This document shows, in pieces, positions 1 through 64,000 of a stretch of 64,000 bases of DNA. Position numbers and translations under genes: made by a program. The stretch covers positions 2,900,265 through 2,964,264 of the forward strand of contig CM082597.2 of NCBI GenBank assembly GCA_040954595.2, written 5' to 3'. Below the pieces are notes generated by a model. The model made no database searches and was not told the DNA's origin. It saw only the letters and a program-made list of their open reading frames with translations. Position 1 is the stretch's first letter. Each line of letters begins with the position of its first letter. The DNA comes from Balanoglossus misakiensis (taxonomy: Eukaryota > Animalia > Hemichordata).

Positions 1-813
1 AATCTTATTAATGATATCCTTGCTGTGGCATTGGCAAATGAAATAAGCACCGTTTCACTGCATATAAAAGGAATTACTAAAAATACTGCAAATTACTGTT
101 TCCATCAACACAGATTGGCACAAATCTAATTACTATATATCAGACTAACTCTACTGTCCAATACGTGAAAAAAAAACTTTTTATGACAGGAAGAATGGAT
201 TTACATGATCTTTTGGTTTGGAATGCAGGAAATTGTAAATGAAATGTTTCATTCTCAGGTTTGTTCATCAGAATTGGAAGCTATTTTTGTGTCATTTGCA
301 TGCTATACGTAATGACAGTATCAAAGTTCAAAATTGGTTTTTAAATATAAATTTAGTACATAGCACCTTTACATGTATGAAAATTATCAAAACATTGGTA
401 CTTTTTATTTTCTGCATTAGATTTAAAATATTCCTTTTTAGACATGTCAGACTGGTCCAGCAGACTGACAATGTTATAATCCCATTAATATATTAAAATT
501 TTGGATTGTTGTTTCAAAGCAAAATTACTGGCTAAAACATGTGTTTACTTGGAAGACACTTAATGAGTACTGCAGATGTCACCTGATAATATACCGGTAC
601 AATGTGGATTATAGGAGAATTCTAATAGGAAATTGTCAATAATACCGGTATCAACAATTGTAAAAGGCTTTATAAGATAGCTAGTCTATTATAAATTGAA
701 TTTGTTTCACCTGTTTATAGGTAACTCTGTTTGTAAATTGTTTGTCAACTTTTGAAAATGGTGCACATACCCAGCTGTAATTACAGTACAATAGTGCGCT
801 TCATATCATGTTC

Positions 814-3800
814 TTATTGAGATTTGGCAATTTTGCCAAAGTCTACCATAGCATACGCCACCGATTCTTCTTCTGGTTTGGGTTTCACTGGTGGTTTGGG
901 CTTAGTGCCTGGCTTCTGTGGTCTTCCACCTTGGAATTCTAGGTCAGCGTATGTAAGTCCCTCCACATTTGCTGCTGGAGGCTGGGGCTGGGGCTGTGGC
1001 TGCAAGTGTAAAATAAACATAGAATAACATCAACATGCAGGCCTCGAAATCAGTTGTGACTTAGACATTTATAGATTGGTAGTCAGCCAAGCAAACTTGG
1101 AAGTCAAAGTTAAATTCTTCGTACATAGTAAAACTTATATTCCGTGAAATCAATGTATATTTTATGGCAACATGCATGTATGCCTGTCAGTAATACAGCG
1201 TTGACATGTCAGTGAAATTTTCTGCCTATTCAGTAGCACAGATGAGATAGCTGCACCTACTGGTTGTCAGTGGTGACTATCCTAGTCACTAAGGAGCAAT
1301 CAGTAGTCAGCTGGCATGTGACTATACTGCTTACTTTGAGCCCTGTATATTAAACATGGCAAGAAAGTTGTCTAGTTGTATGTGCAGCTTGCTCTCTATC
1401 TAAAATCACACTCACTTGTTCAGCCTTCGGAACTGCAACTTCATATGGATTTTCTTGTTGCTGGCTTGGTGGCTTTGTATCTTTAGACCTAGCTGGTGGT
1501 GGTGGATTTTCAACTGGTACATCATCATATGGACGCTCTTCCTGGGTCTTTTTGGCTTTCTTTGGTTTTGGCAGTCGTTTTTTCGCCTTCCCTCCTGTTG
1601 GAGCTGGAGTCACATCAGCATAGGCAGTGTCTGGAGCTTTCTTCTCCCCACCCTTTCCTTTGTCAACATTTGCATATGCAGATCCTTCATCTTATAGATA
1701 TGAATAAATGAGAGGTGATTTTAATGGAATTTTGATGGAACTGCCACAGCATTGTCCAAGATCAAAGAGTAAAATATCTTTTGATATGTTGCTTTCAAAT
1801 CGATATATAAGCACCATCTGGCTTGTTCTTTTAATTTAGGAGAAAAACTCAAAACACTCCTTACTGAATTATAAAAAAAGATATCCTGACTTACGTGGGC
1901 AATATGTGCCAGAAAAAATATGATTCAAGCAAAACAGCACAATTTGTTGTACCGGTACATGGGTTTGCTTACTGTCACTGATACATTGTTGTGGTATGTG
2001 AAGCAAACTCATAAATTGAAGCAATTTCTTGAAAATATCGAATGCGTCATAGGGACCAGTTATGCACAATACCTTTCCCGTTAGTAAAAAATGGTGGTAC
2101 TGCTTGTGTACCTTCAAGTTTCATATTGGCGTATGGATTGTCCTCAGGTTTTGGGTCTAAAATATGAGAAAAAGTATTATTTCATAAATTAATCAGAGAC
2201 CTCTTGTAATAAATCATTTATCTGCGCAATCACAATAAAACTTTGGTAAAATATTTAATAGCCTTTGTTGAATTCCAAGCTGATCAAACTTCATGATAAG
2301 TAGGAGTTCCCGTGTAAACCAAATACATCTAAAGGATATTAAATACCTTGTTTCTTTTTCTTTTTCATTTTGACTGGAGCAGCATATACTGGGAAAGGTG
2401 TGGCTTCATCAGTTTTAACCGTTTTAATCATTTCCTGGTCACCATCAGTTACATAGGGATTTCCTGCTAAAAGGAAATAGGGAAAGAGAATGTTTTTAGT
2501 CTTTATGTATAGTCATGTAATATTTAAATATAATGTGGCAAGATTTTGTTTTCATCCAGTTGGTCAATATTTTTGTTAAAAACACAATTAGTAAATATCC
2601 AAGAGTATCAATATATGCATGCATATACCAGTTGCCTGAAATTGTTAAATTCATTTTAGATCACTACATGGGAATTGATGAGAGCAATGCAAAATTTAAA
2701 GGAAGTTTAAAGTAAAAGCAGGTACTATGACTCAGACTTGAATTTGACAATTAAATACTGTGAAGTAGCTATAGACTGCAACTGCTAGTTTGCTAACCAC
2801 TACACCGACATTACTTAAAAAGTACCTGGATCAGCAAGCTGTGGTGATAAACCGCCAAAAAAGGAATCTGCATCTTGTAATTCTCTGAGATTGAGAAGAA
2901 TATTAAGTGATCATACAATAAAATACTAGTTAAATTACAAAGGAGATGTCCACTAGAAGTTTTGAAATGTGCACCTTTGATCAAGTCCTTCTGTTCATGG
3001 TTATTACTTCCATTGATACTCAAGTCGATGTCAGAAGCAGACATTGCTGGATTATCAACTCCATCAAACGAAGTCTCTACAGTGTGCCTAATAACCAATG
3101 GAGCATTACAACTAATAAAACATGCAACGTAACTGACAGTTGTTTGATTGTAGGTCTTTGATTAACATACTGTAAAATGGAAAATTTTCACGAAAGATGA
3201 ATTTTCGCCAAGTTTGCGAGAACCAAAAACACGATAAAAAATAGTCGTGAAAGAACAATGTCTACAATAGAATGTAATTGTCGCCTCTGTTAATATCGCA
3301 AAAAATTTCTTGTCGCGAAATTTGCCCGTTTTACAGTAGATACATGTGCATACACACTATGTGTAGCTACGATATGAAGATTAACGTACTCCATATGCAT
3401 TTAACCCTGCCTCGGTGAGCTCACCAAGAAAACCATGGTTGATACTCAGAATAACAGTTCTGCCAATAGTTACAGATAATGGACCTTTAACATTTACATG
3501 TAAAATTTCTGAGTCAGGTTGATGTACAGTTAAGATATACTTACCCATTTTTCCCATTTGCTTTTTCTATTGAACAATAATGAAAAAAAAATGATTAATT
3601 TTATCTGAATACACATTTCAATTGTGTGCAAGAAGGTAACTGTAAACAAGCTGGTGTATCAGGTAAATAATTACAACTCTGATGGGTCCTCATTTCTTCG
3701 TCACTGTACCTCAAGCCTATTTGGAGTTTCAAGCTCATGTAAGACACTAGTACTAGTAATGTAATAGTGTTTTACTCCATTTGAGGGCCTATTGACCCTT

Positions 3801-6800
3801 TTTAAAGGGTTGCATTTCTATGCATGGACAATTTAATATCGAATGGAATATACTGTTACTTAGCTCAATACTCATTGAAATTGTTTCTTGAAATGAGCGG
3901 CATTTTACATAATTACATAATTGATGAACTTGAAATTTGAATGGGAAAATTTTCACTCAGAATAAAAATAGGCCATATGTTATAATTTTGGCCATTTGTT
4001 TGTTGCCAATAAATGTAATTGCTGATTTGCATTATTATAGATTGAGAGCTGGTTTCATACTTTTTTTAATCTGGGCAAAGTTCCTCCATATGAGAATTGC
4101 CAATACTACTACAACAACAGCCAAAACTGCAATTGATGCCCCGAGGCCTATTGCCAGTGTGGTGGAGGGATCTGCATTCGATGGGGAGCCTGCAACAAAG
4201 CAAATAAAATCTGTAGATAACTGCTGCACTCATCGCCTTAGTCATTTGTTATTTAAATGTAAACACTATTTCCTTCAAAGAAATCTACCAATATACCAAA
4301 ATGTGCGCCTCGGCATGGTATAGGCATTATTACATTTTACACAAAACTTCATTTATGTCCAAAATGGCAATTTTGTCTAACCTTTTGGCTAAAAAAAAAA
4401 ATTGCATACCCATGATGCATTTACTCACCAAAAATCAACTTATATATACGTGCACCCTAGGCTAACGTCTTCAACAACACGTAATAAAAAGCGCAAATAA
4501 TCCAAGACGAATGACAAGGTCTTAAAGCATGAATGTTAGCGAGCAACAATATAGGAAATGGAAGTATGCAGTGTTAGACAAAAAGGAGTTGTAGATAAAT
4601 GAGTAAAAAATTTGAGGTTCTTCAGGATGGCAACCATTGTCATGGTAATACATACCAGTCGATTCATCAGGGGTTTCTGTATGGAAAGAGAAAATAAAAG
4701 ATTAAAATTTCTATGAAATCAAGGCTGTCACGAAGCATATTGAGAGTTAGTTTGTGAATTTTCCAATGAATGCCTATCCCACGAATATATACTTTGCATG
4801 CTTGATGCATATGTTGGTGTGTGGTTTGGATCACTTTATTTTTTTGAGTTAATATTTAGTGTGATTTTTTCCACATCTGAAACAAAATCTGCATTACCTA
4901 CCTAAGGTAGACTGGATTGCTGGTGGGTAACTTTGGCTTGCCCCAAGAATATTTGAACTGACAACAATAACGCTGTAATTTGTTTTTGGAAGCAAACCAG
5001 TAATGGTCCCAAAGTTAGTCGTCATTTTTTGTGTTCTTGTCCGGTTATCTCCATTTTCATTGTTTTTCCAATACTCCAGTTCAAAATCTTGGGTATATCC
5101 TCCATCAAACCCTGGTACCCATGAAAACGTTAAGCTTTCATGCGTTCTGTTCATCAAAATAACATTATCGGCTGGGTCCGGTTTTGCTGTATACAAAAAA
5201 GAGCAAGTTGGTATATTGCACAGTGTACTGGTACATGAAGGTCCTCGTAGGGGTACATTGATGTACTGTCGTCTTCTTGGATTTGGTCAAACATATCTCA
5301 GAAAGCATCCTCATCTTGAAATTGGTGAAGTGCAGCTGTCATCAGGTCGCCATTTCATAATTCCTGTCAACTTTTACTTGTGATTGCTGCTTAAAATTGC
5401 TAATTGAAAGGGCCTACATAGCAATATTTGTCTGTCATGGTTATTTAGAAAGTCACAACAGGTTCCTTATATTGCTGATATTGTAATATAGGTTAGAGAA
5501 GACCCCGAATTCTGCTAGTGCTAATACCTCGGTCGAAAAGATCTTTCGTTGTGGATAAGCATCGAACATTGGTCAAAGGGTTAATGAGGAAATGTAGATT
5601 AAAATAAGCATCTTTAAAAGAGAACAATTATGACAGTAAATGTCTATGACAACTAAAGTGAATAATAAAGGAGTAGAAACTTACTGTGGCCCGTTAGGTT
5701 CACCACAAAGACAATATCAGCAACATCGTTGACAGCATAACAGCGGTATTCACCAAAATCATATGAAGTAATGTTAGATATAGTCAGTGTACTTGTTGTG
5801 TTGGTATCCAATTGCCTTTCCTGAATCATGAACTTGTTGGTATTATTGTTAATAGTTCTGTTAGTTTTGTCAAACCATGTTATATTGACGGCTGGGTTAC
5901 TGTTTATTTCACAGTTTAGATCCACAGTTTCTGTTTCATCTGCTGTTCCTCTTTTGTTGTTATTAGCATTGATTATATATGGCTTATCTAAAAGAGAGAA
6001 ACACAGAACATTTATTCAGAAGTATAAATATATTGCATTAATATACCCTAACTGAATGCAGATCATGTCATAACATACCGTACTTACATATTCTAAACTC
6101 TCATTTTGTATAGAAATATCACTTATAATTATAGGATATCTTTGTCTCTATGTAATATAAACATTTTTCTAGGAAAATGAATATGTATGTAGTAAAAAAA
6201 GATATCTCTCAGTTTCTCCCATTTACAAGATAAAACTTGAACCCAACCATGTATTTATCCAGATAAACATAGTAATAAATCTGAGCAAAGATGCAAATTG
6301 TGCCATGAAACTAAGCTTTATGGAAAAGATATGGCTTTGTAAAAATTGTACAGTAAAATGCAGTGCCAGGGTCAAATAAAGTTGTCAAGCCAGGAAAGCG
6401 AACTGGAAATTTGATTAATTCTCCCTATAATTTCTTTAGCAATATATCATGCAATTGTTGATTTTATTTAGCCAATACCATCACCAATCTATGTGCTTTA
6501 AACAGTTCATAACTTGTGAATTGTATACTTACAGTAAACAATAAGTTGAAAACTATTCGACTCAGTTTCATGGCTGAAGTAGGTGTTTTTTCCATGGCAT
6601 TTGTATATGTTCATGTTCAGATATGGTTGCAACATAACCACTAGAGATTGCTCAATTATTTTCCCATGGAAGATTCCTTGAGATTCTTCAGTCTTCATTA
6701 AAATTTCATCACCACCGTCTATGATTGGCCTGTCATTCTTATACCATGATAATTCAGCTACAGGGTTGCTGCTTTCTGTCACACATGTCAGTGTCACATT

Positions 6801-9800
6801 GTTTCCTTCTAACACAGGAGATTCCTTGTCTGATATTAATGATGTGCTGTTTGGAGGAACTGAAATAACAATGTCAAATATACCTTATAAATCTAAAATT
6901 TAGAGACACACTTTTAATTTTGTGCTTTTAGCTCAGATAAGAGTTCAATGATAAGTTTGGAATGATACATTGCTTACTTGTCATAATAGTTTTGTAAAAT
7001 TGTTAAAAATTACCAGCTGTTACTTGGAAAAATTATTTGACTCGATGGCAACATATAAAGGCAAAACTACAAATCAAACAGCAAGATCATTGTCTGGAAA
7101 TGAATTTGTTTGTCATCAATTTTTTACTGATAAAACAACTATTACTATTATTAGGTACAGAGGTTGGCCTTGGACTTCCACGTTGCCTTGACCTAAAATC
7201 AAAACATCTAAGAAGGGCATGCCCCATAGGCTGCTAGGTAAAAGGTCACACCATCATAGCAAAAACCATGGTGATGCTATGGAGATTGCTGTCATATTTG
7301 AACATTGAGTGAAGTGTTCACGAAAATGTTGGTTTTGTCTTCATTATTTTTCTCTAGTTGAGTGGAATAACTGAGGTGTCAATGGAAAATAACCATGACT
7401 TTGGGTATTGTGATTATAAGGCATGTTTTGCCTAGGTAAAACAAAAATTGTTAATTTTACACACTTGCCTATGCAATTTTGTTACATTTTACATAAAACA
7501 ATTTCTGAATGCATATTGAAATCTGAAAAAGAAAAAACAACAACTGCAACACAGGGTATTGCTGTAAACATATGGCATTTTAGTTGAAATAGGCCAATAA
7601 GTTAACCAGACTTTGTTGACTAATTTTTGGATGAACTTTGACCTACTTTTGCATGTGATATCTCCTTGATATCTTTGTGTGAGCTTTGATTTTCTTTTGC
7701 CAATCTTACTTAAGATGGATCAGTATAGATGGGACCAAAATTTCCTTTCTGAAGTGGTTACATTTGAACTTTCATATTTATACTAGAAGGCAGTTCTTTT
7801 TAATTATTCAGGTTTGCAAATGATGAGCCATTATACCTCACATATATTCCATGTAAACAGTGTAAGTGCCTTAGACACTGATGTAAACCGGTAGAATATT
7901 TCATTGAAGCCGCCAACACATTTATTTTAAATATATTATATTACATAAAAAAGTCGTACGGAACGTGTTTTAAATTAGCCTTAAGTTTCAAGGCGCCCCA
8001 CTAACTGTGTACAGGTATGCGCTGTTATGCGGATGGTTTCAAGACACCCGCACTCCAACGCACGTACACAAAAAAAAGATGGCTGCTCACTGTTTCGGCT
8101 GAGCGGTTTACGATCGATTCTATCGGCATTTTGAATGCCAAGTAACATACAACACAAGAACTAACGGAAATGTAAGATGTATAATAATAAGGTTATTACA
8201 AAAATTCCGCAAAGTATGCACGAGGACATTAGCGCAGCGATACTGGGCGCTAATGTCCTCGTGCATACTTTGCGGAATTTTCGTGATAACCTCATATTTC
8301 ATAAAGGACACTTATAAAGATTGAGACATGCTAAGCTTTTACATGTAATATTGTATTTACTGCATATGCTACATTTCAGCGATGATGGTTATTGCAGTAT
8401 AGTACTCACAATGTACTTCAATCTGTTGCGTTGAAGAATTAACTGGGCGTTGAAATGGCAATGATGTCGACTGGCACTGAAATACCGCAGCATTATGAGA
8501 AGCATGAAGTGTAATTGTTAACTCCTGTGTTGTTATTTTGCCACCATGGTTTCCATCTGTTTCTTCGGGTGTCTTTAGGTTTTCCTGAGGGTTGTCTATA
8601 ATTTCAGTTTCATTTTTGAACCATTTGACTTCAGATGGAGGGTTACTGCTTTCACTTGTACATGTCATGGTCAGGTTGGTTCCAATTTTCTGTGCTACCG
8701 TGTATCCACTAATGAAAACTGTAGATGGTTGAACTAGAACAATTTGTTCATAAATTTATTAAACTATGAAAGGAAAATGTACACGTTGACCATAACAACT
8801 GTTATGAAACCTAAATTGTTTGTCTGATAATTCTTTATCTGCTTTGTTATAAAGAAATTGTGATAAGATGTTCATATAATTCATAATTTTTGTATAAATT
8901 GTTATCTGTTGAAGTTCTGTAAACATGAATGTATTATCATTAAAACTCCAAAAACAACAAACAAAAGAAATAAAAACTTACAGTACACAGTAAGCTTTAT
9001 TTCCTCAGAGTCAGATGTTCCTGGGAAATTTGCATTTTTTGCTTTGCATTGAAATGTTGCATTGTTGTGATTTGGTTGCAAGGATGATATTGTGAGCTGT
9101 TGAGTAGTAGTAGTTCCGTTGTGTTTACCAGTTTGTGTTTGGGCAGTATTTGTTGTTTCATGGTTACCACCAAGCCATTCCCCGCCATTTTTTAACCAGG
9201 ATATTGTAGCTGCTGGATTACTGCTTGCTGTATCACATGTCAATACAAGTTCTTCATTTGCTTTCTTTACACCCGAAAAACCACTCAGTGATGTTGAAAC
9301 TGGTGGAACTAAAAAAACAGTAAGAAGTCAATTTCATATACACAATCCAATCTGCATGAATAGAAAACATTGGGAAAATCATGTTGGAACACCAAAGTCC
9401 TTTGAACAGATATGTATGGTGATTTAAAATAATGTTGCAATGAACTTCTACAGAAAATTGAACAGGTTTTCAGTTGCAAGGCACTTACACTATTTACACA
9501 AACAAGTTAGATGTAATCAGTCACCATTTAAAAATTCATACAGAATTTCCAACTTGACAAGAAAAATCCATTTACAGCACTTTGCTGATAAATATTTAAA
9601 TTGGAAAATAAAATGCACCTTTTCTTTTTTATACTAGCATTGTCAACTGGAGTGTGATTTAGACTCTTACCACATTGATTTATGAATTTCCTTTTCATTA
9701 TTTTAGGGCTGAATTTGAGAAAACATTTCTCCGTGTGCGTATTAAAATCCATAGAGTATTTTACAGACTCAGTGGTTCATTTCAAGGTCAACTGCTTGGC

Positions 9801-12800
9801 TTGATATACGCATGCAATAAGGAGAATACTGTCTCAACTCAGGCTTTTTGCAAGTCTAGTCCAGAAATATGCATTAAAATCTAGTTTAAAAGTTCAATTG
9901 GATTGTTTTTCAACAAAACTACGACTGCAGTTTCTTATGGATGAGTTTCATTATTAAATTTTCACTGTATATGTCAATATTTTAAATTTAGATTTAACGA
10001 GTTCTATAGTATTGCACTGAGACTGACCCAGTAAAGATTGCATTTGATGACCTGATCATGCAAGCAATGTGGCAACTACAGGGGTTTTGTATGGATTCTC
10101 CATGTTAAACTGTTGTTCATTTCTATTAATTCTCCTTTGTCTGACACCAAGAACAAAACCGCAAACCGGCAAAAAACATGTGAAATTCTTCTGGTATGTG
10201 GTAGTACCCATCAAGGAAGTACTTCTTGCATCCAGAGCAAACAGTGAATATGTACCGGTACATTGCAGCCTTGTGGTCACTCCAGCCTGCAGCATGCCCC
10301 CTTGCAACTCTTACAATGGGAAAGCCTATCGCCTGTCTATTACCCAAGTAATTTCCTTAAATCATGTGAAAATTTTAATAATCCATCTAATACTATTTCA
10401 CATATGAAATGGCATGTACAAAATTTTAAAAAAAAAGTTACTAACAAAGACACAACAGGATAGTCCAATTAATTCGTTACGATGTCTTCAAAATAAGGAA
10501 ATAATGGAGGACACTGTACTTACATGTACTCATAAACTCCACGACAATGATAATCAAACATTTCATCATCTGCACAAGACTGGACATTTACACATTGACA
10601 AAAAAACAAAGCTTGCAACTTAAAGGCACGTAAGCTGCAACTGAATAAAAAATTTAAGTTTTAAATAATCTCATATATGCTTTTAATTATGTCTATTAAA
10701 TGCTATTTCATGATAATATATCAAGCTCAACACTTATTTATGACAAAATGGCCAAAAATTAAAGAAAAACGAAAATTCCTGCAATTTTAAAAAAAGTGCA
10801 ATATTGCGATGAAAAATGAAAATATGATGTCTCAGTGGTGTACATTTACTTCCATGAGCTCAAGTGGATGAGATCATGTTTTGTTTATGAAGTTTCATAA
10901 CCGGAAATGCAACATTTTCATTGTTTCTTGCATTTTCCCACGGTGGCGGCCATAATCGCTTGCGGCAAAGCTTTATTATTTATCTGGTTAAAACTTGCAT
11001 ATGCACTCATATTTAGGGTTTATAATGCTTGTGTATAGTTCACTGCCTTCATCTGCATGGACTAATGGTAGTGCAGTTTGAAACAAAAATTATGAAAATT
11101 ATCCCAAAAGTTACAGCTTACGTGCCTTTAAGGCGAAATAGCTGCCCTGGTTGATGCACATATTTCGAGATATGTTACCAGTCAAAGTTTGATAAATATA
11201 AATATCCTTTCACTCGAAATATATAGTCGTAGCCTAGGGTTCCAGTCTCATTAAAACTGGATCAAATAGAAATAATGCCAAATTCATCACAAAATTTTGC
11301 AGTGCAGTACGTGCCATTATAAGCTGCAGCAAAATATGGAAACAAAGATCATGCTGGTATTACAACACATGACTGTAATGTCAGGCTCAAGTCTTCTCGC
11401 ATTCACACTTGCCAACTGTTACATTTCTCCAAGGATGTGTACGGTGTATGACTAATGTTATGATAATATTACAACTGTATATATATATATATATTAGCAT
11501 GTATACTGTAAAAAAATAATTATATTATATCATGCTACCGTCTGCCATTCTGATTGGACGAGAGCTCAATCCAGCGATGCTAAAATACTCAATATAGCAC
11601 TGCTAAAACGGGCCCCTGAACTAGCATATGCGGCAGCAAAATGTGCGGTTAAACCACAGTCGCATGTATTTAAACCAAATGAATAAAATAAAAATACTGT
11701 TGAATTAACGGACGTTTTATTTTTGAACTTCTCTGTGGGAATATTTGGTATTTTGCCATGCATGATGCCTGTCTTGTCAATTTTGTCGTCTGCTTCATGT
11801 TTAATGCTCGATCCCAGCCGCTCCTTAATACAACCACACCCAACCACAAATAATGTAAATATCAATACTTACAGCTTACAATGAAAACTCCTAGCTGACA
11901 TGATGGTGGTGATGAAGCTGTCGCCATATTTGAAGCATAGCATTTATATGATGCCTGATTGTCTTTCCTTTCTAGAGTCCATTCAAAATTATTTGTTACT
12001 GTATTCCCGTTGTCTGGAGGTGCTGTCTCACTCACATTTTCATCAGTGTTATCATTAAACCATTGTAAAGTAGGCAGAGGATAGCCGCTGTCTGTCTGGC
12101 ATGTTATTGACATGTCTGAACCAAGCAGGTAGTTTGCTTTGACTGGAGCTACCTGGATACAAGTTGGCACATCAGGGGGGTCTGTCAAGAGAAAATTCTG
12201 ATATAGTCATTGTCAATTTAAGTAATAAAATGGACAGGCATATCACAAGAATTTGAAAAGCCCACAATATAAACACACAAGCATGAGCAAGTGCATCCAG
12301 TAAGGATATTGCATTTACTCTCATCATATCGTACGTATCAGCATAGGCATCACATCTCTGGAATGATCGAATCTTTTAGGAACATGTGATGTCGCATTAC
12401 ATTGGCATATGCATCACATCTGGCATCAGTTACTGTGATCGCATCGTATCACCAATCCATTTGCTAGTGATCCATCTATGAACACTTGTGCATTTGAAAG
12501 TTATGGTCGACACAAGGCTATTGTAGTCACCTTTACAATTATGTAAAATCTAGTTAACTGTTTGTGTAACTAAAACCAACAGAAGAACTGTATTAAAATA
12601 TAAAAGACTTTGAAACATTGTCAAAACTTTATAAATACATATAAGACATGTTTTGAAAGCATTTAAAATGACTCAATCAACATGAGTTAATATGCCCAGA
12701 TCAAGGAAATAAAAAAGGATGTAATAATAACCTCATAAACTAAGAAAAAATTTAACTGCAAAATTTAGTCGCCCAAACAGGTGCTTCATTCTACAATAAA

Positions 12801-15800
12801 GCAAGAACAATTTTGAATTATTGGGCAATTCAACAAAACATGCTACTCATGAATTTGCAGGTGAGAGAGGAAATTAAAACATCACACAATGTAATGCCAT
12901 TAACTGTCAGTTCTCTGTTAATACTTGACCTAATAAAAGTTCAAAGCTACTCATGGTGACGTCCATTGCTATATTCACCGTGGTGGTAGTACTACACTGT
13001 TATCTCACAAAATTTGAATGAATCCATGATTTTTTTATCATTTGCTTCTTGTAGCTCATGACACCTGCCAAAAAAAGCATTTAAATGTAGGAACAAGTAT
13101 TTTTCTGCAACAAGTGCAGAATTGAACTTTGTACTCATGAACTAATTTCTGCATGATAATCATATTAACCTTGGTTTCCTGCCCTCCTCCCTCACTCTAG
13201 GTAACACTTTGAGCTGAGCCTATTGTTTGTAAGTGTTGTTTTCTATAGAGTCACTTAGTCTGTTTTCCAATAGTGGGTTCCACTTTATCGAAATATGACT
13301 GTAGATGTGACATTTTATAGAAATCATTTATATAAATCTTATATGTTAATTTACTCACAGTAAATATCAAGTGTGATAGTGGTGGACACAGAATCCATGA
13401 AATTTGTCGCTGTGCAGGTCAAGTCTGTTCCACTGTCATTTCTGTAAGCTTTGTCGATAGTCAACACTGTATAATCGTCATTCAGGTAATATCTTGGGAA
13501 CAGATGCAATGGTTGGTTGTTCTTCTTCCAGGAGTAGCTAGGTGGTGGCCCACCATCAGAATGGCAACTTAATTCGGCTATTTGACCTTCAATGGATACA
13601 ACATCTCCCAATATTCTGGGTGTTGATGGGGCTACTGCTTCTGTAAGTTGAACACAATATGCCATTTATAGATATTTAAAAGATTGGATGAAACTAACAT
13701 TACAAAATATCTTATTAGCGGGGCAATTAAACTATTTTAGAAGGATGTTTCAATTGAGTGATTTGCCAGTAGATCTATATTGTATTATAAATGTTACTGA
13801 GGATGTAAATGTGCACGGTTCAAATCCCATTAGATGACCCTATCTTCATTCTGCAGGCATTCATCTAGCAAGTTAAAAAACAGGGCTTGACATACATTTT
13901 TTCCTTGGTAGTCCAATTGGGCTACCATTTTGAAATTGGTCCCCAGGGATTATGTCTGTAATTAGCCCATTGTATGTATTGAATGAATGATGTTTGTTTA
14001 TGAAGCAGATCATAATAAAAGCCATTTTTTGTGAATCATCAGTGCCTGTGAAGTAAAGTTTCCAGTCATTTGACATAAATACCTGCAATCTTAGTCTGAG
14101 GAAAGTGGTAATGAGTATACGGTAGCACCCAACAGTTTGTCGACATATGTACTTATGACTTGAGGTTTATATGTAAATTTATATGTAAATTTTGCAAGTT
14201 GCTGTGACTTTAAATGCTGTAATTTAGTAATTTGAAACTTTGTTGCATAATAAAGCTGCACTGTGGTCTTTTTAATTTGCATGTTAAAGGTGATAATGGA
14301 GCTTTTGTCCAGTTAGAGACCATCCATATCAGTGTGTCATCAGAGCGACAAAGATGGATCAGACATCACAGAATTTGAGGCCACTTAGGGCTAACAATTT
14401 TCGATCCCCGTATATATAGCCATATGGATTGTGACAATTTCTATAAATTTTCATGTTTGTGGTCAGAATGTCACAGACAACTATATTCAGAATAATATTT
14501 TATGAAAATAAAATACCTTTCATCACACACTTGGAAGGGTAAACTGCTGCTGATGGTTCTGATGATTGCCAATATATTATTTATTGGTCTTTTGAGAACT
14601 GACCCGTTCACCCAGTGATCAGTTAAATCAATGGTGAATTGCCCAGTGTATTGCCAGTTATATGTGCAGGGGCTCGTCGCCTTGTCTGGAACTTTGAGCG
14701 AGTATGGATGTAGTTCTGCGTGAAGGTGTGGATGGAAGAGAGTGCATGTTGTAGAAGTACTGTGAAAGTGTGGGCTCGCTATCCTGTTATAGGCCTAAAT
14801 ACTACCCTGTACCTAGGTAGACAGAGATCATGTTTTCTTTGAACAAAATAAAATAATCCGTGTTTAGCAATAAAGTTGTGATCACTTAAGATGGGGCACC
14901 CTTATACTTTTGCTGTTACTAGCCCCTGGTCTGATATTCATGGTGGTTTTGTTCAAAACTGAGTGTACAGTTTCATACAGGCACATAGCAACCAGCAAAA
15001 AATTATGGGTGCCCCATCTTAAGAAGGTAATAATAATGATGGAACTCCAGGACCTCTGACTGGAATCTCTGAGATTCAAAATGACTGAAACTTGCCATTT
15101 TAAGAGGCTTTCGATAGGGACTATTTTATCTCTATTTCATATATCACCTGTGAAGAATACCACGGGCAACAACAAGGTAATCAGCAGTACATATGCAATA
15201 ATACAATTGTACTAAATAACATTAAAATTGATAAGGAAAAGTTACTGAGATTGAGAAAAGAGGAAATAAAAGATGCTAAAAGTGGCCCTTTTATTGATTA
15301 TACAAGTTAAGGTAGAATGTCTAATTTTCTACTTAAAACTGGTTTACTGGAAGTATAAGAGTTGGGTTTCTCTTTTAGAACAATGTAATTTAGGTGTCAA
15401 GGTACATACAGAAATACATACATCCATGCAACGTCAGTATTTGCCACTTTTTATTGTTCTCGCAGTAAAGATATTAGCCGGTATTTTCACCGAGTGAAAA
15501 TATGGAATATTATTATACACCTACTGCTGTAACCTATGGAGTTCTGTAATTCAATAATTGGCAGTATCAGCATACAATAATTATTCAAATGAGGACGCGG
15601 AGTCCCATAACACCAGGGTTATTGAACGCATTTTGACTTTGACCTCACAGGTGTTCAATGTAAACAATGATGATATTAAACCCTACTCTGACAAACATTT
15701 ATATAAAAAAGTACACAGTTGTTATTAATCTAAACTACTGGTGACCCTAGATGCGAAATAAGTCAAAATCTGCGATGAAATTTCAGTCGAAGGAATATGT

Positions 15801-18521
15801 GAACGAACAGGTGAGCATGTACATTTCAAGTTCCAGAACGAGCTCAGCACTAGCAGCGTAAAACGTGGCGTGCAAGACATCGGCAGCTCGACACTAGCAT
15901 CACCTGATGCGCAAGGTCCAGGCGCATTCGATATGCAAATTACTTCATGGCGGTGTCTGAAAACTAGTCCGATAGCGGCCAATTTATTCTTTATCGTTCA
16001 TCAAGGACGTCGGGAAAAGGTGTATAATAATTAGGTTATTCACATAATAACGGGATTTATGTCCTCGTACATTGTACGCTTCAGTATTGTCCTCGACGCT
16101 GCGCGTCTCAGACAATACCTGCGCTGTACGATGTACATTTGTACTTGGACATAAATCCCGGTATTTTGTGAATAACCTTATATCATTATACATCTGGCAA
16201 GGAGAACAATAGAATTTAGTGTGCATTATAAAAGTCGTACGGAACGGTACGTACGGAACGCGTGTTAAATACGCCTTGAGTTTCAAGACGCCCTAACTCA
16301 CTGTGTACAGGTATGCGCTGTTATGCGGACGGTTTCAAGACACCCCCAGTCCAACGCACGTAAACAAAAAAGAAAGATGGCTGCTCACTGAGTCAACTGA
16401 GCGGTTTTTGATCGATTGTATCAGCATTTTGGGTGTTTTGAAAGCCAAGTAACATGCAACACAAGAACTAGCGGAGATGTAAGATGTATAATAAAAATTA
16501 GCGCAGCGCATCACCCTCCGCTACGCGTCGGGCGATGCGCTGCGCTAAATGTCCTCGTGCATACTTTGCGGTATTTTCATAATAACCTCATAATAATTTC
16601 ACCGTGCGCCAGAGCATATGGTGTTGTGGTGAACTAAGTTCTCGGCGCATTTTCGCAAATCGTACTGTTTTATAAGTATCCATCGATAACGCGTCATATT
16701 CGAGTGATTTGTCCCTATTTTAAAGCGAATACGAAACGTTATCGACCAAACTTCGTGTAACAACCCCTAAATATAGATAAAGGACATACATATACATCCA
16801 TTCACTCATGCCTATGTAACATGCATACCAATGTTCACACGTGTGCGCGCTCATACACACACAGACACAAACAAATCGGCACGACATTAGCTTAGTAATA
16901 CGTGTGTGTAAATATGGGAGGTAAAAATTACTGCCATACAAAAACCCGAAATCAATGGTTTCTCCTCTTAAAAACAGACAGATTAAATACATATCGTCCT
17001 TGCTATACTCGCATATAGGGTAGCATGGAGCATAAAAAAATTCAACATGAATACCAACTACACAGAAGAGGGTTTGCTTTGCAAGTTTAAATTGTTTGCT
17101 GTCAAACCATATTACCATTGTAAAATGTCATGGATCTATTATGTGATAATATAAATAAACTCACGTTTAACATCCAAAGATAAAGACTCACTAAATACGA
17201 CTGCCAATTCTGTTACTGCACACCAGTAGATACCTCTGTCCGCCACTTCAACATTATTTATGCGAAGGGAGAATTTGTTTACAATGTTATGTCGTGTAAA
17301 TGACGCATTTGTGTGTATATTGCCAAGTAGGTCCCGAAGTATTATTGATACAGAACTGCCGATATTTGGTCCGAAGTACCAACCAGGTGTTGGATTATTG
17401 AACCCTGAATAGTCACAGTACATAATCGCAGTTTCCTGCTCATAAACGGACACGTCATCACCAACTATTACCAATCTCTCGGCCCCTGAAAATGAAATGA
17501 GGTACACATATCAAATCGACTTAAGGATGTACGATCTGTAAAAATAAATATATTGTCATTTCTTTTAATTATGGATTTTTGGTGTTTTCCTTTGTAAGCA
17601 TTATCTTAACCTAATAAAAGAAAGGGGGCACCACGCTTGTTTTGAAATACAAGGAAGTAAATTTTGGCGATAATTGAAGAAACTGCCGAGTCGAGTCAGC
17701 ATTTTTCGCCACTGGTTTGTCAGGGCAAAACATTGAACGAAGTTTATCTCAAAATAGTGCGCGGTGAACATACAATTTTGTCTGATCAATGAATTTATAT
17801 TTACTTGACTGAGCTATGTGTAAAATTTCATTAACATGACAATAGAAGCAATTTGTTTTCTAGCAATCTCAATGTAATCCAAAGGGGAGAGAGACACATG
17901 CGCACATACTTAAAGGTTAAAAGACAAGAAACCAGACATCGTTGGTCGATTTTTCAAAATTTACTGAACAGCTTCTTTGAATATGGTCATATAAACGTTC
18001 TCTGTGAAAATTACAAAATTGATACCTAGGTTTCTGTAAACCATTACAAACGCAATATGGCACTTTGACGCATTTGATAGTATTATGCAATTCATTTGCA
18101 TTACGTTTGTGGGATACACAAGTCAACACATATCGTGTTTGTCTACTCGTTCTTTAAAAGCAGTCCTTTTAATCTCTGGTTGTCAAATTAATAGATGTGT
18201 GAGTTGTTTGTTAACAGTCATTTTTGTTCTAAAAAACACAAAAAATGACTAAATAATCCTCTCTTGGATATGTACGCTTTACGTCTACCATTTCTCTCCA
18301 CCTTCGAGATTTAGAAACCAATGGCAAGGTTTAGGCACAATACCAAGAGCGTTATAATAGTAATTGCTAAATGCTGTTATTATGACCCATCCTGTGTTAT
18401 AAAATGTATGTTCCCAATAGTCATCGTAAAAGTTTCCCAAGGCTTACTCACCTATAGTCTGGTATCTAGTAAGAGTAACCAAAGTCCATACAATCCAATA
18501 TGAGCAAACTGAATTAGCCAT
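814..18521 (-). CDS. Gene A: nephrin-like type I IgSF receptor (signal peptide, V-set, 6 further Ig, FN3, TM, ~270-aa Tyr/Pro/Lys-rich tail ending in two ITIMs); proximal-cassette isoform
   Basis: In-frame GT-AG exon chain read by hand: leader 18452-18521 (MANSVCSYWIVWTLVTLTRYQTI); V 17165-17485; Ig 13359-13640, 11873-12181, 8982-9308, 8410-8733, 6533-6859; I-set 5685-5987; FN3 4902-5186 (WVPGFDGG...LLPKTNYSV); micro-exon 4656-4676; TM 4061-4189; cytoplasmic 3545-3566, 2975-3087, 2347-2463, 2073-2156, 1416-1690, 814-999 (LTYADL...VAYAMV, stop). Ig C...W...C motifs are in the ORF track. Confidence 0.88.
3168..3338. mobile_element. TA-flanked MITE
   Basis: tactgtaaaatggaaaattttcacga ... tcgcgaaatttgcccgttttacagta imperfect TIRs. 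Confidence 0.7.
8190..8292. mobile_element. Palindromic MITE of a dispersed family (relatives near 16033-16178, 16500-16590, 20280-20370, 45345-45410, 28455-28480)
   Basis: aggttattacaaaaattccgcaaagtatgcacgaggacattagcgc..gcgctaatgtcctcgtgcatactttgcggaattttcgtgataacct is a near-perfect hairpin; the flank 7940-8190 also recurs at 16220-16500. Confidence 0.7.
10620..11131. mobile_element. Non-autonomous DNA transposon with TTAA target sites (Kolobok-like termini AGG...CCT)
   Basis: ttaa-aggcacgtaagctgcaact ... agttacagcttacgtgcct-ttaa: 19-bp TIR with one mismatch, flanked by TTAA. Confidence 0.8.
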
Positions 18522-19774
18522 TCCGCCTTGATTGACTGACAAAATTCATTCAGCCTTGAGCTTTAATTCTTGCACATCGCAACCCAAATAGTTTAACCAT
18601 CAACTCAGATCGCAATGCGCAGATGGGTCAGATCGGTGGCGCCCTTTAAACGGGCTGAACCGGCTATCTGTACATGCGTATTACAACTAGTCAGCAAGAT
18701 AAACCTTGTGGCACGTATTTATGATTGTATTAGTGGTTTAAACTTGCAAAGTGTTAACGGATAACATTCTCGTACAGTTATCGGCATGTCTTCCCACAGG
18801 TAAGTGCAAGATGAGATAGATTGTACCGTGTCAAACAACAAATACTTGCAACTATGTGGAGTGTGATTGTTGCGGTTGCCACTGCTAAACTAATTGTATA
18901 TAGGCTTGAAGAAAAAAACAGAGTATTCACAGACTTTTCCAATTACTCACAATTTTTTGTTTTGTTTGTTGACCAGCGGCACTTATGATTATATGGTTTC
19001 AGAAATAATAAAAATGATCATTTGTTCCGGAGGAACTGCATGTCTCATTGCATCACCATGCAATATAACTGCTTGCAGGATGTCAATACTAAAGAGAAAT
19101 CGCGGGAACGAACGGTTTATAAAAACATTCTGACCGAGGAATATTTCCCATAACAACCGTCTACGAGGCAATAATACATTCTGCTTGGTCTGTCCCAAGT
19201 CTCTGGATCGATTGTATCCACTTGGTATAAGGACTGTACTGTGGAACACATATGAACGTTAGTTCAGGCTGTGGTATGCCTGAAATGGCCGTGATTTTAT
19301 TACGGGTATTGCATTATTGGGCCATTATTTGGAACAATGAAAATGTACCTGTACGTATCAGTGTCCATTTTTGTGATGACCTGGCAGCCAATGTTTTTTT
19401 TTTCATGCATGGAAGTTCTTCTGACACGTTTCAACTGATTGTATTACAACTCCATACAAGAAAAGAGTAAGGCCAAAAAAGTAGATGGTTTCCCATCCCC
19501 GCGCGCGTCAATTTAGATTAACCCCGCACCAACCTCGTGTTTGGCATCTCAGGGGAAAATGGAAAAGGTGCACCAGTCCGTAGACAGGCGTCCTATAAAT
19601 AGCATCATAGCCTAGTAACATTCAGCACGCTGGTCGCAACACCTATCTAAACTTGAAAAAAGATGTAGCAACATTTGTTAGAGGTCATGCCATGTGTCCG
19701 CGCGTGTGCAGAATACTTGCTCATGGCAGATATCGATGTTCAGAGGCAATTAGAGATGTCAAAAAGTAGCAAAA
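16050..19774. repeat. Tandem segmental duplication copy 1 (intron, V exon, leader, promoter of gene A)
   Basis: Direct match to 19839-23324; ORF-track translations recur identically at a 3550-bp offset (e.g. 18321 vs 21871, 19252 vs 22802). Confidence 0.93.
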
Positions 19775-20472
19775 AAAGGCAGGCGTCTTTTTTATTTTGT
19801 TTTCAGTAGCAAAACATTAATTTCTCAATTCTATCAGGACGGGATTTATGTCCTCGTACATCGTACACTTCAGTATTGTCCTCGACGCTGCCCGTCTCAG
19901 ACAATACCTGCGCTGTACGATGTACTTGGACATAAATCCCGGTATTTTGTGAATAACCTTATATCATTATACATCTGGCACGGAGAACAATAGAATTTAG
20001 TGTGCATTATAAAAGTCGTACGGAACGGTACGTACGGAACGCGTGTTAAATACGCCTTGAGTTTCAAGGCGCTCCAACTCACTGTGTACAGGTATGCGCT
20101 GTTATGCGGACGGTTTCAAGACACCCCCACTCCAACACACGTAAACAAAAAAGAAAGATGGCTGCTCACTGAGTGAACTGAGCGGTTTTTGATCAATTGT
20201 ATCAGCATTTTGGGCGTTTTGAAAGCCAAGTAACATGCAACACAAGAACTAGCGGAGATGTAAGATGTATAATAAAAATTAGCGCAGCGCATCACCCTCC
20301 GCTACGCGTCGGGCGATGTGCTGCGCTAAATGTCCTCGTGCATACTTTGCGGTATTTTCGTAATAACCTCATAATAATTTCACCGCGCGCCAGAGCATAT
20401 GGTGTTGTGGTGAACTAAGTTCTCGGCGCATTTTCGCAAATCGTACTGTTTTATAAGTATCCATGTATGATA

Positions 20473-20580
20473 AAGGGGTTGTTACACTTAGTTTGGTCGA
20501 TAACGCGTCATATTCGAGTGATTTGTCCGTATTTTAATCGAATACGAAACGTTATCGACCAACTTCGTGTAACAACCCCT
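20473..20580. mobile_element. Small MITE-like hairpin, intact in duplication copy 2, left arm mostly missing in copy 1
   Basis: aggggttgttacacttagtttggtcgataacg ... cgttatcgaccaacttcgtgtaacaacccct. Confidence 0.55.
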
Positions 20581-20971
20581 AAATATAGATAAAGGACATA
20601 CATATACATCCATTCACTCATGCCTATGTAACATGCATACCAATGTTCACACGTGTGCGCGCTCATACACACACAGACACAAACAAATCGGCACGACATT
20701 AGCTTAGTAATACGTGTGTGTAAATACGGGAGGTAAAAATTACTGCCATACAAAAACCCGAAATCAACGGTTTCTCCTCTTAAAAACAGACGGATTAAAT
20801 ACATATCGTCGTTGCCATACTCACGTATAGCATGGAGCATAAAAAAATTCAACATGAATACCAACTACACAGAAGAGGATTTTCTTTGCAAGTTTAAATT
20901 GTTTGCTGTCAAACCATATTACCATTGTAAAATGTCATGGATCTAATATGTGATAATATAAATAAACTTAC

Positions 20972-22071
20972 GTTTAACATCCAAAGATAAAGACTCACTA
21001 ATTGCGATTGCCATTTCTGTTACTGCACACCAGTAGATACCTCTGTCAGCCACTTCAACATTATTTATGCGAAGGGAGAATTGGTTTACAATGTCATGTC
21101 GTGTAAATGACGCATTTGTGTGTTTATCACCACTTAGGTCCTGAATTATTATTGTTACTGCATTGCCAGTATTTAGTCCTAAGAACCAACCGGGTTGTGG
21201 ATTACTGAACCCTGAATAGTTACAGTACAAAATCACAGTTTCCTGTTCATAAACGGACACGTCATCACCAACTATTACCAATCTCTCGGCCCCTGAAAAT
21301 GAAATGAGGTACACATATCAAATCGACTTAAGGATGTGCGATCTGTAAAAATAAAAATATTGTCATTTCTTTTAATTATGGATTTTTGGTGTTTTCCTTT
21401 GTAAGCATTATCTTAATCTAATAAAAGAAAGGGGGCACCACGCTTGTTTTGAAATACAAGGAAGTAAATTTTGGTGATAATTGAAGAAACTGCCGAGTCG
21501 AGTCAGCATTTTTCGCCACTGGTTTGTCAGGGCAAAACATTGAACGAAGTTTATCTCAAAATAGTGCGCGGTGAACATACAATTTTGTCTGATCAATGAA
21601 TTTATATTTACTTGACTGAGCTATGTGTAAAATTTCATAAAATATGACAATAGAAGCAATTTTTTTTCTAGCAATCTCAATGTAATCCAAAGGGGAGAGA
21701 GTTTAACAAACAACTCACACATCTATTAATTTGTCAAATTAATAGATGTGCGAGTTGTTTGTTAACAGTCATTTTTGTTCTAAAAAACACAAAAATGACT
21801 AAATAATCCTCTCTTATGTACATACGCTTTACGTCTACCATTTCTCTCCACCTTCGAGATTTAGAAACCAATGGCAAGGTTTAGGCACAATACCAAGAGC
21901 GTTATAATAGTAATTGCTAAATGCTGTTATTATGACCCATCCTGTGTTATAAAATGTATGTTCCCAATAGTCATCGTAAAAGTTTCCCAAGGCTTACTCA
22001 CCTATAGTCTGGTATCTAGTAAGAGTAACCAAAGTCCATACAATCCAATATGAGCAAACTGAATTAGCCAT
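20972..22071 (-). CDS. Second (distal) leader + V-set cassette of gene A; probable alternative first exons
   Basis: Leader 22002-22071 is identical to 18452-18521. V exon 20972-21292 is open, 321 nt, phase 1-1, with intact ttcag acceptor and gtaagt donor. No constant Ig exons of its own lie between it and the proximal cassette. Confidence 0.75.
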
Positions 22072-23993
22072 TCCGCCTTGATTGACTGACAAAATTCATT
22101 CAGCCTTGAGCTTTAATTCTTGCACATCGCAACCCAAATAGTTTAACCATCAACTCAGATCGCAATGCGCAGATGGGTCAGATCGGTGGCGCCCTTTAAA
22201 CGGGCTGAACCGGCTATCTGTACATGCGTATTACAACTAGTCAGCAAGATAAACCTTGTGGCACGTATTTATGATTGTATTAGTGGTTTAAACTTGCAAA
22301 GTGTTAACGGATAACATTCTCGTACAGTTATCGGCATGTCTTCCCACAGGTAAGTGCAAGATGAGATAGATTGTACCGTGTCAAACAACAAATACTTGCA
22401 ACTATGTGGAGTGTGATTGTTGCGGTTGCCACTGCTAAACTAATTGTATATAGGCTTGAAGAAAAAAACAGAGTATTCACAGACTTTTCCAATTACTCAC
22501 AATTTTTTGTTTTGTTTGTTGACCAGCGGCACTTATGATTATATGGTTTCAGAAATAATAAAAATGATCATTTGTTCCGGAGGAACTGCATGTCTCATTG
22601 CATCACCATGCAATATAACTGCTTGCAGGATGTCAATACTAAAGAGAAATCGCGGGAACGAACGGTTTATAAAAACATTCTGACCGAGGAATATTTCCCA
22701 TAACAACCGTCTACGAGGCAATAATACATTCTGCTTGGTCTGTCCCAAGTCTCTGGATCGATTGTATCCACTTGGTATAAGGACTGTACTGTGGAACACA
22801 TATGAACGTTAGTTCAGGCTGTGGTATGCCTGAAATGGCCGTGATTTTATTACGGGTATTGCATTATTGGGCCATTATTTGGAACAATGAAAATGTACCT
22901 GTACGTATCAGTGTCCATTTTTGTGATGACCTGGCAGCCAATGTTTTTTTTTTCATGCATGGAAGTTCTTCTGACACGTTTCAACTGATTGTATTACAAC
23001 TCCATACAAGAAAAGAGTAAGGCCAAAAAAGTAGATGGTTTCCCATCCCCGCGCGCGTCAATTTAGATTAACCCCGCACCAACCTCGTGTTTGGCATCTC
23101 AGGGGAAAATGGAAAAGGTGCACCAGTCCGTAGACAGGCGTCCTATAAATAGCATCATAGCCTAGTAACATTCAGCACGCTGGTCGCAACACCTATCTAA
23201 ACTTGAAAAAAGATGTAGCAACATTTGTTAGAGGTCATGCCATGTGTCCGCGCGTGTGCAGAATACTTGCTCATGGCAGATATCGATGTTCAGAGGCAAT
23301 TAGAGATGTCAAAAAGTAGCAAAATGATTTGTTGAAACTATAGAAAAACAATATGAATGTAACAGTAATAGTAATATGCACAATTTCGTTGCGTGAACCA
23401 TCCTGGAAAATGGCATTTGTACCACAAAAACTGGAGTTTTGAATTGCTGTAGGTGTACGAATCCTGTAACTAGGCATGCGCAGTGTACAGTTCTGAAAGG
23501 CACACCACGTATTGTGATCCATCATGTTTATTTCCGTACTATGATGACTGAGGCCTTTTGGTCTAGTGGATGTAAATGCCTAGCGTTCTTTGACAGAAGT
23601 GTATCAAGACAAGAGGAGTGTTGTCCACTGGTGATCGATTTATCCTACCGAATGATTGCTAACAGTGCTGTGCATTTATCTCTGCATGCATTCCTATATT
23701 CTCATGTTGTTTGCGCGTTGTGTTGATGGTTTAAGCAAAAAAAAGCAAAAACAAAAAAAAACACAAAAAAACGTGTGACCGTATCATTTTTGCAAGATGC
23801 CTAGGATGAGCAACAAACGTTTTTCTGGCATTAGCTGCGGTGGGAGTTCTAAATCGAGAAGGTTTACCTATAGAGGGCGCCTTCCCGAAATGGATCGGAT
23901 GAAACTACCAAAGCATCGAGACTTAACACTTAACCAGTGACTTAACAACATAAAGCTACACACCCCTACTAGAAAATGGTATGAATTCTTGAC

Positions 23994-24029
23994 AGGTTGA
24001 CGGACGGAAGTAGGTTGACGGACGGAAGT
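23994..24029 (+). promoter_or_regulatory. Tandem 18-bp repeat with two ETS/GABP-type CGGAAGT sites, between genes A and B
   Basis: aggttgacggacggaagt x2, upstream of an acceptor (ttaatgcag, ~24524) that precedes gene B's ATG exon. Confidence 0.45.
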
Positions 24030-24540
24030 AGTAGCTCATACTCAATTTGATAGACTCCTCCGTTTACACTTCGGAGCCAAAAAACTAACGTGTAACCAAT
24101 GTGAATATTGTAGAGTATCCGTTTGCATCTGATAACTGAAAATGCAGGTCACATTAATACTGCCAGATTAACGGTTAGGGACTGTAGACAATAAGATTCC
24201 CACATATCTACAAATATCTAAACTGCTTTCTGGTTTAGGGGTTAAGAACATTAGCCTTCCTGAAAAAAACAATGTTAATTCTGCTCTCAGCTACTGTTTA
24301 GATGTAGAGACAGGCGGTAAACAACGGGATGCGAACAGCAGAGACCAAGAAAAGGCAATGGCACAAGGGTATCCGTCGTCGTTACAATATTACGTGGAAG
24401 CATCCTACTTGCATGTCTGTGGTGATTACATAATATTTATAATACAATATAGTAAATCTACCACTAAAAAATAATGACAAAATCTTGTATCCATGTTTTC
24501 CTTTTCTTCTCTTCTTTAATGCAGATATCAAAGGTATTAT

Positions 24541-27500
24541 ATGGATATATTAGGAATGTACTTCAAATTGAGTATTTTCGTGTTCTTCTTTGTAACTACA
24601 ACCAGGCCTGTTAAATCTGGTAAGTATTGACTGTCACAACTGCACTTATGCCGTTCTATGGTCACTACGCCGTACTCAATCAGTTATAGCGTCCTCGTCT
24701 TCATTTCGTTTTTTTTATTTATTACCCGATTAATTAGCGAGCTAAACTCACCAAAAACTAATAAGTTCCTATCCTTCACAAATAGAAGCTGTATACCATG
24801 CGCAATAGTCAGTAAAGCAAATACGCAACAGCTTCGCGGTCTGCTGCACGACCAGACTGATGTGACAATGAGACAAACAAACAGACAGACATCAGGCGAC
24901 AATCACACGCGCGGGAACACGTTGAATTGTTTAAATATCTTTGTGAAAGTGAAAAACATATTAAGCCATTCACACTTAAACACTGTAAAGAAGTTTGCAA
25001 ATATTGTCATCTAACTGTTCTTATTTTGATTATTTTTATGTTTTAGCATGTGACGTCAACGTCAACATCGAAGAACCAACAGTTAACGCAATCGAAAAAG
25101 ACAATGTTACATTGAGGTGCACTTATCAACTTGATAAGAGTACTTGTACTCAGGTAGAATTTTCTTGGGCAAATGCTGCTGGTGACGTCATTGCATACAA
25201 GCTTAATGAACTCGCCCCCACTTATTACGATGATTTTGGACGTTTTCGACTGGTGGAAAGTGGTTTAGATCTCCACATTGAGAGCGTTGAGGTTGGGGAT
25301 AATGACACATACACATGTTCTTTTGCGATCATATTCGGTGCACCTGATTCTGGTTCTGTTCAGCTAAATGTTCAAGGTATGTGTGCAATTTTATCTTCAA
25401 CACAGCTTAGAATAAATTGATCTGATTAAAAAGTTGAGATAAACATGTTGCAAGATCTGTTCACCTAATCATCATCATTACTCCGTCGAAATATATAAAG
25501 TGAACAACATCAGGTTTATAAATGTCCAACGAAGTACACAATACTGACTTACAGTACATTATCATTGAATAGGATTTGACAGATATATGCTCAAATTTCA
25601 AACACCAATGTCTTCGACATACATATACTAATATTTTACCTATGCTTACGTTAGCTGATCAACACAACATAGATCTGTATAGTCAGCATTGTTATTGTGC
25701 CAAATTTTATTTCAAGTCCAGACTAGAATTCATTTGTCAACAAAAACAATGGCAGTTACACATACAGGCTATGTCTGCCAAAATTTACCTTGGTCAAATG
25801 TCTGTCATGTTCATTCCTGTATAAAACACCTTCGGCAGACACAATTGGGGATGGTGTGATGTTTATGGTATAGTACGCATATACATTATCTATTGTCTGA
25901 TTCTTGTTTGTGCAACTTGTTTTGTGTTTAGCTATTCAGGCCACAACAACTCCGCTATTTATTGTATTCGAAAATCCAGTACCACTAAGAAGCAATGCAT
26001 CATTCAATTGCACATCGACGGGAATTCCGGATCCCGAATATAGATATTTAAAGGACGGGATTGAAATTCATGGGAACGACAAATATTTCTTCAGCGAAGA
26101 CAGAACGCAATTTACCATTTCATCGATTGAGATTGGTGACAAGGGAAGGTATACGTGCGTTGCAGACAATACCGCCAATCAGCCGTCATCTTCATTTATA
26201 GATCTTGAAATAGTTTCCGAACGTAAGTATTAAGACTTCATTTCAGAGTTAACTTAAACACACTTACATATTCATATTTATCATTCAACACCACCTGATG
26301 ATAACAATGGACGTTGAATATTGATACGTGTGAGCTATAAGTTCAGGGATAGTAATCATTCAAACACAGACACATTTAAAATTAACTGAATATGGGTTTT
26401 ACTGTGTAACACAGGGAGCTGTTACAAGTTGTAATACATGTATAATAACTATAATTAATCACTTTTATTTCAGGCATATTTAAAAAAAAAATCTGTCCAG
26501 AGGGAAAAAACATAAAAACACGGGGGAATAAAAAAGAAAACCCAGAAAGAAAATATGCACAACTCCAAAACTGCAGAATAAAGAAATAATACAAAGAGAA
26601 AAAAGAAATTAACATGATCTAAAAGACACAAAACTCTAAAAATACGAGATTGCAAACCAAAACACTGAGCGTCAGACATCAGTAAGATCTTGAAAAGACT
26701 ATTATTATGTCCGGAAGACATTCTTCCAATTTTGTCATTGTGCAGATTTAGTGTAATTATCATGGTTACTAATTCGACTTATTAATAAAATTGACAAATT
26801 AAACCATTAACACATTAAACACGTAGTATAAAATATTATAAATTCACACAAAAATGTTCTCGTAAGACTGAGGCTAGTAAATTGAATTTGATTTCTTTGC
26901 TAAACAACGCACGAATCTGCATCCACCTTTTATTGCCTACATAAGTATATAATATATATTCACGTATACATAGTTTGATCAAGACTGAAAAATGTGCTTA
27001 TCAATCAATAAATTATCACTGAATTCAGCTTTCTTGCAATGCATCGGATTCATGTTATCCTGTCCCATCTTTATGAAATCACTATTTGTAGTAGGTTCCA
27101 TGAGATTTGTTCAATAATTCCAGATTTATAGCAGTTATTGTTTCACCAATGTTAATGTGCTGGTTTTCGCTGATAAATTCAAGTTTATTGATTATTCATG
27201 AAAATAAATGTGGTAATTCTTATATTTGGATGTGGTTCTCCGTAATATATTTCTATAAGCCCAAAAGCTTATTACACCGTGCGTAATGATTGGTTGATAC
27301 TCTGTGACATGTTATAGAATAAAAAGTACTCAATCATTTGCTTGTATGGTTACATTTTCAGTGCAAGTGAATAGTCTGACGACCGGGGAGAAAGTCGCAA
27401 TAGGTGTGTCCGCTTTTATAGTTGCAATAATTATAGCTGTCATAATAATATTCGTGTACAAATATGTTAAGGTAAGTTTACTTGGCTCACAGTCACTCCA

Positions 27501-27839
27501 GCGCCTATCTAGTATATCATTTCTATTTTCCATTTATCTTTGTATTTTGAGGCTTCTTTACACAAATATCCTGTAGTAAAGGGTGCAATATATTGGAAAT
27601 TAGCAGATTTATTCCCATGCTGGCAGCGATAGTCTTACTCTGGTTACATAATGCAAAACCATTTATCACAACGAATAAGTTAAACATTATGCCTTGGTTT
27701 TAATTGTCGACATTGGGGTCCTGATTGTGTAGGTCCTGAAGATAAGGAACAATGTGATTATTTGCAATTAGACAACTATGTAGGAATTAACAATAATGTC
27801 TTTTTCATATGTTATGTTTTGTAGGGCAGAGGCAATTGA
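24541..27839 (+). CDS. Gene B: short IgSF membrane protein (signal peptide, V-set, C2/I-set, TM, ~8-aa tail), divergent from gene A
   Basis: Leader 24541/24556-24619 (MYFKLSIFVFFFVTTTRPVKS, gtaagt); V 25047-25376 (LRCTY..FSW..DNDTYTC); Ig 25932-26222 (FNCTSTGIPDP..DKGRYTC); TM 27362-27471; last exon 27825-27839 (GRGN-stop). Splice phases are compatible. Confidence 0.85.
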
Positions 27840-30800
27840 TCGATCAAAAGAATGGAATTACGATACAAGAGAGGAAAGCAGAAATAATAATCCGGATGTT
27901 GTGAATAGTGTCTCTTGCAGGCAATTAACTGAAAATCGACACAACACGTGAAATTAGTTAATGAAGTTTTGTAAATAAATCTCGTGCACGGTGTTTTACT
28001 TGCATCTGTTGAATCTGCATTATAGATGAAATTAAAGGGACACACCAATTCGGTATAACATTATAAAAGAATCTGTGTCAATAATGGTATTCTACCTCTC
28101 CGTTATATTTTTGATAAGCAGTATTCACATGCAATGCATAAAAATATGAAGACATGTTCTGGATCAGATGGACTGACTGACAGTGTTCACCAGCTTTTGT
28201 TGGCAAAGGATGTATATATGTAAACAGTCGGTGTCTTTTTGAATATGTTGTTAAGCCAATTTTAGTTATGTGTATTTTGTGTTACCTGTTGGTTCTGTTT
28301 TTTCTGTGTGTATATTTTTCTCTTCTTTTTGACGGCTTTCTACAATGCTTTGTACAATCAAAAGTTGTTTATCAAAACAAACTGAAACTTGCGTGTGTAT
28401 TACATACTAGTATATTTTTCACATACACAAGCCAAGTTTCTCATTGCTGAACAGAAAATAACGGGATTTATATACAGGTCGTTCTACGTCGCAATACCAC
28501 ATGTGTATGTCACGTACTAAATATGTGGTTTACGGAATTATGTTTGCGTAATTGTCAGATGTAAACAAACAAAAGGGCGACCGCTCACCATCCCTTTCGC
28601 GTGGACCTTAACCATGACATTGAATGATTGACAAGTGGCGGTCAGAGGCTGAATATCAACAAAACATTGTTTTGAATAAAATGTAGCAAAGTGATGGGGA
28701 AAACATGATTTATTGCGCAAAAAATGACAAAAAAACTGGCTTATGCATGTGAAAAGTATATTAATAATGTTGAACAATTGATATTTTTTAAGATACTTAA
28801 TTCGACCAAAGACGATGCTAATGTGATCGCCCTTGCTACTTTTCTCTTGCACATATCATTTCATGCTGGTGACGTTAAAGCCATTTTTAAACTGTTAAAT
28901 GTTTCCTGTGTCTCTTTTCCACATTTTAATGATCGATCTGATAACATTGATACATTGTGTGTAGTGTAGACATGCAACAAATGATAACTTGGACGTGTCT
29001 CATATCGTGATTGTGGGTAATATGAATGCCAAACTACCTAACAAAAATCGGCTGATTTAATGAAGGTATTATTATGTCTTGTACATCCTGGTTGTGTATA
29101 TTGTGAATATGATATTTCACACTAAATGTTGTGGTATTATCGTGCAACTATATCAATTCTTGCACTGATACCATAAACTCATATATTTATGAGTGTAAAC
29201 AAACAAAACCTGAGTACTTCCTCTCCGATTTCATTGTGAACCTATATGAAATCGGAGTTTGTTGGCCACAAAAAAAGTATGGCAAGATAAAATATATTTA
29301 TTTTGTGTTATTCAACAATTCAATAAAATACAAGAATACAACATTACATGTGAGTGGCAAGCAACTGACAAACTCGAACCGGTCTCTACCGTCGTTGTTA
29401 GGTGCGGTTAATTTATGACACTTGGTCCACATCAGAAATTAACAGCAATTTTGGACTTTAAAATTAAAGGCCTCTTGCTTTATGTTTCGATTATACGTAT
29501 CTCACTGCTACGTGCATGATTTGACTTACCGATGCTCTCGTTTATATTAATGTACCTACCGTTATTTTACGTAAATCTGAGCAATTTTCAGCATTTTTGG
29601 AAGAATAGCAACTCGAGTAAAGATGCAAGCTTACGAATGTTATTTATATATCAATTTGGTATGCGGAGTAACAATCTGATTAAAAAGCTAATGTTCTTGC
29701 AATTATGTAATTTTTCAAGCATTACCCTTGGCACAAGCAGAAATAGGTTATCATCCGACAGCACTTCTTGATTGAGCCGTCTTTGCCGCTCATGTAGTTG
29801 TGATCTGCATCACGCTCTTCTTCGAGTTGACCTGTCTTATACTCGTTTGATGCGGCTCACAACTACACTCGCAGCAATATGTACCAACCAAGAGGTAGCA
29901 TAATTTGTATGATAATTTTGGCACGTACACAAGTTCAACAAACGAAATTCATTCGTTTAGGGGTGGGGTTTGAGGTACATTGGTTTAGTAAATTTCACTC
30001 TTTTACACTTATTTTGGTGACCACAATTTTCCTTTTATGTTTTTATTGCTGAAAATCTGTTCTATTCTTCAACTACAAAACTGACAAAGTGTTTTATTAA
30101 CAGCTCACGATTTCAAATAAATTGTCAAATCATTAAGAATGCCTACAGTGGTCAATTGTTTATAAATTAAACAACAAAGCAATGGCTGGAAGGGATTAGT
30201 TAACTGGGAAATTAATGTTGGGGGCGCTATCACCATTAATTTAGCTAGGCCACTTGCGCCGGGGAATATTCTGAGCAGCTGTCTTTCGTCAGGTCTGCAT
30301 GACATGAAAGAATCTACGGATTCCCTTAAACTGGCGCCCCTAACGTCAATACATTGAAGTGATTTCGTATGTTGTTTGCCCTATTATTTATAGAAATCCT
30401 CGGTTAATGTTAGACATGATGCGAGGGCAGTCGGAAAACCAATGTCGTGGGGGTGTGACGTGTGTCTGGGAATATTTGACTTAAAGGAAATTTATTGTAT
30501 GTTCAAGTGTGCTTAAACGATGGCGTCCGCACCGTTGTCCCATAGTGACATTCCCCTGGGCTGCATTTTGATAGCGTCGTTGCCTCCACCTAGTCATATG
30601 ATAAGAATAATGTGTTGATACTGCGTATCTAAGATAATATGTACGTAGATAGGCGTCGATGGTTCATACGAGGGTACCCTTTGCCTGGGAAGGGATAATT
30701 TATGATATTTATCACGCGATTGATTTCAAGAGATCTATTTTGATGCCATGCGATGTCACGAATATATCTATTTCCTTGTGATTGGTGACATATTAAATAG

Positions 30801-33800
30801 TCAATTAGAATCAATGATAACATGCAAGTCAGAGTATAATATCATCATTCCTGGCCGTCTGCTATGTAACCTGATCATGATCGAGCGCCCTCTGTGTCGA
30901 TAAATACAAATGCCATTTTAAAACACATCTTATTATTACAATTATGTCACGTAAAGGAATAAACACTGCTAATATTATTATATTAATTACGTACATCCAC
31001 AAATAATTCACGCAAGAAATTTGAACTTTGGATTCATATAGAAATGCACGTCCACGTACCACCATGCAATTTTGCAATGTTTGTTTTGGTTGTTTTCTGG
31101 CTGTCAAGGGAACTTGCCCCACTTTGGAATGATAACCTTGATATGAGGCTAGACTGCGATGAGACAACATGGCATCCTTCCTTGTAATAGTTTACTCATT
31201 AACACTGGGTAGATCCCGCCACTTAACTGTACCATCTGCCGCTGTTGTGATTAGACACTGTGACGACTTGTCACCTACTAGAACCACGAGTCCTGTTTTT
31301 TACACTGAACGACCTTGGCAGTCATGTTGCCTCACACTAAGGGCAAATGAAGTAATAGAAATAATGCGATATTGGTTTGAAAGATCTGGTGCGTTAATCA
31401 AGAGAAATATACTTAAATGGTGCAGTGTGTTCTTACTCTGTGAAATATTTGTTTTAGCCTCCCTGCAGTTCTGGACCCAACTTTGAACAGAAGACTTACA
31501 TGTAATCTGAGTGCAGATATCATTTTATTTATCAGTTTATCCTGAAGACCTTTAAGCTTAAAGTCATTAATATCCAGATTAATGGAGATTTTGTACCGGT
31601 GGGTACATGTGGGACTGGTGTTAGGCTGTAATGGTTCGTCCGATTAGCGGTAACCAAGGGAACTATCCAAATTTAGCAACGACCTACTTGTGGACGTTCG
31701 TGCAAGGACACGATGAGACACTGTGGTATTTCCCGTTCAATGCATGGTTTAACCCAGTAATTTCAGACTAATCCTTCCCGTGCTTTGTACTCTTGTCGCC
31801 GTTAGATCTTAGCAACATTGATCGTCATCAGTATGAAAAAGATGATTACACGCCGGTTTGTCCTGTACTATAGGTCGGTTTTCCTATACGTACTTGGACA
31901 AACCATTTTGGCGATGACATAATTTGGAATTTAATCAATAAATGTTCTGTTTCAAGAAATATGCAGTGCCAGGCATCTGATTGCAAAATACACGAGACAG
32001 TTGCACTTCTCTTTGTATAACAGTAAAACGTCAGGATCGATTGCTCCTTAAATTTTTTTCGCATATTTGGAAGTATGAGCCTATCCGAATGATCTTCATG
32101 ACCACATTTCTATCTTCATATCAACATTGCAGACATGACCCCACTGCTTCCCTATCATACACCAATCACTTCAGTCTATTTGTGTCTTTGGTCAGGAATC
32201 CCATAAAGATGAATATAGTGATGGTACAGGTGCCTGCGTCGTGTTGTCATGCCAAATATTTGGTAGGAAGGTTGCTGAGAATTATTATGTCAACAAAGCT
32301 TCGTTGGGTCTCTTGTAAACAGACAGAATTCTAACAGAAAATCTGTCATAACCTGATCATCATTGCGTATGTTGCTAGGACACAAAATTATCTGTTTGTG
32401 TCGTCGTTATGACTGACTATTTGAGTTAAGTCGGAAGGTAAAGGACGCACTGTTATGATGACCTCAGAAATCCCATCGACTCTTCTGTGTGGGTAAATTT
32501 GCTCAATTTTGCCATGGTGATAGACTAAACACAATTTCCCAATATGTCAAATTTATTGAATATCTGTTCCAATTTTGTGAACATCCCAATCAAATCACCT
32601 CATGATATGATAAATAATTAATCCATGGTGATACTCAAAACTGATGTAAGCTGCATGGATTAATAAATATTGTGATATTTACAAAGTATCCAAAACAGGT
32701 AGAAATTACAACACCATTTGGTGAACTAAATGAAATTACAATGTGATAGGCAATAGTTCAATATTGAAGCTAATTTTGAATATATCAAAAATGGCTTGGG
32801 CTTGCTATGTTACTGTTTTCTACTCTGTATAAAGTTCATTTTGGGTCATGGCTATACAATCTACCGTTCAGTGTTTTATCTCATGATGCTGCAGACGTGG
32901 CGAACCCGGTTTAGAGGTCAAACGACAGACAAGGTGATTATTGACTCGTACCATCCGATGCTAGAATTGATATCTAGTTTCCTTGTAATATGTTATATAT
33001 TGTTTGCGGTGCAAACGGTGAGTGTCTAGGCTGGGGCATCCTACACTTAAAATGTACATCCAAAGTATACACCATCGATAAATTTAACGGGTTGGGCTAG
33101 TAGTGTCTGTCAAAGTTATACTGGTGACGGTTTGTATTAATCTGACCGTCTGTGTGTGTCTATCCGTCTGTCTGTGCATCTGTGTCTCTCCCTTTCATTT
33201 TCTCTCTTCTAACTGATTGCAATTGACAACACATAGTAGTGTATATTGTCACCAGCTGAATGCGAATTCCCAAAATCTGATCTTATTTTTTTTAAATATA
33301 TTCACAAATTGCCCATTGGTTTAATTTTGTCACCAACACCAACACAGTGATGGTTTAGTAAAGTAGAGAAGAGGTCGCTTGACGGACATGATCCGTATTG
33401 ATTATTAATTTCTAGTGTTATCACGCATTGCCACTTCACTCGATGAGCTACACCTGGCTAGGCCGAGGAAGGTGTCTAAATAAACAACCTTTGCTAGCAA
33501 CCACGGAATTGACAGCTGGATTATCTGTTTGTCTTCGTGATAAATGACCTGTTGTCTGTTGTCTCTGAAGCCAGAAAAACCAAAAGACTATTTTTACACT
33601 CAAATACAGAACTCGCCGTTCTCCGTTTGAGGTCAACGTATGCATCCTTTGCTCTGCTTAACTTTACAAATATTGGTTCAGAAGTGGTATTTGAGGACGC
33701 ATCCATCGGATTTGGCCGTCAATGAAGCTATGACTAAAGTCATAAGTCCGATGAACCCAATACTCGATATCCCTAATACACAATTTCCATGGAAAACAGA

Positions 33801-35404
33801 ATAAAATCAGAAAGAGGCCAAGAAGGATATAGATGGCTACATTAACCCAGACAATTCACTGAGACAGCTCTCGAACAGTGGTCTGATAAAATATTAAATA
33901 AGTAGCAAGGTGTTGCAGTGGTATTTCTGCACTAAAAGTCGAATTCGAAATTCCACCACAATCAACCGTTTTAATTTATATTTCGTGCCTGACAAAACAC
34001 CTGACAAGGCGTGCCTTCCAACAATAACATAAAACTGTATTGAAGACTATTGAATGTCCACAGTTGGGGGGGGGGGGGGGGGGTCATTGATTTGAATTTC
34101 ACGAAGACACCCGTTATCTCTAAGGGTACTTTTACCTTTGAGTGAAGGAATAGCAATGAAAAAAATAAAGTGTATATATCAATATAGAAAACACTAATTA
34201 TTTGTGAAATTAGACAATTACCATTATTTATCAGTCGTATTACTAACAATTATGTCAATTCCTTATGAAAGAGCAGGGATGTACCTACATAATTATGTAG
34301 GGAGACAGTAGGAAGGAGTCTAAAGATGCGGATCTAAAATAGATATTTGTAGACAGAACGATGGTGATACAGAGAAACAAAAATAACTCAAGGAGAAGGA
34401 GACACAGTGGTGGAGAGGTGAAAAATGTTTGAAAAAGAATAAATCATTAACTTGTGTAGTATCTGGTCGTGTCCTTGGCTCCAGAACAGTCCTAACATGG
34501 AATACGTTTAACACGCGTTTGTGTGCCTATTTTAAACTCCATCGTGCGAGTTTAATTGGAATATTATACGGAACTACGTTCTCCCATGGTCTGCACACGC
34601 ATCCCGTTTCCAAAGGTCAGTGTCGCTATTGACGTATTTTTTTCATAGTTTGTTTCCGTGTTTGGATGACCAAGCAGAATTCGGCAAGTGGCTGCCTTGA
34701 CAACACTCGTCGATTCTGAATCTTTTGTTATTTTTGGTTCTGCAGCAAATGTTTGCAATAAGCGTACAGCTTTTAACAAATATAGACGGGGATATCACTG
34801 AAAAACAAGATATGCGACTCTCTTTGCTGAGTCAGACTATAACCCAAGCTGTACACGTACCACATTATAGTACAAGTATATGTGTGCCACCTGTCTCATA
34901 CACTGACTTGTGATATTTTTTTTTTTTTTTTGGGGGGGGGGGGGTGTCCGCAAACATCTTCCACGAAAGTTAGAAATATTATGTTTGAGTCTGACAAATT
35001 CTTGGTCGCATACCCACAGTCATGAGAACCAATCGTCGTAAAACTTGTGTCATTTTACGGCAACTGTTTCATGCATCAACGAGAAAATGCCGTCATTACA
35101 ATATTACGTGGAAGCATCCTACAATTATGCACTTTCCCTTTGAAATCTGCCATATTTTTTATCGTGGAGAAGTAAAGGTTCCGCCTAGTGAGAATGTAAG
35201 AACCTTGCTTTGATATGACCTTCGACCCCCGTAAAGATTTCAGTCAAACGGACAATGAAATACATTGCTTCAGACATGGTGAACAAATATCGTGTATTCC
35301 GCAAAAGCGTGGACAACGTAAGGAATAGAATAAAAATAAAATCCACAACATGAAACCTTTGCAATATGTTTATTTCCGTATAAATATATAAGTGACCTAT
35401 CGGT

Positions 35405-35966
35405 CAAAAGAGCTCTGCTGACTTTAACAGTGTCACCTTGGGCAATGATATGAATACCCTAGGTTTTAATTCATAACAATTGTATTCTATTGAACAAAAC
35501 CAAACATAGACATCACAAGTATTTATCCAAATTCAACTTGATTCATTGTGCTAAAGAAAGAAAGAATTGAATCCTAAAGAACAACATCAAAAGGATGCAC
35601 CAAGGTTCTAATTTGCATATTCATGACCCCATCAAATCCAAATTTACAAAATCAGGTAGGGGCACCATAACAAACTTCAGCTCCATTGTACATGTAGTTG
35701 TGGAGAAGAAATTTTTTTACCAAAACGTCTATTTTTAGATCTAATTTGCATATTCATGACCCCATCAAATCCAAATTAACAAAATCAGTTAAGGGCACCA
35801 TAACACACATTCCAACCAAATTTCAGCTAAATATGCCAAGTTGTTTTAAAGAAGAAGATTGAAATACCAAAAGTTGACGGACGACAGACAGACGACAGAC
35901 AACGGACGGACACTTATCAACCTACTGCTACAGCTCGGCTGACACAAGTGACAGCAGAGCTAATAA
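35405..35966. mobile_element. Helentron-associated (HINE/DINE-1/CvA-like) non-autonomous element
   Basis: Subterminal inverted repeat agagctctgctg / cagcagagct; internal tandem core ctaatttgcatattcatgaccccatcaaatccaaatt x2 (35608, 35740); (GACG/GACA)n tract at 35876-35912. Confidence 0.6.
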
Positions 35967-36139
35967 CTGAAAAGAGAGCTCAAACCTACAAGATAATAGT
36001 TCACATTTCAAGTATTATTTTCCCATTTTCAAGGATGGGAAATACCTGTTTACAATATAAAAGTTGGTAAATAGGAAGGAAAAGGCTAATTTATCTTTTT
36101 TGATAATATTCTCTTAATTGGAAATTTGAAGGACCGAAT

Positions 36140-36790
36140 AATATTTCAATTCAATTCAATTTATTTTCACTTTCAATTTTTACATTGAATGGTGAAAAAT
36201 GTACTGATAAAGTGAAAAAAGCAGGTAGGAAAAATAGCACTAGTCAAGTCCACCCCAGCCCCCCCCCCCCCCCATGGTGAACAGTAGAACACTTGGTTAG
36301 TAATACATACAAAAGAAAAAAAAAGTCAAACTATACTTTTTCCTAACAAGGATTTCATTTGTTTCTTAAATGAACATTTTGACCTTGTTGAGCGCGTATT
36401 TTCAGGAAGTTTATTCCAAACCTTTGCTGCAGTGTACTTTATGGAATGTTGGCCAGCATTACTGTTATATTTCGGAATAAAAAGATCGCCGATATCTTTT
36501 GATCTGGTATGATAAGAGTGTTGAATAGGAACGAAATACTCTGAGAATCCTGGTGGAAGCTTGCCATTGAGAGCATCATGAACAAACAAGGAAAGTTGAA
36601 GATCACGTTGCTTGTATACATTCAAGATATGTAACTCATTAAACAATGGTGAAGAGTGTGCAAGACGGTCTGATCCCGCCAATACATGTACAATTCTTTT
36701 CTGTGTGAGAAGTATTGGCCTCAAAAAAGATAAATAAGTATTTCCCCAAGTTTCTATAGCATAGGAAATGTGTGGAAGGATAAAACAGTA
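36140..36790 (-). mobile_element. 5'-truncated non-LTR retrotransposon (CR1/L2-group), C-terminal ORF2 fragment
   Basis: ORF 36326-36724 has QKRIV..HSSPLFNELHIL..HSYHTRS..WNKLP..SFKKQMK, typical post-RT motifs; a (ttcaa)n tail lies at ~36144-36160. Confidence 0.8.
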
Positions 36791-37604
36791 AATATAAATT
36801 CTGGAACTTGACTTTCATTAGATAAAATCTGTATACATATCAATGATGAACAGTGTAGCCAAAAATGACAAGATTTTTCCTCGAAATTTGCATAATACGC
36901 TTGTTAACATGAAGTTCACAATAGCTAAATGATTCTATGCAAAAACTGAGTAATGCACACTCAAATTTCGGGTCCATGTGGACAGAGCAAACTTTTCTTT
37001 CTTTTCTCACCCGCTAAATATATAAAAAAACTTATTAAAACCCATAAATCAAAAATCAAATTCCCCAACACGTCATACCGGTAAACATGATTCTGTGAAA
37101 TCAATGTCCAATCGACAGAAAATAAATCCTGCAATAACATCCCCTTGAGGCACTGCATGTAAATGTACTTTCAAACTTTCAAGTCTTGATTTATTTAAAA
37201 TAAAAATTACTCTTGAATATATGTTTACAAAACCATTAGTTCTAAATTTTATGTTTTGTATCAAATACCTATAAACGTATATCAATATGTATGTATAAAA
37301 TTAGAAAAATAGTGTAAATGTACTTATATCATTCGTCCCAATAGTTAAGACATGTTCGATACTACTTCAACGTAAATATTTTACGAGGAAGAACACCACT
37401 GCTTAATTTTCATCGTAGTTTCTAGAAATATTTAAAATTTCAAATACAAAAAAATATTTTGTAAACAATATAAAATAAGCAATCAAAATTGAATAGTTTG
37501 TCTGGTTACATTGCAATGCATTGTCATTAAGCAAGCATCTCTGCTATACTAAACTGTTCAGTGATTTGCTTGAATATATGGGCGTCCACAATATCAGCTG
37601 ACAT

Positions 37605-40600
37605 TTACTTCATTTTAGAGAAGTCAATATCAGCGTACTCTGTGCTCTCGGCTGGGGGTTTTGGGGGAGGCTTGGGTCGGCCACCACCTGGCATTGGTTT
37701 CTTATTGCCACTTGTTATCAGATCCAAGTCAGCATAGACCAAACCTTCGGCATTTGGAGCCTGTCGAATGAAAGATAAACTAGCTATGTTATTGATTTTC
37801 CCATGGTTGTCTGAAATATACTCAAATTTTCCCTTATCCACGAATCACTTGTGGAATAGTCTTAAATTTAGAATAGCTATCGACAATGTACATCTATTTT
37901 CACAAGATTTGTTATTGTTAAAATTTACATTCAAGTCCACTATATATATATATATATATACCGGTATGGGTTACATTGACAAACACAATCGTGTAAAGTT
38001 AACGTTTTAATAGGAGAATGATTAACTAGTTGATGTGCAGAGCCCACTCAGGCTTAGACAAACATTCCAGGGTGTGTCATTTTAACAATCATGATGTCTG
38101 CCGGTCTTACATACGTAGTATAATAAAACATGGTGTATGATGTGTGGTATAATTGGTTATTCACTGCAAAATTTATAACCTCAGGAATAAGTTTTTTTAA
38201 GAATACCTGGGGAATTTGACTTTGCTTGGGATCAGCTGATTTGTTTACCACTTCGTCAGGTACATCATCGTAGACTCTCTCCCCTTTAGGTACAGTCTTT
38301 GGTGGTTTCATAGGTTTTGGAGGTTTCCCTTTTGGTTTCACCTCGACCTCAACATCCTCGTATGCTCCATCGGTTTGGGGTTTCTCAGTTGTCTTCGCTT
38401 CCGGCACGTTGGCATATGGAAATGCACCATCTGAACCAAGGATTGATAATGACATTTACAGACGTGTATAACAAATACATGTAAAGTTGAAACGACAACA
38501 ACCAATGCATTTATAAAATTCTCTAACACTTACATATTTGTGGGCATGGTTACCGGGCTCACAAAACCGTTCGATCACTTGCGTTTGTGTTTTCATAAAA
38601 TGTGTGTAAACTTGGCACACGTGTGTGAGGTTGTCTGGACGCACACAAATATTGTACAGGGCTTGTCGTGTGCTCATGTGATGGGTTTTCACTAAGGCAA
38701 AACAGTTTGATATAGATAATGACAATCAGGAGACTCAATGTATACCTGTTTGACCAGCCGGAGTCGCACCTTTCTGTTTCGACATTTTGTCCTTTTTCAG
38801 TTGCTTCTTATTCACCTCAGCATAGACAACCGGCACGTCGTTTTGGGCACTTGCTTGCTGGTTAGCTTGAGGAGCATTCTTCTTTTTCTTGAGGTCAACA
38901 ACGGCATATTGGTCACCAGTTACATTTCCTCCTGAGTTTGCATCGAGCTCAGATTTCTTTGCCCCCATCACAGCATACTGGGAGGGAGGACCATCCTTAT
39001 CGGAGACGGCATATTTCCCTGTGGAGAGGATATGTGGAGAGGAAATGTAATGAGCAAACCACTGTTGGTTTGATTTAAATCAGTATCTGATACTAGTATA
39101 TTTTAATCTGTCAAATCGACACCGTCCCAGGTATACACAGAATTGCATTCAGTGCATGAAAATACACTGTATTAATCAAAGAGTCAATTGACTCAATTAA
39201 CACCAAACTTCATTATTGTGTACATTACCTGCTTGTTTTGTCTTGCTCGGTTTGTATGGCACCGGTGGTGGAGTTATACTATCGTTTGTGTCAGCACCAT
39301 CAGTTACCATTGTATCATGAACTACGGAGGAATATTCTACATCTAGACATATAAAACATAATAATATTAAATGAAAAAAAAATATTTGTTTTTCAAGTTA
39401 ACCAGTAGAAGTATATTTTTATCAGCTCATACTATTCCAATACTAATCCCATTCATTTACCTGCCGTGCCTTTCCCTTGATTGTCAGCTATCAATCTTGT
39501 GTCGAGGTTGGTGTTTTCATGGTAGATGTTGTCCATAGATGCCCTACCATTAAAAACAAGGATGTTACTGATAGCAGCACAGACGTTGATGCTACAAACT
39601 GAATAACCACTTTTTTACTAGGTTAAATATTTACATCACACAGTCACACTAATGAACACTTCACAATATGTGTATACATTGTAATACAATCACAAATGTG
39701 AAGCAACAAACGGCACGAAATTTAATGAAAGTCCAATACACAGGCACATACAAATAAAATGAACACACTACACACGCATGTAGTAAGGGTAAATTTAAGG
39801 TTAATACTTACCCAGATGCATTTTGTGATCCTGCAAAAGAAGAAATTGATTATCATTAGCATAGTACAATGTTGAATAGTAGATTCGTAACCTCGAGGAG
39901 GATTATTTTGGTCATTGCTCACTGAAGGAGTTTCCTTTAAGGCCTGAGGCCATCATCAGCCTCATGCGAATAACACGACGTTGAAAAACATTTTATAGGA
40001 AAACGAAGGATTAAGGAAACCCTACATCGGTGTAGCGTATGTGATTTCCAAAACAGGAATCAAAATGAAAAATCTTACTTTTTGACTTCATTTCCTGTGC
40101 GTTCCGCCATACAAGGATTGATAGAATAACAATCGCAATAGAAGCAAGTATGATCAATGTAATGATAATGCTCCCAGCTATAACATATGACTTCGATGCC
40201 GGTACCGTATCTGTTTCAATTAAGGAACATATAATTGCATGCAATAAGTGAAAATGGTTTATGGCATATCATTTTTGTGAGAAAGCACATGCTAATACAT
40301 TTCATGAAATTAATGCTATTATTTCACAGCCACAAAGGTTTTGATGCAACAGTATTTTTTAAAATCTTCCTTGTATCCATATATATATATTACATTTCAA
40401 TTCCATAGAGTAGCCTATGCTTCTCATGCTTTTGACACATATTTGAAAATATAGTCAGTCAACGTATCAGTTGATCTTGTTGAATTTTTGTTGGATAGCC
40501 GCAGCACAAACTACATTATGACCTGAAGCAAAGTATTAATCAGTAACTATCACACGTACATTCATGGTAAACCGGCTCTCCACACTCTGTGTAAGTGCCG

Positions 40601-43600
40601 TCTGTGCAATAATAAATGAGAAGTTCACCAGATCCTTCAAGCTGCAGAATAACTTCGTCTTCGCAAGGCTCATCAATGTGGTAATTGACCCACTGTGTGC
40701 CGTTGTATGTTTCAACTTTTACACAGGTGTCTCCAGGTGGGTAAATTATAAGGGTACCGTCGCTTGAGTAACTTAAATCTGTCAAATTATAAATTCAATT
40801 AATTAACAATGTGAGGTTTAACTTGCTCATATCTAACCATATTCTAAAGTTCAGAGGTCAGATATACGGTATACAGCACGTACAGTATAGAAAAGCAACA
40901 AAACTCAGATAACGTTGTCAATTTCGCTTTCCACTTTTAAATAACATATGGGTCTTGTGTTTCAGGTTTATCATCTATCTGTTTCATTTATTTCCAATCT
41001 TAAATTCAGATATTGTAGTCACATCGGATGTTCAATCTGTAAGTCATTTCTTATGTTAGCCTCACTTGTATTACTCTTATGACGCAAATTCCTAGCAAAA
41101 TCCTGATTACTCACCAGTTTCACTAGGTGTTGGAGCTGTTCAGAAATAATACAGGAATGAAATACATAATTAATACAATGAAGAACTCCTTGAGAAGAGA
41201 GTTGATTCAGTTAAGAAAATTTTGTGTGTCTCCAGCAGCCCGGGTCACCCTTTTTCAAACACTTAACCTAATTTTGAAAGATTTAAGAAAACCTCACGAT
41301 AATAATAATAAACTTGTAATTCAAGTACTGCTTTTTGGCATTATCATAGCCACGTTTCAATTGTCCAATGTATTCACATCAACAGTTACAAAAATCATCT
41401 CTTAACGCAAGCATCCTACCAATGACCAAATGAAAATGAACTGACAGTCCCAAGAAATTATATCATGCATACCAAATGTCAAATCGCGCAATTAATCAAC
41501 CAACCAACCATCCAGCCACCAACAAATCCAACCCAATCATCTTTCTGCCCTTTGCTGTTTGTTTATACCTCTAATATTTTACTTACGTAACGTTGAGTTT
41601 ATCACAGGCTGACTGTAACTCTTGCCAATATCATTGATGCTGACAACAGTGATGTGATATTCAGTCATATGTAGCAAGTTATGGATCGTATCTGTTGTAT
41701 TTTGTGTCTCATTTGTTTTCCTTGTGTCATCTTCTGGTGATTGAGTTTCACGGTATTGTAAGTAGAAACTTTGTTCCAATCCACCATCGAATCCTGGTGT
41801 CCAAGTCACCGTCAAAGTATCCTCAGATTTATCTTGTACAAAAACATCATAGGCTGCATATGGTCTTGCTGGAATTAATATGATGACGTTCAGGTCAATT
41901 TTCAGATAGCTTAACATTTTGATATTTGGTAACAACAACAACAGCAACATTATTTTCCTTCTGTTTGTCGAATGGACATGTCAAGAATGTATTTTTTTTA
42001 ATAAAATGCCAATCAAAAAGTAAAACAATACTTAATTCAGCTGTCTCTGAAACAATTTTGCCAAGTGTAGGTGTATGATTCCCTTCCAAGTTTCATGACA
42101 TGATATTAGACAATAGAGGCACAATATAAGGGCCAACGTTGCAATTTCTTGATTAAGGAATCATTGCTTTGAGATCACGCTGCAAAAGATGAGTAACTGG
42201 ATATAAAGTGTCAATCGATCTTAACGACAACATGTAACGCAATTACCTATATCAGACAGAATAATTATAAAATCAACTTACACTTTCCAGAGAGATTTAT
42301 CGTAAAATTGATGCCATTTAAATAATTGGTACTTTGGCAAACGTAATCACCATAATCATACTCAGTAACATTGTAAATCGTCAGCATACTCTGACTGGTT
42401 GTGTCGATTTTGTTTTCACTGATGAGGTATTTATCGGTGTCGTTGATGATGGATTTGTTTCTGTTGTCAAACCAGGCAAAATCTACGAGCGGGTTACTGT
42501 TGATTTCACACAAGAGTTCAGCATCCTCTGTCAGATTAACAGTCTGTCTTTCATTTTCTTCTTCGTTCAACACAAAAGGAGAGTCTGAAATAATAATCAC
42601 CACATAAAACATAACTCAACGAATTAATGCAATTGATACCGTTTAGATTTCCAATAACAGCTTGATCTGTTACCCTTTTGAAGAAAGATATCCCATAATA
42701 AAACTGCTCGTTAGAATAATTGATAACCAGCACGAATTTAAGTTTTAGGTGATTTAACCCTGGAGTAAGACATATTTCGTCGATTCGGTTCCCTTTTTTT
42801 GAGGGGGAGAATAGTTCAGACTAGCAAATGTTGCAGTTCATGCTTTTACACTAATTGTTTACTAAAACTATCAATTTCTCAAATACAATATAGAATTAAA
42901 ACCAATGGAGCTGCCACTTTTTGCCCTATTTTCATGATTTTACTTTCCAACTTTGCTACATCCAAGTAAGCCCACTGGTCGGTATACATGAACATCTTAA
43001 CTATTGTGTTAAGCGTCGCCAAGAGATGACAAACACAACTAATATGGTTTAATGGTGATGATTCTAAAGAATACTGAGAATTGAAATACTTTAAATGTAC
43101 TGCATGCACTTCTTTTGCTAAATCCGCAGATATTAGGAACATGTTTGCTTTTATGACAGCCAGTTACATAGCTTTGGTTGCCAAATTAAATAAGTTATAC
43201 CCAGTCGAACAACTAAAACGTCTGCTGGGTCCATGGATAATTAAAACACCTAATAAACATATTCTATCCAACATTTCAATTACCGTGCTCAAATTCCTAC
43301 TAAGTGCCAATGTAACATGTTCACGAATATACGTCGCATGGACATGAAAATAACCTTGCTGCTTTTGTTGAAGTAATGATTTGAAACTTGGATGGGCACA
43401 CTGTTTCAGTTTATTTTACTGCATTTCCCATTTAGTTTGGATCTGATATGTCTTTGTGGGACCCACTGGAGTGTCTGTATGTCATAGTGTTTTCATCATT
43501 TCGCTTGTCGTATGTGTGTTTTATTTATACGTGACCCCTAAATCAAAGTAATTAATGTAGCATTTCAAAATAGGACTTACAGTGTACGTCAAGCACGGTA

Positions 43601-46600
43601 TCTTCTGACAATATTCTGTCCTCTTTGAATTCGTCGTTGAAAGCCTCACATCGGTATATTTGTCCATGATGTTCGTAGTTAATTAGGCGAAGTGTTAAAT
43701 TTTGCAATGTGATAAACCCAGCGTATACACCGTCCAAATATTGAATTGGACTTAAATCCTCCTTGACTTGTATTCCATCTCTGAACCAGTCTATGCTCGC
43801 TTTAGGATTACTGCTACATGATATGCAGGTAAGCACGAGTTCGTCACCTTCAACTACAGGTCCTGAGTATCCCGTTAGGTTTGTGATGCAGCCATCTGGT
43901 TCTACAGGTTGAACTAAATAAAGTAATAGATAGGCATTAAGGTGATACCGTCACATTTCTAATCATGGATTGATGTCGGTGAAATAAATAAATAAATAAA
44001 AAAATGTTTGGTTTGAATTACGATTGCCCAAGTCAACCAACTTTGAGAATGACGGTGTGATTGAATAGGCTTGCGATGGCTTTTGAATTTTCTTCAAATC
44101 ACCTGAAACCGGACACTGACAAGATTGCACATTACAGCACGCGGTGCGAATCATTGTGAGAATTAACATTACAGTCTCAGTAGCTACATTACATTTTGAT
44201 GAGATTGTGACCGGCTCAGATAAGGGCTAGAGCGTTAACAATTATTACAAATATATTGATTCTACTTACAATACACCTCTGTTTTAACATAGCTCGATGA
44301 AAGGCCGTCCGAGTAGCCAGTCCGCGTAGCATTGCAGTTAAACACATTAGCATTATGAGATGCCTGAATATTGATGATCAGACAACCTTCTGTAATCTCC
44401 CCATGGAATGAACCCTCTGTTCTTCTTTCTATCATGGTCTCGTGTTCATTTCCTGATATCTCAACTCCGTTCTTGTACCAATAAATAACAGAGTAGGGAT
44501 TGCTAGAGTCCGTGATACATGTTAGATTTAAAATTTCACCTTTTTTGGCAGGTTCATCGTACGCACTTATGGACAAGGATATACTTTGAACTGCAAAATA
44601 AAAATGGCCAATATTTGTGAATGTAGTATGTTTATTAGATTATGCAAATTTTTCTCCATGGACTCAAAATACGTAAGATATACATGTTTTTTATGCTTTC
44701 TGAGACAATTAAATAGCCCAGGTCTATTTAGATATGATTGCTTTAGTGAATTTTATATACCGTAAAAATTATTTCACTGATCCACAATTAATTCTTACAA
44801 TGACCATCATACAATAATTACGGGGTTAATTGTCACTGATCTCGACATTATTTGCATTGACGGACATTGATTAGAGCAAGAAAATATACCCTTCATTTAA
44901 AAATAGTATAAACTGTACTTACAAGATACGTTTAATGGGCCAACCCAACAGTTAAGTACACCAGTCTCAATATCATTGAAAGCTTCGCATCTGAGTAATA
45001 TCTGGTTATCATCTCGCTGAAGAGTCCATAAATGTTCGTTTATGGCTATTTCGCCTTCATATTCTTGCGTTTCCGTCAAAACATATTCGCCTGTTTCATT
45101 TATCCATCGTAATGTTGCCAGAGGATTGCCATCAGACGTGCAAGTAATGTTAAATAAGGTCCCTTCATGAAATGTGTCGCCCTCCGTATTGTAACACGTT
45201 TGTGATGTTGGAAAATCTAAGGTAAAATAAAAAGGAGCTACTGTCCAAAGGCGCCATGTTTGGTAACTTGCTATCAAAATGGCTTCATTGTCATTATCAT
45301 TCTGGTTAACAAATTCCCAAATGTATAATATTATGTTATATGTCATTAGCGTCGCATATCGCCCGATGCATAGTCGAGGGTGTTGCGCTGCGCTAATGTC
45401 CAAGTACATCTCCGTTAGTTTTTGCATTGCATATTGCTTGGCTTTCAAAACGCCTGTATAATCGATCGTAACCGCTCATGCTGAAGCACGGTACACAGTG
45501 AGCATACTTTCTGTTTTTGTTTACATTGGTTTGGGGGTAGTCTTGAAACAGTTCGCAGTGAAAGTACATCCGTATACAAGGTGAGTTTGGGTGCCTTGAA
45601 ACTGTCAACATACGTAATTAATTTCTTAATATATTTAACGCAAGAGAGACAAATTCAGTTGATACAATAAAATCCATTGGTTGGTAAAATGCATTGGACT
45701 TGAAATTCATTGCTTACATGTACTTACATTTAATGTCGAGTGCGTCTGTGCTACAAATGTTAGGTGGAGAAACGGTCTCATGGTTACCATGACAGTCAAA
45801 TATTAGACCGTTATCGAATTGTGTCAAGTTCCACCTAAATATATTTGATGTTATTTTGTCACCACCCTCTTCTGGCACAGTGTATTCACCATCCAGCGCA
45901 GTAGAACCGTTGAGCCACACGAGTTGTGGATATGGGTTTCCATCTGTGGCGGTGCAGGTGATTTCGGCAAGGTCTCCAGCTTTTGCATATTCATCTCCGG
46001 AGTTGTAGCTGAATAAACATTCCGGCCAACCTTCGTCAGGTTCATCTAAAATTATATGATATTAATGCAAGAATCGAACTTTAACAGCAAATAGAAATGC
46101 CACCCCAGAAATAAAAACAGAGAAACTGAGCAAATGTTATGACATGGACTTACATAATACATCTAGAAAAACGTCTGTCTTCTCTGTTCCGAAGGTATTG
46201 GTCACGTCACATGTGTATGTTGTTCTGTCTTCACGTAGTACATAGTCAATGGAAAATGTAGTTCCGTCCGGACTTACATTGTATCTACCATTGTTGGGTA
46301 TATCGTTTCCGTCTTGATACCATTTATAGGTTGGAGCTGGATTTCCACTCGATAGACAGATCATCGTCACTGTATTATATTCTATGACGGGCTCTTCCTC
46401 AATAGTGATGGTCGGTACACTTGGGGCGCTGGGGACTGTGACATTAAAGTAGTTTAAAATGTGAACATCATATATAGCCTATCGATTCGCCATAGACAAG
46501 ATATGTCAATAAACATGAGGTACGTCGATGGTTTAGTAGTGTTATATTTGTACTGAATGTACAAAAAGAACAGGTGGTTTCAATAGAAAAACCTATGGCA

Positions 46601-47863
46601 ACATCAAAGCTGCTGCCATAGATAGAGACGAATGTGATGCAGCAAATGGATCATAAAAAAGAAAACACCAAACACACAATTTTAACAAACGTTCTCAGTA
46701 GCTGGGAGGATAAAATACAAACTGTCGTTGTTCTAGAGCTTATTGCTGAAGAAAATTCTGATATTTCTTGGAAAAGCATCGTCTACACTTTGGCGGCCAG
46801 AGAAGTAGCAAAATAAAAAATTCCATACCAAGCTACCTACCCTATTTTTGAAAACCATGTAATCGGAAAAGCACACATTAATTGTTTCGGCCTAATGTTT
46901 CACTAGGAGGAGCACCTACTAATGCGAGAACCATGGATTGAAAGTTGTGCCTTCAAGCATCCGTTTAAATTACCTGATACATCCAAGAGTATGATGTCCT
47001 CATCTCTAGTAATACCTGGCCCGGAAATTTCACATATATAGGTTTCACTGTCTTCAACAACTGTTGACGTGATGTTCAGTGACGCCTGATCAACCAAGCT
47101 ATGGCGATCGTAGCCGTCGCTAAATACCGGGTCATGTCCATCTTCACGAATGACAATCACATTTGCAGAGTCAATCGAATTAAAATACCAAATCAATGTT
47201 TCTCTGGTTTCGGTGTATGTACACGGCAATAATGCGTCTTCGCCAACATAAACATACACGTCATCACCCGTTTGAACGTCTTCAACTCGAATAGGTTTCG
47301 ACAAACTGTCGACTGTCCCTGTGACAACATAATTGAGAGTTATAAGTTGCTACGTTCATAGACTTAATGTGTTTTTCATGAATATATTTTGTATTTTGCA
47401 TAAGAAGGTAAGTGCTTAGCCAAATATTAATTAAGCATTTGCTGATCAAATGATCATTTAATTGTAAATTCTTTAACAGAAAAATCAAATACAACGCCTC
47501 TTTTACCGTTTTCAGATTGCAACTGAAGACAACGCACAACATTACATACATGTACATAGGGTGTGTCAGTACCAATTGTGGCACAATGATACCATGTATG
47601 GGAAAGTTGATTTTCAGCTGCACAAGCAATATTGTCAGCCTTTGGTAACTGCGAACAACTCGTTGACTTCTGCTTTCTTTGGATGTAAATAAAAAGTGTT
47701 CAAATATTGCCTGCAACAGACATGCCACCATTTTCTCTGCTTTCAATATATCAACGTCCATAAAAGTTTACTTGCATTCACTCAAAACATATAATGGGTA
47801 TTGCAACGTGAGCTTACCAGATAAATGAACAGCAGAGATAATCGTCAAAGCGAAGAGGATCAT
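37605..47863 (-). CDS. Gene C: nephrin-like IgSF receptor, paralog of gene A (signal peptide, V-set, 6 Ig, FN3, Cys-containing stalk, TM, ~300-aa tail with ITIMs and terminal ITSM)
   Basis: Leader 47818-47863 ([15 protein letters not shown]); V 46974-47318; Ig 46154-46435, 45728-46045, 44923-45216, 44270-44590, 43581-43913; I-set 42282-42584; FN3 41587-41868; stalk 40560-40778; TM 40079-40210; cytoplasmic 39812-39830, 39461-39543, 39229-39342, 38746-39018, 38207-38430, 37605-37760 (LVYADL...TEYADI). Open frame with GT-AG sites. Confidence 0.88.
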
Positions 47864-47981
47864 GTCTTCAAAAGGTTTTAGGTTGATATGAATATGCACC
47901 CTCTGTAATACCATTTCACTCCTGTAGAAGAAGGTCATTATGAATATCTGGTGATGTCATTTTGTCCCATGATCCAAATCA
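45620..47981 (-). repeat. Inverted segmental repeat arm 1 (5' end of gene C)
   Basis: Reverse complement matches 54037-56452 across exons and introns; ORFs 46903-47304(-) vs 54778-55179(+) and 46634-46816(+) vs 55253-55435(-). Confidence 0.92.
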
Positions 47982-48051
47982 TTGATTAACCAACCTAACG
48001 CATATCGCATTTCATTTACGAGAGGTTTCTATCACGGAAGGAAGATCAAAC
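47864..48051. promoter_or_regulatory. Putative bidirectional promoter/5' UTRs between genes C and D
   Basis: Only 188 bp separate the two divergent ATGs; contains an ETS-type acggaag/ggaag near 48034. The TSSs themselves cannot be seen. Confidence 0.6.
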
Positions 48052-51000
48052 ATGGCTGACAGAGAAAAACAATGTGCTTTACTTCTGGTTTTCATAATTT
48101 TGATATCTATCGACAATGGTAAGTGGAGAACTCTTATCTAGCCATCCTTTGTTTCATCAATATTGGATTTTCTAACACCTTATTTTGTCTTCTCAGGGAC
48201 GAAATCATGTGAGGTTGAAATTAACATCGCAGACGATAGTGTTTGTGAAGCAGTTGGACAGCCGTCTATCTTAAATTGTTCGTACGCCGTCGACTCTTGC
48301 AACACCGAGCTTCTGGAGTGGTGTAAGAATGAGGGTACATCTTGCTCTACAATCATACAGCTATACGATGGAATTGAATATAATTTTGCTGGATATGAAC
48401 GGTTTTCATTCATAAGTGGTACAACTGACTTACTCATAAATGAAACTTTACTCGAAGATGAAGGTGTATATACCTGCAGTATTAGTACTACAGGCCTGTA
48501 CATTGCTGAAAATGTAAATCTCGACGTCTTAGGTATGTAAATGGTCGTTAAGCGGGAAATCAATTTATGATGTTATGTCACTTGGTATTATACACTAGTC
48601 TAATATGTGCCCATACTCACCAAGTGACAAGTAAAGAGGACATTTTACCACGTCATTCTCTGTAATGTGTGAAGTGTATAGTTGTAAGGTGAATGCCAAA
48701 CCCGCATCAGTGAAAGACATTTCTCTATGGGAAAAATTCGAAAGTATAATTATCTTGCATAAACATATAATAGCACGAAGTGTTTTGCTGTATTTTGAGT
48801 ATCAACAAACCATGAGGGCGCTTTTCACATGGTGGCGATTTTTTTCAACTCTCAGCTCTTAGTGCTTAAAACGTATTTAGTTGAACCAAATGTAACTGTT
48901 TACATATCAGACGATTTCGTAGAATTGATTTCAGGCAGCAAAATAATATGTAGCGCTAATAGTGTTAGACTCCATAGGAATTAATGAAACCAAGCTCCAA
49001 CATTTCAATTACTCAATATGCAGATAATCCAAAAGTTCCATTGCAAATTTTTATGAGTTTGTTAATTTATCACATATAGAGTAAAATGTACGGTAAACAA
49101 AGACTTGGTCGGGTTTTTGAGTGAACATTGAATAGTTATTAGAGTAACTTCAGTTTACCTTTGAGGGCGATTGGTAGTTATTTAAACATAATATGCATCT
49201 CACAAATTCTGCCCAACAGGTATACCTCTAGTCACCGTCCTTATTCCCAAAGCATTAATAATTACCGCTGTAATATTGCTTTAATTGTGTGTATCGTAGA
49301 GGACACTTAATGCACTCAACATTTCATTCAACCCATCTAGAAGTAGTATAATAGGCTAATAAAACTGTCTTTATCCAGTGACTTTATCCGGTGTACGTAT
49401 TGACATGAAGCCCGTCACAATTGGTTAATGTGACTATGTTTATTATCGGTCGAAAAGTACAAATTAAAGTGTGTTTTATTTGTTACCTACTTGCTTCTTT
49501 ACCTCATCTATGCTTTCCATTTCATATTCATTAAATGTTATTTATAAATGACATATGTCAAATTATCCTTTGATTGATCCGGTTTTGTTTTCTTATTCAG
49601 AAAATGCACCGACGTATGCAATGGTAGAATTTGATTCCCCAGCTATAGAACATGACACAGTTTTCATGATCTGTCACCACTCAAATGTAAGCTGTATATC
49701 ATATGTGTGGTACAAAGGTGGCATGCAGTTAAATCAATCATCAGACGGCATATATTATGACAGATGGAATTCTACCCTTATTATATTCAATGTCAGTAGG
49801 AGCCATTCAGGATCATACAAATGTGAGGCAATAAATGCTGTTGGAAGTGCGACAAGCGAAGAGGTATACCTTGATGTCGAGTGTAAGTAATGTAACTGTC
49901 AAACTCCAATTCACAGTTGGTGTTTTGATACTACATTCTGGGTATCAAAATAATCAGTGTTAGATCATAATATACTGATCATGGCATATTTTCTCCACCT
50001 GTCGAGATACTAATATTATTGAGATAATATCTCGCATTCTGTACCGGATACCATCAGAAACTCTATATCTTCCGCTCTGAGATGGAGGCTAAATTGGCAT
50101 ATTTTCCTAATCACCATTTCGTTAGTTACAACACTACCTGTATGATGATAAGTAACACCTAAAATTAACAACACAGACAGTTTTTTTCCAGCAGTTGTCA
50201 ATCTTCACTAATACTCACTAATAGCACGGTTATACCCAAACAAAAATCTATCTTAATTTCATATAAAACTCTTTGAATCATTAACGTTTAATAATAAATC
50301 CTAGAAAATATCCACAATATAGTTCTCAAAAATATATTTTTATTTATTTTTTCTTCGGAATTAGTCCCAGCATCGAATGTCGAAATATACGGTGGATGCG
50401 ACGAACACGAATGGAGATTCTCATGTCAATGTGATGCTAATCCAGATGATGTAAATTACACCTGGACGTTCAACGAGAAATACACTATCTATGGGCAGAA
50501 TATAACAGTGAATACTACCACTTGGAAACATGGTACTGTCCTGTGTGAAGCATGTAATATGCATGGCTGCGATTCACAAACTTTACCATACAAGACTTGC
50601 CCCACAGGTATACACAACCCCTTTCTTAATTATAGTATCAATATCAAATTACCCTACATTTCTTACGGCTTACACTGGACGTTCGATGTATATAAGTAAA
50701 GTACCTTACATTGTATTTTATGCTGATCACATTTGTCGGCAGGAGCTGTTGCATTCATTGTTCAATGGATATATTTCAGAATCATTCATATTTTAAATGC
50801 CTAACTGAACGTCGTCATTTTTACTTCTTTTAGACTCGGGAGTACTCTGGTGGGCAATAACCCTATGTGTCATACTTGGATGTGGATTGATTGCTGGCGG
50901 TATCGGTCTTGCCATATATCTTATAAAACGTCCAAAACGGTAAAATGATTTTTCGCAGTTAATATTGATCTGTTTTATATGATCACATTCAACATTCATG

Positions 51001-51448
51001 GCAATGAATGGTAATTTCGTTTCAAGCCATAGACCAGTTTGTATGTATTTGCATTAGATAGGAACAATTGCAAAGTCACTTGAACATATCAAAATAACTT
51101 ACCAAGATATCAGTCATTAGTGTAAGCACCAGGCAATTGAAAATGTCTCAATCTTGAAAGATTTTTTTCAATGAAAAACAAAATTCAGAATCTTCGGGGC
51201 AAGTAATATATGTGAAACTTAATACTGGAATACCAGCCAAAGAATTTGACCCTGGAGTTGCGGGTGGCATGTATTGTGCGCAATATTAAGAACGTCAATT
51301 CCAAACCCCACCACACACATCAGTGCATTTACTGTATCGTACGACACAGTTAGTAATTCCAAATTCTATAATGCATTGTCCTTTGTATGTGAATTAAGGA
51401 GACATAAACTAATACCACCAACATTTTCTTCTTTCTAGATTATCATAA
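48052..51448 (+). CDS. Gene D: short IgSF membrane protein (signal peptide, V-set, 2 Ig, TM, ~7-aa tail), paralog of gene B, divergent from gene C
   Basis: Leader 48052-48118 (MADREKQCALLLVFIILISIDN); V 48197-48532; Ig 49601-49882; short Ig 50365-50607 (FSCQCDANPDDVNYTW..VLCEACN); TM 50834-50939 (VLWWAITLCVILGCGLIAGGIGLAIYLI); last coding exon 51439-51448 (tail KRPKRLS-stop). Confidence 0.85.
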
Positions 51449-52241
51449 TGCTGGATACCGACTGCATAAAAAGGTGTGTTATACACTTCATATGTCTAGT
51501 TTTATAAGCACTGTATAATGATAAGCGTACTATCGTCGGTCAACATTCTGCGTGACACTGTGTGATCCACTTGTTCTTGTGATAATGGCCGTATCACCGA
51601 TCATTTCGACTCATAGTGACACGGCCATGCGTCACATATTGGCGAATTATACATAATGTAGTATTTACTCGTATGGTAATTCATAGTTTAGGAACTGGAG
51701 ATAGACGTACATTTAGATTCTTATTTAGACATTGGAATATAAAAATGCCTCGATTGCCAATATATCGTTGGTGCATATTACCTAAAGATACCGAAAAAAA
51801 AATTCTTGTATTGTGTTCCGGTTTTAACATTCTTAGTGGCTAGTATAATTGTGCACAATAAATAAAAAAGTGTTTGTAATTCAGGAGTTGGCCAAATGTT
51901 TATGGCCAATATAGATAAGTCCTGCACTGGAAAATCCATATGTTTCATTAAAATATGTGTAATTATTAACTTATCATTTTCCTTACTTTACAGAGATTGC
52001 TGTAAACAGTGTTATCCTTCAGTCCTTTCCAAAGTTGGACAATGTACTGGTCGCAAAGAAAACTTCTTTATCTTGTTCTTGTTGTATATAAGTTTTTTCA
52101 CAAATCAAATAATACATACAATGTATATTATATATCGGATATGACACACAATTACATACTTTTATATCACTAATTAGGTGAGTCTTCTGGAGATTTTTCA
52201 CATTGTCACATTTGAGATCGTCGACAGAACATAAAGTACAT

Positions 52242-52576
52242 ATTTTTGAAGGCTAACATATAGGGGAACATTTTTGTTTTGTTTTGACCATTGTTTACAC
52301 ATCTATCACATGACAGTCAATTTCAATTTCTGCACATTCGGTGAATTAATTCACTGCTCAGGAAGTTTATGTGTTATATATGATTTTTTTAAATCCGAGA
52401 TTCTTTCTATGAGACTTACGGCAGGTTGCATTCACGCAAAATTGTGTCAAATATTTCAAAGCAGTAACAAAAGACATTGTGAAGATTATTGAAATCACCT
52501 GTCATGTGATAGGTGCATACACAATGGTCATGGTGACGTTATGAACATGTTTCCCCATATATTAGCTTTCAGAAAA
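52242..52576. mobile_element. Degenerate MITE-like inverted repeat
   Basis: tttttgaaggctaacatataggggaacat ... atgtttccccatatattagctttcagaaaa. Confidence 0.45.
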
Positions 52577-53672
52577 TAAATGCTTTAAGGCTATTATGAG
52601 GTCAATAATTCCCAAAGAAATTTTTATTTCAAAAAGTCAATTTCTTACACTGGAACACATGTTTTTTAAACCTAACCAGACTTATTGTAATCTTTAGAAC
52701 AGATAAACCAAAGGCAATTTAAATGCAAAGTTGTAAAATCTCACGAGAATTTGTATGTACGCTTGAAATCAAAGAAGCAATTTTCAAGGTAAAAACAGTG
52801 GACACGAGCCAACGGGGCTATACATTTAAATGTGTAAAGCAAGTCTGTAGATATTGTTTTGGTTTATTTTATGACATCTGTGGTAATTTTGTTGGTAACT
52901 TATCCTAATCACATTTAAATAACTGACAAGACATACAGGCTATTGTAAAATGAAAGCGAAATTGAAATTCAATGGTAAATATCCAATGATTTGTACATCC
53001 ATGTTACTTGTTGTTCAAACGATTATATTGTGAATGACTATAGGAACGTTTTTTTCACATATTCAACTTAATTAGGTTAAGGAAAATAGTGTTGTATATC
53101 CATTACTTTGAGGTCAGTGTGTATTTTGAATTATATACAATGCTTATTTTTATCAAAACGTAGTATTCTCCGGTAATGAATCATTGTGAATAAAATGTTT
53201 GTGCAGTGTAAATATTTATGATTGATTGATTGATCCACCAATTGTCCTGTTAGTTTGTTTGGTAAAAATGACACTACAATTTTCTTGGCAACTCTGTCTA
53301 AATGCAACACCTTGTGGGGCTGTGTCTAAAATTGAACAAGTGCCAAGTGCTGTTATAACATAAACATACAATGTATATAAAAATAAATGATTAAAATGAA
53401 CAATTCTGTAAAGATTGGTTGTTGGTCCAGTCAGTATTGTTAGCATGTAACAAAATCACAGTTAAGTTGCCGCAGAAAACAAACACAAAATTATTCTCTG
53501 GCCGACATTCACCATAATTCCAACGAGACTGCCAAACAGATTTCACAGCCGGTTGAACACTTCAAATACTATTTACTGTACACGATTATTCGACCACATA
53601 AAATTGTTCTCTGTCAAAATAATCTGCAATATGTTCTCTGCATGGCATTCGGTGTTAATAAAGTCATTGTTC

Positions 53673-53810
53673 TGCTTGAATATATGGGAGTCCACAATAA
53701 CAAATGTGTGTCACTCGGCGTATTCGGTTGGCCTCAACCTGGCATTTGTGTCTTCTTCAGGCTGTTACCTAATCCAAGTATGCATAACCCATACATTTGG
53801 CAACGGGAGC
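53673..53810 (-). pseudogene. Decayed copy of the terminal ITIM/ITSM exon and 3' UTR of an A/C-type receptor
   Basis: Minus strand reads APVAKCMGYAYLD*..KKTQMPG..TEYAE (stops, frameshift) versus gene C APNAEGLVYADLD..KKPMPG..TEYADI. The UTR stretch tgcttgaatatatgggagtccacaata matches 37567-37593 with one mismatch. The acceptor AG is lost. Confidence 0.75.
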
Positions 53811-54036
53811 TCGTACAATAAAATAAAATATAAATAAGCTTTTTTTTATAGTGGTATGCAGCAAATTGTTATATGTGAAATCAACACAGCTGGTCTACAA
53901 TCATCTATTACATTTCGTTGTAATTATTAAGTGTTAATCATTTAAAGCTTAGAGTCAAAAGAAATTACTGCCATGTAAATAGCGCCCTCGTGGCTTGATA
54001 CTGAAAATACGCCAAAACACTTAGTGCTAGTATATG

Positions 54037-56452
54037 TGATTTGGATCATGGGACAAAATGACATCACCAGATTTGGCTCTTTATTTAGAATGACTTTGTG
54101 TTAAAGGAGTGAAATGGTGTTATAGAGGACACGTATTCATATCAGCCTAAAACCTTTTGAAGACATGATCCTCTTCGCTTTGACGATTATCTCTGCCGTT
54201 CATTTATCTGGTAAGCTCACCTTGCAATACCTATTATATGTTTTGAGTGAATAAAACTATAAACTTTCATAGACGTTGATATATTGAAAGCAGAGAAAAT
54301 GGTGACATGTCTGTTTCGGGCAATATTTGAACACTTTTTATTTACATCCAAAGAAAGAAGAAGTCAACGAGTTGTTCACAGTTACCAAAGGCTGACTATA
54401 TTGCTTGTGTTAAAGAATCATGCTCTTAAATCAGCTGAAAATCAACTTTCCCATACATGGTATCATTGTGCCACAATTGGTACTGACACACCCTATGTAC
54501 ATGCATGTATTGTAGTGTCTTCTGTTGCAATCTAAAAACTGTAAAACAGGCGTTATATTTGATTTTTCTGCAAAGAGGTTTACAATAAAGAGGTCATTTG
54601 GTCAGCAAATGCTTAATTGATATCAGGTATCAGTAAGCACTTCATTGTCAATTCGGTATTTGTGTGATTACCTTCTTATGCAAAATACAAAATATATTCA
54701 TGAAAAACACACCATTAAGTCTATGAACGTAGCAACTTATAACTGTCAATTATGTTTTCACAGGGACAGTCGACAGTTTGTCGAAACCTATTCGAGTAGA
54801 AGCCGTTCAAACAGGTGATGACGTGTATGTTTATGTTGGCGAAGACGCATTATTGCCGTGTACATACACCGAAACCAGAGAAACATTGATTTGGTATTTT
54901 AATTCGATTGACTCTGCAAATGTGATTGTCATTCGTGAAGATGGACGTGACCCGGTATTTAGCCCCGGCTACGATCGCCATAGCTTGGTTGACCAGGCGT
55001 CACTGGAAATCACGTCAACAGTTGTTGAAGATAATGAAAACTATACATGTGAAATTTCTGGTATAGGTATTCCAAGAAGCCATGACACCATACTTTTGGA
55101 TGTATCAGGTAATTTAAACGGATGCTTGAAGGCACAACTTTCAATCCTTGGTTCTCGCATTAGTAGGTGCTCCTCTTAGTGAAACAAATAATATGTGCTT
55201 TTCTGATTACATGGTTTTCAAAAATAGGGTAGGTAGCTTGGTATGGAATTTTTTATTTTGCTACTTGTCTGGCCGCCAAAGTGTAGACGATGCTTTTCCA
55301 AGAAATATCAGAATTTTCTTCAGCAATAAGCTCTAGAACAACGACAGTTTGTATTTTATCCTCCCAGCTACTGAGAACGTTTGTTAAAATTGTGTGTTTG
55401 GTGTTTTCTTTTTTATGATCCATTTGCCGCATCACATTCGTCTCTATCTATGGCAGCAGCTTTGATGTTGCCATAGGTTTTTCTACTGAAACCACCTGTT
55501 CTTTTTGTACATTCAGTACAAATATAACACTACTAAACCATCGACGTACCTCATGTTTATTGACATATCTTGTCTATGGCGAATCAATAGGCTATATACA
55601 TGTATGATGTTCACATTTTAAACTACTTTAACGTCACAGTCCCCAGCGCCCCAAGTGTACCGACCATCACTATTGAGGAAGAGCCCGTCATAGAATATAA
55701 TACAGTGACAATGATCTGTCTATCGAGTGGAAATCCAGCTCCAACCTATAAATGGTATCAAGAAGGAAACGATATACCCGACAAGGGTAGATACAATGTA
55801 AGTTCGGATGGAACTACATTTTCCATTGACTATGTACTACGTGAAGACAGCACAACGTACACATGTAACGTGACCAATACCTTCGGAACAGAGAAGACAG
55901 ACGTTTTTCTAGATGTATTATGTAAGTCAATGTCATAACATTTGCTCAGTTTCTCTGTTTTTATTTCTGGGGTGGCATTTCTATTTGCTGTTAAAGTTCA
56001 ATTCTTGCATTAATATCATATAATTTTAGATGAACCTGACGAAGGTTGGCCGGAATGTTCATTCAGCTACAACTCCGGAGATGAATATGCAAAAGCTGGA
56101 GACCTTGCCGAAATCACCTGCACCGCCACAGATGGAAACCCATATCCACAACTCGTGTGGTTCAACAGTTCTACTGTGCTGGATGGTGAATACACTGTGC
56201 CAGAAGAAGGCGGTGACGAAATAACATCAAATATATTCAGGTGGAACTTGACTCAATTCGATAACGGTCTAATATTTGACTGTCATGGTAACCATGAGAC
56301 CATTTCTACACCTAACATTTGTACCACAGGCGCACTCGACATTAAATGTAAGTACATGTATGCAACGAATTTCAAGTCCAATGCATTTTACCAACCAATG
56401 GATTTTATTGTATCAACTGAATTTGTCTGTCTTGCATTAAATATATTATGAA
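54037..56452 (+). repeat. Inverted segmental repeat arm 2 (5' end of gene E)
   Basis: Begins tgatttggatcatgggacaaaatgacatcaccaga (reverse complement of ~47947-47981) and ends about 100 bp into the intron after Ig3. Confidence 0.92.
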
Positions 56453-59400
56453 ACCAATCTAACGTATATGTTGCTTGCGATTTCTATTCGAAAAGTCAAT
56501 GAAATATTCAGTTGTCCGACAATGTTTCATAATGTCCAATGTCAACAATGAGGCCGCGTACAATAATGTATTGTTTTCAGTATGCTTATTATATACAAAT
56601 TAAGACCGGAGTACGTCATATTATTACCAATAGCATTCTACCGGTATGCCCTTGCACAGGATATACAGTACATCTCACCATACATGTATGTCCTATAGTC
56701 AGGAGTGTCTACACATCACACATGTCACGTTTCTTTTGATGCCTATCCACAGACGAACCAAACATGCCATGGCCAACCTGCACAAACTATACAAGTGCAG
56801 ACGATTACATAAAAGAAGGTGATGAGATGATGATAGTTTGTGAAACAGTCGACGGCAACCCCTACCCTGCACTAACGTGGTTCAATGGCAGCCAAGAAAT
56901 GCCAGGGTACTACTCTCCCCCGTCTGACTGTGATTGGGAATGCTCTACGAATAATACATACATATGGACGCTGACGAAGTATGACAATGGTTTGACGTTC
57001 ACGTGTGAAGGAAACCACCAAGAAACCCTGACGAATGGAACTTGTGATCTGGGTCCCTTAGATGTTAAATGTGAGTACAACGCTAACAAGAAATGTATGG
57101 TTTCCATGAACAATAAGATGGACCTTTCACAATGCGTGATATGGTAAGATGATGTAATAATGAACAAAAGTTAGGGAACAACATTGAGATATCACATATT
57201 TGACCTACAAGCAGACGACCTCAAGCACTAGACTCCTACATCACTTCCGCTTGTGAACAAAGTGTTTTAATGGGGAGCAATCGTGCTGCAAGTAATTGAA
57301 AGTACACAATGACGACATCAGCTCTTCTGAATATTTTATTGATTAAAACTAAATTGCAAAAATACGTATCCCAGTAGTACTAGTATTAAACTGAACAAAT
57401 TGTACCTGACTTGAGTTCTGTATGGTGTCCTTTTTTACAAAGATAGCCCAGAGGACCCCGTTTGCAGTGACCATGGCGGCGGCACGCAAACTGCTGAAGA
57501 AGGCGAGGATTACGCAATATCCTGTGAGTCTATCGGTGGCAATCCTCTGGCAACGCTTAGATGGATCAATGAATCTGACGGAAGTGAGATGGTCATGACA
57601 TCACCAGGACCGGAAGATAGTGGTAGTACTACTTGTAACCACACATGGACTGTTACTAGAGCTGACAACCAAGGAACGTTTAGATGCGAGGCGACTAGTA
57701 TGGTCCAAACAACACCACTGAACTGTACATATGGCCCTATTATCATCAACTGTAAGTTATTATCAAATGTTCAGCCCAATAAGAATACACGAACTGACAC
57801 CAAACAATTAAGTTTCATCCTTACACACTTCACGATCATCTGTATCTGCAACCTCTTTATCCCAGTCTCACTCTCTCTCTGTCTCTCTCTCAGTTCCGCC
57901 GAATCAGATCATCTTGTCAGGTTCAGATGACCAATTTAGAGTGAACGATGTATGGATACTGACCTGTACAACTGATTCTAGCAACCCAGCTGCGGAGGTG
58001 CAGTGGTACAAAAATAACGAACTGCTTGACGACGAACACATCGTCGTCAAGCCAAAAGAGGAGACATCAGGTGACTTCAACGGAATGTGTGTCACGCAAG
58101 ATATCGACATAACATTACAAGCTGATGACAATATGGCGGAATATTTTTGCCAAGCAGCTACATTACACTACCAAGGAATGAATTCTAATGCCATGATGAT
58201 AAACGTAACATGTATGTATCCATTTTCATACAAATTCGTAGCATCACAATTCTCAAGTTGTTTTGGAAGTTTTTAGGAGCATGTGACCATCATTAGCATT
58301 ATCGTTGGTCAGCGATTGGTCACTTATTTTTCTCTCTTTTACCACCATGTAAAATACAAGCCCAGGAACTGGTTTGAAGTTGACTTCTAGTATACTATAC
58401 ATGACAAAATCCCTAGTCGATGACTTTCTTGGTACAGTTCCTCCTTCAGAGCCCGAGAACTGCGAAACAACGTTGGCAGGATACGAAGGTCCTCTTGTTG
58501 TAGGAGACATGTTGACTCTGACATGTACATCGTGCAGTAGTAACCCCGAAGCCATCTTGATGTGGTATCGTGAAGACGCTTTGGTTGAAGACGGACTGAG
58601 TCCAGTTGAATATCACGAGGGTCATTACAGTGGAACGATATCATCACAAGAATTCTCACTGGAAGTATCAGTTTGGGACCATGGTGTTGTTTTCCACTGT
58701 GAAGCATACAACGAACTATTTGAAGATCAGTATTACAAATCTGACACGACACAGCTTGACGTGCACTGTAAGTACATTGTTAAATTCACCCCATGTCAAT
58801 TATAGCATTGTATGTTTTTCTGTAGGCCATGCATAGTGCATGCGTAGTTGGTATGCCTTGGCTGCGCGAGTAATAATTTGGCTGTGTGAATGCATTCACA
58901 GATTCACCTAAGATTGGTGGGACCATATTTGCGGACACTTCCGGTTCATGCAGAGCATGCATAGTTGGTACGCCTCGAGTGTGTGATTAATAAGTTCACT
59001 GTATGAATGCTTTCGCAGATTCACCTAAGATTGGTGGGACCAGGTACAACAACACAGCTATCGAGGTGAATGAAACTGAGACTGTCGAGTTGGTCTGTAA
59101 AACAAACAGCAATCCACTGGCTACTATCACGTGGTTTGACCAGTTTCGCGACATTGTCGTGAATAACACCGAGAATCGCGTCATAAAGGAATACAGTTGG
59201 GACACTTTGACAGAGAGCAGGCTGTTTCTTTATGACGTCACTGTAGAAGATTCAGGGAACTACTCATGCGCGGGAAACAACTCCATTGGTGTGGAAACAT
59301 TGAATATCGAGGTCATAGTGATTGGCGGTATGATATTTCATCAAACACTTTCCTATTCCTGCCTTTGTTGGCCTTCAATCATGTTGATTAAGCTTAATAT

Positions 59401-62198
59401 TCGTGCTAGAATACTGTGAGAATAGTGAAGTGGCCAGTCGGTCCATTTATAGGTTAGAATGTGACTGTATTGTACGACAATATGACTATATATATACTTG
59501 TGCCATACGCATATTCGTTCAACTGCAACAAATGGGGTTTCATTTTGACTTTCCTTTAGTCCCAGCGATAGAGACAACAGCATCGACATTGGTCGGTTTA
59601 GTGGTATTCATAGTGATTGTCAGTGTAGCGATATTGGTAGTAGTTGTTCTTCTCATCGTTAGAAGACAACGGGAGAGTAAAGACAAAAGCGACAACCAAG
59701 CAGGTTTGGAAATGAGACCAGTTGACTCGTTATTTTGCTTCAGAGACTTTCAGTGTATTTGGTGATGCTGGTGGTGGTGGTATTGGTGGTGGTGTTGGTG
59801 TTGTTAATGGTGGTGGATAAGAGGGTATAACTAACAATGGCGTTGGTGATCGATAATTGATAACACTCATAATAATAGTTGCTCCTTTTCGGCTACATAT
59901 GTTCAAGGGAGGCTAACTGTTTGGCAAGTTAAAATAATGGATGAACGTGTTCCATGTCAATGCAGCTGAACATTTCCTCATCTTAATTTCCCCTTCTTTT
60001 ATTTATTTTCAGCTTCGATGAGACCTCAAGGGTAATGTGGCTTAATTTAATCACTCACACAATGTTTATATCTTAATTCATGTGTTATCACCTTTGTATT
60101 GTAAGTTCACTAAACACTATTCGTCACATTTGAAATCATACTTTCTCTTCCCCCATTTCAATGACAGGCCTGTCTACGCCGATTTAGAAGAAAATGACAT
60201 TCCTGAAAAGCACGAATATATGAAACTTGTGTTTCCTTTTGGTAAGCATACATCCTGTTCTTCTGTATATAACATGGATGTGTGATATTATCCAAGAATA
60301 TGGTTACGGTTTCGCTTTTACGAAATTAGCAAAAAAAATCAGTCTGGCTGTATCAGTTCTTTATACATGTACATCGATATTACATTTTAAATTCAAGAGA
60401 GAGCCAAGCTTTGCCTTAACACGGCATCGTTTCTGTCTCACAGTCAAACAATTATGTCTCCTGGCAACTAATTCTTTCCTTGTTTTGTGTCTATTTGTGT
60501 TTTTTTGCTTAAACGCGCAGGTAAGGCAGGACGTGGCAGAAGGAGTCGCGACGACAAGGTGAGAGGCACGTTCAATTGCCACTTTATGGTAATCTGAGCA
60601 TTTATATGTCTCATATGCAAAATAAACCCCTCTGTTTACAACATTGGAATCATGACGAGTGCAGACCATGGTAATTATGCATATGTTTCGTTTCGTAGGA
60701 GACTTTTCACCAAGACGTGGACGACGGCGGTTATGACAACTTCGAGATACCATACAAGTCTATCGCATTCATTGAAGACATCTCCATTGGGATATTCACT
60801 AAACATATCAAAGCAAATATACATTTACCTGGGAAGGGAAAGGTCGCTGTCTGTGTCAAGACCCTAAAGCAGGGTAATGTAACGTATTAAGATTTGTTTT
60901 AAATTTTCCTGAACAAGTTTGTTGCCATAGTCAGTACAGAATATACATTACTGATAAAACAGAAACCTGACTTTGTAATTTCCTGTGAAGCGGTGTCTTT
61001 CCTTTGCATCTGATTGTGTAAAATGTGGAATAATTGATTGCCCGTCACCGATTCGCACTCTAGCTGCGCCTTTGGACCAGTCGGCATGCCTTGACATCTT
61101 CAATTTTACATTTCCAATGTGGACGCATATGACTGTGTATATTTCAGTGTGGCCTCTCATTACTTTCGTTACAGCCAATGACGAGCTATCTCAGCGCTGC
61201 ATCTTGAAAGAGATCCAGTTCATGAAGACACTCCCTCGGAATGATAACATTTTGCAGATGATGTACTGCTCTACAAAACAAGGTAACACGTTCAAATTAC
61301 TGTCTGTATGTCTGTATTTAACCCTTTCAACAGTGTTTACTGTACAAATATCATGATTGTGTTGTGATGGGGATGTGCACACGCTTCATCAGAACCCCAG
61401 ATCTCAAGTATACATGTAAGTTCAACCGTTTCTTTCATCGCAGCACCATATTGTCTGATTTACGACCACTGTTACCAGGGCAACCTGAAGCATCATCTAC
61501 AGGGCATGCGCAATAAAACTATCGGAGGAGCGGACGAAGATTGTCCTATAGAGTTGTGTTCATATGCCTTGCAGATTGCAAAGGGGATGTCATACCTGGA
61601 GAAAATACAGGTATCGAACAATTACTGCAATAAATCTGTCTCAGTTTCTCTAAACCTGTTCCTTCCATTCATTCTTTTTGTACACCTGCAATTCCTGTAC
61701 TTTTTTCAATATGAAGCTGATGGATCTTCACATCTTTAGTGTGTACACAGGTCACTTTCCGCGCGAAACATACATGTGGGCGATAATGGTGTTTGCAAGA
61801 TATCAGGATTTGAGTTTTGCAGCAATGTTATGAGCTTAAGCACCCTTGATGAGATGACAAAGGTAGGATATTGTTAATATACACGTCACTAGATATACAC
61901 AAATTCGATAACACCATAATAACATTTCAGAATTCTCTCTCTCTCTCGTCCATTTTACCTTGGCATTCATGATCACACACACGTATATATTTATCTATCC
62001 ACCTACAGAGTCGTCTTCCAGTTCGCTGGATGGCAATTGAATCTATACAGAATTGCATATACACAGCCAAATCGGATGTCTGGTCTTATGGAATCGTCCT
62101 CTGGGAAATTTTCACTCTGGGTAAGGATTAAACTTTGACCGACATGAAATGAATGGAGTATTCTAACATCACCGATATACAGATTTATACGACATGTC

Positions 62199-62229
<31 letters not shown>

Positions 62230-62917
62230 TGTACCGTATGTACCAGTATGTATGTATGTATACCTTTACTTTTCAACAATTTTTTCTATCTGTGAAGGTG
62301 ATAATCCTTATCCCGGCATGCCAATAAATGACGTCATATATGAAGTCAAACAAGGACACAGAATGGATGCACCATCTTACGCTGATGATGTTATGTGAGT
62401 AAATTAACAAAATGCGCCCAGAATTCATACATGTCCTTTGGTGACTTCAGATTAATAGTGGGATCTCACAGGTAAAATAAGCATGTGTGACGCAATTTTG
62501 CTTTAGGGAAGTTTAAATTCATCTAGTTTCATTTCTTGCTTTTCAAAGACCAGAACTTATACCATATTATTTAATGTTTAAAAATTGTTGTCATAGGTAC
62601 GCTATAATGTGGGAGTGCTGGGTGGAGGAACCTCAGAGCCGACCATCTTTTCTGGAGATGGCCAGTATCATCGAAGTAAATTACTCGGACGCCGGGGTAA
62701 TTTTTTTCTTTTGTATTTTTGGATATAAAACATGTGGGCGATTGACAGTGATTTTTAGCAAATGTACCGGTATACCGGTATATTCGCGGTGCATGTTTTG
62801 ATTGATCAATTTCAAAAATTTACCTTTTTGGTTTTGATGAATAAATCGATGATTTGTTGGTTTTTCCAGAGTTATGTCAAGCTCCGTGAAAATGCATCAA
62901 TCGAGGGAACGACATAG
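54165..62917 (+). CDS. Gene E: 8-Ig receptor tyrosine pseudokinase (FGFR/RET/Tie-class kinase fold) with a gene-C-like ectodomain
   Basis: Leader 54165-54210; V 54764-55108; Ig 55640-55921, 56030-56347, 56753-57070, 57443-57751, 57894-58211, 58438-58767, 59019-59327; TM 59560-59703; juxtamembrane 60013-60031, 60168-60241, 60521-60558; kinase 60699-60873 (VCVKTLK), 61175-61282, 61444-61610, 61740-61863 ([16 protein letters not shown]), 62009-62120 ([27 protein letters not shown]), 62298-62394, 62597-62696 (CW..P..RPSF), 62870-62917. Confidence 0.88.
62199..62260. repeat. (TATG)n microsatellite in a gene E intron
   Basis: atgtatgtatgtatgt... Confidence 0.85.
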
Positions 62918-63702
62918 GCAACACCACAGATTCAGAGATACTATTCGAAAATCTGCACCTGCGAAGTCTTATTGAGTACAGAAATCCATTTACAAGTTTC
63001 CAACTGGCACAGTAACCTATCTTGAGTTCACTGCCCTCCAGAACAGTGTCTACTTGCTAGTGTAGAATCAGTGCAAATCTGAGGAGGTCACTTATCACGT
63101 GTTGTCTATCCGTGGATGGGAAAGAACTGTAAATTGAACAGAGCGACCGGACCAATATTTACCGATAGTAGAGCTGACCTTTGTCTATATTGCTTTGATC
63201 TGCCTGTTAACACGACACCCAAAGGTGGTTATAGTGTACACTTGTCATGTATAATACGACATGTCAAAGTGCCTTCAAAGGCTGATGATACTTTTATGAT
63301 TATCATTTGATCTTCACTGTGGCTCGGCATTCTCAAGAAATCACACCACAGACAGAAATATTATGCTATTTGTTTTCTAATTCCAACCAATATATTTCAA
63401 GCAGTGGCGTGACACCTAGCTGACCTTTAACATGTAATCCAGTATGAAGTACATTTCAATACGCTTGCTCTACGATGCGACTGTTACGAAAAAACAAATT
63501 AATAATCATCACTTATGGTTGAAGAACTTCTCCATTCCATGGTCAGTAAAATTAATCACATATGTAGACAACTACCGTATGTTTTATTAAATTATGTATG
63601 ATATTAACATTTTGTTCAGCTGCTGTTTTGGAATGCATATTTTTATCAAACAAAATAAACTTCCTATGATTTGTTTAAATTTAGATTTGTAGCTGCTTGT
63701 TG

Positions 63703-63745
63703 TGAGTGAGTGAGTGAGTCAGTGAGTGAGTTAGTCAGTCAGTCA
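63703..63745. repeat. (GAGT)n/(CAGT)n microsatellite
   Basis: tgagtgagtgagtgagtcagtgagtgagttagtcagtcagtca. Confidence 0.8.
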
Positions 63746-64000
63746 ATGTTGCTGTTGTTGCGCTTTTGCCGTGTAAACCTTGTGCCGTATGAGTGAGTGG
63801 GTGGGTGGGTTTTTCCTGGGTAGGTGACTATAGTGCGTGTGTGTGTGGACATGGCATGAAACAGGAACGGTCAAAGAAGAAATATTTATACAGAGAAAAG
63901 CGGACCAACGTACTTTTGTATAAAGTCTATGATAATAACCTTATTCTCTATGGCACGACTATTGCTGATTGCTATTTATCTAGTATGATGTCATCGAGGC

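Follow-up and report, generated by a model that had tools for sequence, protein, structure and literature searches.

Five intact immunoglobulin-superfamily receptor genes lie within one 64,000-nucleotide stretch of the Balanoglossus misakiensis genome (the window), in the order A(-)/B(+), C(-)/D(+), E(+). We regard the chances as evenly balanced that this cluster works as an inhibitory/activating paired-receptor system, with B and D as partner chains.

Layout of the receptor cluster

All five gene models, spliced from window coordinates, run open from ATG to stop with AG and GT at every internal exon border, and every Ig exon is in phase 1. The cluster also holds a decayed copy of the last exon of C. 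Pfam matches (E <= 0.01) were obtained for 34 of 37 open-reading-frame stretches, which were candidate exons picked by eye, and a PDB sequence search returned generic Ig matches only. The features, in order along the window, are:

814..13640, minus: common body of A (I, C2x4, I, FN3, linker, TM at 4189-4061, four tail exons)
999-814, minus: last exon of A, tandem ITIMs, Tyr spacing 32 residues
16050..23324, no strand: tandem duplication of the upstream-leader-V unit of A
17165..18521, minus: A cassette 2, leader exon L2 (18521-18452) and V2 exon (17485-17165), Pfam V-set E 1.2e-10
20972..22071, minus: A cassette 1, leader exon L1 (22071-22002) and V1 exon (21292-20972), Pfam V-set E 3.1e-10
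24541..27839, plus: gene B, divergent from A, spliced model
37605..47863, minus: gene C, tail with three ITIMs plus TxYxxI at its end, spacing of the last two Tyr 33
47864..48051, no strand: spacer between the C and D start codons, putative bidirectional promoter
48052..50944, plus: gene D (leader, V, I, third Ig, TM, tail), spliced model
about 53550-53860, minus: relic of the terminal ITIM exon of C with acceptor and 3' UTR, from alignment
54037..56453, plus: inverted 2.4-kb tract, 91.4% identical to C 47981-45622
54165..62917, plus: gene E (L-V-I-C2x5-I-TM-juxtamembrane-pseudokinase), 21 exons, intact
60175..60228, plus: ITAM-like pair YxxL-x10-YxxL in one juxtamembrane exon of E
60699..62696, plus: tyrosine-kinase-fold domain of E, from Pfam and alignment

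The first-pass annotation had described a unit of a long ITIM receptor on the minus strand and a short V-set protein on the plus strand, occurring twice; both copies are present as intact A/B and C/D models, and the short proteins do have tails of fewer than 10 aa. B (269 aa; L-V-I-TM, with an extra Cys pair in V) ends in a 9-aa tail and D (345 aa; L-V-I-Ig-TM, with an extra Cys in V) in a 5-aa tail. In both pairs the short-tail gene stands head-to-head with a gene carrying Tyr motifs, but the arrangement is tight in C/D alone, where the ATGs are 189 bp apart, A and B being separated by 2.5 kb. Repetition of the cassette as a unit is not demonstrated: B and D have 24% of V residues in common and do not group in the V or I trees, which did not settle the placement of either gene.

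The stretch is contained in one sample. Pieces of A and B are present in one bulk run of one sample (X3); none of the listed runs with the stretch is recorded as RNA, but X3 behaves like it. In this run the A piece ends at exon border 11873, the B pieces terminate at exon borders 25046, 25930-26222 and 27823, and the last intron of E appears as a spliced GT..AG joint. The X3 contigs leave most of C, of D and of the E ectodomain uncovered, which is not evidence of silence. A further leader candidate for A near 24797 was rejected, having no in-frame ATG.

Divergence and putative exchange among the V-bearing ectodomains

Gene A (1119 aa; L-V-I-C2x4-I-FN3-TM and a 229-aa tail) has two V exons. Since each has its own leader and upstream block, V1 and V2 are probably alternative first cassettes rather than tandem domains. 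The leader exons L1 and L2 are identical, and the halves of the duplication are 93.9% (16050-17893/19839-21701) and 99.6% (18180-19774/21731-23324) identical. A false duplication of two haplotypes is disfavored by the near-double depth of the collapsed contig over the duplication in run X1 (54.7 vs 28-33 on the flanks); the junction 19774-19839 is spanned by no contig shown. Four X1 differences within V2 are V1 bases and were left out of the allele count. If V1 and V2 were allelic, they would be two alleles with 23 residues different.

The V1 and V2 exons differ at 31 of 321 nucleotides, as against 35 of 1508 in the flanking introns (Fisher p = 1.7e-8), a divergence four times the intron rate. 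At the protein level 23 of 106 residues differ, and 17 of these 23 changes fall within a 40-residue loop/front-sheet window that was picked post hoc. The exons give dN 0.109 and dS 0.089, a dN/dS of ~1.2 whose excess over 1 is not established.

Genes C (1247 aa; L-V-I-C2x4-I-FN3-extra exon-TM and a 299-aa tail) and E (1259 aa; L-V-I-C2x5-I-TM-kinase, without FN3) have their ATGs 6.3 kb apart. The tract common to them spans promoter, leader, V, I and first C2, with 89% amino acid identity in V and >90% in I and first C2; later exons drop to 42-57% nucleotide identity, and we infer that the 5' stretch is a conversion tract. The V exon differs at 26 of 345 positions, compared with 22 of 600 in I plus C2 (p = 0.013) and 65 of 1350 in introns (p = 0.06), and its dN/dS is about 0.5. 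The earlier statement that differences between near-identical duplicates concentrate in the V domains is thus strong for V1/V2 and weak for C/E. The third ITIM tail, described as a relic, was confirmed as such: it aligns to the last exon, acceptor and 3' UTR of C with a score of 115 (200 shuffles: mean 32, maximum 56), and its ITIM is disrupted by a stop and deletions. AlphaFold2 prediction of the C V domain from a 6-row alignment gave a pLDDT of 36, too low for use, and a complex prediction of the C and D V domains without alignments scored 0.27 against a mark of 0.34, a value that does not bear on binding either way.

Tail motifs and hemichordate relatives

Strict ITIMs number three in A and three in C, counts matched by 0.01% and 0.1% of 20,000 shuffled tails, and none was found in five true-nephrin tails. 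The A tail matches that of Glandiceps XP_077985011 (E 7e-17), which retains the terminal motif pair despite 34% tail identity. YD/ExV motifs are present in the tails of A, C and the Glandiceps receptor; in nephrin, motifs of this type are Nck sites.

E was correctly described as a pseudokinase receptor with the N-terminus of C. Judged from its residues, E is a receptor tyrosine pseudokinase with predicted inactivity: it retains the beta-3 Lys but has HRS in place of HRD and GFE in place of DFG, losing both Asp residues, and shows no Gly loop GxGxxG. The HRD Asp is absent from all nine hemichordate kinase rows (eight genes) and present in an amphioxus relative, and the pseudokinase state and the motifs are conserved in three hemichordate genera. 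The TM of E has no charged residue. Its YxxL pair has a shuffle p of 0.001 with a 6-12 spacer, and the tandem YxxL/I is complete in four of the six family proteins whose model covers the juxtamembrane stretch, the other two retaining the first YxxL and the second Tyr. The spacers are 10 in E, 8 in Glandiceps XP_077985271, 10 in Saccoglossus XP_006822742 (by eye) and 6 in Ptychodera XP_070547361, a model that ends before any kinase. Because the spacer of E is one residue past the 6-9 consensus of Huene et al., and because YxxL pairs also occur in a catalytically intact amphioxus kinase, the pair in E may be ordinary docking sites.

The closest relatives of the cluster genes are hemichordate; C, for example, is 48% identical to Ptychodera XP_070547385. 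A tree built on the final C2-I-FN3 region places A, C and E within a 19-row all-hemichordate clade (SH-aLRT 93), and a separate 46-row clade (SH-aLRT 99) contains seven looked-up members named nephrin or nephrin-like, including Saccoglossus and Ptychodera. The family is, on this tree, a separate expansion beside true nephrin. The term "nephrin-derived" used earlier needs a qualifier, as a true nephrin exists alongside this family in hemichordates. Models homologous to A, C and E are annotated automatically (Glandiceps XP_077985011 as "nephrin-like", XP_077985271 as "FGFR2-like"), and further RefSeq members include Ptychodera XP_070547361/385/387/551, with four Ptychodera paralogues on scaffold(s) of one length, and several Saccoglossus models. 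These hemichordate models have automatic names only, and our literature search found no paired-receptor description for them.

In Glandiceps, the ITIM receptor and the ITAM-pseudokinase map to scaffolds that have the same length (26,684,518 bp) and are 84-90% identical over I/C2/C2, which indicates that ectodomain exchange between tail types recurs. This pair fits, on its sequences, a conserved inhibitory/activating system. Its V domains lie outside the common block (26-34% identity), a poor fit to a common ligand should binding be through V. Long receptors of Glandiceps carry the V type that the short genes have here, and the orthologue of the A tail has a head unlike the V of A (z 0.3-1.3) with a B-like leader (z 4.5). 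Searches of other hemichordates, which were weak and made without gene maps, did not find short head-to-head partners. A Glandiceps V-I-C2 query for short relatives gave 10 matches among 2740 candidates, none a named hemichordate, and a profile search for B/D partners, covering proteins of 2201-5000 aa only, found proteins resembling hemicentin, titin and perlecan as well as Ig-repeat proteins of bacteria. In a word-seeded homology search with one C exon as query, none of 57 candidates scored.

A proposed paired-receptor system and competing explanations

In the paired-receptor mechanism, SH2 phosphatases recruited to the ITIMs would make A and C inhibitory, whereas E would activate by way of its ITAM-like pair, carried on a kinase scaffold that is predicted to be dead. 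For B and D we predict a role as partner chains in the same cell, made from common divergent promoters; they would associate in cis with A and C, the binding site then consisting of two V domains, in the manner suggested for FF/FcoR of Botryllus. Gene conversion would hold the binding tip of E matched to that of C, allowing one ligand to engage both receptor signs by analogy with SIGLEC11/16, and A would swap V heads through choice of promoter cassette 1 or 2. The ligand may come from outside the cassette, either from microbes or as a polymorphic self molecule whose gene lies elsewhere, and this would account for the V-loop diversification.

The cluster was originally proposed to be a recognition locus in which each cassette co-inherits a lock and its self key. 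An immune-type, SH2-coupled role is supported by the Glandiceps ITIM tails, the ITAM-like counterpart and the V divergence, but the lock-and-key part is not favored. In this version B and D are self markers bound in trans by the linked inhibitory receptors A and C. It agrees with the head-to-head placement of each short gene with an ITIM receptor, and matched pairs would be inherited together through their tight linkage, for which tgrB1/tgrC1 and NKR-P1/Clr provide parallels. We nevertheless think it improbable: one B faces two A heads that have diverged at V, and E, with the V of C on an activating-type tail, would respond to the self marker D. Both the presence of the short-gene V type on Glandiceps long receptors and the non-A head on the orthologous tail also argue against it; the FF/FcoR pairs of Botryllus offer a cis precedent, and a Botryllus review argues against the simple version for such pairs.

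A cell-adhesion or wiring code like nephrin/Neph, Sidestep/Beat or Dpr/DIP, with V cassettes as cell identities and tails recruiting Nck/SHP2 for junctions or cytoskeleton, is a serious though clearly less probable explanation. The nephrin-related C2-set/I/FN3 body and the YD/ExV motifs speak for it. The alternative promoter-leader-V cassettes of A on a common body resemble clustered protocadherins, the 32-34 residue Tyr spacing would also suit SHP2-activating tandem sites such as those of Gab1, and some pseudokinase receptors, among them PTK7/Otk, act in adhesion. Against this stands the separate true nephrin of hemichordates; moreover, homogenized ectodomains bearing ITIM or ITAM-like tails, fast turnover (the relic exon and the young duplication) and loop-focused divergence are more usual in immune clusters than in adhesion families. 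It is very unlikely that the cluster is a neutral birth-and-death array whose orientations and common tracts came from local duplication and inversion, leaving B and D as truncated paralogues or decoys that lack a dedicated partner. That B and D do not group as sisters, that a relic exon and a 99.6% duplicate mark ongoing rearrangement, and that two head-to-head pairs would by our reckoning arise by chance in ~1 in 16 given the gene order, all agree with such an array, but the closeness of the C/D start codons, the excess of V1/V2 exon over intron divergence and the retention of motifs and pseudokinase state across genera do not.

Several known systems resemble the cluster. The Botryllus schlosseri fester family and fester co-receptor (FF/FcoR) genes form head-to-head pairs interpreted as a cis heterodimer (PMC12582321, PMC12065747), and likewise set a short-tail gene against a Tyr-motif gene. 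The layout of a long ITIM gene and a short partner head-to-head, of which the first-pass annotation knew no description in nephrin-derived form, is already known from Botryllus (PMC12582321). In contrast to the nephrin-related C2/I/FN3 bodies and single-pass partners here, Sushi domains occur in FF/FcoR and three TM segments in FF; none of our 37 stretches had a Sushi match in Pfam, so the likeness is one of working only. The activating member is a pseudokinase here, unlike in FF/FcoR, homology between the systems is not shown, and polymorphism and co-expression have been demonstrated for FF/FcoR. SIGLEC11 and SIGLEC16, an inhibitory and an activating gene, are described as head-to-head ~9 kb apart and homogenized along a 2-3 kb upstream-to-V/C2 tract (PMC5701461), which the C/E spacing and 2.4-kb tract of equal content resemble. 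Siglec-16 signals through an ITAM adaptor, whereas E has its own ITAM-like pair and dead kinase and an uncharged TM. Hydractinia Alr genes are likewise clustered invertebrate IgSF genes with V-set, I-set and FN3-like domains and ITAM/ITIM tails, but Alr1/2 bind homophilically and are proven allodeterminants, and the available part of the report mentions neither a kinase member nor a head-to-head short partner (bioRxiv 10.1101/2022.03.04.482883). Nephrin, SYG-2 and Sns are alike in the CD80-like C2-set array, I-set and FN3 before the TM, and Tyr-rich tail with YDxV-like sites, but unlike in that the present genes form a separate clade with a V-I N-terminus, 7-8 Ig and tandem terminal ITIMs. Geodia cydonium has SAML, SAMS and RTK, with two-Ig ectodomains and an ITIM in SAML. 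These parallel our genes in comprising a long and a short form plus a receptor kinase, all with Ig ectodomains that are related, and they are discussed in self/non-self recognition, but the RTK polymorphism is described as even along the molecule rather than focused (PMC11926128).

Phase-1 Ig exons, together with the Glandiceps A orthologue that has a B-like leader and V type, would fit V-head swaps across the head-to-head junction. We tentatively suggest, as a less than probable extension of the paired-receptor proposal, that an NK-like recognition system arose independently in hemichordates out of nephrin-related parts, with V-V heterodimers of an ITIM chain and a tail-less chain encoded head-to-head, an ITAM-bearing dead receptor kinase as the activating counterpart that gene conversion keeps in register, and germline V diversification by promoter-leader-V cassettes and such swaps. 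Our literature searches turned up no account of a hemichordate cluster of ITIM/ITAM receptors. Together with echinoderms, hemichordates form the sister group of chordates. With a defined locus that encodes candidates for the inhibitory, the activating and the partner chains, it can be tested directly whether NK-like signal balancing is older than the chordates and whether the head-to-head pairs of Botryllus represent a design that recurs. If an ITAM-like pseudokinase does serve as the activating half of the pair, this would be a new way of building a paired receptor.

Gene content and transcription of the locus

The window is intron-rich animal DNA (G+C ~36%), and 34/37 ORF stretches, a hand-picked subset of its ORFs, matched Ig, FN3 or tyrosine-kinase Pfam families (E ≤ 0.01). 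Coordinate-built exon models with AG/GT borders and consistent phases gave five intact genes, accompanied by one decayed exon:

Gene A, 22071 or 18521 to 814, minus strand: long IgSF receptor with ITIM tail, spliced exon model
Gene B, 24541/24556-27839, plus strand: short partner, spliced exon model
Gene C, 47863-37605, minus strand: long IgSF receptor with ITIM tail, spliced exon model
Gene D, 48052-50944, plus strand: short partner, spliced exon model
Gene E, 54165-62917, plus strand: pseudokinase receptor, spliced exon model
Relic of C's last exon, about 53550-53860, minus strand: alignment score 115 (200 shuffles, mean 32, max 56)

The tails of A (229 residues, 9 tyrosines) and C (299 residues, 12 tyrosines) each contain three strict ITIMs, a count reached by 0.01% and 0.1% of shuffled tails, respectively (20,000 trials); ITIMs occurred in 0/5 true-nephrin tails. 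Past the predicted TM, B has 9 residues and D has 5. The anatomy described in the first-pass annotation, namely long ITIM receptors, short-tailed partners and a relic ITIM tail, was borne out. Between its FN3 and TM segments, C has an exon of 72 aa (40778-40560, minus) that contains Cys and has no Pfam match; a similar segment is present in Glandiceps and Saccoglossus relatives and absent from A and E. In C as in E, the TM exon is directly followed by a micro-exon of 19 nt (phase 1 to 2; C 39830-39812, minus; E 60013-60031, plus) and then by a phase 2-to-1 exon, which suggests that the Tyr-tail and the kinase-type juxtamembrane region have a common origin. By eye, a 162-aa ORF at 36326-36814 (minus), likewise lacking a Pfam match, resembles the C-terminal stretch of a protein encoded by non-LTR retroelements.

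Window-matching sequence came from three runs of one sample in one study. Run X3, which carries the guessed label 'DNA?', was read as RNA because its contig pieces stop at exon borders of A (11873) and B (25046, 25930-26222, 27823), and a single contig connects 62695 directly with 62869, spanning E's last GT..AG intron in spliced form. On this reading, that one bulk sample transcribes portions of A, B and E. X3 contigs also cover 52314-53400, the gap from D's end to the relic (one is 824 nt, depth 23, no differences); these unstranded contigs may represent the 3' UTR of D, or else divergent transcription that starts at E's copied promoter and runs through the relic.

A hemichordate family with pseudokinase members

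A profile of seven C2 exons matched 4917 representatives (E ≤ 0.001); among the best 150 of these, 30 of them looked up by name, the closest relatives were hemichordate (Glandiceps, Saccoglossus, Ptychodera). An 88-row tree built on the last C2-I-FN3 region (quick method, midpoint root; proteins of at least 1600 aa, alignments <180 aa and five redundant isoform/cluster rows left out) placed A, C and E in one clade with 16 named hemichordate proteins (SH-aLRT 93). Apart from it stood a 46-row clade (SH-aLRT 99) whose seven members with looked-up names (mollusc, echinoderms, amphioxus, fish, Saccoglossus, Ptychodera) were all nephrin or nephrin-like, so the locus family is a hemichordate expansion, kin of nephrin but not orthologous. 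Four Ptychodera members lie on scaffolds of one size (14,237,801 bp), as do two Glandiceps members (26,684,518 bp). Ptychodera XP_070547551 (P0029) joins E in the tree. This family member combines a long ectodomain, whose V carries Cys of the B/D type, with a tail of 17 residues; its scaffold size equals that of the C/E homologues.

Glandiceps XP_077985011 has the architecture and terminal motif pair of A (tail E 7e-17), and Glandiceps XP_077985271 has a kinase domain without the HRD Asp; the two are 84-90% identical over the I/C2/C2 block and only 26-34% alike in their V regions. Judged by sequence, the paired-receptor signal is conserved in hemichordate relatives. The HRD Asp is missing in 9/9 hemichordate kinase rows (8 genes, E among them); amphioxus CAH1247468 retains HRD and DFG.

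Within one juxtamembrane exon, E carries YxxL-x10-YxxL (shuffle p 0.001), overlooked in the first-pass annotation. The full pair is found in 4/6 family proteins with this stretch modelled (spacers 10, 8, 10, 6), and the remaining 2/6 still show its first YxxL plus the second Tyr; a Ptychodera model in this count stops ahead of any kinase, and three further kinase genes, modelled without a TM, were left out. Because a spacer of 10 lies outside the 6-9 used by Huene et al. (bioRxiv 10.1101/2022.03.04.482883), E's pair is only ITAM-like. Branchiostoma CAH1247468 (P0057) is a receptor kinase whose C2-set ectodomain is related, whose catalytic motifs are intact and which has two YxxL pairs; it may be an active relative of the pseudokinases found in hemichordates. 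Since this active kinase has such pairs, the motif is probably older than the catalytic loss.

Duplication and possible exchange of V-domain heads

By gene structure, A has two first cassettes: its V exons, V1 and V2, each own an identical leader exon within a duplicated unit. The leader/upstream block is 99.6% identical between copies, and its collapsed contig in run X1 has a depth of 54.7 vs 28-33 on single-copy flanks, which speaks for a genuine duplication. Between V1 and V2, 31/321 nt differ, vs 35/1508 in flanking introns (Fisher p = 1.7e-8); of the 31 changes, 25 are non-synonymous and 6 synonymous (dN 0.109, dS 0.089). They alter 23/106 residues, 17 of the 23 inside a 40-residue window from BC loop to C'' plus FG loop (p = 1e-4, window picked post hoc). 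Because dS is raised too, resistance to homogenisation accounts for the excess just as well as positive selection does. Both A leaders have an in-frame splice acceptor 14 nt ahead of their ATG (22085 and 18535, minus), which makes an upstream exon, or read-through from V1 to the second leader, possible. A dispersed high-copy repeat in introns of A and C (7955-8296, 16250-16592, 20031-20373, 45346-45603) also occurs inside the duplicated A unit and may have seeded the duplication.

C and E share an inverted tract (47981-45622 and 54037-56453, respectively) of 91.4% identity. Corresponding exons past it are only 42-57% identical, so E is apparently an old gene whose 5' end was recently homogenised with C, and the sharp step in identity at the tract edge points to gene conversion. 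The geometry is that of SIGLEC11/16: head-to-head, about 9 kb apart, with a converted tract of 2-3 kb from upstream through V/C2 (PMC5701461). Within the C/E tract, differences number 26/345 nt in the V exon (dN/dS about 0.5), 22/600 in I+C2 (vs V, p = 0.013) and 65/1350 in non-coding parts (vs V, p = 0.06). V-focused divergence among near-identical duplicates, proposed earlier for the locus, is therefore strong for V1/V2 and weak for C/E.

Start-to-start distances are 189 bp for C-D and 2485 bp for A-B. The V domains of B and D have an extra Cys pair in common, yet their identity is just 24%, and a B + D grouping was recovered neither in the V nor in the I tree; weak homology searches found no B/D counterparts in other species. 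The Cys pattern recurs on the long receptor of Glandiceps. Its leader is similar to that of B (z 4.5 vs shuffles; about 0 for the other three leaders in the window), and its leader-V is unlike A's (z 0.3-1.3, vs 10-11 for B, C, D and E). This is no more than suggestive of heads exchanged between long and short bodies.

Predicted function and relation to known systems

Structures and motifs are observed, while signalling sign, dimerisation and ligand are inferred in the following scheme, which we rank as the most likely and give about even odds. The A and C tails would recruit SH2 phosphatases as inhibitory-type receptors, and E would activate as C's counterpart through the tyrosine pair on its dead kinase scaffold. 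B and D would be cis partners, co-transcribed with the long receptors and creating two-V binding sites for a ligand from outside the cassette. The first-pass proposal that linked partners are matched receptor and self key fits poorly, as one B faces two diverged A heads and C's head also sits on activating-type E; we regard it as improbable. The nephrin-like body and the retained YD/ExV sites, which are linked to Nck, speak for an adhesion or wiring code, a possibility we hold doubtful, and neutral turnover of the array seems highly improbable. Further parallels to the paired-receptor scheme and its rivals are tgrB1/tgrC1, NKR-P1/Clr, NPHS1/KIRREL2, protocadherins and Gab1 spacing.

The layout itself is not new: publications on Botryllus FF/FcoR describe a head-to-head short-partner/ITIM-receptor arrangement with co-expressed pairs and a proposed heterodimer (PMC12582321, PMC12065747), like the window's pairs in layout but with domain content showing no homology to them. 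Hydractinia Alr (bioRxiv 10.1101/2022.03.04.482883) and Geodia SAML/SAMS/RTK (PMC11926128) are looser parallels. For the hemichordate ITIM/ITAM/pseudokinase family, no earlier description was found in the titles and abstract starts of a literature collection with few subscription papers, and 'hemichordate' and 'nephrin' are both absent from a 2025 invertebrate IgSF review (PMC11999971); gene-family tables of hemichordate genome papers could already include the locus genes. On its gene models the locus is real and intact, and its kind is conserved across three hemichordate genera, with a predicted function. It would be a new variation on two known designs, the paired receptor and the head-to-head co-receptor pair: one member would be an unusual pseudokinase with an ITAM-like motif, and leader-V cassettes would be used as alternatives.

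Follow-up and report, generated by a model that had tools for sequence, protein, structure and literature searches.

Tandem Leader and V-Domain Units at the 5′ End of a Predicted Immunoglobulin Receptor Gene of Balanoglossus misakiensis

Organization of the Locus

The window analyzed here comprises 64,000 nucleotides of contig CM082597.2 of the acorn worm Balanoglossus misakiensis. Its gene A begins with two tandem leader and V units, followed by one constant region (Table 1), as the initial annotation had proposed. The units were recovered by self-BLAST as two pairs of segments, namely, 16050-17893 against 19839-21701 (93.9% identity) and 18180-19774 against 21731-23324 (99.6% identity); the leader-V intron of the proximal unit is about 260 bp longer than that of the distal unit (17894-18179 region). 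The distal unit and gene B (ATG 24556, + strand) are arranged head-to-head. The junction between the units, for which uniqueness had been claimed, is indeed without a second good match elsewhere in the window (best local score, 28); a single AATAAA occurs in it, at 19796 of the sense strand. Both duplication breakpoints fall within repeats. The leader L2 is hydrophobic and, judged by eye, resembles a signal peptide. Over the last 45 bases 5′ of the acceptor, V1 and V2 show no difference.

All splice paths are in frame, including L2-to-V1. Either V exon can be joined to Ig2 (at 13640), as had been predicted from the exon phases; the L1-V1-constant and L2-V2-constant frames are open over 1,140 amino acids each (1,151 with the alternative donor of one tail exon). 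The double-V splice of the same annotation is borne out as well, L2-V2-V1-constant being open over 1,247 amino acids (1,258 with that donor).

Table 1: Features of gene A and of its duplicated 5′ end (positions in the window).
Feature	Position	Strand	Description
Distal unit	19839..23324	-	1,253 bp upstream DNA, leader L2, intron, V2 exon, 1.1 kb of next intron
Proximal unit	16050..19774	-	parts as in the distal unit, with L1 and V1 instead
Inter-unit junction	19775..19838	.	64 bp, unique within window
Identical tract	21823..23324	-	1,502 bp, letter for letter equal to 18273-19774; upstream DNA, leader, start of intron 1; putative promoter
Leader exon L2	22002..22071	-	70 nt from ATG, 23 codons + 1 base, GT donor, phase 1
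Leader exon L1	18452..18521	-	70 nt, identical to L2, GT donor, phase 1
V2 exon	20972..21292	-	321 nt, AG/GT, phase 1/1, V-set Ig domain
V1 exon	17165..17485	-	321 nt, AG/GT, phase 1/1, V-set Ig domain
Palindromic repeat element	16018..16195	.	71% self-inverted; contains the 3′ breakpoint of the duplication (16050/19839)
Ig2, first constant exon	13359..13640	-	I-set Ig
Constant Ig exons	12181-11873, 9308-8982, 8733-8410, 6859-6533	-	four C2-type Ig, phase 1/1
Constant Ig exon	5987-5685	-	I-set Ig, phase 1/1
FN3 exon	5186-4902	-	FN3 domain
Stalk exon	4676-4656	-	21 bp
Transmembrane exon	4189-4061	-	transmembrane segment
Six predicted tail exons	3566-3545, 3087-3008 or 2975, 2463-2347, 2156-2112, 1690-1416, 999-814	-	hand-built model

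The constant part of gene A contains six more Ig domains, an FN3 domain, a transmembrane segment, and an ITIM-motif tail; a Pfam scan of 35 frames of the window returned only Ig, FN3, and kinase families. The predicted tail of 250 amino acids holds nine tyrosine motifs, three of which fit the ITIM consensus [ILVS]xYxx[ILV] (taken from an excerpt of PMC9546547), so that at the motif level it corresponds to that of an ITIM-bearing Ig receptor. The gene A product is predicted to be a cell-surface Ig receptor with inhibitory-type tyrosine motifs.

The named proteins closest to it come from Saccoglossus and Glandiceps and have the same domain order. These acorn-worm V-I-C2 proteins, for example, XP_077863486.1 and UniRef100_A0ABM0MW92 (S. 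kowalevskii), share 30-38% identity over 350-725 aligned residues (197-253 bits) and bear generic database names (CEACAM-like, hemicentin-like). One member of the family is kinase-tailed, like gene E of the window. Two related gene models, XP_077861925.1 and XP_006815347.1, are only 122-128 amino acids long and comprise a leader plus V or a V domain alone. Two word-index protein searches gave no match among 334 and 332 candidates, respectively; a third matched 56 of 7,983, most of them generic proteins such as hemicentins, nephrins, and Dscams. Our searches turned up no description of an acorn-worm family of V-domain, ITIM- or kinase-tailed receptors, and the available portions of PMC8355894, PMC13428168, and PMC11175523 do not mention one.

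Copy Number

The initial annotation had argued for a real duplication rather than two haplotypes placed in tandem by the assembly, and contig depths bear this out. Five contigs lying within the units show depths of 31.1, 29.6, 48.5, 54.7, and 38.4, where a tandem would give 30.4, 30.4, 51.1, 59.5, and 38.8 and a haplotig 15.2, 15.2, 25.5, 29.8, and 19.4; the depths come from one sample, possibly the source of the assembly itself, and contig depth is not in itself copy number. Three flank contigs, identical to the window at 5,416 of 5,416 letters, have depths of 32.8, 30.2, and 28.2. Copy-specific contigs are, hence, at full and not half flank depth, and the tract common to both copies is at 1.8 times flank depth. 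By dosage, two copies lie on one chromosome; their junction is bridged by no contig. At 98% likeness, the contigs of run X1 leave 19621-19880 uncovered, and run X2 contributes only repeat-depth pieces (19661-19720); the uncovered stretch includes about 150 bp common to both copies, and a hole of this kind proves nothing.

An assembly artefact is very improbable. It would account for an intron divergence of haplotype-like extent and for the repeats at both breakpoints, and polishing could create 1.5 kb of perfect identity. Set against this, in addition to the depths, are the flanks, which show neither a second haplotype at 88% likeness nor mosaic letters, unlike one contig inside the units that is mosaic for both copies (four V2 letters within 17021-17275). 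An artefact would need both flanks of the second haplotype to be absent or less than 88% alike.

Divergence between the Copies

Three levels of divergence separate the units. Upstream DNA (0 of 1,251 positions) and leader (0/73) do not differ, the introns differ by 2.1-2.5%, or about 2.4% (intron, 15/706; downstream part, 28/1,100), and the V exons by 9.6% (31/322; p = 1.4e-8 against the introns). If the intron rate applied, the absence of differences over 1,502 bp would have p = 2e-16. The two V variants are perhaps allelic in origin; an allelic origin would require locally high polymorphism, since the intron divergence exceeds the published mean heterozygosity, which is 0.5% in S. kowalevskii and 1.3% in P. 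flava (PMC4729200). No single-copy allele of either V type was seen in the one sample.

Both V exons match the Pfam V-set (E = 7e-11 and 2e-10) and retain C23, W35, Y86, and C88; V2 contains neither a stop codon nor a frameshift and has one additional N-glycosylation sequon, at residue 24. V1 was modeled as a V-set fold with a pLDDT of 86.8 from a 22-sequence alignment, while single-sequence folding reached only 33.5; according to the model, the V exon encodes the entire domain through strand G. The 23 sequence matches in the PDB were weak and generic (best E = 2e-5).

V1 and V2 differ at 23 of 106 residues. The C-C′-C″-F-G side has 17 of 50 residues substituted and the remainder 6 of 56 (p = 0.005), the boundaries of that side having been set from the model after the differences had been seen. 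A hand-drawn hypervariable set (17/30 versus 6/76, p = 2e-7) and a 28-residue window (p = 0.0024) were discarded, having been picked post hoc. In domain 1 of Hydractinia Alr2, the same side is under diversifying selection (excerpt of PMC8282982). As judged from these substitutions, V1 and V2 plausibly differ enough, and at the right location, for different binding. The excess in V may stem from an older tract and not from selection, since dN/dS between V1 and V2 is 1.22 and indistinguishable from 1 (25 of 246.7 nonsynonymous versus 6 of 71.3 synonymous sites, p = 0.82), and synonymous divergence in V is also above that of the introns (p = 0.009). Genes C and E have leader-V-I-C2 in common at 91%, which, to judge from this likeness, is another recent exchange within the cluster. 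In this pair the V exon (7.5%) is about as divergent as intron 1 (6.9%), and patchy divergence in the cluster therefore arises without V-specificity.

Splicing Routes and Upstream DNA

A duplication with breakpoints in the repeats would have produced two identical units. Subsequently, an exchange by crossover or conversion that began in the leader-V intron, with the switch at 18272/21822, would have introduced from a divergent haplotype a V exon together with the introns on either side of it. Recent conversion of the upstream part of an older duplicate would leave the same picture. The proximal unit would yield L-V1-constant, and the distal unit L-V2-V1-constant and/or L-V2-constant, the effect being a fixed “heterozygote” at the variable binding domain. 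The double-V form would be expected to be at least as common as the V2-to-Ig2 form, since the V1 acceptor is the same as that of V2, its donor is normal, and the distance from V2 to V1 equals that from V1 to Ig2 (3.5 kb); no feature singles V1 out to be skipped. We give roughly even chances to the reading that the 5′ end was tandemly duplicated, likely recently and likely with two preexisting V variants, and yields receptors tipped by V1 or V2.

It is possible, if doubtful, that only one route is productive. The distal unit might be a dead end, a conversion donor, or the source of a short secreted V2 ending near the junction. Read-through from V2 into the intron meets a stop after eight more codons, and the junction carries the AATAAA mentioned above; in Hydractinia, Alr2 has upstream partial duplicates that trade exons with it (excerpts of PMC9546547 and PMC8282982). 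Against such a dead end, AATAAA is frequent (0.84 per kb across the window, with six from the V2 donor to Ig2 and nine elsewhere in gene A), and V2 is intact with its core residues kept. Alternatively, the true start might lie 5′ of 23324, near gene B. The proximal unit would then lack a promoter and V1 would be internal, so that the product would be a double-V receptor, or else V1 and V2 would form a mutually exclusive pair driven by a single promoter. A noncoding upstream exon is permitted by a weak acceptor-like site that precedes the L1 ATG by 14 bases and would keep the frame from V2; the L2-to-V1 splice is in frame, and of the 2.5 kb separating genes A and B only half is duplicated. This is countered by genes C and D, a paralogous pair likewise arranged head-to-head, whose ATGs (47863 and 48052) are about 190 bp apart, which suggests that promoters of this family lie close to the leader and, thus, inside the copied 1.25 kb.

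The 1,253 bp 5′ of the ATG, identical in both units, would serve as putative promoter. They contain no TATA or GC box consensus, and their CpG observed/expected ratio is 0.83 versus 0.72 for the window, neither observation being informative. Because of the identical upstream DNA, the two units of the preferred reading are probably coregulated and not chosen between. For CAGE, the two starts would be inseparable, since upstream DNA and leader are letter-identical and an L2-to-V1 mRNA equals an L1-V1 mRNA.

Comparison with Known Systems

Clustered protocadherins and chelicerate sDscam generate recognition isoforms by alternative promoter choice among 5′ variable cassettes, with isoform-specific homophilic binding in sDscam; in the vertebrate clustered protocadherins, several 5′ variable units serve one constant region. 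The initial annotation had assigned gene A a 5′ architecture of this kind. The layout stands, while homology to Dscam or cadherins does not. In sDscam-alpha, a cassette of leader exon and one Ig exon is repeated before a common constant region, and gene A likewise has tandem 5′ leader and Ig cassettes, with symmetric phases permitting cross-cassette and multi-Ig splices (excerpt of PMC4835542). It differs in having 2 cassettes versus 40 or more, identical upstream DNA, and an ITIM-motif tail. The ectodomain of gene A shows 21-23% identity to three Dscams (82-102 bits), which is the generic Ig level, V1 alone gives E = 0.095-1.5, and homology to Dscam Ig7/Ig8 and constant region was not found. 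By these comparisons, gene A resembles a two-cassette sDscam-alpha layout and is not a member of sDscam. From the protocadherins, with which it shares several 5′ variable units before one constant region, gene A differs in being Ig and not cadherin (no cadherin repeats in 35 frames against Pfam), in varying only the tip domain versus a whole ectodomain in one large first exon, and in building each unit from a leader exon of 70 nt and a V exon of 321 nt that has an acceptor of its own.

A working two-cassette promoter choice of the sDscam-alpha type, with one unit fired per cell, the cap-proximal V joined straight to Ig2, and V1 skipped, is unlikely. The cassette anatomy of one leader exon and one Ig exon agrees with it, and 249 of the 264 detected sDscam junctions lie between neighbouring exons of single cassettes, internal acceptors notwithstanding. 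Moreover, M. martensii sDscam-beta6 has just two cassettes, and the origin proposed for sDscam is that exons 1-2 and their promoter were segmentally duplicated at the 5′ end (excerpt of PMC4835542). The identical upstream regions, in contrast, offer no sequence basis for differential use, and their zero divergence disfavours a long-maintained array. A V profile search found six V exons in the window, only two of them in gene A and one in each of four neighbours. Clustered protocadherins have a CTCF element at each promoter; none of the seven matches in the window to a CTCF consensus, which may not suit this animal, falls inside the units (two mismatches allowed; chance mean, 3.5).

Hydractinia Alr1/Alr2 are likewise clustered V-I-...-FN3-TM receptors with one domain per exon and tyrosine motifs, and their tip V domain varies along its C-C′ side (excerpts of PMC9546547 and PMC8282982). 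Alr domain 1 lacks the core (B-F) cysteines (excerpt of PMC9546547), whereas V1 and V2 keep C23 and C88; gene A has four additional C2 domains, and the comparison is one of layout. Botryllus FF/FcoR (PMC12582321) and amphioxus VCBPs (PMC2632668) are, according to excerpts, also Ig clusters of invertebrate deuterostomes with copy-number and haplotype variation, and FF and FcoR are arranged head-to-head, like genes A/B and C/D here; repeated 5′ cassettes are not mentioned in the available portions of either article. It is improbable that the locus records the birth, at the two-cassette stage, of a 5′ variable-cassette array in an invertebrate deuterostome. In such a case two hypervariable-V alleles would have been captured as alternative promoter-leader-V units, the layout would have originated independently of sDscam and protocadherins, and this would have occurred in an undescribed head-to-head Ig receptor cluster resembling the Botryllus allorecognition pairs.

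In the heterogeneous duplication of mosquito ace-1, two divergent versions likewise lie on one chromosome, which would fix a heterozygote phenotype (excerpt of PMC6121789). In gene A, by contrast, the duplication is confined to the 5′ end and both units share one constant region; the allelic origin and any advantage are inferred. A rearranging V(D)J antigen receptor was rejected, as the whole window contains no match to a heptamer-12/23-nonamer pattern of recombination signals and the V exons encode the full domain.

Significance

The onset of alternative 5′ cassette arrays is known from models only; in that of the sDscam paper, the first event is a segmental duplication of promoter and exons 1-2 (excerpt of PMC4835542). 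Gene A has this proposed anatomy with upstream copies still identical, so that it can be asked directly whether the tips alternate or are stacked, or whether the duplicate is a dead end. The locus also points to an acorn-worm family of V-domain, ITIM- and kinase-tailed receptors. If only one unit were productive, gene A would amount to a commonplace copy-number variant within a rapidly changing cluster of immune type; if both tips were made, one gene would give rise to receptors with two different predicted binding tips.

Structure of Gene A and Its Duplicated 5′ End

The window (GC content 33-42%) holds five Ig-superfamily receptor genes, A to E. The tandem duplication that the initial annotation had described at the 5′ end of gene A was reproduced by self-BLAST with the same coordinates, the 64-bp junction included. 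In each unit, 1,253 bp 5′ of the ATG lead into a leader exon of 70 nt; an intron separates this from the V exon of 321 nt, which is followed by 1.1 kb of the subsequent intron. The domain order of the hand-built gene A model is L-V-I-C2-C2-C2-C2-I-FN3-TM-tail, and every ectodomain exon runs from phase 1 to phase 1. As had been proposed, either V exon can be used in frame (1,140 amino acids open with either unit), and so can both together (1,247 amino acids). The predicted tail exons encode 250 amino acids with nine tyrosine motifs, three of which match the ITIM consensus. An interspersed repeat family has intronic copies in both gene A and gene C; its very high contig depth suggests genome-wide abundance.

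Features of the receptor gene cluster
Feature	Position	Strand	Remarks
Gene A	22071 to 814	minus	
Proximal unit	16050-19774		leader L1, exon V1
Junction	19775-19838		
Distal unit	19839-23324		leader L2, exon V2
Head-to-head pair A/B	ATGs 22071/24556		long tyrosine-tailed A facing short B
Gene C	37600-47863	minus	paralogue of gene A
Gene C, duplicated part	45622-47981	minus	leader, V, I, first C2 exons; 91% with gene E
Head-to-head pair C/D	ATGs 47863/48052		long tyrosine-tailed C facing short D
Gene E, duplicated part	54037-56453	plus	leader, V, I, first C2 exons; inverted relative to gene C
Gene E, kinase exon	61740-61862	plus	
Interspersed repeat copies	7955-8296, 16250-16592, 20031-20373, 45346-45603		
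Open frame	36326-36814	minus	162 codons
Local repeat	58828-59042		

Read Depth across the Duplication

The units could be two haplotypes wrongly assembled in tandem, a caveat raised earlier that was tested by read depth. The depths derive from one sample, which may be the assembly's own source; two of three runs contain 0.71 and 0.61 of the window's words, and contig depth does not equal formal copy number. In run X1, three flank contigs with zero differences from the window have depths of 32.8, 30.2, and 28.2, and the bin around V2 has 29.4. The five inside contigs have depths of 31.1 and 29.6 (both specific to the proximal copy), 48.5, 54.7 (the tract identical between copies), and 38.4. From the 31-mer counts of the window, the depths expected are 30.4, 30.4, 51.1, 59.5, and 38.8 for a true tandem, and half these values for misassembled haplotypes. 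The second run, X2, is noisier and points in the same direction (flank contigs 75-137 versus shared tract 125-195). No contig bridging the junction was found. Since the observed depths fit the full and not the halved prediction, a real duplication is supported and an assembly artefact is very improbable. The depth of 54.7, where about 44 would be expected at 2.4% divergence, also speaks against polishing as the source of the 1.5-kb identity. The flank contigs at 12001-15497 and 24052-25705 are without a second haplotype at 88% likeness; either the animal is homozygous there, or its other haplotype lacks the region or differs strongly in it.

Divergence and Inferred History of the Copies

The copies are identical in upstream DNA (0/1,251 differences) and leader (0/73), an identity extending over 1,502 bp (p=2e-16). 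Differences then number 15/706 plus one large indel in the leader-V intron, 31/322 in the V exon, and 28/1,100 in the downstream intron, the V exon being more divergent than the introns (p=1.4e-8). The simplest path to 0%, then 2.4% with a peak of 9.6%, would be a recent duplication giving identical units, followed by a single exchange in the leader-V intron that imported the V exon and flanks of a divergent haplotype. An older duplicate with a lately converted upstream part would fit equally well. The outcome of duplication plus exchange would resemble heterogeneous duplication as described in PMC6121789. The 3′ breakpoint lies inside a palindromic element (16018-16195), the 5′ breakpoint within a stretch of high repeat depth. 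The 2.4% divergence is above the acorn-worm means of 0.5% and 1.3% given in PMC4729200, which weakens the case for a simple allelic origin.

V1 and V2 differ at 23/106 residues. Their dN/dS of 1.22 does not exceed 1 (p=0.82), and divergence at synonymous sites is raised as well. In the duplicate pair C/E, V diverges by 7.5% beside 6.9% in intron 1 (introns 2 and 3, 1.9%), which counts against special selection on V. The modelled V domain (pLDDT 86.8) has as top fold matches V-set domains, with CD47/SIRP, P0, MOG, and TIGIT entries. On this model, 17 of the 23 changes fall on the C-to-C″ plus F-G side (17/50 versus 6/56 elsewhere, p=0.005), while strand F and core residues are the same. As specificity-changing and positively selected sites of Hydractinia Alr2 are reported on this side (PMC8282982), it is plausible that V1 and V2 bind differently.

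Putative Promoters and Splicing

The ATGs of the head-to-head genes C and D are only about 190 bp apart, so promoters of this family would probably lie close to the leader, and each copied 1.25 kb probably contains one. A start in the proximal unit would place V1 at the receptor tip; a start in the distal unit would place V2 there, with V1 skipped or kept. V1 bears no mark for skipping, since V1 and V2 have identical acceptor regions (45 bases) and the V2-to-V1 spacing matches that of the native intron between V and the first constant exon, Ig2. Splicing of L2 to V1 would give an mRNA identical to that of the proximal unit, and read-through of V2 would yield a secreted single V; the junction contains AATAAA, but hexamers of this type are frequent in the window. 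Inside the units there were no matches to a CTCF consensus, which may not suit this animal. Given this and the identical upstream DNA, co-expression of the units is more likely than regulated choice.

Neighbouring Genes

Genes C and E share their front, with V domains differing at 12/114 residues, but not their ends: E has a kinase domain there, whereas the tail of C carries tyrosine motifs, among them an ITIM-consensus motif. Such a combination is a signature of paired receptors. Active kinases carry HRD and DFG motifs; the gene E exon has HRS in place of HRD and is without DFG, and by its sequence is likely a pseudokinase. In the Saccoglossus relative P0153 this site is degenerate too. Genes B and D are short V-I(-Ig)-TM genes, and the pairs A/B and C/D are head-to-head as are Botryllus FF/FcoR pairs (PMC12582321). 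Gene C has a tail exon pattern like that of gene A, two C-terminal YAD motifs, and an additional exon near 40550-40780, between FN3 and TM. The 162-codon open frame resembles a LINE-type element tail by eye and has no Pfam match. The short local repeat, of the acceptor and first codons of the last I-set exon of gene E, may act as a decoy acceptor some 120 bp upstream.

Relatives and Comparison with Known Systems

The protein collections searched contained no close relative. Names were looked up for 20 of 150 profile hits; the hits with a single V-domain match close to the N-terminus proved to be from Saccoglossus kowalevskii and Glandiceps talaboti, plus one sea-urchin protein, and have the domain order of gene A. 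This set has the best ectodomain scores (253, 220, and 197 bits); nephrins reach at most 171 and Dscams 82-102 bits. These similarities make an acorn worm the likely source of the sequence. The Saccoglossus models P0049 (XP_077861925.1), P0068 (XP_006815347.1), and the end of P0194 consist of leader plus V or V alone and could be draft-assembly fragments or stand-alone V cassettes.

The suggested sDscam- or protocadherin-like architecture holds for the layout, as the sDscam-alpha two-exon cassette encoding one Ig corresponds to that of gene A (PMC4835542), but not for membership of either family: sDscam is ruled out by homology and protocadherin by domain and exon structure. A V(D)J reading is likewise ruled out, with no signal-sequence match in the whole window. 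The sDscam origin model in PMC4835542 is a 5′ duplication of this kind, and multi-cassette isoforms with extra Ig domains are reported there. Six V exons were detected in the window with a V profile: gene A has two and the four other genes have one apiece; the array thus has two members and is not family-wide here.

The open literature searched, to which subscription journals and supplements could add, yielded no paper on this family of acorn-worm receptors, nor any that describes 5′ V cassettes for an invertebrate deuterostome. In type, the receptor is closer to the invertebrate recognition clusters Alr (PMC9546547), FF/FcoR (PMC12582321), and VCBP (PMC2632668), as described in these sources. 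Gene A is a known layout in a new variant form, its duplication most likely being a recent copy-number variant whose two tips are divergent.

Follow-up and report, generated by a model that had tools for sequence, protein, structure and literature searches.

Two divergent V exons at a predicted inhibitory-receptor locus of Balanoglossus misakiensis, possibly old variants joined by a recent partial duplication

Why should two neighbouring exons differ more from each other than the non-coding DNA around them? This question is raised by two V-type immunoglobulin exons, V1 and V2, in a 64,000-nt stretch of the Balanoglossus misakiensis genome (the window), for which the original prediction proposed diversifying selection on the V binding face. 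The two duplicated units contain the following features.

17165..17485, minus strand: V1 exon, V-set Ig domain, phase 1/1 (PF07686, E=7e-11)
20972..21292, minus strand: V2 exon, likewise a V-set Ig domain with phase 1/1, its core residues and its splice sites intact
18452..18521, minus strand: leader exon 1, putative 23-aa signal peptide, phase-1 donor
22002..22071, minus strand: leader exon 2, with the same sequence as leader exon 1
18273..19774: first copy of the identical block, comprising the leader and 1.25 kb upstream of it (likely promoter)
21823..23324: second copy of the identical block
16050..17164: intron downstream of V1; its copy at 19839-20971 is 2.5% diverged
21703..21765: 31-nt fold-back inversion replacing ~250 nt deleted from the copy-2 leader-V intron
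19775..19838: junction between the two units, 64 nt
16030..16592: repeat-like element with 42-nt inverted arms (16030-16071 / 16140-16181)

Both V exons are 321 nt long with canonical AG/GT ends, match PF07686 at 42.7 (V1) and 41.3 (V2) bits against a cut-off of 26, and possess the V-set hallmarks, namely the B-F disulfide, the C-strand Trp, the D-x-G-x-Y-x-C motif and the C' and C'' strands (canonical residues C23, W35, D82, Y86 and C88). An AlphaFold model of the V domain, for which a 16-row alignment served as input, exhibited strands A-G including C' and C'' at a pLDDT of 89, and its best ten Foldseek matches were V-set domains, with CRIg/VSIG4 and TIGIT at the head (TM 0.76-0.86). Both copies look functional, since 8 of 8 invariant V columns are kept in each, the 23 residue changes between them are milder than random (BLOSUM 0.48 vs -0.38, p=0.009), and the family majority residue at these 23 sites is split between V1 (9) and V2 (10), with 4 ties. 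V2 gains an N-glycan sequon at N24. Neutral decay of V2 was ruled out by the divergence of 10% against a 2.3% background, the absence of any stop or frameshift, and the conservative nature of the changes. Word-index searches for homologues with V1 (near and longer lengths) and with one kinase exon gave no match, an Atlas search gave generic V-set clusters only, and among the 150 listed of 159 phmmer matches none exceeded ~39% identity over at least 70 residues.

V1 lies in a gene model, gene A, for a predicted 1119-aa V-Ig6-FN3-TM receptor with an ITIM-consensus tail, whose remaining exons are located as follows.

4902..13640, minus strand: common ectodomain exons
13359-13640, minus strand: I-set exon
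11873-12181, 8982-9308, 8410-8733 and 6533-6859, minus strand: C2-like exons
5685-5987, minus strand: second I-set exon
4902-5186, minus strand: FN3 exon
4061..4189, minus strand: transmembrane exon
814..2463, minus strand: cytoplasmic exons

The tail consists of 227 aa with 9 Tyr, three ITIM-consensus motifs and TAYADV, which we take to be an ITSM consensus; two of the ITIMs are in the last exon (814-999). SAYANV, LTYADL and VAYAMV, located after the one TM, agree with the ITIM consensus [ILVS]xYxx[ILV] as given in section 9 of PMC9546547. A 22-nt candidate micro-exon (3545-3566) broke the frame, and an alternative acceptor at 2463 was used instead. Gene A is 38% identical over 349 aa to the predicted protein P0026. 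In this gene model, the orphan leader2-V2 unit uses the downstream exons of gene A in common with V1, and both predicted V2 isoforms (1119 and 1226 aa) are open to the stop. As assembled, V2 and its leader form a partial duplicate of the 5' end of gene A, which the original prediction had missed.

The duplicated unit is uneven in its divergence. Its leader and putative promoter are identical, as had been claimed (0/1502 differences; divergence <0.2% at the 95% bound). The introns, described as nearly identical, indeed differ at only 35/1508 nt (2.3%; 28/1100 downstream and 7/408 upstream), but 6 indels also separate them over the parts that were compared, and ~250 nt are lost from copy 2. Copy 2 starts within the left inverted arm (16030-16071) of the repeat-like element, which has relatives at 7955-8296 and 45346-45603, and the 64-nt junction has no match of more than 12 exact nt elsewhere within the window. 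Such an arrangement could also be an assembly mosaic, in which a false join, or a switch of haplotype within the identical block, set alleles of the two homologues one after the other; the 22% amino-acid divergence would then be a real allelic divergence, and the cis pairing would not be real. The 1502 nt at 100% beside introns at 2.3% resemble a collapsed or polished segment, and a simple coalescent gives two alleles only a 3-12% chance of identity by state. Unrelated filler with no overlap is not a usual product of overlap assemblers. The window contains no N, the junction is composed of 64 nt of unrelated filler with no overlap, and the break falls in an inverted-repeat arm, which argues against a false join, though a duplication that is real could still contain a phase switch. 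PMC11175523 describes one long-read hemichordate assembly that needed haplotig purging and another that was run for high heterozygosity; a mosaic is nevertheless considered unlikely here.

Between V1 and V2, 31 of 321 nt differ with no indel, which changes 23 of the 106 whole codons (107 including the split Gly), or 22%, as originally counted. The exon is more diverged than the introns (31/321 vs pooled 35/1508 nt, Fisher p=1.7e-8), again as proposed, and transversions are in excess as well (16/321 vs 12/1508, p=2e-6). CpG hypermutability was ruled out by this transversion excess, by the CpG context of only 6/31 changes, and by an exon CpG o/e close to that of the flanks. Clustering of the changes was verified for the best 38-residue window, which contains 17 of them (permutation p=0.0008), but not for the FG cluster taken by itself (4 changes within 5 residues, p=0.40). 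Taken together, the C-C'' and F-G strands have 17/50 residues changed vs 6/56 elsewhere (p=0.005). The framework, which had been thought identical, is not, as strand B contains A19V, M21L and D24N, and strand D with the DE loop contains N66D and K70Q; judging from strand alternation, approximately five changes (A19V, M21L, F37L, L49I and F97I) are probably buried. Of the 23 changes, 14 are conservative. The changed columns are less conserved across the family (0.37 vs 0.50, p=0.015), and among poorly conserved columns the C-C''/F-G enrichment persists (14/31 vs 4/39, p=0.002), as evaluated with 13 of the 16 alignment rows; the other three were those of V1, of V2 and of one member of the near-identical B/D gene pair.

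The changes are mostly nonsynonymous (25 vs 6), but not above the site-count expectation (Fisher p=0.40-0.66). Compared with the introns (35/1508), nonsynonymous sites are raised (25/239, p=5e-8), and so are synonymous sites (6/79, 7-8%; p=0.014); 2 of the 6 synonymous changes sit in two-base codon changes, and with 4 counted this second comparison gave p=0.125. The proposed check of dN/dS against intron divergence therefore places the exon above the introns without providing a valid clock, because synonymous sites are raised as well; the intron clock gives an omega of ~4.9, and a model containing it was rejected (LRT p=0.008-0.017). Within the exon, omega was 1.28-1.49 (vs 1: LRT p=0.37-0.58), and on the front strands 1.4-1.9 (p=0.26-0.52), each from two sequences, while omega <=0.5 was rejected (binomial p=0.009; omega 0.3: p=9e-5). 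What stands of the diversifying-selection reading is thus non-purifying evolution of the V binding face, indicated by the rejection of omega <=0.5 and the front-strand concentration; omega was never significantly >1. Exon-over-intron divergence gauges the depth of a genealogy, not omega, and positive selection since duplication is not demonstrated by it. The simple form of the original prediction, a single duplication after which positive selection rapidly altered the V face, timed against the introns, would explain the nonsynonymous and transversion excesses, and the synonymous excess speaking against it depends on few sites. However, the intron clock fits worse than a free clock, and one duplication age cannot yield segments of 0%, 2.3% and 20% in a single unit, which makes this form highly improbable.

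Two tracts, codons 19-56 and 93-97, picked after the data were seen, carry 27/31 changes (pN=0.24 and pS=0.12 inside; pN=0.014 and pS=0.04 outside). The V exon outside both has 4 changes in 189 nt (2.1%), similar to the introns. Since the excess is confined to these tracts and the exon remainder is at intron level, the V cores appear older than their flanks, and the V1/V2 pattern reads as older V cores within homogenised flanks, generated by balancing selection or conversion. In patchwork gene conversion, a tract would have been copied from a distant unseen paralogue into one V exon, or all but the tracts homogenised, so that loop variability would reflect low constraint and positive selection would be unneeded. 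This agrees with the low conservation of the changed columns and with changes, synonymous ones too, lying in blocks that include buried strand-B residues. Ectopic copying is also active at the locus, as can be seen in a second pair of genes.

45622..47981, minus strand: gene B 5' part (leader-V-I-C2), predicted receptor with ITIM/ITSM-consensus tail, 91% identical to gene D
54037..56453, plus strand: gene D 5' part, predicted Ig receptor tyrosine kinase

B and D have 2.4 kb in common at 91% and only 32-47% amino-acid identity further down. Conversion as the source of the V1/V2 tracts is rather unlikely all the same: the window holds no donor, its other V exons being 26-32% identical, the tract pN/pS of 2.0 is high for paralogues under purifying selection, and the front-strand enrichment persists after the conservation control. 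Genes A, B and D sit in one hemichordate-like cluster, in which B and D constitute an ITIM/kinase receptor pair; the match of gene D with the predicted protein P0154 extends from V to kinase. Judged from its sequences, the B/D pair is an internal replicate of the V-over-flank pattern, as its V exons differ at 26/345 nt vs 17/736 in downstream introns (p=9e-5) and 22/600 in C exons (p=0.013), with a synonymous excess in V (9/91, p=0.001). The B/D leader-V intron is almost at V-exon level (34/493, 6.9%), and omega is 0.58-0.67. When the tracts of both pairs were pooled, N vs S gave p=0.70.

An intron distance below exon dS is known for MHC class II exon 2, where PMC1939875 ascribes it to balancing selection with hitchhiking and within-locus recombination in introns. 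The V exon exhibits this MHC-type sign of balanced polymorphism, on a comparison of 6 sites; the fold is different, and here two sequences give an omega not significantly >1. The V1/V2 intron distance of 2.3% is near outbred hemichordate heterozygosity, for which PMC4729200 gives 1.3% in Ptychodera and 0.5% in Saccoglossus. We consider it somewhat probable that V1 and V2 are old allelic variants of the binding domain of a predicted inhibitory receptor, which balancing selection has likely maintained and a recent leader-V tandem duplication has likely brought together in cis. A break within the hairpin-forming repeat would have been repaired with the 64-nt filler, duplicating a 3.7-kb promoter-leader-V unit. 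A single crossover or conversion near 18273 may then have brought in the V and introns of the other allele, after which the leader blocks would still be identical, with the V regions differing by an allelic distance as far as the junction. From each putative promoter, the leader-V of that unit would be expressed together with the common exons, with leader2-V2-V1-rest, or V2 alone in place of V1, as the predicted products, so that one haplotype would present two binding specificities through the same ITIM tail, both likely signalling via SHP-type phosphatases. For the ligand class we favour pathogen or self/non-self recognition, with a microbial adhesin or a polymorphic self ligand as candidates. 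In heterogeneous duplications such as mosquito ace-1 (PMC6121789), two alleles of one locus are likewise fixed on one chromosome; the allelic origin is presumptive here and, unlike ace-1, the duplication is limited to promoter, leader and V, the remainder being common.

Several known systems resemble the locus in part. Nephrin and SYG-2 consist of an Ig series, one FN3, TM and a Tyr-rich tail, all present in gene A together with a YDDV motif; unlike them, it has seven Ig domains and is multicopy and fast-evolving. PDB matches (7 in all) included weak ones to SYG-2 and Kirrel, of which SYG-2 reached E=5e-4 for one C2 exon, weaker than SIRP-alpha (3e-5). SIRP-alpha and CEACAM1 are further comparisons of the paired-receptor type, with V and C2 domains and an ITIM-type tail. 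The sialic-acid Arg of Siglecs lies in the F strand. Strand F (residues 84-92) contains no Arg in V1 or V2, which places them outside the Siglecs, whose hallmark is this conserved V-domain Arg for sialic acid binding (PMC13324755). The Siglec-5/14 and Siglec-11/16 pairs also combine V and C2 domains with an ITIM-type tail, and B and D resemble such pairs in having a converted N-terminal ectodomain in common and opposite tails; unlike them, a receptor tyrosine kinase takes the place of the adaptor-coupled partner, and FN3 is present. Hemichordate predicted proteins named CEACAM-like, hemicentin-like or Cad96Ca-like (XP_077863486.1, UniRef100_A0ABM0MW92) are of the same V subfamily and domain order, at 30-40% identity and under automatic names only; the searches turned up no function for them.

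In the accounts of Hydractinia Alr1/Alr2 in PMC9546547 and PMC8282982, an invertebrate gene cluster has one domain per exon, partial duplicates lie upstream of Alr2, as V2 does here for gene A, domain 1 shows positive selection on its C/C' side, and conversion or unequal crossing over has shuffled exons. An N-terminal V-set, more Ig domains, an FN3-like region, TM and ITIM tails (PMC9546547) complete the likeness, which is one of gene and domain architecture. Alr domains are without many of the canonical V-set motifs and number one to three, whereas V1/V2 keep these motifs and gene A has seven Ig domains, placing it outside the Alr family. It is conceivable, though doubtful, that acorn worms possess an Alr/MHC-like polymorphic complex: a V-Ig receptor cluster linking ITIM tails and a tyrosine kinase via converted ectodomains, with V faces under long-term balancing selection. 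In this haplotype, a cis pair of alleles would then serve as variable promoter-leader-V cassettes spliced to constant exons, a protocadherin-like variable-exon array caught at birth.

Immune and self-recognition genes are known to show such old variants that outlast their flanks. Polymorphic V-domain ITIM receptors are known in vertebrates and, from PMC9546547, in cnidarians; among the open-access literature matches listed, none concerned hemichordates. For an inhibitory/activating recognition system in ambulacrarians, the locus offers a concrete candidate. Should V1 and V2 truly be paired in cis, the pairing would be a natural case of Haldane's fixed heterozygote, achieved via duplication of the variable domain only.

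Comparison of the window with itself revealed that 16050–19774 is repeated in tandem at 19839–23324, each unit containing one leader exon and one V-set exon on the minus strand (V1, 17165–17485; V2, 20972–21292). The upstream copy of gene A, the predicted Ig/FN3 receptor that holds V1, consists of leader and V only and ends at a 64-nt junction, which lies inside an inverted-repeat arm and matches nothing else within the window; differences between the units begin 23 nt from it. V1 and V2 differ at 31/321 nt and 23/106 residues (25 nonsynonymous and 6 synonymous steps), the adjoining introns at 28/1100 and 7/408 positions (pooled 2.3%), and a further 92-nt piece of the unit at 6/92, while the block 18273–19774 is identical to its copy (0/1502). 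These counts agree with the original prediction for exons, introns and leader block, and exon divergence exceeds that of the pooled introns (p = 1.7e-8). Both units also contain a GC-rich stretch with promoter-like motifs 70–160 nt upstream of the ATG (18590–18680, minus strand), and each leader ATG is preceded, at a distance of 14 nt, by a possible splice acceptor (18522–18540 and 22072–22090, minus strand), which may be there by chance. V2 spliced to this acceptor would continue in the frame of leader 1.

An AlphaFold model of the V domain, built with a 16-row alignment, reached a pLDDT of 89, and its top structural matches were V-set domains, CRIg and TIGIT among them. Strand names were assigned by us.

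Strands of the V domain in the AlphaFold model (residues)
4–7, strand A
11–13, strand A'
19–26, strand B
32–37, strand C
45–50, strand C'
56–58, strand C''
65–68, strand D
72–75, strand E
84–92, strand F
95–105, strand G

The GFCC'C'' face is the usual ligand-binding surface of V-set domains. Changes occupy 17/50 residues in segments 32–59 and 84–105 versus 6/56 elsewhere (p = 0.005); when only poorly conserved columns and a narrower set (C–C'' and the FG tip) were considered, 14/31 versus 4/39 were changed (p = 0.002). The framework is not identical as had been claimed, since five changes sit in strand B, strand D or the DE loop, and strand alternation indicates that about five changes probably face inward. 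Selected sites reported for Alr2, a Hydractinia allorecognition receptor, lie on the C/C' side (PMC8282982).

Diversifying selection, the original reading of this pattern, was sustained in part. Counting gave pN of 0.10–0.11 and pS of 0.07–0.08, and codon models gave an omega (dN/dS) of 1.28–1.49 (p = 0.37–0.58 against 1), or 1.4–1.9 for the front segments (p = 0.26–0.52). Values of 0.5 (p = 0.009) and 0.3 (p = 9e-5) were rejected; omega was not significantly above 1. With the clock held to the intron distance, omega rose to 4.9; this model was rejected against a free clock (p = 0.008–0.017) because synonymous sites are raised too (6/79 versus 35/1508 in introns, p = 0.014; p = 0.125 with only the 4 single-base changes). 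Two tracts, picked post hoc, contain 27/31 changes (pN = 0.24, pS = 0.12), and the remaining 189 nt differ by 2.1%. This contrast and the raised synonymous sites thus indicate V cores older than their flanks. For MHC, intron distance below exon dS is ascribed to balancing selection with within-locus recombination (PMC1939875). To judge from their sequences, V1 and V2 both stayed under constraint: invariant residues are retained in each, the changes made are gentler than chance would give (p = 0.009), 14/23 have positive BLOSUM scores, and neither copy is clearly derived (9 versus 10 sites, 4 ties).

In the simplest history, the promoter-leader-V unit would have duplicated very recently (identical-block divergence <0.2%), and a single exchange near 18273 would then have introduced another allele, thereby leaving identical leaders and allelic distance right to the junction. 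At 2.3%, the intron distance is comparable in size to the heterozygosity of outbred hemichordates (PMC4729200). In the terms of PMC6121789, the outcome would count as a heterogeneous duplication, one confined to the variable domain. An assembly phase switch would yield the same sequence and may be the explanation instead; the V tracts may also stem from conversion by a paralogue that lies beyond the window, within which no donor occurs. A non-coding repeat family rich in inverted arms (16030–16592, 7955–8296, 45346–45603) has copies at the tandem breakpoint and beside the end, at 45622, of the tract shared by genes B and D, suggesting that such repeats seed rearrangements.

That tract is an inverted 2.4-kb copy (45622–47981, 54037–56453) encoding leader-V-I-C2, 91% identical between gene B, which ends in an ITIM/ITSM-consensus tail, and gene D, which carries a tyrosine kinase; beyond it, amino-acid identity is 32–47%. 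Gene D matches the Saccoglossus predicted protein P0154 from V through kinase, and its extra C2 exon (56740–57147, plus strand; 47% identical to the preceding C2 exon) is absent from gene B and P0154. The predicted layout is of the paired-receptor type, an ITIM-type receptor with a kinase as activating partner. The pair serves as a replicate of the V1/V2 pattern: its V exons differ at 26/345 positions, with changes clustered at F–G, compared with 17/736 across the downstream introns and 22/600 over two C exons; synonymous sites are raised as well (9/91, p = 0.001). An omega of 0.58–0.67 counts against the reading of older V cores kept by balancing selection, as does the leader-V intron, whose 6.9% divergence weakens the exon excess over all introns to p = 0.015.

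Gene A comprises 15 exons (18521 down to 814) with canonical splice sites and an open frame of 1119 aa, predicted to run from a signal peptide through V, I, four C2-like, I and FN3 domains to a TM segment and a 227-aa tail, in which 9 Tyr, three ITIM-consensus motifs and one ITSM-consensus motif occur. One candidate micro-exon of 22 nt (3545–3566, minus strand), which is bounded by AG/GT and follows the TM exon, was dropped, as it would shift the tail frame. The frame is kept whether V2 is spliced to V1 (1226 aa) or straight to the first I-set exon (1119 aa), a consequence of phase symmetry rather than a sign of expression. The prediction of an inhibitory recognition receptor rests on the ITIM-type consensus (PMC9546547) and analogy; a nephrin-like adhesion role, behind which stands a weak match, is possible.

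The neighbours of gene A are related receptors. Its upstream leader stands head to head with a short V-I-TM gene (~24533–27576, plus strand), 2.5 kb away (22071–24533), and 48142–50699 (plus strand) holds a third short V gene. A 162-aa open frame at 36326–36814 (minus strand) resembles by eye a LINE reverse transcriptase in its C-terminal part. Of ten best-aligning V proteins that were identified (26–34% identity), nine came from hemichordates (Saccoglossus, Glandiceps) and one from a sea urchin, so that the window itself is likely hemichordate; no description of such a hemichordate cluster was found in the largely open-access literature searched. In its way of working the gene A locus would resemble Alr receptors, MHC exon 2 and paired Siglecs. 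It falls outside Alr membership, with its canonical V motifs and seven Ig domains, and outside Siglec membership, as its V domains lack the F-strand Arg. The V1/V2 divergence is a real and fairly striking feature, and diversifying or balancing selection on V, though not statistically demonstrated, is likely.

Follow-up and report, generated by a model that had tools for sequence, protein, structure and literature searches.

The window considered here, i.e. the whole 64,000-nucleotide stretch of Balanoglossus misakiensis DNA that was analysed (contig CM082597.2, positions 2,900,265 to 2,964,264), harbours a cluster of immunoglobulin (Ig)-type receptor genes in which two members of opposite orientation, C and E, share a near-identical front end, referred to as the arm. 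The relevant features, numbered within the window, are as follows:

37605..47863, minus strand: gene C, an 18-exon model of 1254 residues based on an open frame with GT-AG sites and on Pfam
45346..45603, unstranded: repeat element starting about 20 nt past the distal end of the C arm, with three further copies in the window
45622..47981, minus strand: arm in gene C, comprising 118 nt of 5' flank and the leader, V, Ig2 and Ig3 exons with their introns
48052..50939, plus strand: gene D (coding exons up to the transmembrane exon), encoding a leader, a V and two Ig domains, a transmembrane segment (TM) and a very short tail
53664..53823, minus strand: decayed copy of the last, ITIM-bearing exon of C and its 3' UTR, with a stop, a frameshift and a deletion (70% identity over 102 nt, 87% over 39 nt)
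53908..54037, plus strand: 130-nt piece adjoining the E arm, 76% identical to intron 2 of D (48895-48763) in the orientation of the arm
54037..56453, plus strand: arm in gene E, the inverted counterpart of the C arm (95% identical)
54165..62917, plus strand: gene E, a 21-exon model of 1259 residues based on an open frame and on Pfam
54993..55095, plus strand: divergent last third of the V exon of E, from the E strand to the G strand including the CDR3-like loop, which accounts for 20 out of 26 nucleotide differences and 9 out of 12 residue differences from C
56753-57070, plus strand: E4, an extra Ig domain that belongs to the Ig3 class and has 44-47% identity with C3/E3
60168..60241, plus strand: juxtamembrane exon of E with the ITAM-like motif YADL-(10 aa)-YMKL
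60699..62696, plus strand: kinase-fold exons of E, with the beta3 Lys and helix-C Glu kept, HRD changed to HRS, DFG to GFE, and a degenerate glycine loop

Gene C encodes a leader, a V domain, six further Ig domains, an FN3 domain, a small unassigned domain, a TM and a tail of 299 residues. This tail features three ITIMs and one ITSM, a content equalled by 7 of 20,000 shuffles, with an ITIM-ITSM pair at the C-terminal end, as well as two Nck-type motifs, YEDV and YDDV, whereas YDxV motifs are absent from E. A sequence-only reading of this DNA had cast C as the inhibitory partner, and the inhibitory-type motifs agree with that assignment: the ITIMs predict an inhibitory role for C, which would recruit SHP-type phosphatases.

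Gene E encodes a leader, a V domain, seven further Ig domains, a TM, the ITAM-like motif and a tyrosine-kinase fold, and is devoid of FN3. The same reading had proposed an opposite output for this kinase-fold gene, but an active kinase in E is not sustained, given that the HRD and DFG aspartates are both missing; the kinase is predicted to be a pseudokinase, and hence any opposite output would have to emanate from the ITAM-like motif or from scaffolding. The HRS and GFE substitutions and the degenerate glycine loop likewise led to rejection of E as an active, FGFR-like receptor tyrosine kinase. The ITAM-like motif, which was chosen after looking, is reached by 6 of 20,000 shuffles, and its spacer of 10 residues lies within a 6-12 definition but outside the 6-9 definition given in the available part of PMC9546547. 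Relatives modelled in Ptychodera and Saccoglossus have no tyrosine at this site, although both models seem to skip exons. No ITIM was found in the E tail, which comprises 369 residues and follows an uncharged TM, unlike a short-tailed activating member whose charged TM residue serves an ITAM adaptor. By this design, E would activate via its ITAM-like motif upon phosphorylation by a Src-type kinase and recruitment of a Syk-type kinase or adaptors. Read contigs stem from three sequencing runs (X1, X2 and X3) of one sample, possibly the assembly's own source; a single X3 contig documents splicing of the last intron of E, while the X3 pieces shown include none on the 5' exons of E or on the exons of C.

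The two arms (C 47981-45622, E 54037-56453) are recovered by BLASTN as a single inverted match of about 2.35 kb, with 123 mismatches in 2342 columns (94.8% identity) in one alignment and 114 mismatches in 2341 columns plus 11 indels (95.1%) in another. Counted from the ATG, the tract begins 118 nt upstream in C and 128 nt upstream in E; it ends about 106 nt inside the intron downstream of Ig3, thus covering 5' flank, leader, V, Ig2 and Ig3; protein identity between C and E amounts to 89% in V, 94% in Ig2 and 91% in Ig3. Hence, the near-identical, inverted 5' tract of roughly 2.4 kb claimed in the sequence-only reading is confirmed, and the ectodomain motifs it quoted are present. Its further claim of old homologous ectodomains with unalignable introns past this tract also holds: identity drops to 42% for C4/E5, 31% for C5/E6, 46% for C6/E7 and 36% for C7/E8, values equal to those between these domains of C or E and the Saccoglossus protein P0001 (32-49%), and the five intron pairs beyond the arm align no better than shuffled sequence, their scores being attained by 26 to 176 of 200 shuffles.

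Past the arm the C/E register shifts by one domain, since E has one more Ig domain, E4, than C, a point overlooked in the sequence-only reading. When the Ig3 of the arm is left out, the Ig series of E equals that of C and P0001, and the distance between E3 and E4 resembles that of the other C/E domain pairs; E4 is therefore likely to be E's own counterpart of C3. Domain trees of E4, Sk3 and C3/E3 rejected none of the three groupings (p-AU 0.17 and 0.22), the best tree placing Sk3 with C3/E3 at a support of 78/83. A tblastn search for vestiges of the V and Ig2 exons that E would originally have had found none. The extra Ig domain together with the wrecked C-like exon upstream suggests that the first event was an out-of-register graft of a C block onto E. 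In this process, an inverted duplication-deletion would have placed the promoter-leader-V-Ig2-Ig3 block of C before E4 and would have removed the leader, V and Ig2 of E along with most of a neighbouring C-like gene, of which the decayed exon beside the E arm is in all appearance a relic. The adjoining D-intron-like piece may stem from an earlier round of duplication, or it may be a dispersed repeat. A fusion of the 5' end of C to an unrelated kinase gene was considered and rejected, as E5-E8 are homologous to C4-C7 and Ig-pseudokinases occur in two other acorn worms.

The differences between the two arms are patchily distributed. Introns 2 and 3 differ by 1.9% between C and E while intron 1 differs by about 7-9% (6.9% against 1.9%: p 3e-5), and the non-coding segments alone are heterogeneous (chi-square p 7e-6). 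One identical run measures 160 nt (permutation p 0.0095), and the identity profile along the arm, proposed earlier as a check, proved uneven, with a 500-column window holding only 6 differences, which none of 20,000 permutations reproduced. In the last third of V, 6 of 28 synonymous sites differ, compared with 1.9% in the next intron (p 1e-5). Such patchiness fits repeated conversion better than one event, and the arms are likely kept alike by gene conversion in tracts of different ages, the latest of which would extend from intron 2 to Ig3. As a single genome was analysed, the case for conversion draws on patchiness and not on copies that group by species, and some of the pattern could also arise from constraint on intron 2. 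Of the earlier proposal of ancient paralogs with a recently converted binding end, the old paralogs and the recently homogenised 5' end stand; the extra Ig in E suggests an initial graft instead of in-register conversion.

The V domains of C and E differ at 12 of 114 residues, 9 of which lie in the last third near the CDR3-like loop, and 20 of the 26 nucleotide differences in the exon fall in 117 of its 345 nt (p 4e-6). Strands were assigned by sequence alignment, in which the second Cys of V matched a light-chain Cys88, because the 4-row alignment available for the C V domain gave an AlphaFold model too poor to use (pLDDT 36.5). A pN/pS of 0.58 over the whole arm, which indicates constraint, and of 0.70 in the last third of V does not demonstrate positive selection between C and E. 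The 12 residue differences, clustered in the last third, render the earlier notion that both receptors bind the same ligand doubtful. The last third of the V exon may be exempt from conversion, or conversion there may be selected against, and C and E thus likely bind overlapping rather than identical ligands. Used as a search query, the E V exon yielded no passing hit among 148 candidates. Membership in the Siglecs was rejected: the sialic-acid-binding arginine, which resides on the F strand of the Siglec V domain, is absent from the corresponding region of C (ETYICEIS) and E (ENYTCEIS), and no Siglec occurs among the nine solved matches of the V exon.

Gene D lies head-to-head with C, their ATGs being 188 nt apart, and is a candidate partner of C; the ligand would be D itself, a D allele on another cell, or a microbial mimic of D. 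A second head-to-head pair in the cluster is formed by A and B. In gene A, two tandem V exons differ at 31 of 321 nt compared with 14 of 695 in the flanking introns (p 2e-7), with a pN/pS of about 1.3 from a count extending 7 nt into the intron. Contig depth moreover hints that the second haplotype possesses the 3' half of C yet lacks its 5' half as well as D and E. Taken together, the head-to-head gene arrangement, the rapid evolution of V exons and this hint of variation between haplotypes speak for recognition of an immune type.

Concerning their descent, the ectodomains of C and E appear to be SYG-2/nephrin-like, not Siglecs. The nearest relative is labelled syg-2-like, and among solved structures it matches SYG-2 best (E 3e-22); P0001, which is 40% identical to C over 599 residues, has SYG-2 as best solved match; single C exons gave no match to SYG-2 by sequence. 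Like SYG-2 and nephrin, C combines a V domain, a series of C2-type Ig domains, FN3, TM and YDxV motifs. It differs in having 7 Ig domains (9 in nephrin), several paralogs, and a family with ITIM/ITSM or kinase-fold tails. For E, the closest counterparts are Ptychodera P0013 and P0021, automatically labelled 'FGFR2/3-like', and Saccoglossus P0029, which share its Ig classes and are 38-48% identical to its kinase, the HRD and DFG aspartates being absent as in E. In contrast to E these are partial or fused models, and P0029 retains FN3. A profile-free search with one E kinase exon returned 19 matches; among the six examined, P0013 was the only relative and the other five were multi-kinase proteins without Ig domains.

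Several other accounts of the locus have to be weighed. One arm might be the other haplotype's allele, wrongly joined during assembly, given that 95% identity lies inside the allele range of polymorphic marine animals, that no single long read was observed to span both arms, and that all runs come from one, perhaps the source, sample. This is highly improbable in view of an exact X1 contig of 6115 nt (47952-54066), whose ends reach the first 30 nt of both arms in opposite orientation, further exact contigs (42507-45676 and 56399-62193) that run through the two distal junctions and extend 55 nt into the arm, an X2 depth of 146 for the arm contig against 60-86 for unique pieces, and models of C and E that are both open and in phase through the junctions. 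A different history, compatible with other readings of function, reverses the transfer: E would long ago have duplicated Ig3, and a later in-register conversion, without any graft, would have passed leader, V, Ig2 and Ig3 on to C. The trees are compatible with it (p-AU 0.17 for E4 with C3/E3) and tandem Ig duplication is common locally, gene A having three domains of one class; it is nonetheless unlikely, if far from negligible, for the age of the E3/E4 duplication would have to equal that of the C/E split by coincidence, and the D-intron-like piece and the relic exon at the E junction would be left unexplained.

The remaining alternatives concern meaning. The pairing may be an unselected by-product of a single inverted duplication that yielded a chimeric E, after which inverted repeats 6 kb apart convert mechanically. 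Repeat-like elements do coincide with the arm ends, the relic exon attests to gross rearrangement in the region, the parts most alike are introns and not the V exon, the second haplotype may lack the block, and proximity alone is named as a driver in the accessible text on SIGLEC11/SIGLEC16 (PMC5701461). On the contrary, the 1259-residue frame of E is still open over 21 exons, the pN/pS of the arm signifies constraint, and the shared tract takes in the promoter end plus the outermost three domains, like that of vertebrate pairs under selection (PMC5701461, in part), so that this explanation seems rather improbable. Alternatively, C could serve adhesion instead of immunity, as a nephrin/SYG-2-type junction protein that binds D and signals via Nck and SHP, with E as a pseudokinase co-receptor or competitor carrying the same binding end, the two outputs being unopposed. 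PTK7 provides a model for such a co-receptor, and acorn worms possess a glomerulus with podocytes. In addition to the SYG-2 matches, the YEDV and YDDV motifs resemble the Nck sites of nephrin, a protein that according to PMC12203975 binds SHP-1/2 as well, and Ig1 mediates binding in both nephrin and Neph1. A conserved junction protein would not typically show the rapid V-exon change seen in gene A, a place in a tandem cluster that includes a relic, the C-terminal ITIM-ITSM pair or the hint of haplotype variation, however, and C falls short of the Ig number of nephrin; we regard this role as distinctly unlikely.

With about an even chance of being correct, C and E are thus read as old SYG-2/nephrin-like paralogs, in which a C block was grafted onto E and refreshed by conversion, and which form an immune-type pair with C inhibiting via ITIMs and the dead-kinase E activating via its ITAM-like motif. 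Paired inhibitory and activating receptors with 5' conversion are a vertebrate textbook case. A fuller and more tentative reading, possible but on the doubtful side, is that of a paired immune or self-recognition system which acorn worms built from nephrin-like receptors: a dead receptor tyrosine kinase with an ITAM acts as 'on' and ITIMs act as 'off', D is the ligand, ends are swapped by graft and conversion, the cluster is haplotype-variable and the CDR3-like loop is kept different. Clusters of ITIM/ITAM Ig receptors are described in the available parts of reports on Botryllus (PMC12582321) and Hydractinia (PMC9546547), whereas no such hemichordate pair, nephrin-like ectodomain pair or pseudokinase partner was found in literature outside most subscription journals, which is a weak negative. 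If true, this would be a third invertebrate lineage with the same design made from other parts, and the sister group of echinoderms would have a named, testable locus as a candidate for telling self from non-self; should the pairing be neutral, the locus still offers a clear snapshot of a receptor gaining its neighbour's binding end.

As in paired receptors generally, C and E are closely linked and have diverged in their 3' parts, whereas their ligand-binding exons are nearly the same. The parallel to SIGLEC11/SIGLEC16 drawn earlier is upheld in the inverted, close layout, as far as the available text of PMC5701461 describes it: the genes are inverted and head-to-head (9 kb apart in the Siglec pair, 6 kb for C and E), similarity is maintained over some 2 kb comprising 5' flank and V/C2 exons (97-99% in the Siglec pair, 95% for C and E), the converted, or for C and E presumably converted, region is fragmented and one partner carries ITIMs. 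In contrast to the Siglecs, the C/E paralogs are far older (31-46% amino acid identity past the tract against 88-93% nucleotide identity in the Siglec B region), E has a long tail, a pseudokinase and its own ITAM-like motif instead of a charged TM residue and adaptor, gene D sits between C and E, and conversion was shown across species there but is inferred here (PMC5701461, in part). Of the convergent invertebrate pair proposed in the sequence-only reading, the inhibitory-type C and the homogenised 5' end remain, 'the same ligand' is doubtful and an active kinase output is not supported. Hydractinia Alr receptors likewise combine V-set, Ig and FN3-like domains with tails that carry ITIMs or ITAMs, and gene conversion has been proposed for their cluster, yet they are cnidarian, their domains 2-3 have no paired cysteines and no kinase-fold member is mentioned in the accessible part of PMC9546547. 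In the available passages of an Asymmetron preprint, gene conversion concerns LTR elements only. Also comparable is the Botryllus FF/FcoR locus, compared by description (PMC12582321, in part), an Ig-superfamily cluster of an invertebrate deuterostome in which, as in A/B and C/D, genes are paired head-to-head, a receptor with tyrosine motifs facing a partner that has none; it has ITIM and hemITAM members, haplotype differences and intergenic recombination that mixes ectodomains. Botryllus thus already offers a described invertebrate case of paired ITIM and ITAM receptors that exchange ectodomains.

The Ig receptor genes C, with an ITIM-type tail, and E, with a kinase fold, begin with the two arms of an inverted repeat (C 47981-45622, minus strand; E 54037-56453, plus strand), which are separated by 6 kb. 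Two independent alignments yield an arm identity of 94.8% and 95.1% over ~2340 columns with ~11 indels, bearing out the near-identical inverted 5' end described in the sequence-only reading. Each arm starts 118-128 nt upstream of the ATG and comprises the leader, V, Ig2 and Ig3 exons together with their introns. Both gene models are hand-built, with open frames and GT-AG sites:

Gene C, minus strand: 1254 aa, 18 exons
Gene E, plus strand: 1259 aa, 21 exons

Pfam, which assigned a family to 21 of the 25 exons searched, places domain 1 in the V-set and the others in the I-set or C2-type, with C having one FN3 and E a tyrosine-kinase fold. Between FN3 and the transmembrane segment (TM), C possesses a Cys-containing exon of 72 residues (40560-40778, minus strand), for which the Pfam search returned no match. 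In both genes, the TM exon is directly followed by a 19-nt micro-exon (E 60013-60031; C 39830-39812) and then by a phase 2-to-1 exon, which suggests a common origin of the tail starts.

The three sequencing runs (X1, X2 and X3) stem from one sample and were all available as contigs; X1 may be the source of the assembly. Exact X1 contigs (42507-45676 and 56399-62193) cross both distal junctions, 55 nt into the arm, and an exact 6115-nt X1 contig spans the middle, each end lying in the arm's first 30 nt, 1 letter below what was counted as bridging. Moreover, an arm contig in X2 has a depth of 146 versus 60-86 for unique pieces, and an X2 contig extends 36 nt into the C arm. No long read across both arms was seen in the three contig-level runs, which leaves the middle segment's orientation without an independent fix; against the contigs and depths, an artefact in which one arm arose by assembly error is very unlikely. 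Because one X3 contig skips the last intron of E at the predicted GT-AG sites, a joint absent from X1 and X2, the 3' end of E is probably transcribed. X3 contigs also cover non-coding stretches at 52314-53400 and 29226-30103, possibly the 3' UTRs of genes D and B, the head-to-head neighbours of C and of a third family receptor, A, respectively.

Within the arm, the V, Ig2 and Ig3 domains of C and E are 89, 94 and 91% identical, whereas their counterpart domains past it share 42, 31, 46 and 36%, no closer than either gene is to the Saccoglossus protein P0001 (32-49%). In addition, five intron pairs past the arm yield alignment scores not above those of shuffles; old ectodomains and unalignable introns beyond the tract had both been anticipated. 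Because of this contrast, C and E are, on the comparisons made, very old paralogs with a recent common end. Divergence along the arm is uneven, amounting to 11.9% in the 5' flank, 6.9% in intron 1, 7.5% in the V exon, 1.9% in introns 2 and 3, 3.2% in Ig2 and 4.1% in Ig3, and is heterogeneous even among the non-coding segments taken alone (p 7e-6). One duplication followed by neutral decay would render exons more alike than introns, yet the reverse is seen for introns 2-3. Constraint on intron 2 could be a partial cause, though this intron carries a very high-copy short repeat in both arms (46833-46890; 55182-55236); the simplest reading is repeated conversion with tracts of differing age. The uneven divergence, in one genome, fits the proposed recent conversion; for SIGLEC11/16 conversion was proved by a cross-species test, according to the accessible portion of PMC5701461.

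A second high-copy repeat lies directly past the distal end of the E arm (about 56466-56526). A repeat containing inverted segments and internal hairpins occurs four times (7955-8295, 16030-16600, 19840-20380 and 45346-45603) and is probably a non-autonomous transposon. A 162-codon open frame (36329-36814, minus strand), of high X1 depth and without a match in the Pfam search, resembles the end of a LINE-type element.

E comprises one Ig domain beyond C and P0001. This domain, E4, is of the Ig3 class; its identity to the third domains of C and E is 44-47%, a distance as in other C/E pairs. The economical reading is that E4 would be E's own third domain, and that the leader-V-Ig2-Ig3 block of C took the place of the leader, V and Ig2 of E, in a shifted register. 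A decayed copy of the last exon and 3' UTR of C lies at the E junction (53664-53823), and a 130-nt piece adjoining the E arm is 76% identical to intron 2 of D, in arm orientation. Both relics would agree with such a replacement; the latter, whose sequence occurs no more than twice in the window, could also be a dispersed repeat. Trees gave no preference for transfer direction; a transfer from C to E is considered probable.

The V domains of C and E differ in 12 of 114 residues. Of the 26 nucleotide differences in the V exon, 20 are concentrated within the final 117 of 345 nt (p 4e-6), and none of 20000 permutations reaches the densest 110-nt window. Because the second Cys aligns with light-chain Cys88 and is followed by positions which we take to be the CDR3-like loop and G strand, the five changes C-terminal to it are placed in these elements by alignment. 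Relative to C, E has lost one N-glycan site and gained two. Since pN/pS is below 1 (0.58 for the arm overall, 0.70 in the last third of V) and synonymous divergence is also high in this last third, this stretch appears older or protected, and positive selection is not proven by these values. It is the first Ig that mediates binding in nephrin-Neph1 and SYG-2-SYG-1, as stated in the accessible part of bioRxiv 10.1101/2023.10.27.564405. Overlapping rather than identical ligands are more likely for C and E; the clustered differences speak against the single shared ligand proposed earlier.

The HRD and DFG motifs of kinases have catalytic roles. The catalytic loop of E reads HRSLSARN and its DFG position KISGFEF. 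E, which also has a degenerate glycine loop, retains the beta3 Lys and helix-C Glu. The corresponding motifs are HRA and EFG in the Ptychodera relative, LRF and DLE in the Saccoglossus relative, and HRD and DFG in the Lingula control. Hence, E is predicted to be a pseudokinase and, with HRS for HRD and GFE for DFG, both conserved kinase motifs in the portion of PMC8662651 consulted, cannot be taken as an activating kinase. Its juxtamembrane exon features YADL-(10)-YMKL, a motif chosen after inspection and present in 6 of 20000 shuffles, whose spacer falls within one ITAM definition (6-12; PMC13358205) but beyond another (6-9; PMC9546547), both from partial texts. This motif was not seen in the relatives' protein models, and E has neither an ITIM nor a charged TM residue. 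Three ITIMs plus an ITSM, a set reached by 7 of 20000 shuffles, lie in the C tail together with two nephrin-type motifs; the ITIM/ITSM set upholds the inhibitory type of C at motif level.

Concerning relatives, a non-arm E exon gave a single match among 48 candidates, a Saccoglossus 'syg-2-like' protein whose best solved matches are SYG-2. The kinase-exon search led to the Ptychodera protein P0013 and thence to P0021, with 7 of 483 candidates passing, of which the remaining six stood at 30-34%. Another Saccoglossus model, the longer P0029, features C's Ig series and FN3, then a kinase fold; it is an automatic prediction with an erroneous fusion to a methyltransferase. Because of these relatives in both genera, the animal is itself likely an enteropneust, and Ig-plus-kinase-fold members of the C/E family are, as judged from protein models, old among enteropneust hemichordates.

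The start codons of the head-to-head genes C and D lie 188 nt from each other, and A and B share this arrangement:

Gene A, 817-21292, minus strand: V, six Ig, FN3, TM and tail with LTYADL and VAYAMV
Gene A V exons, 20972-21292 and 17165-17485: 23 of 106 residues differ; flanking introns 2%
Gene B, 24541-26206, plus strand: leader, V and I-set exons; V 23% identical to D

The tandem V exons of A, whose divergence is five times that of the flanking introns, derive from a ~3.6-3.8 kb tandem duplication at 16050-23250, one duplicate part being 99.5% identical; because the splice sites of both are intact, their alternative or tandem use is possible. A leader exon of A was looked for and not found, and B, for which no exon past the I-set was found, may be short or truncated. 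The A tail ends in a motif pair resembling C's, and A's last Ig groups with the seventh of C (98/92), while the remaining C domains have their matches in E and in the Saccoglossus protein; this grouping may record an older ectodomain exchange.

X1 contigs over the 3' half of C, at a depth of 40-49, carry variants amounting to 12 letters and 6 gaps over 1827 nt, with three non-synonymous sites within eight FN3 residues (41611-41632) in the variant contig. Between 42.5 and 63.4 kb lie four exact X1 contigs with a depth of 30-31 and, among the matches listed, no variants outside arms and repeats. Along 39888-63400, X1 depth drops from ~50-60 to ~30 near 43 kb, within gene C, and the variant letters end there, making a haplotype boundary possible; as a lead only, this hints at another haplotype with the membrane-proximal half of C but without its outer half, D and E. 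Contig depth is no measure of copy number, the contig at 28.6-30.3 kb likewise shows a depth of 28, and the same picture would result if the 3' part of C had a duplicate elsewhere.

Taken together, chances are about even that C and E constitute a receptor pair within an immune-type cluster, with outputs via their tails and related ligands. C would dampen via SHP-type phosphatases, E would either act as a scaffold or signal through the ITAM-like motif, and both would read related ligands, with D or a microbial mimic as first candidates; every signalling and ligand step is deduced from motifs. From the original paired-receptor proposal, the recent shared end on old paralogs and the inhibitory type of C are kept; the single ligand becomes doubtful, and an opposite output of E would have to come from something other than kinase activity. 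A neutral chimera, its arms kept alike by proximity at 6 kb, is a rather unlikely alternative; adhesion without opposed outputs, to which the SYG-2 resemblance and nephrin-type motifs would lend weight, is less likely still.

In the literature passages searched, neither a case from hemichordates nor a pairing with a pseudokinase was seen. In the partial texts consulted, SIGLEC11/16 has a similar layout, but C and E are not Siglecs and lack the adaptor-coupled activating design (PMC5701461). The C/E cluster also resembles Hydractinia Alr (PMC9546547) and Botryllus FF/FcoR, which has head-to-head pairs, ITIM versus hemITAM members and intergenic recombination (PMC12582321).
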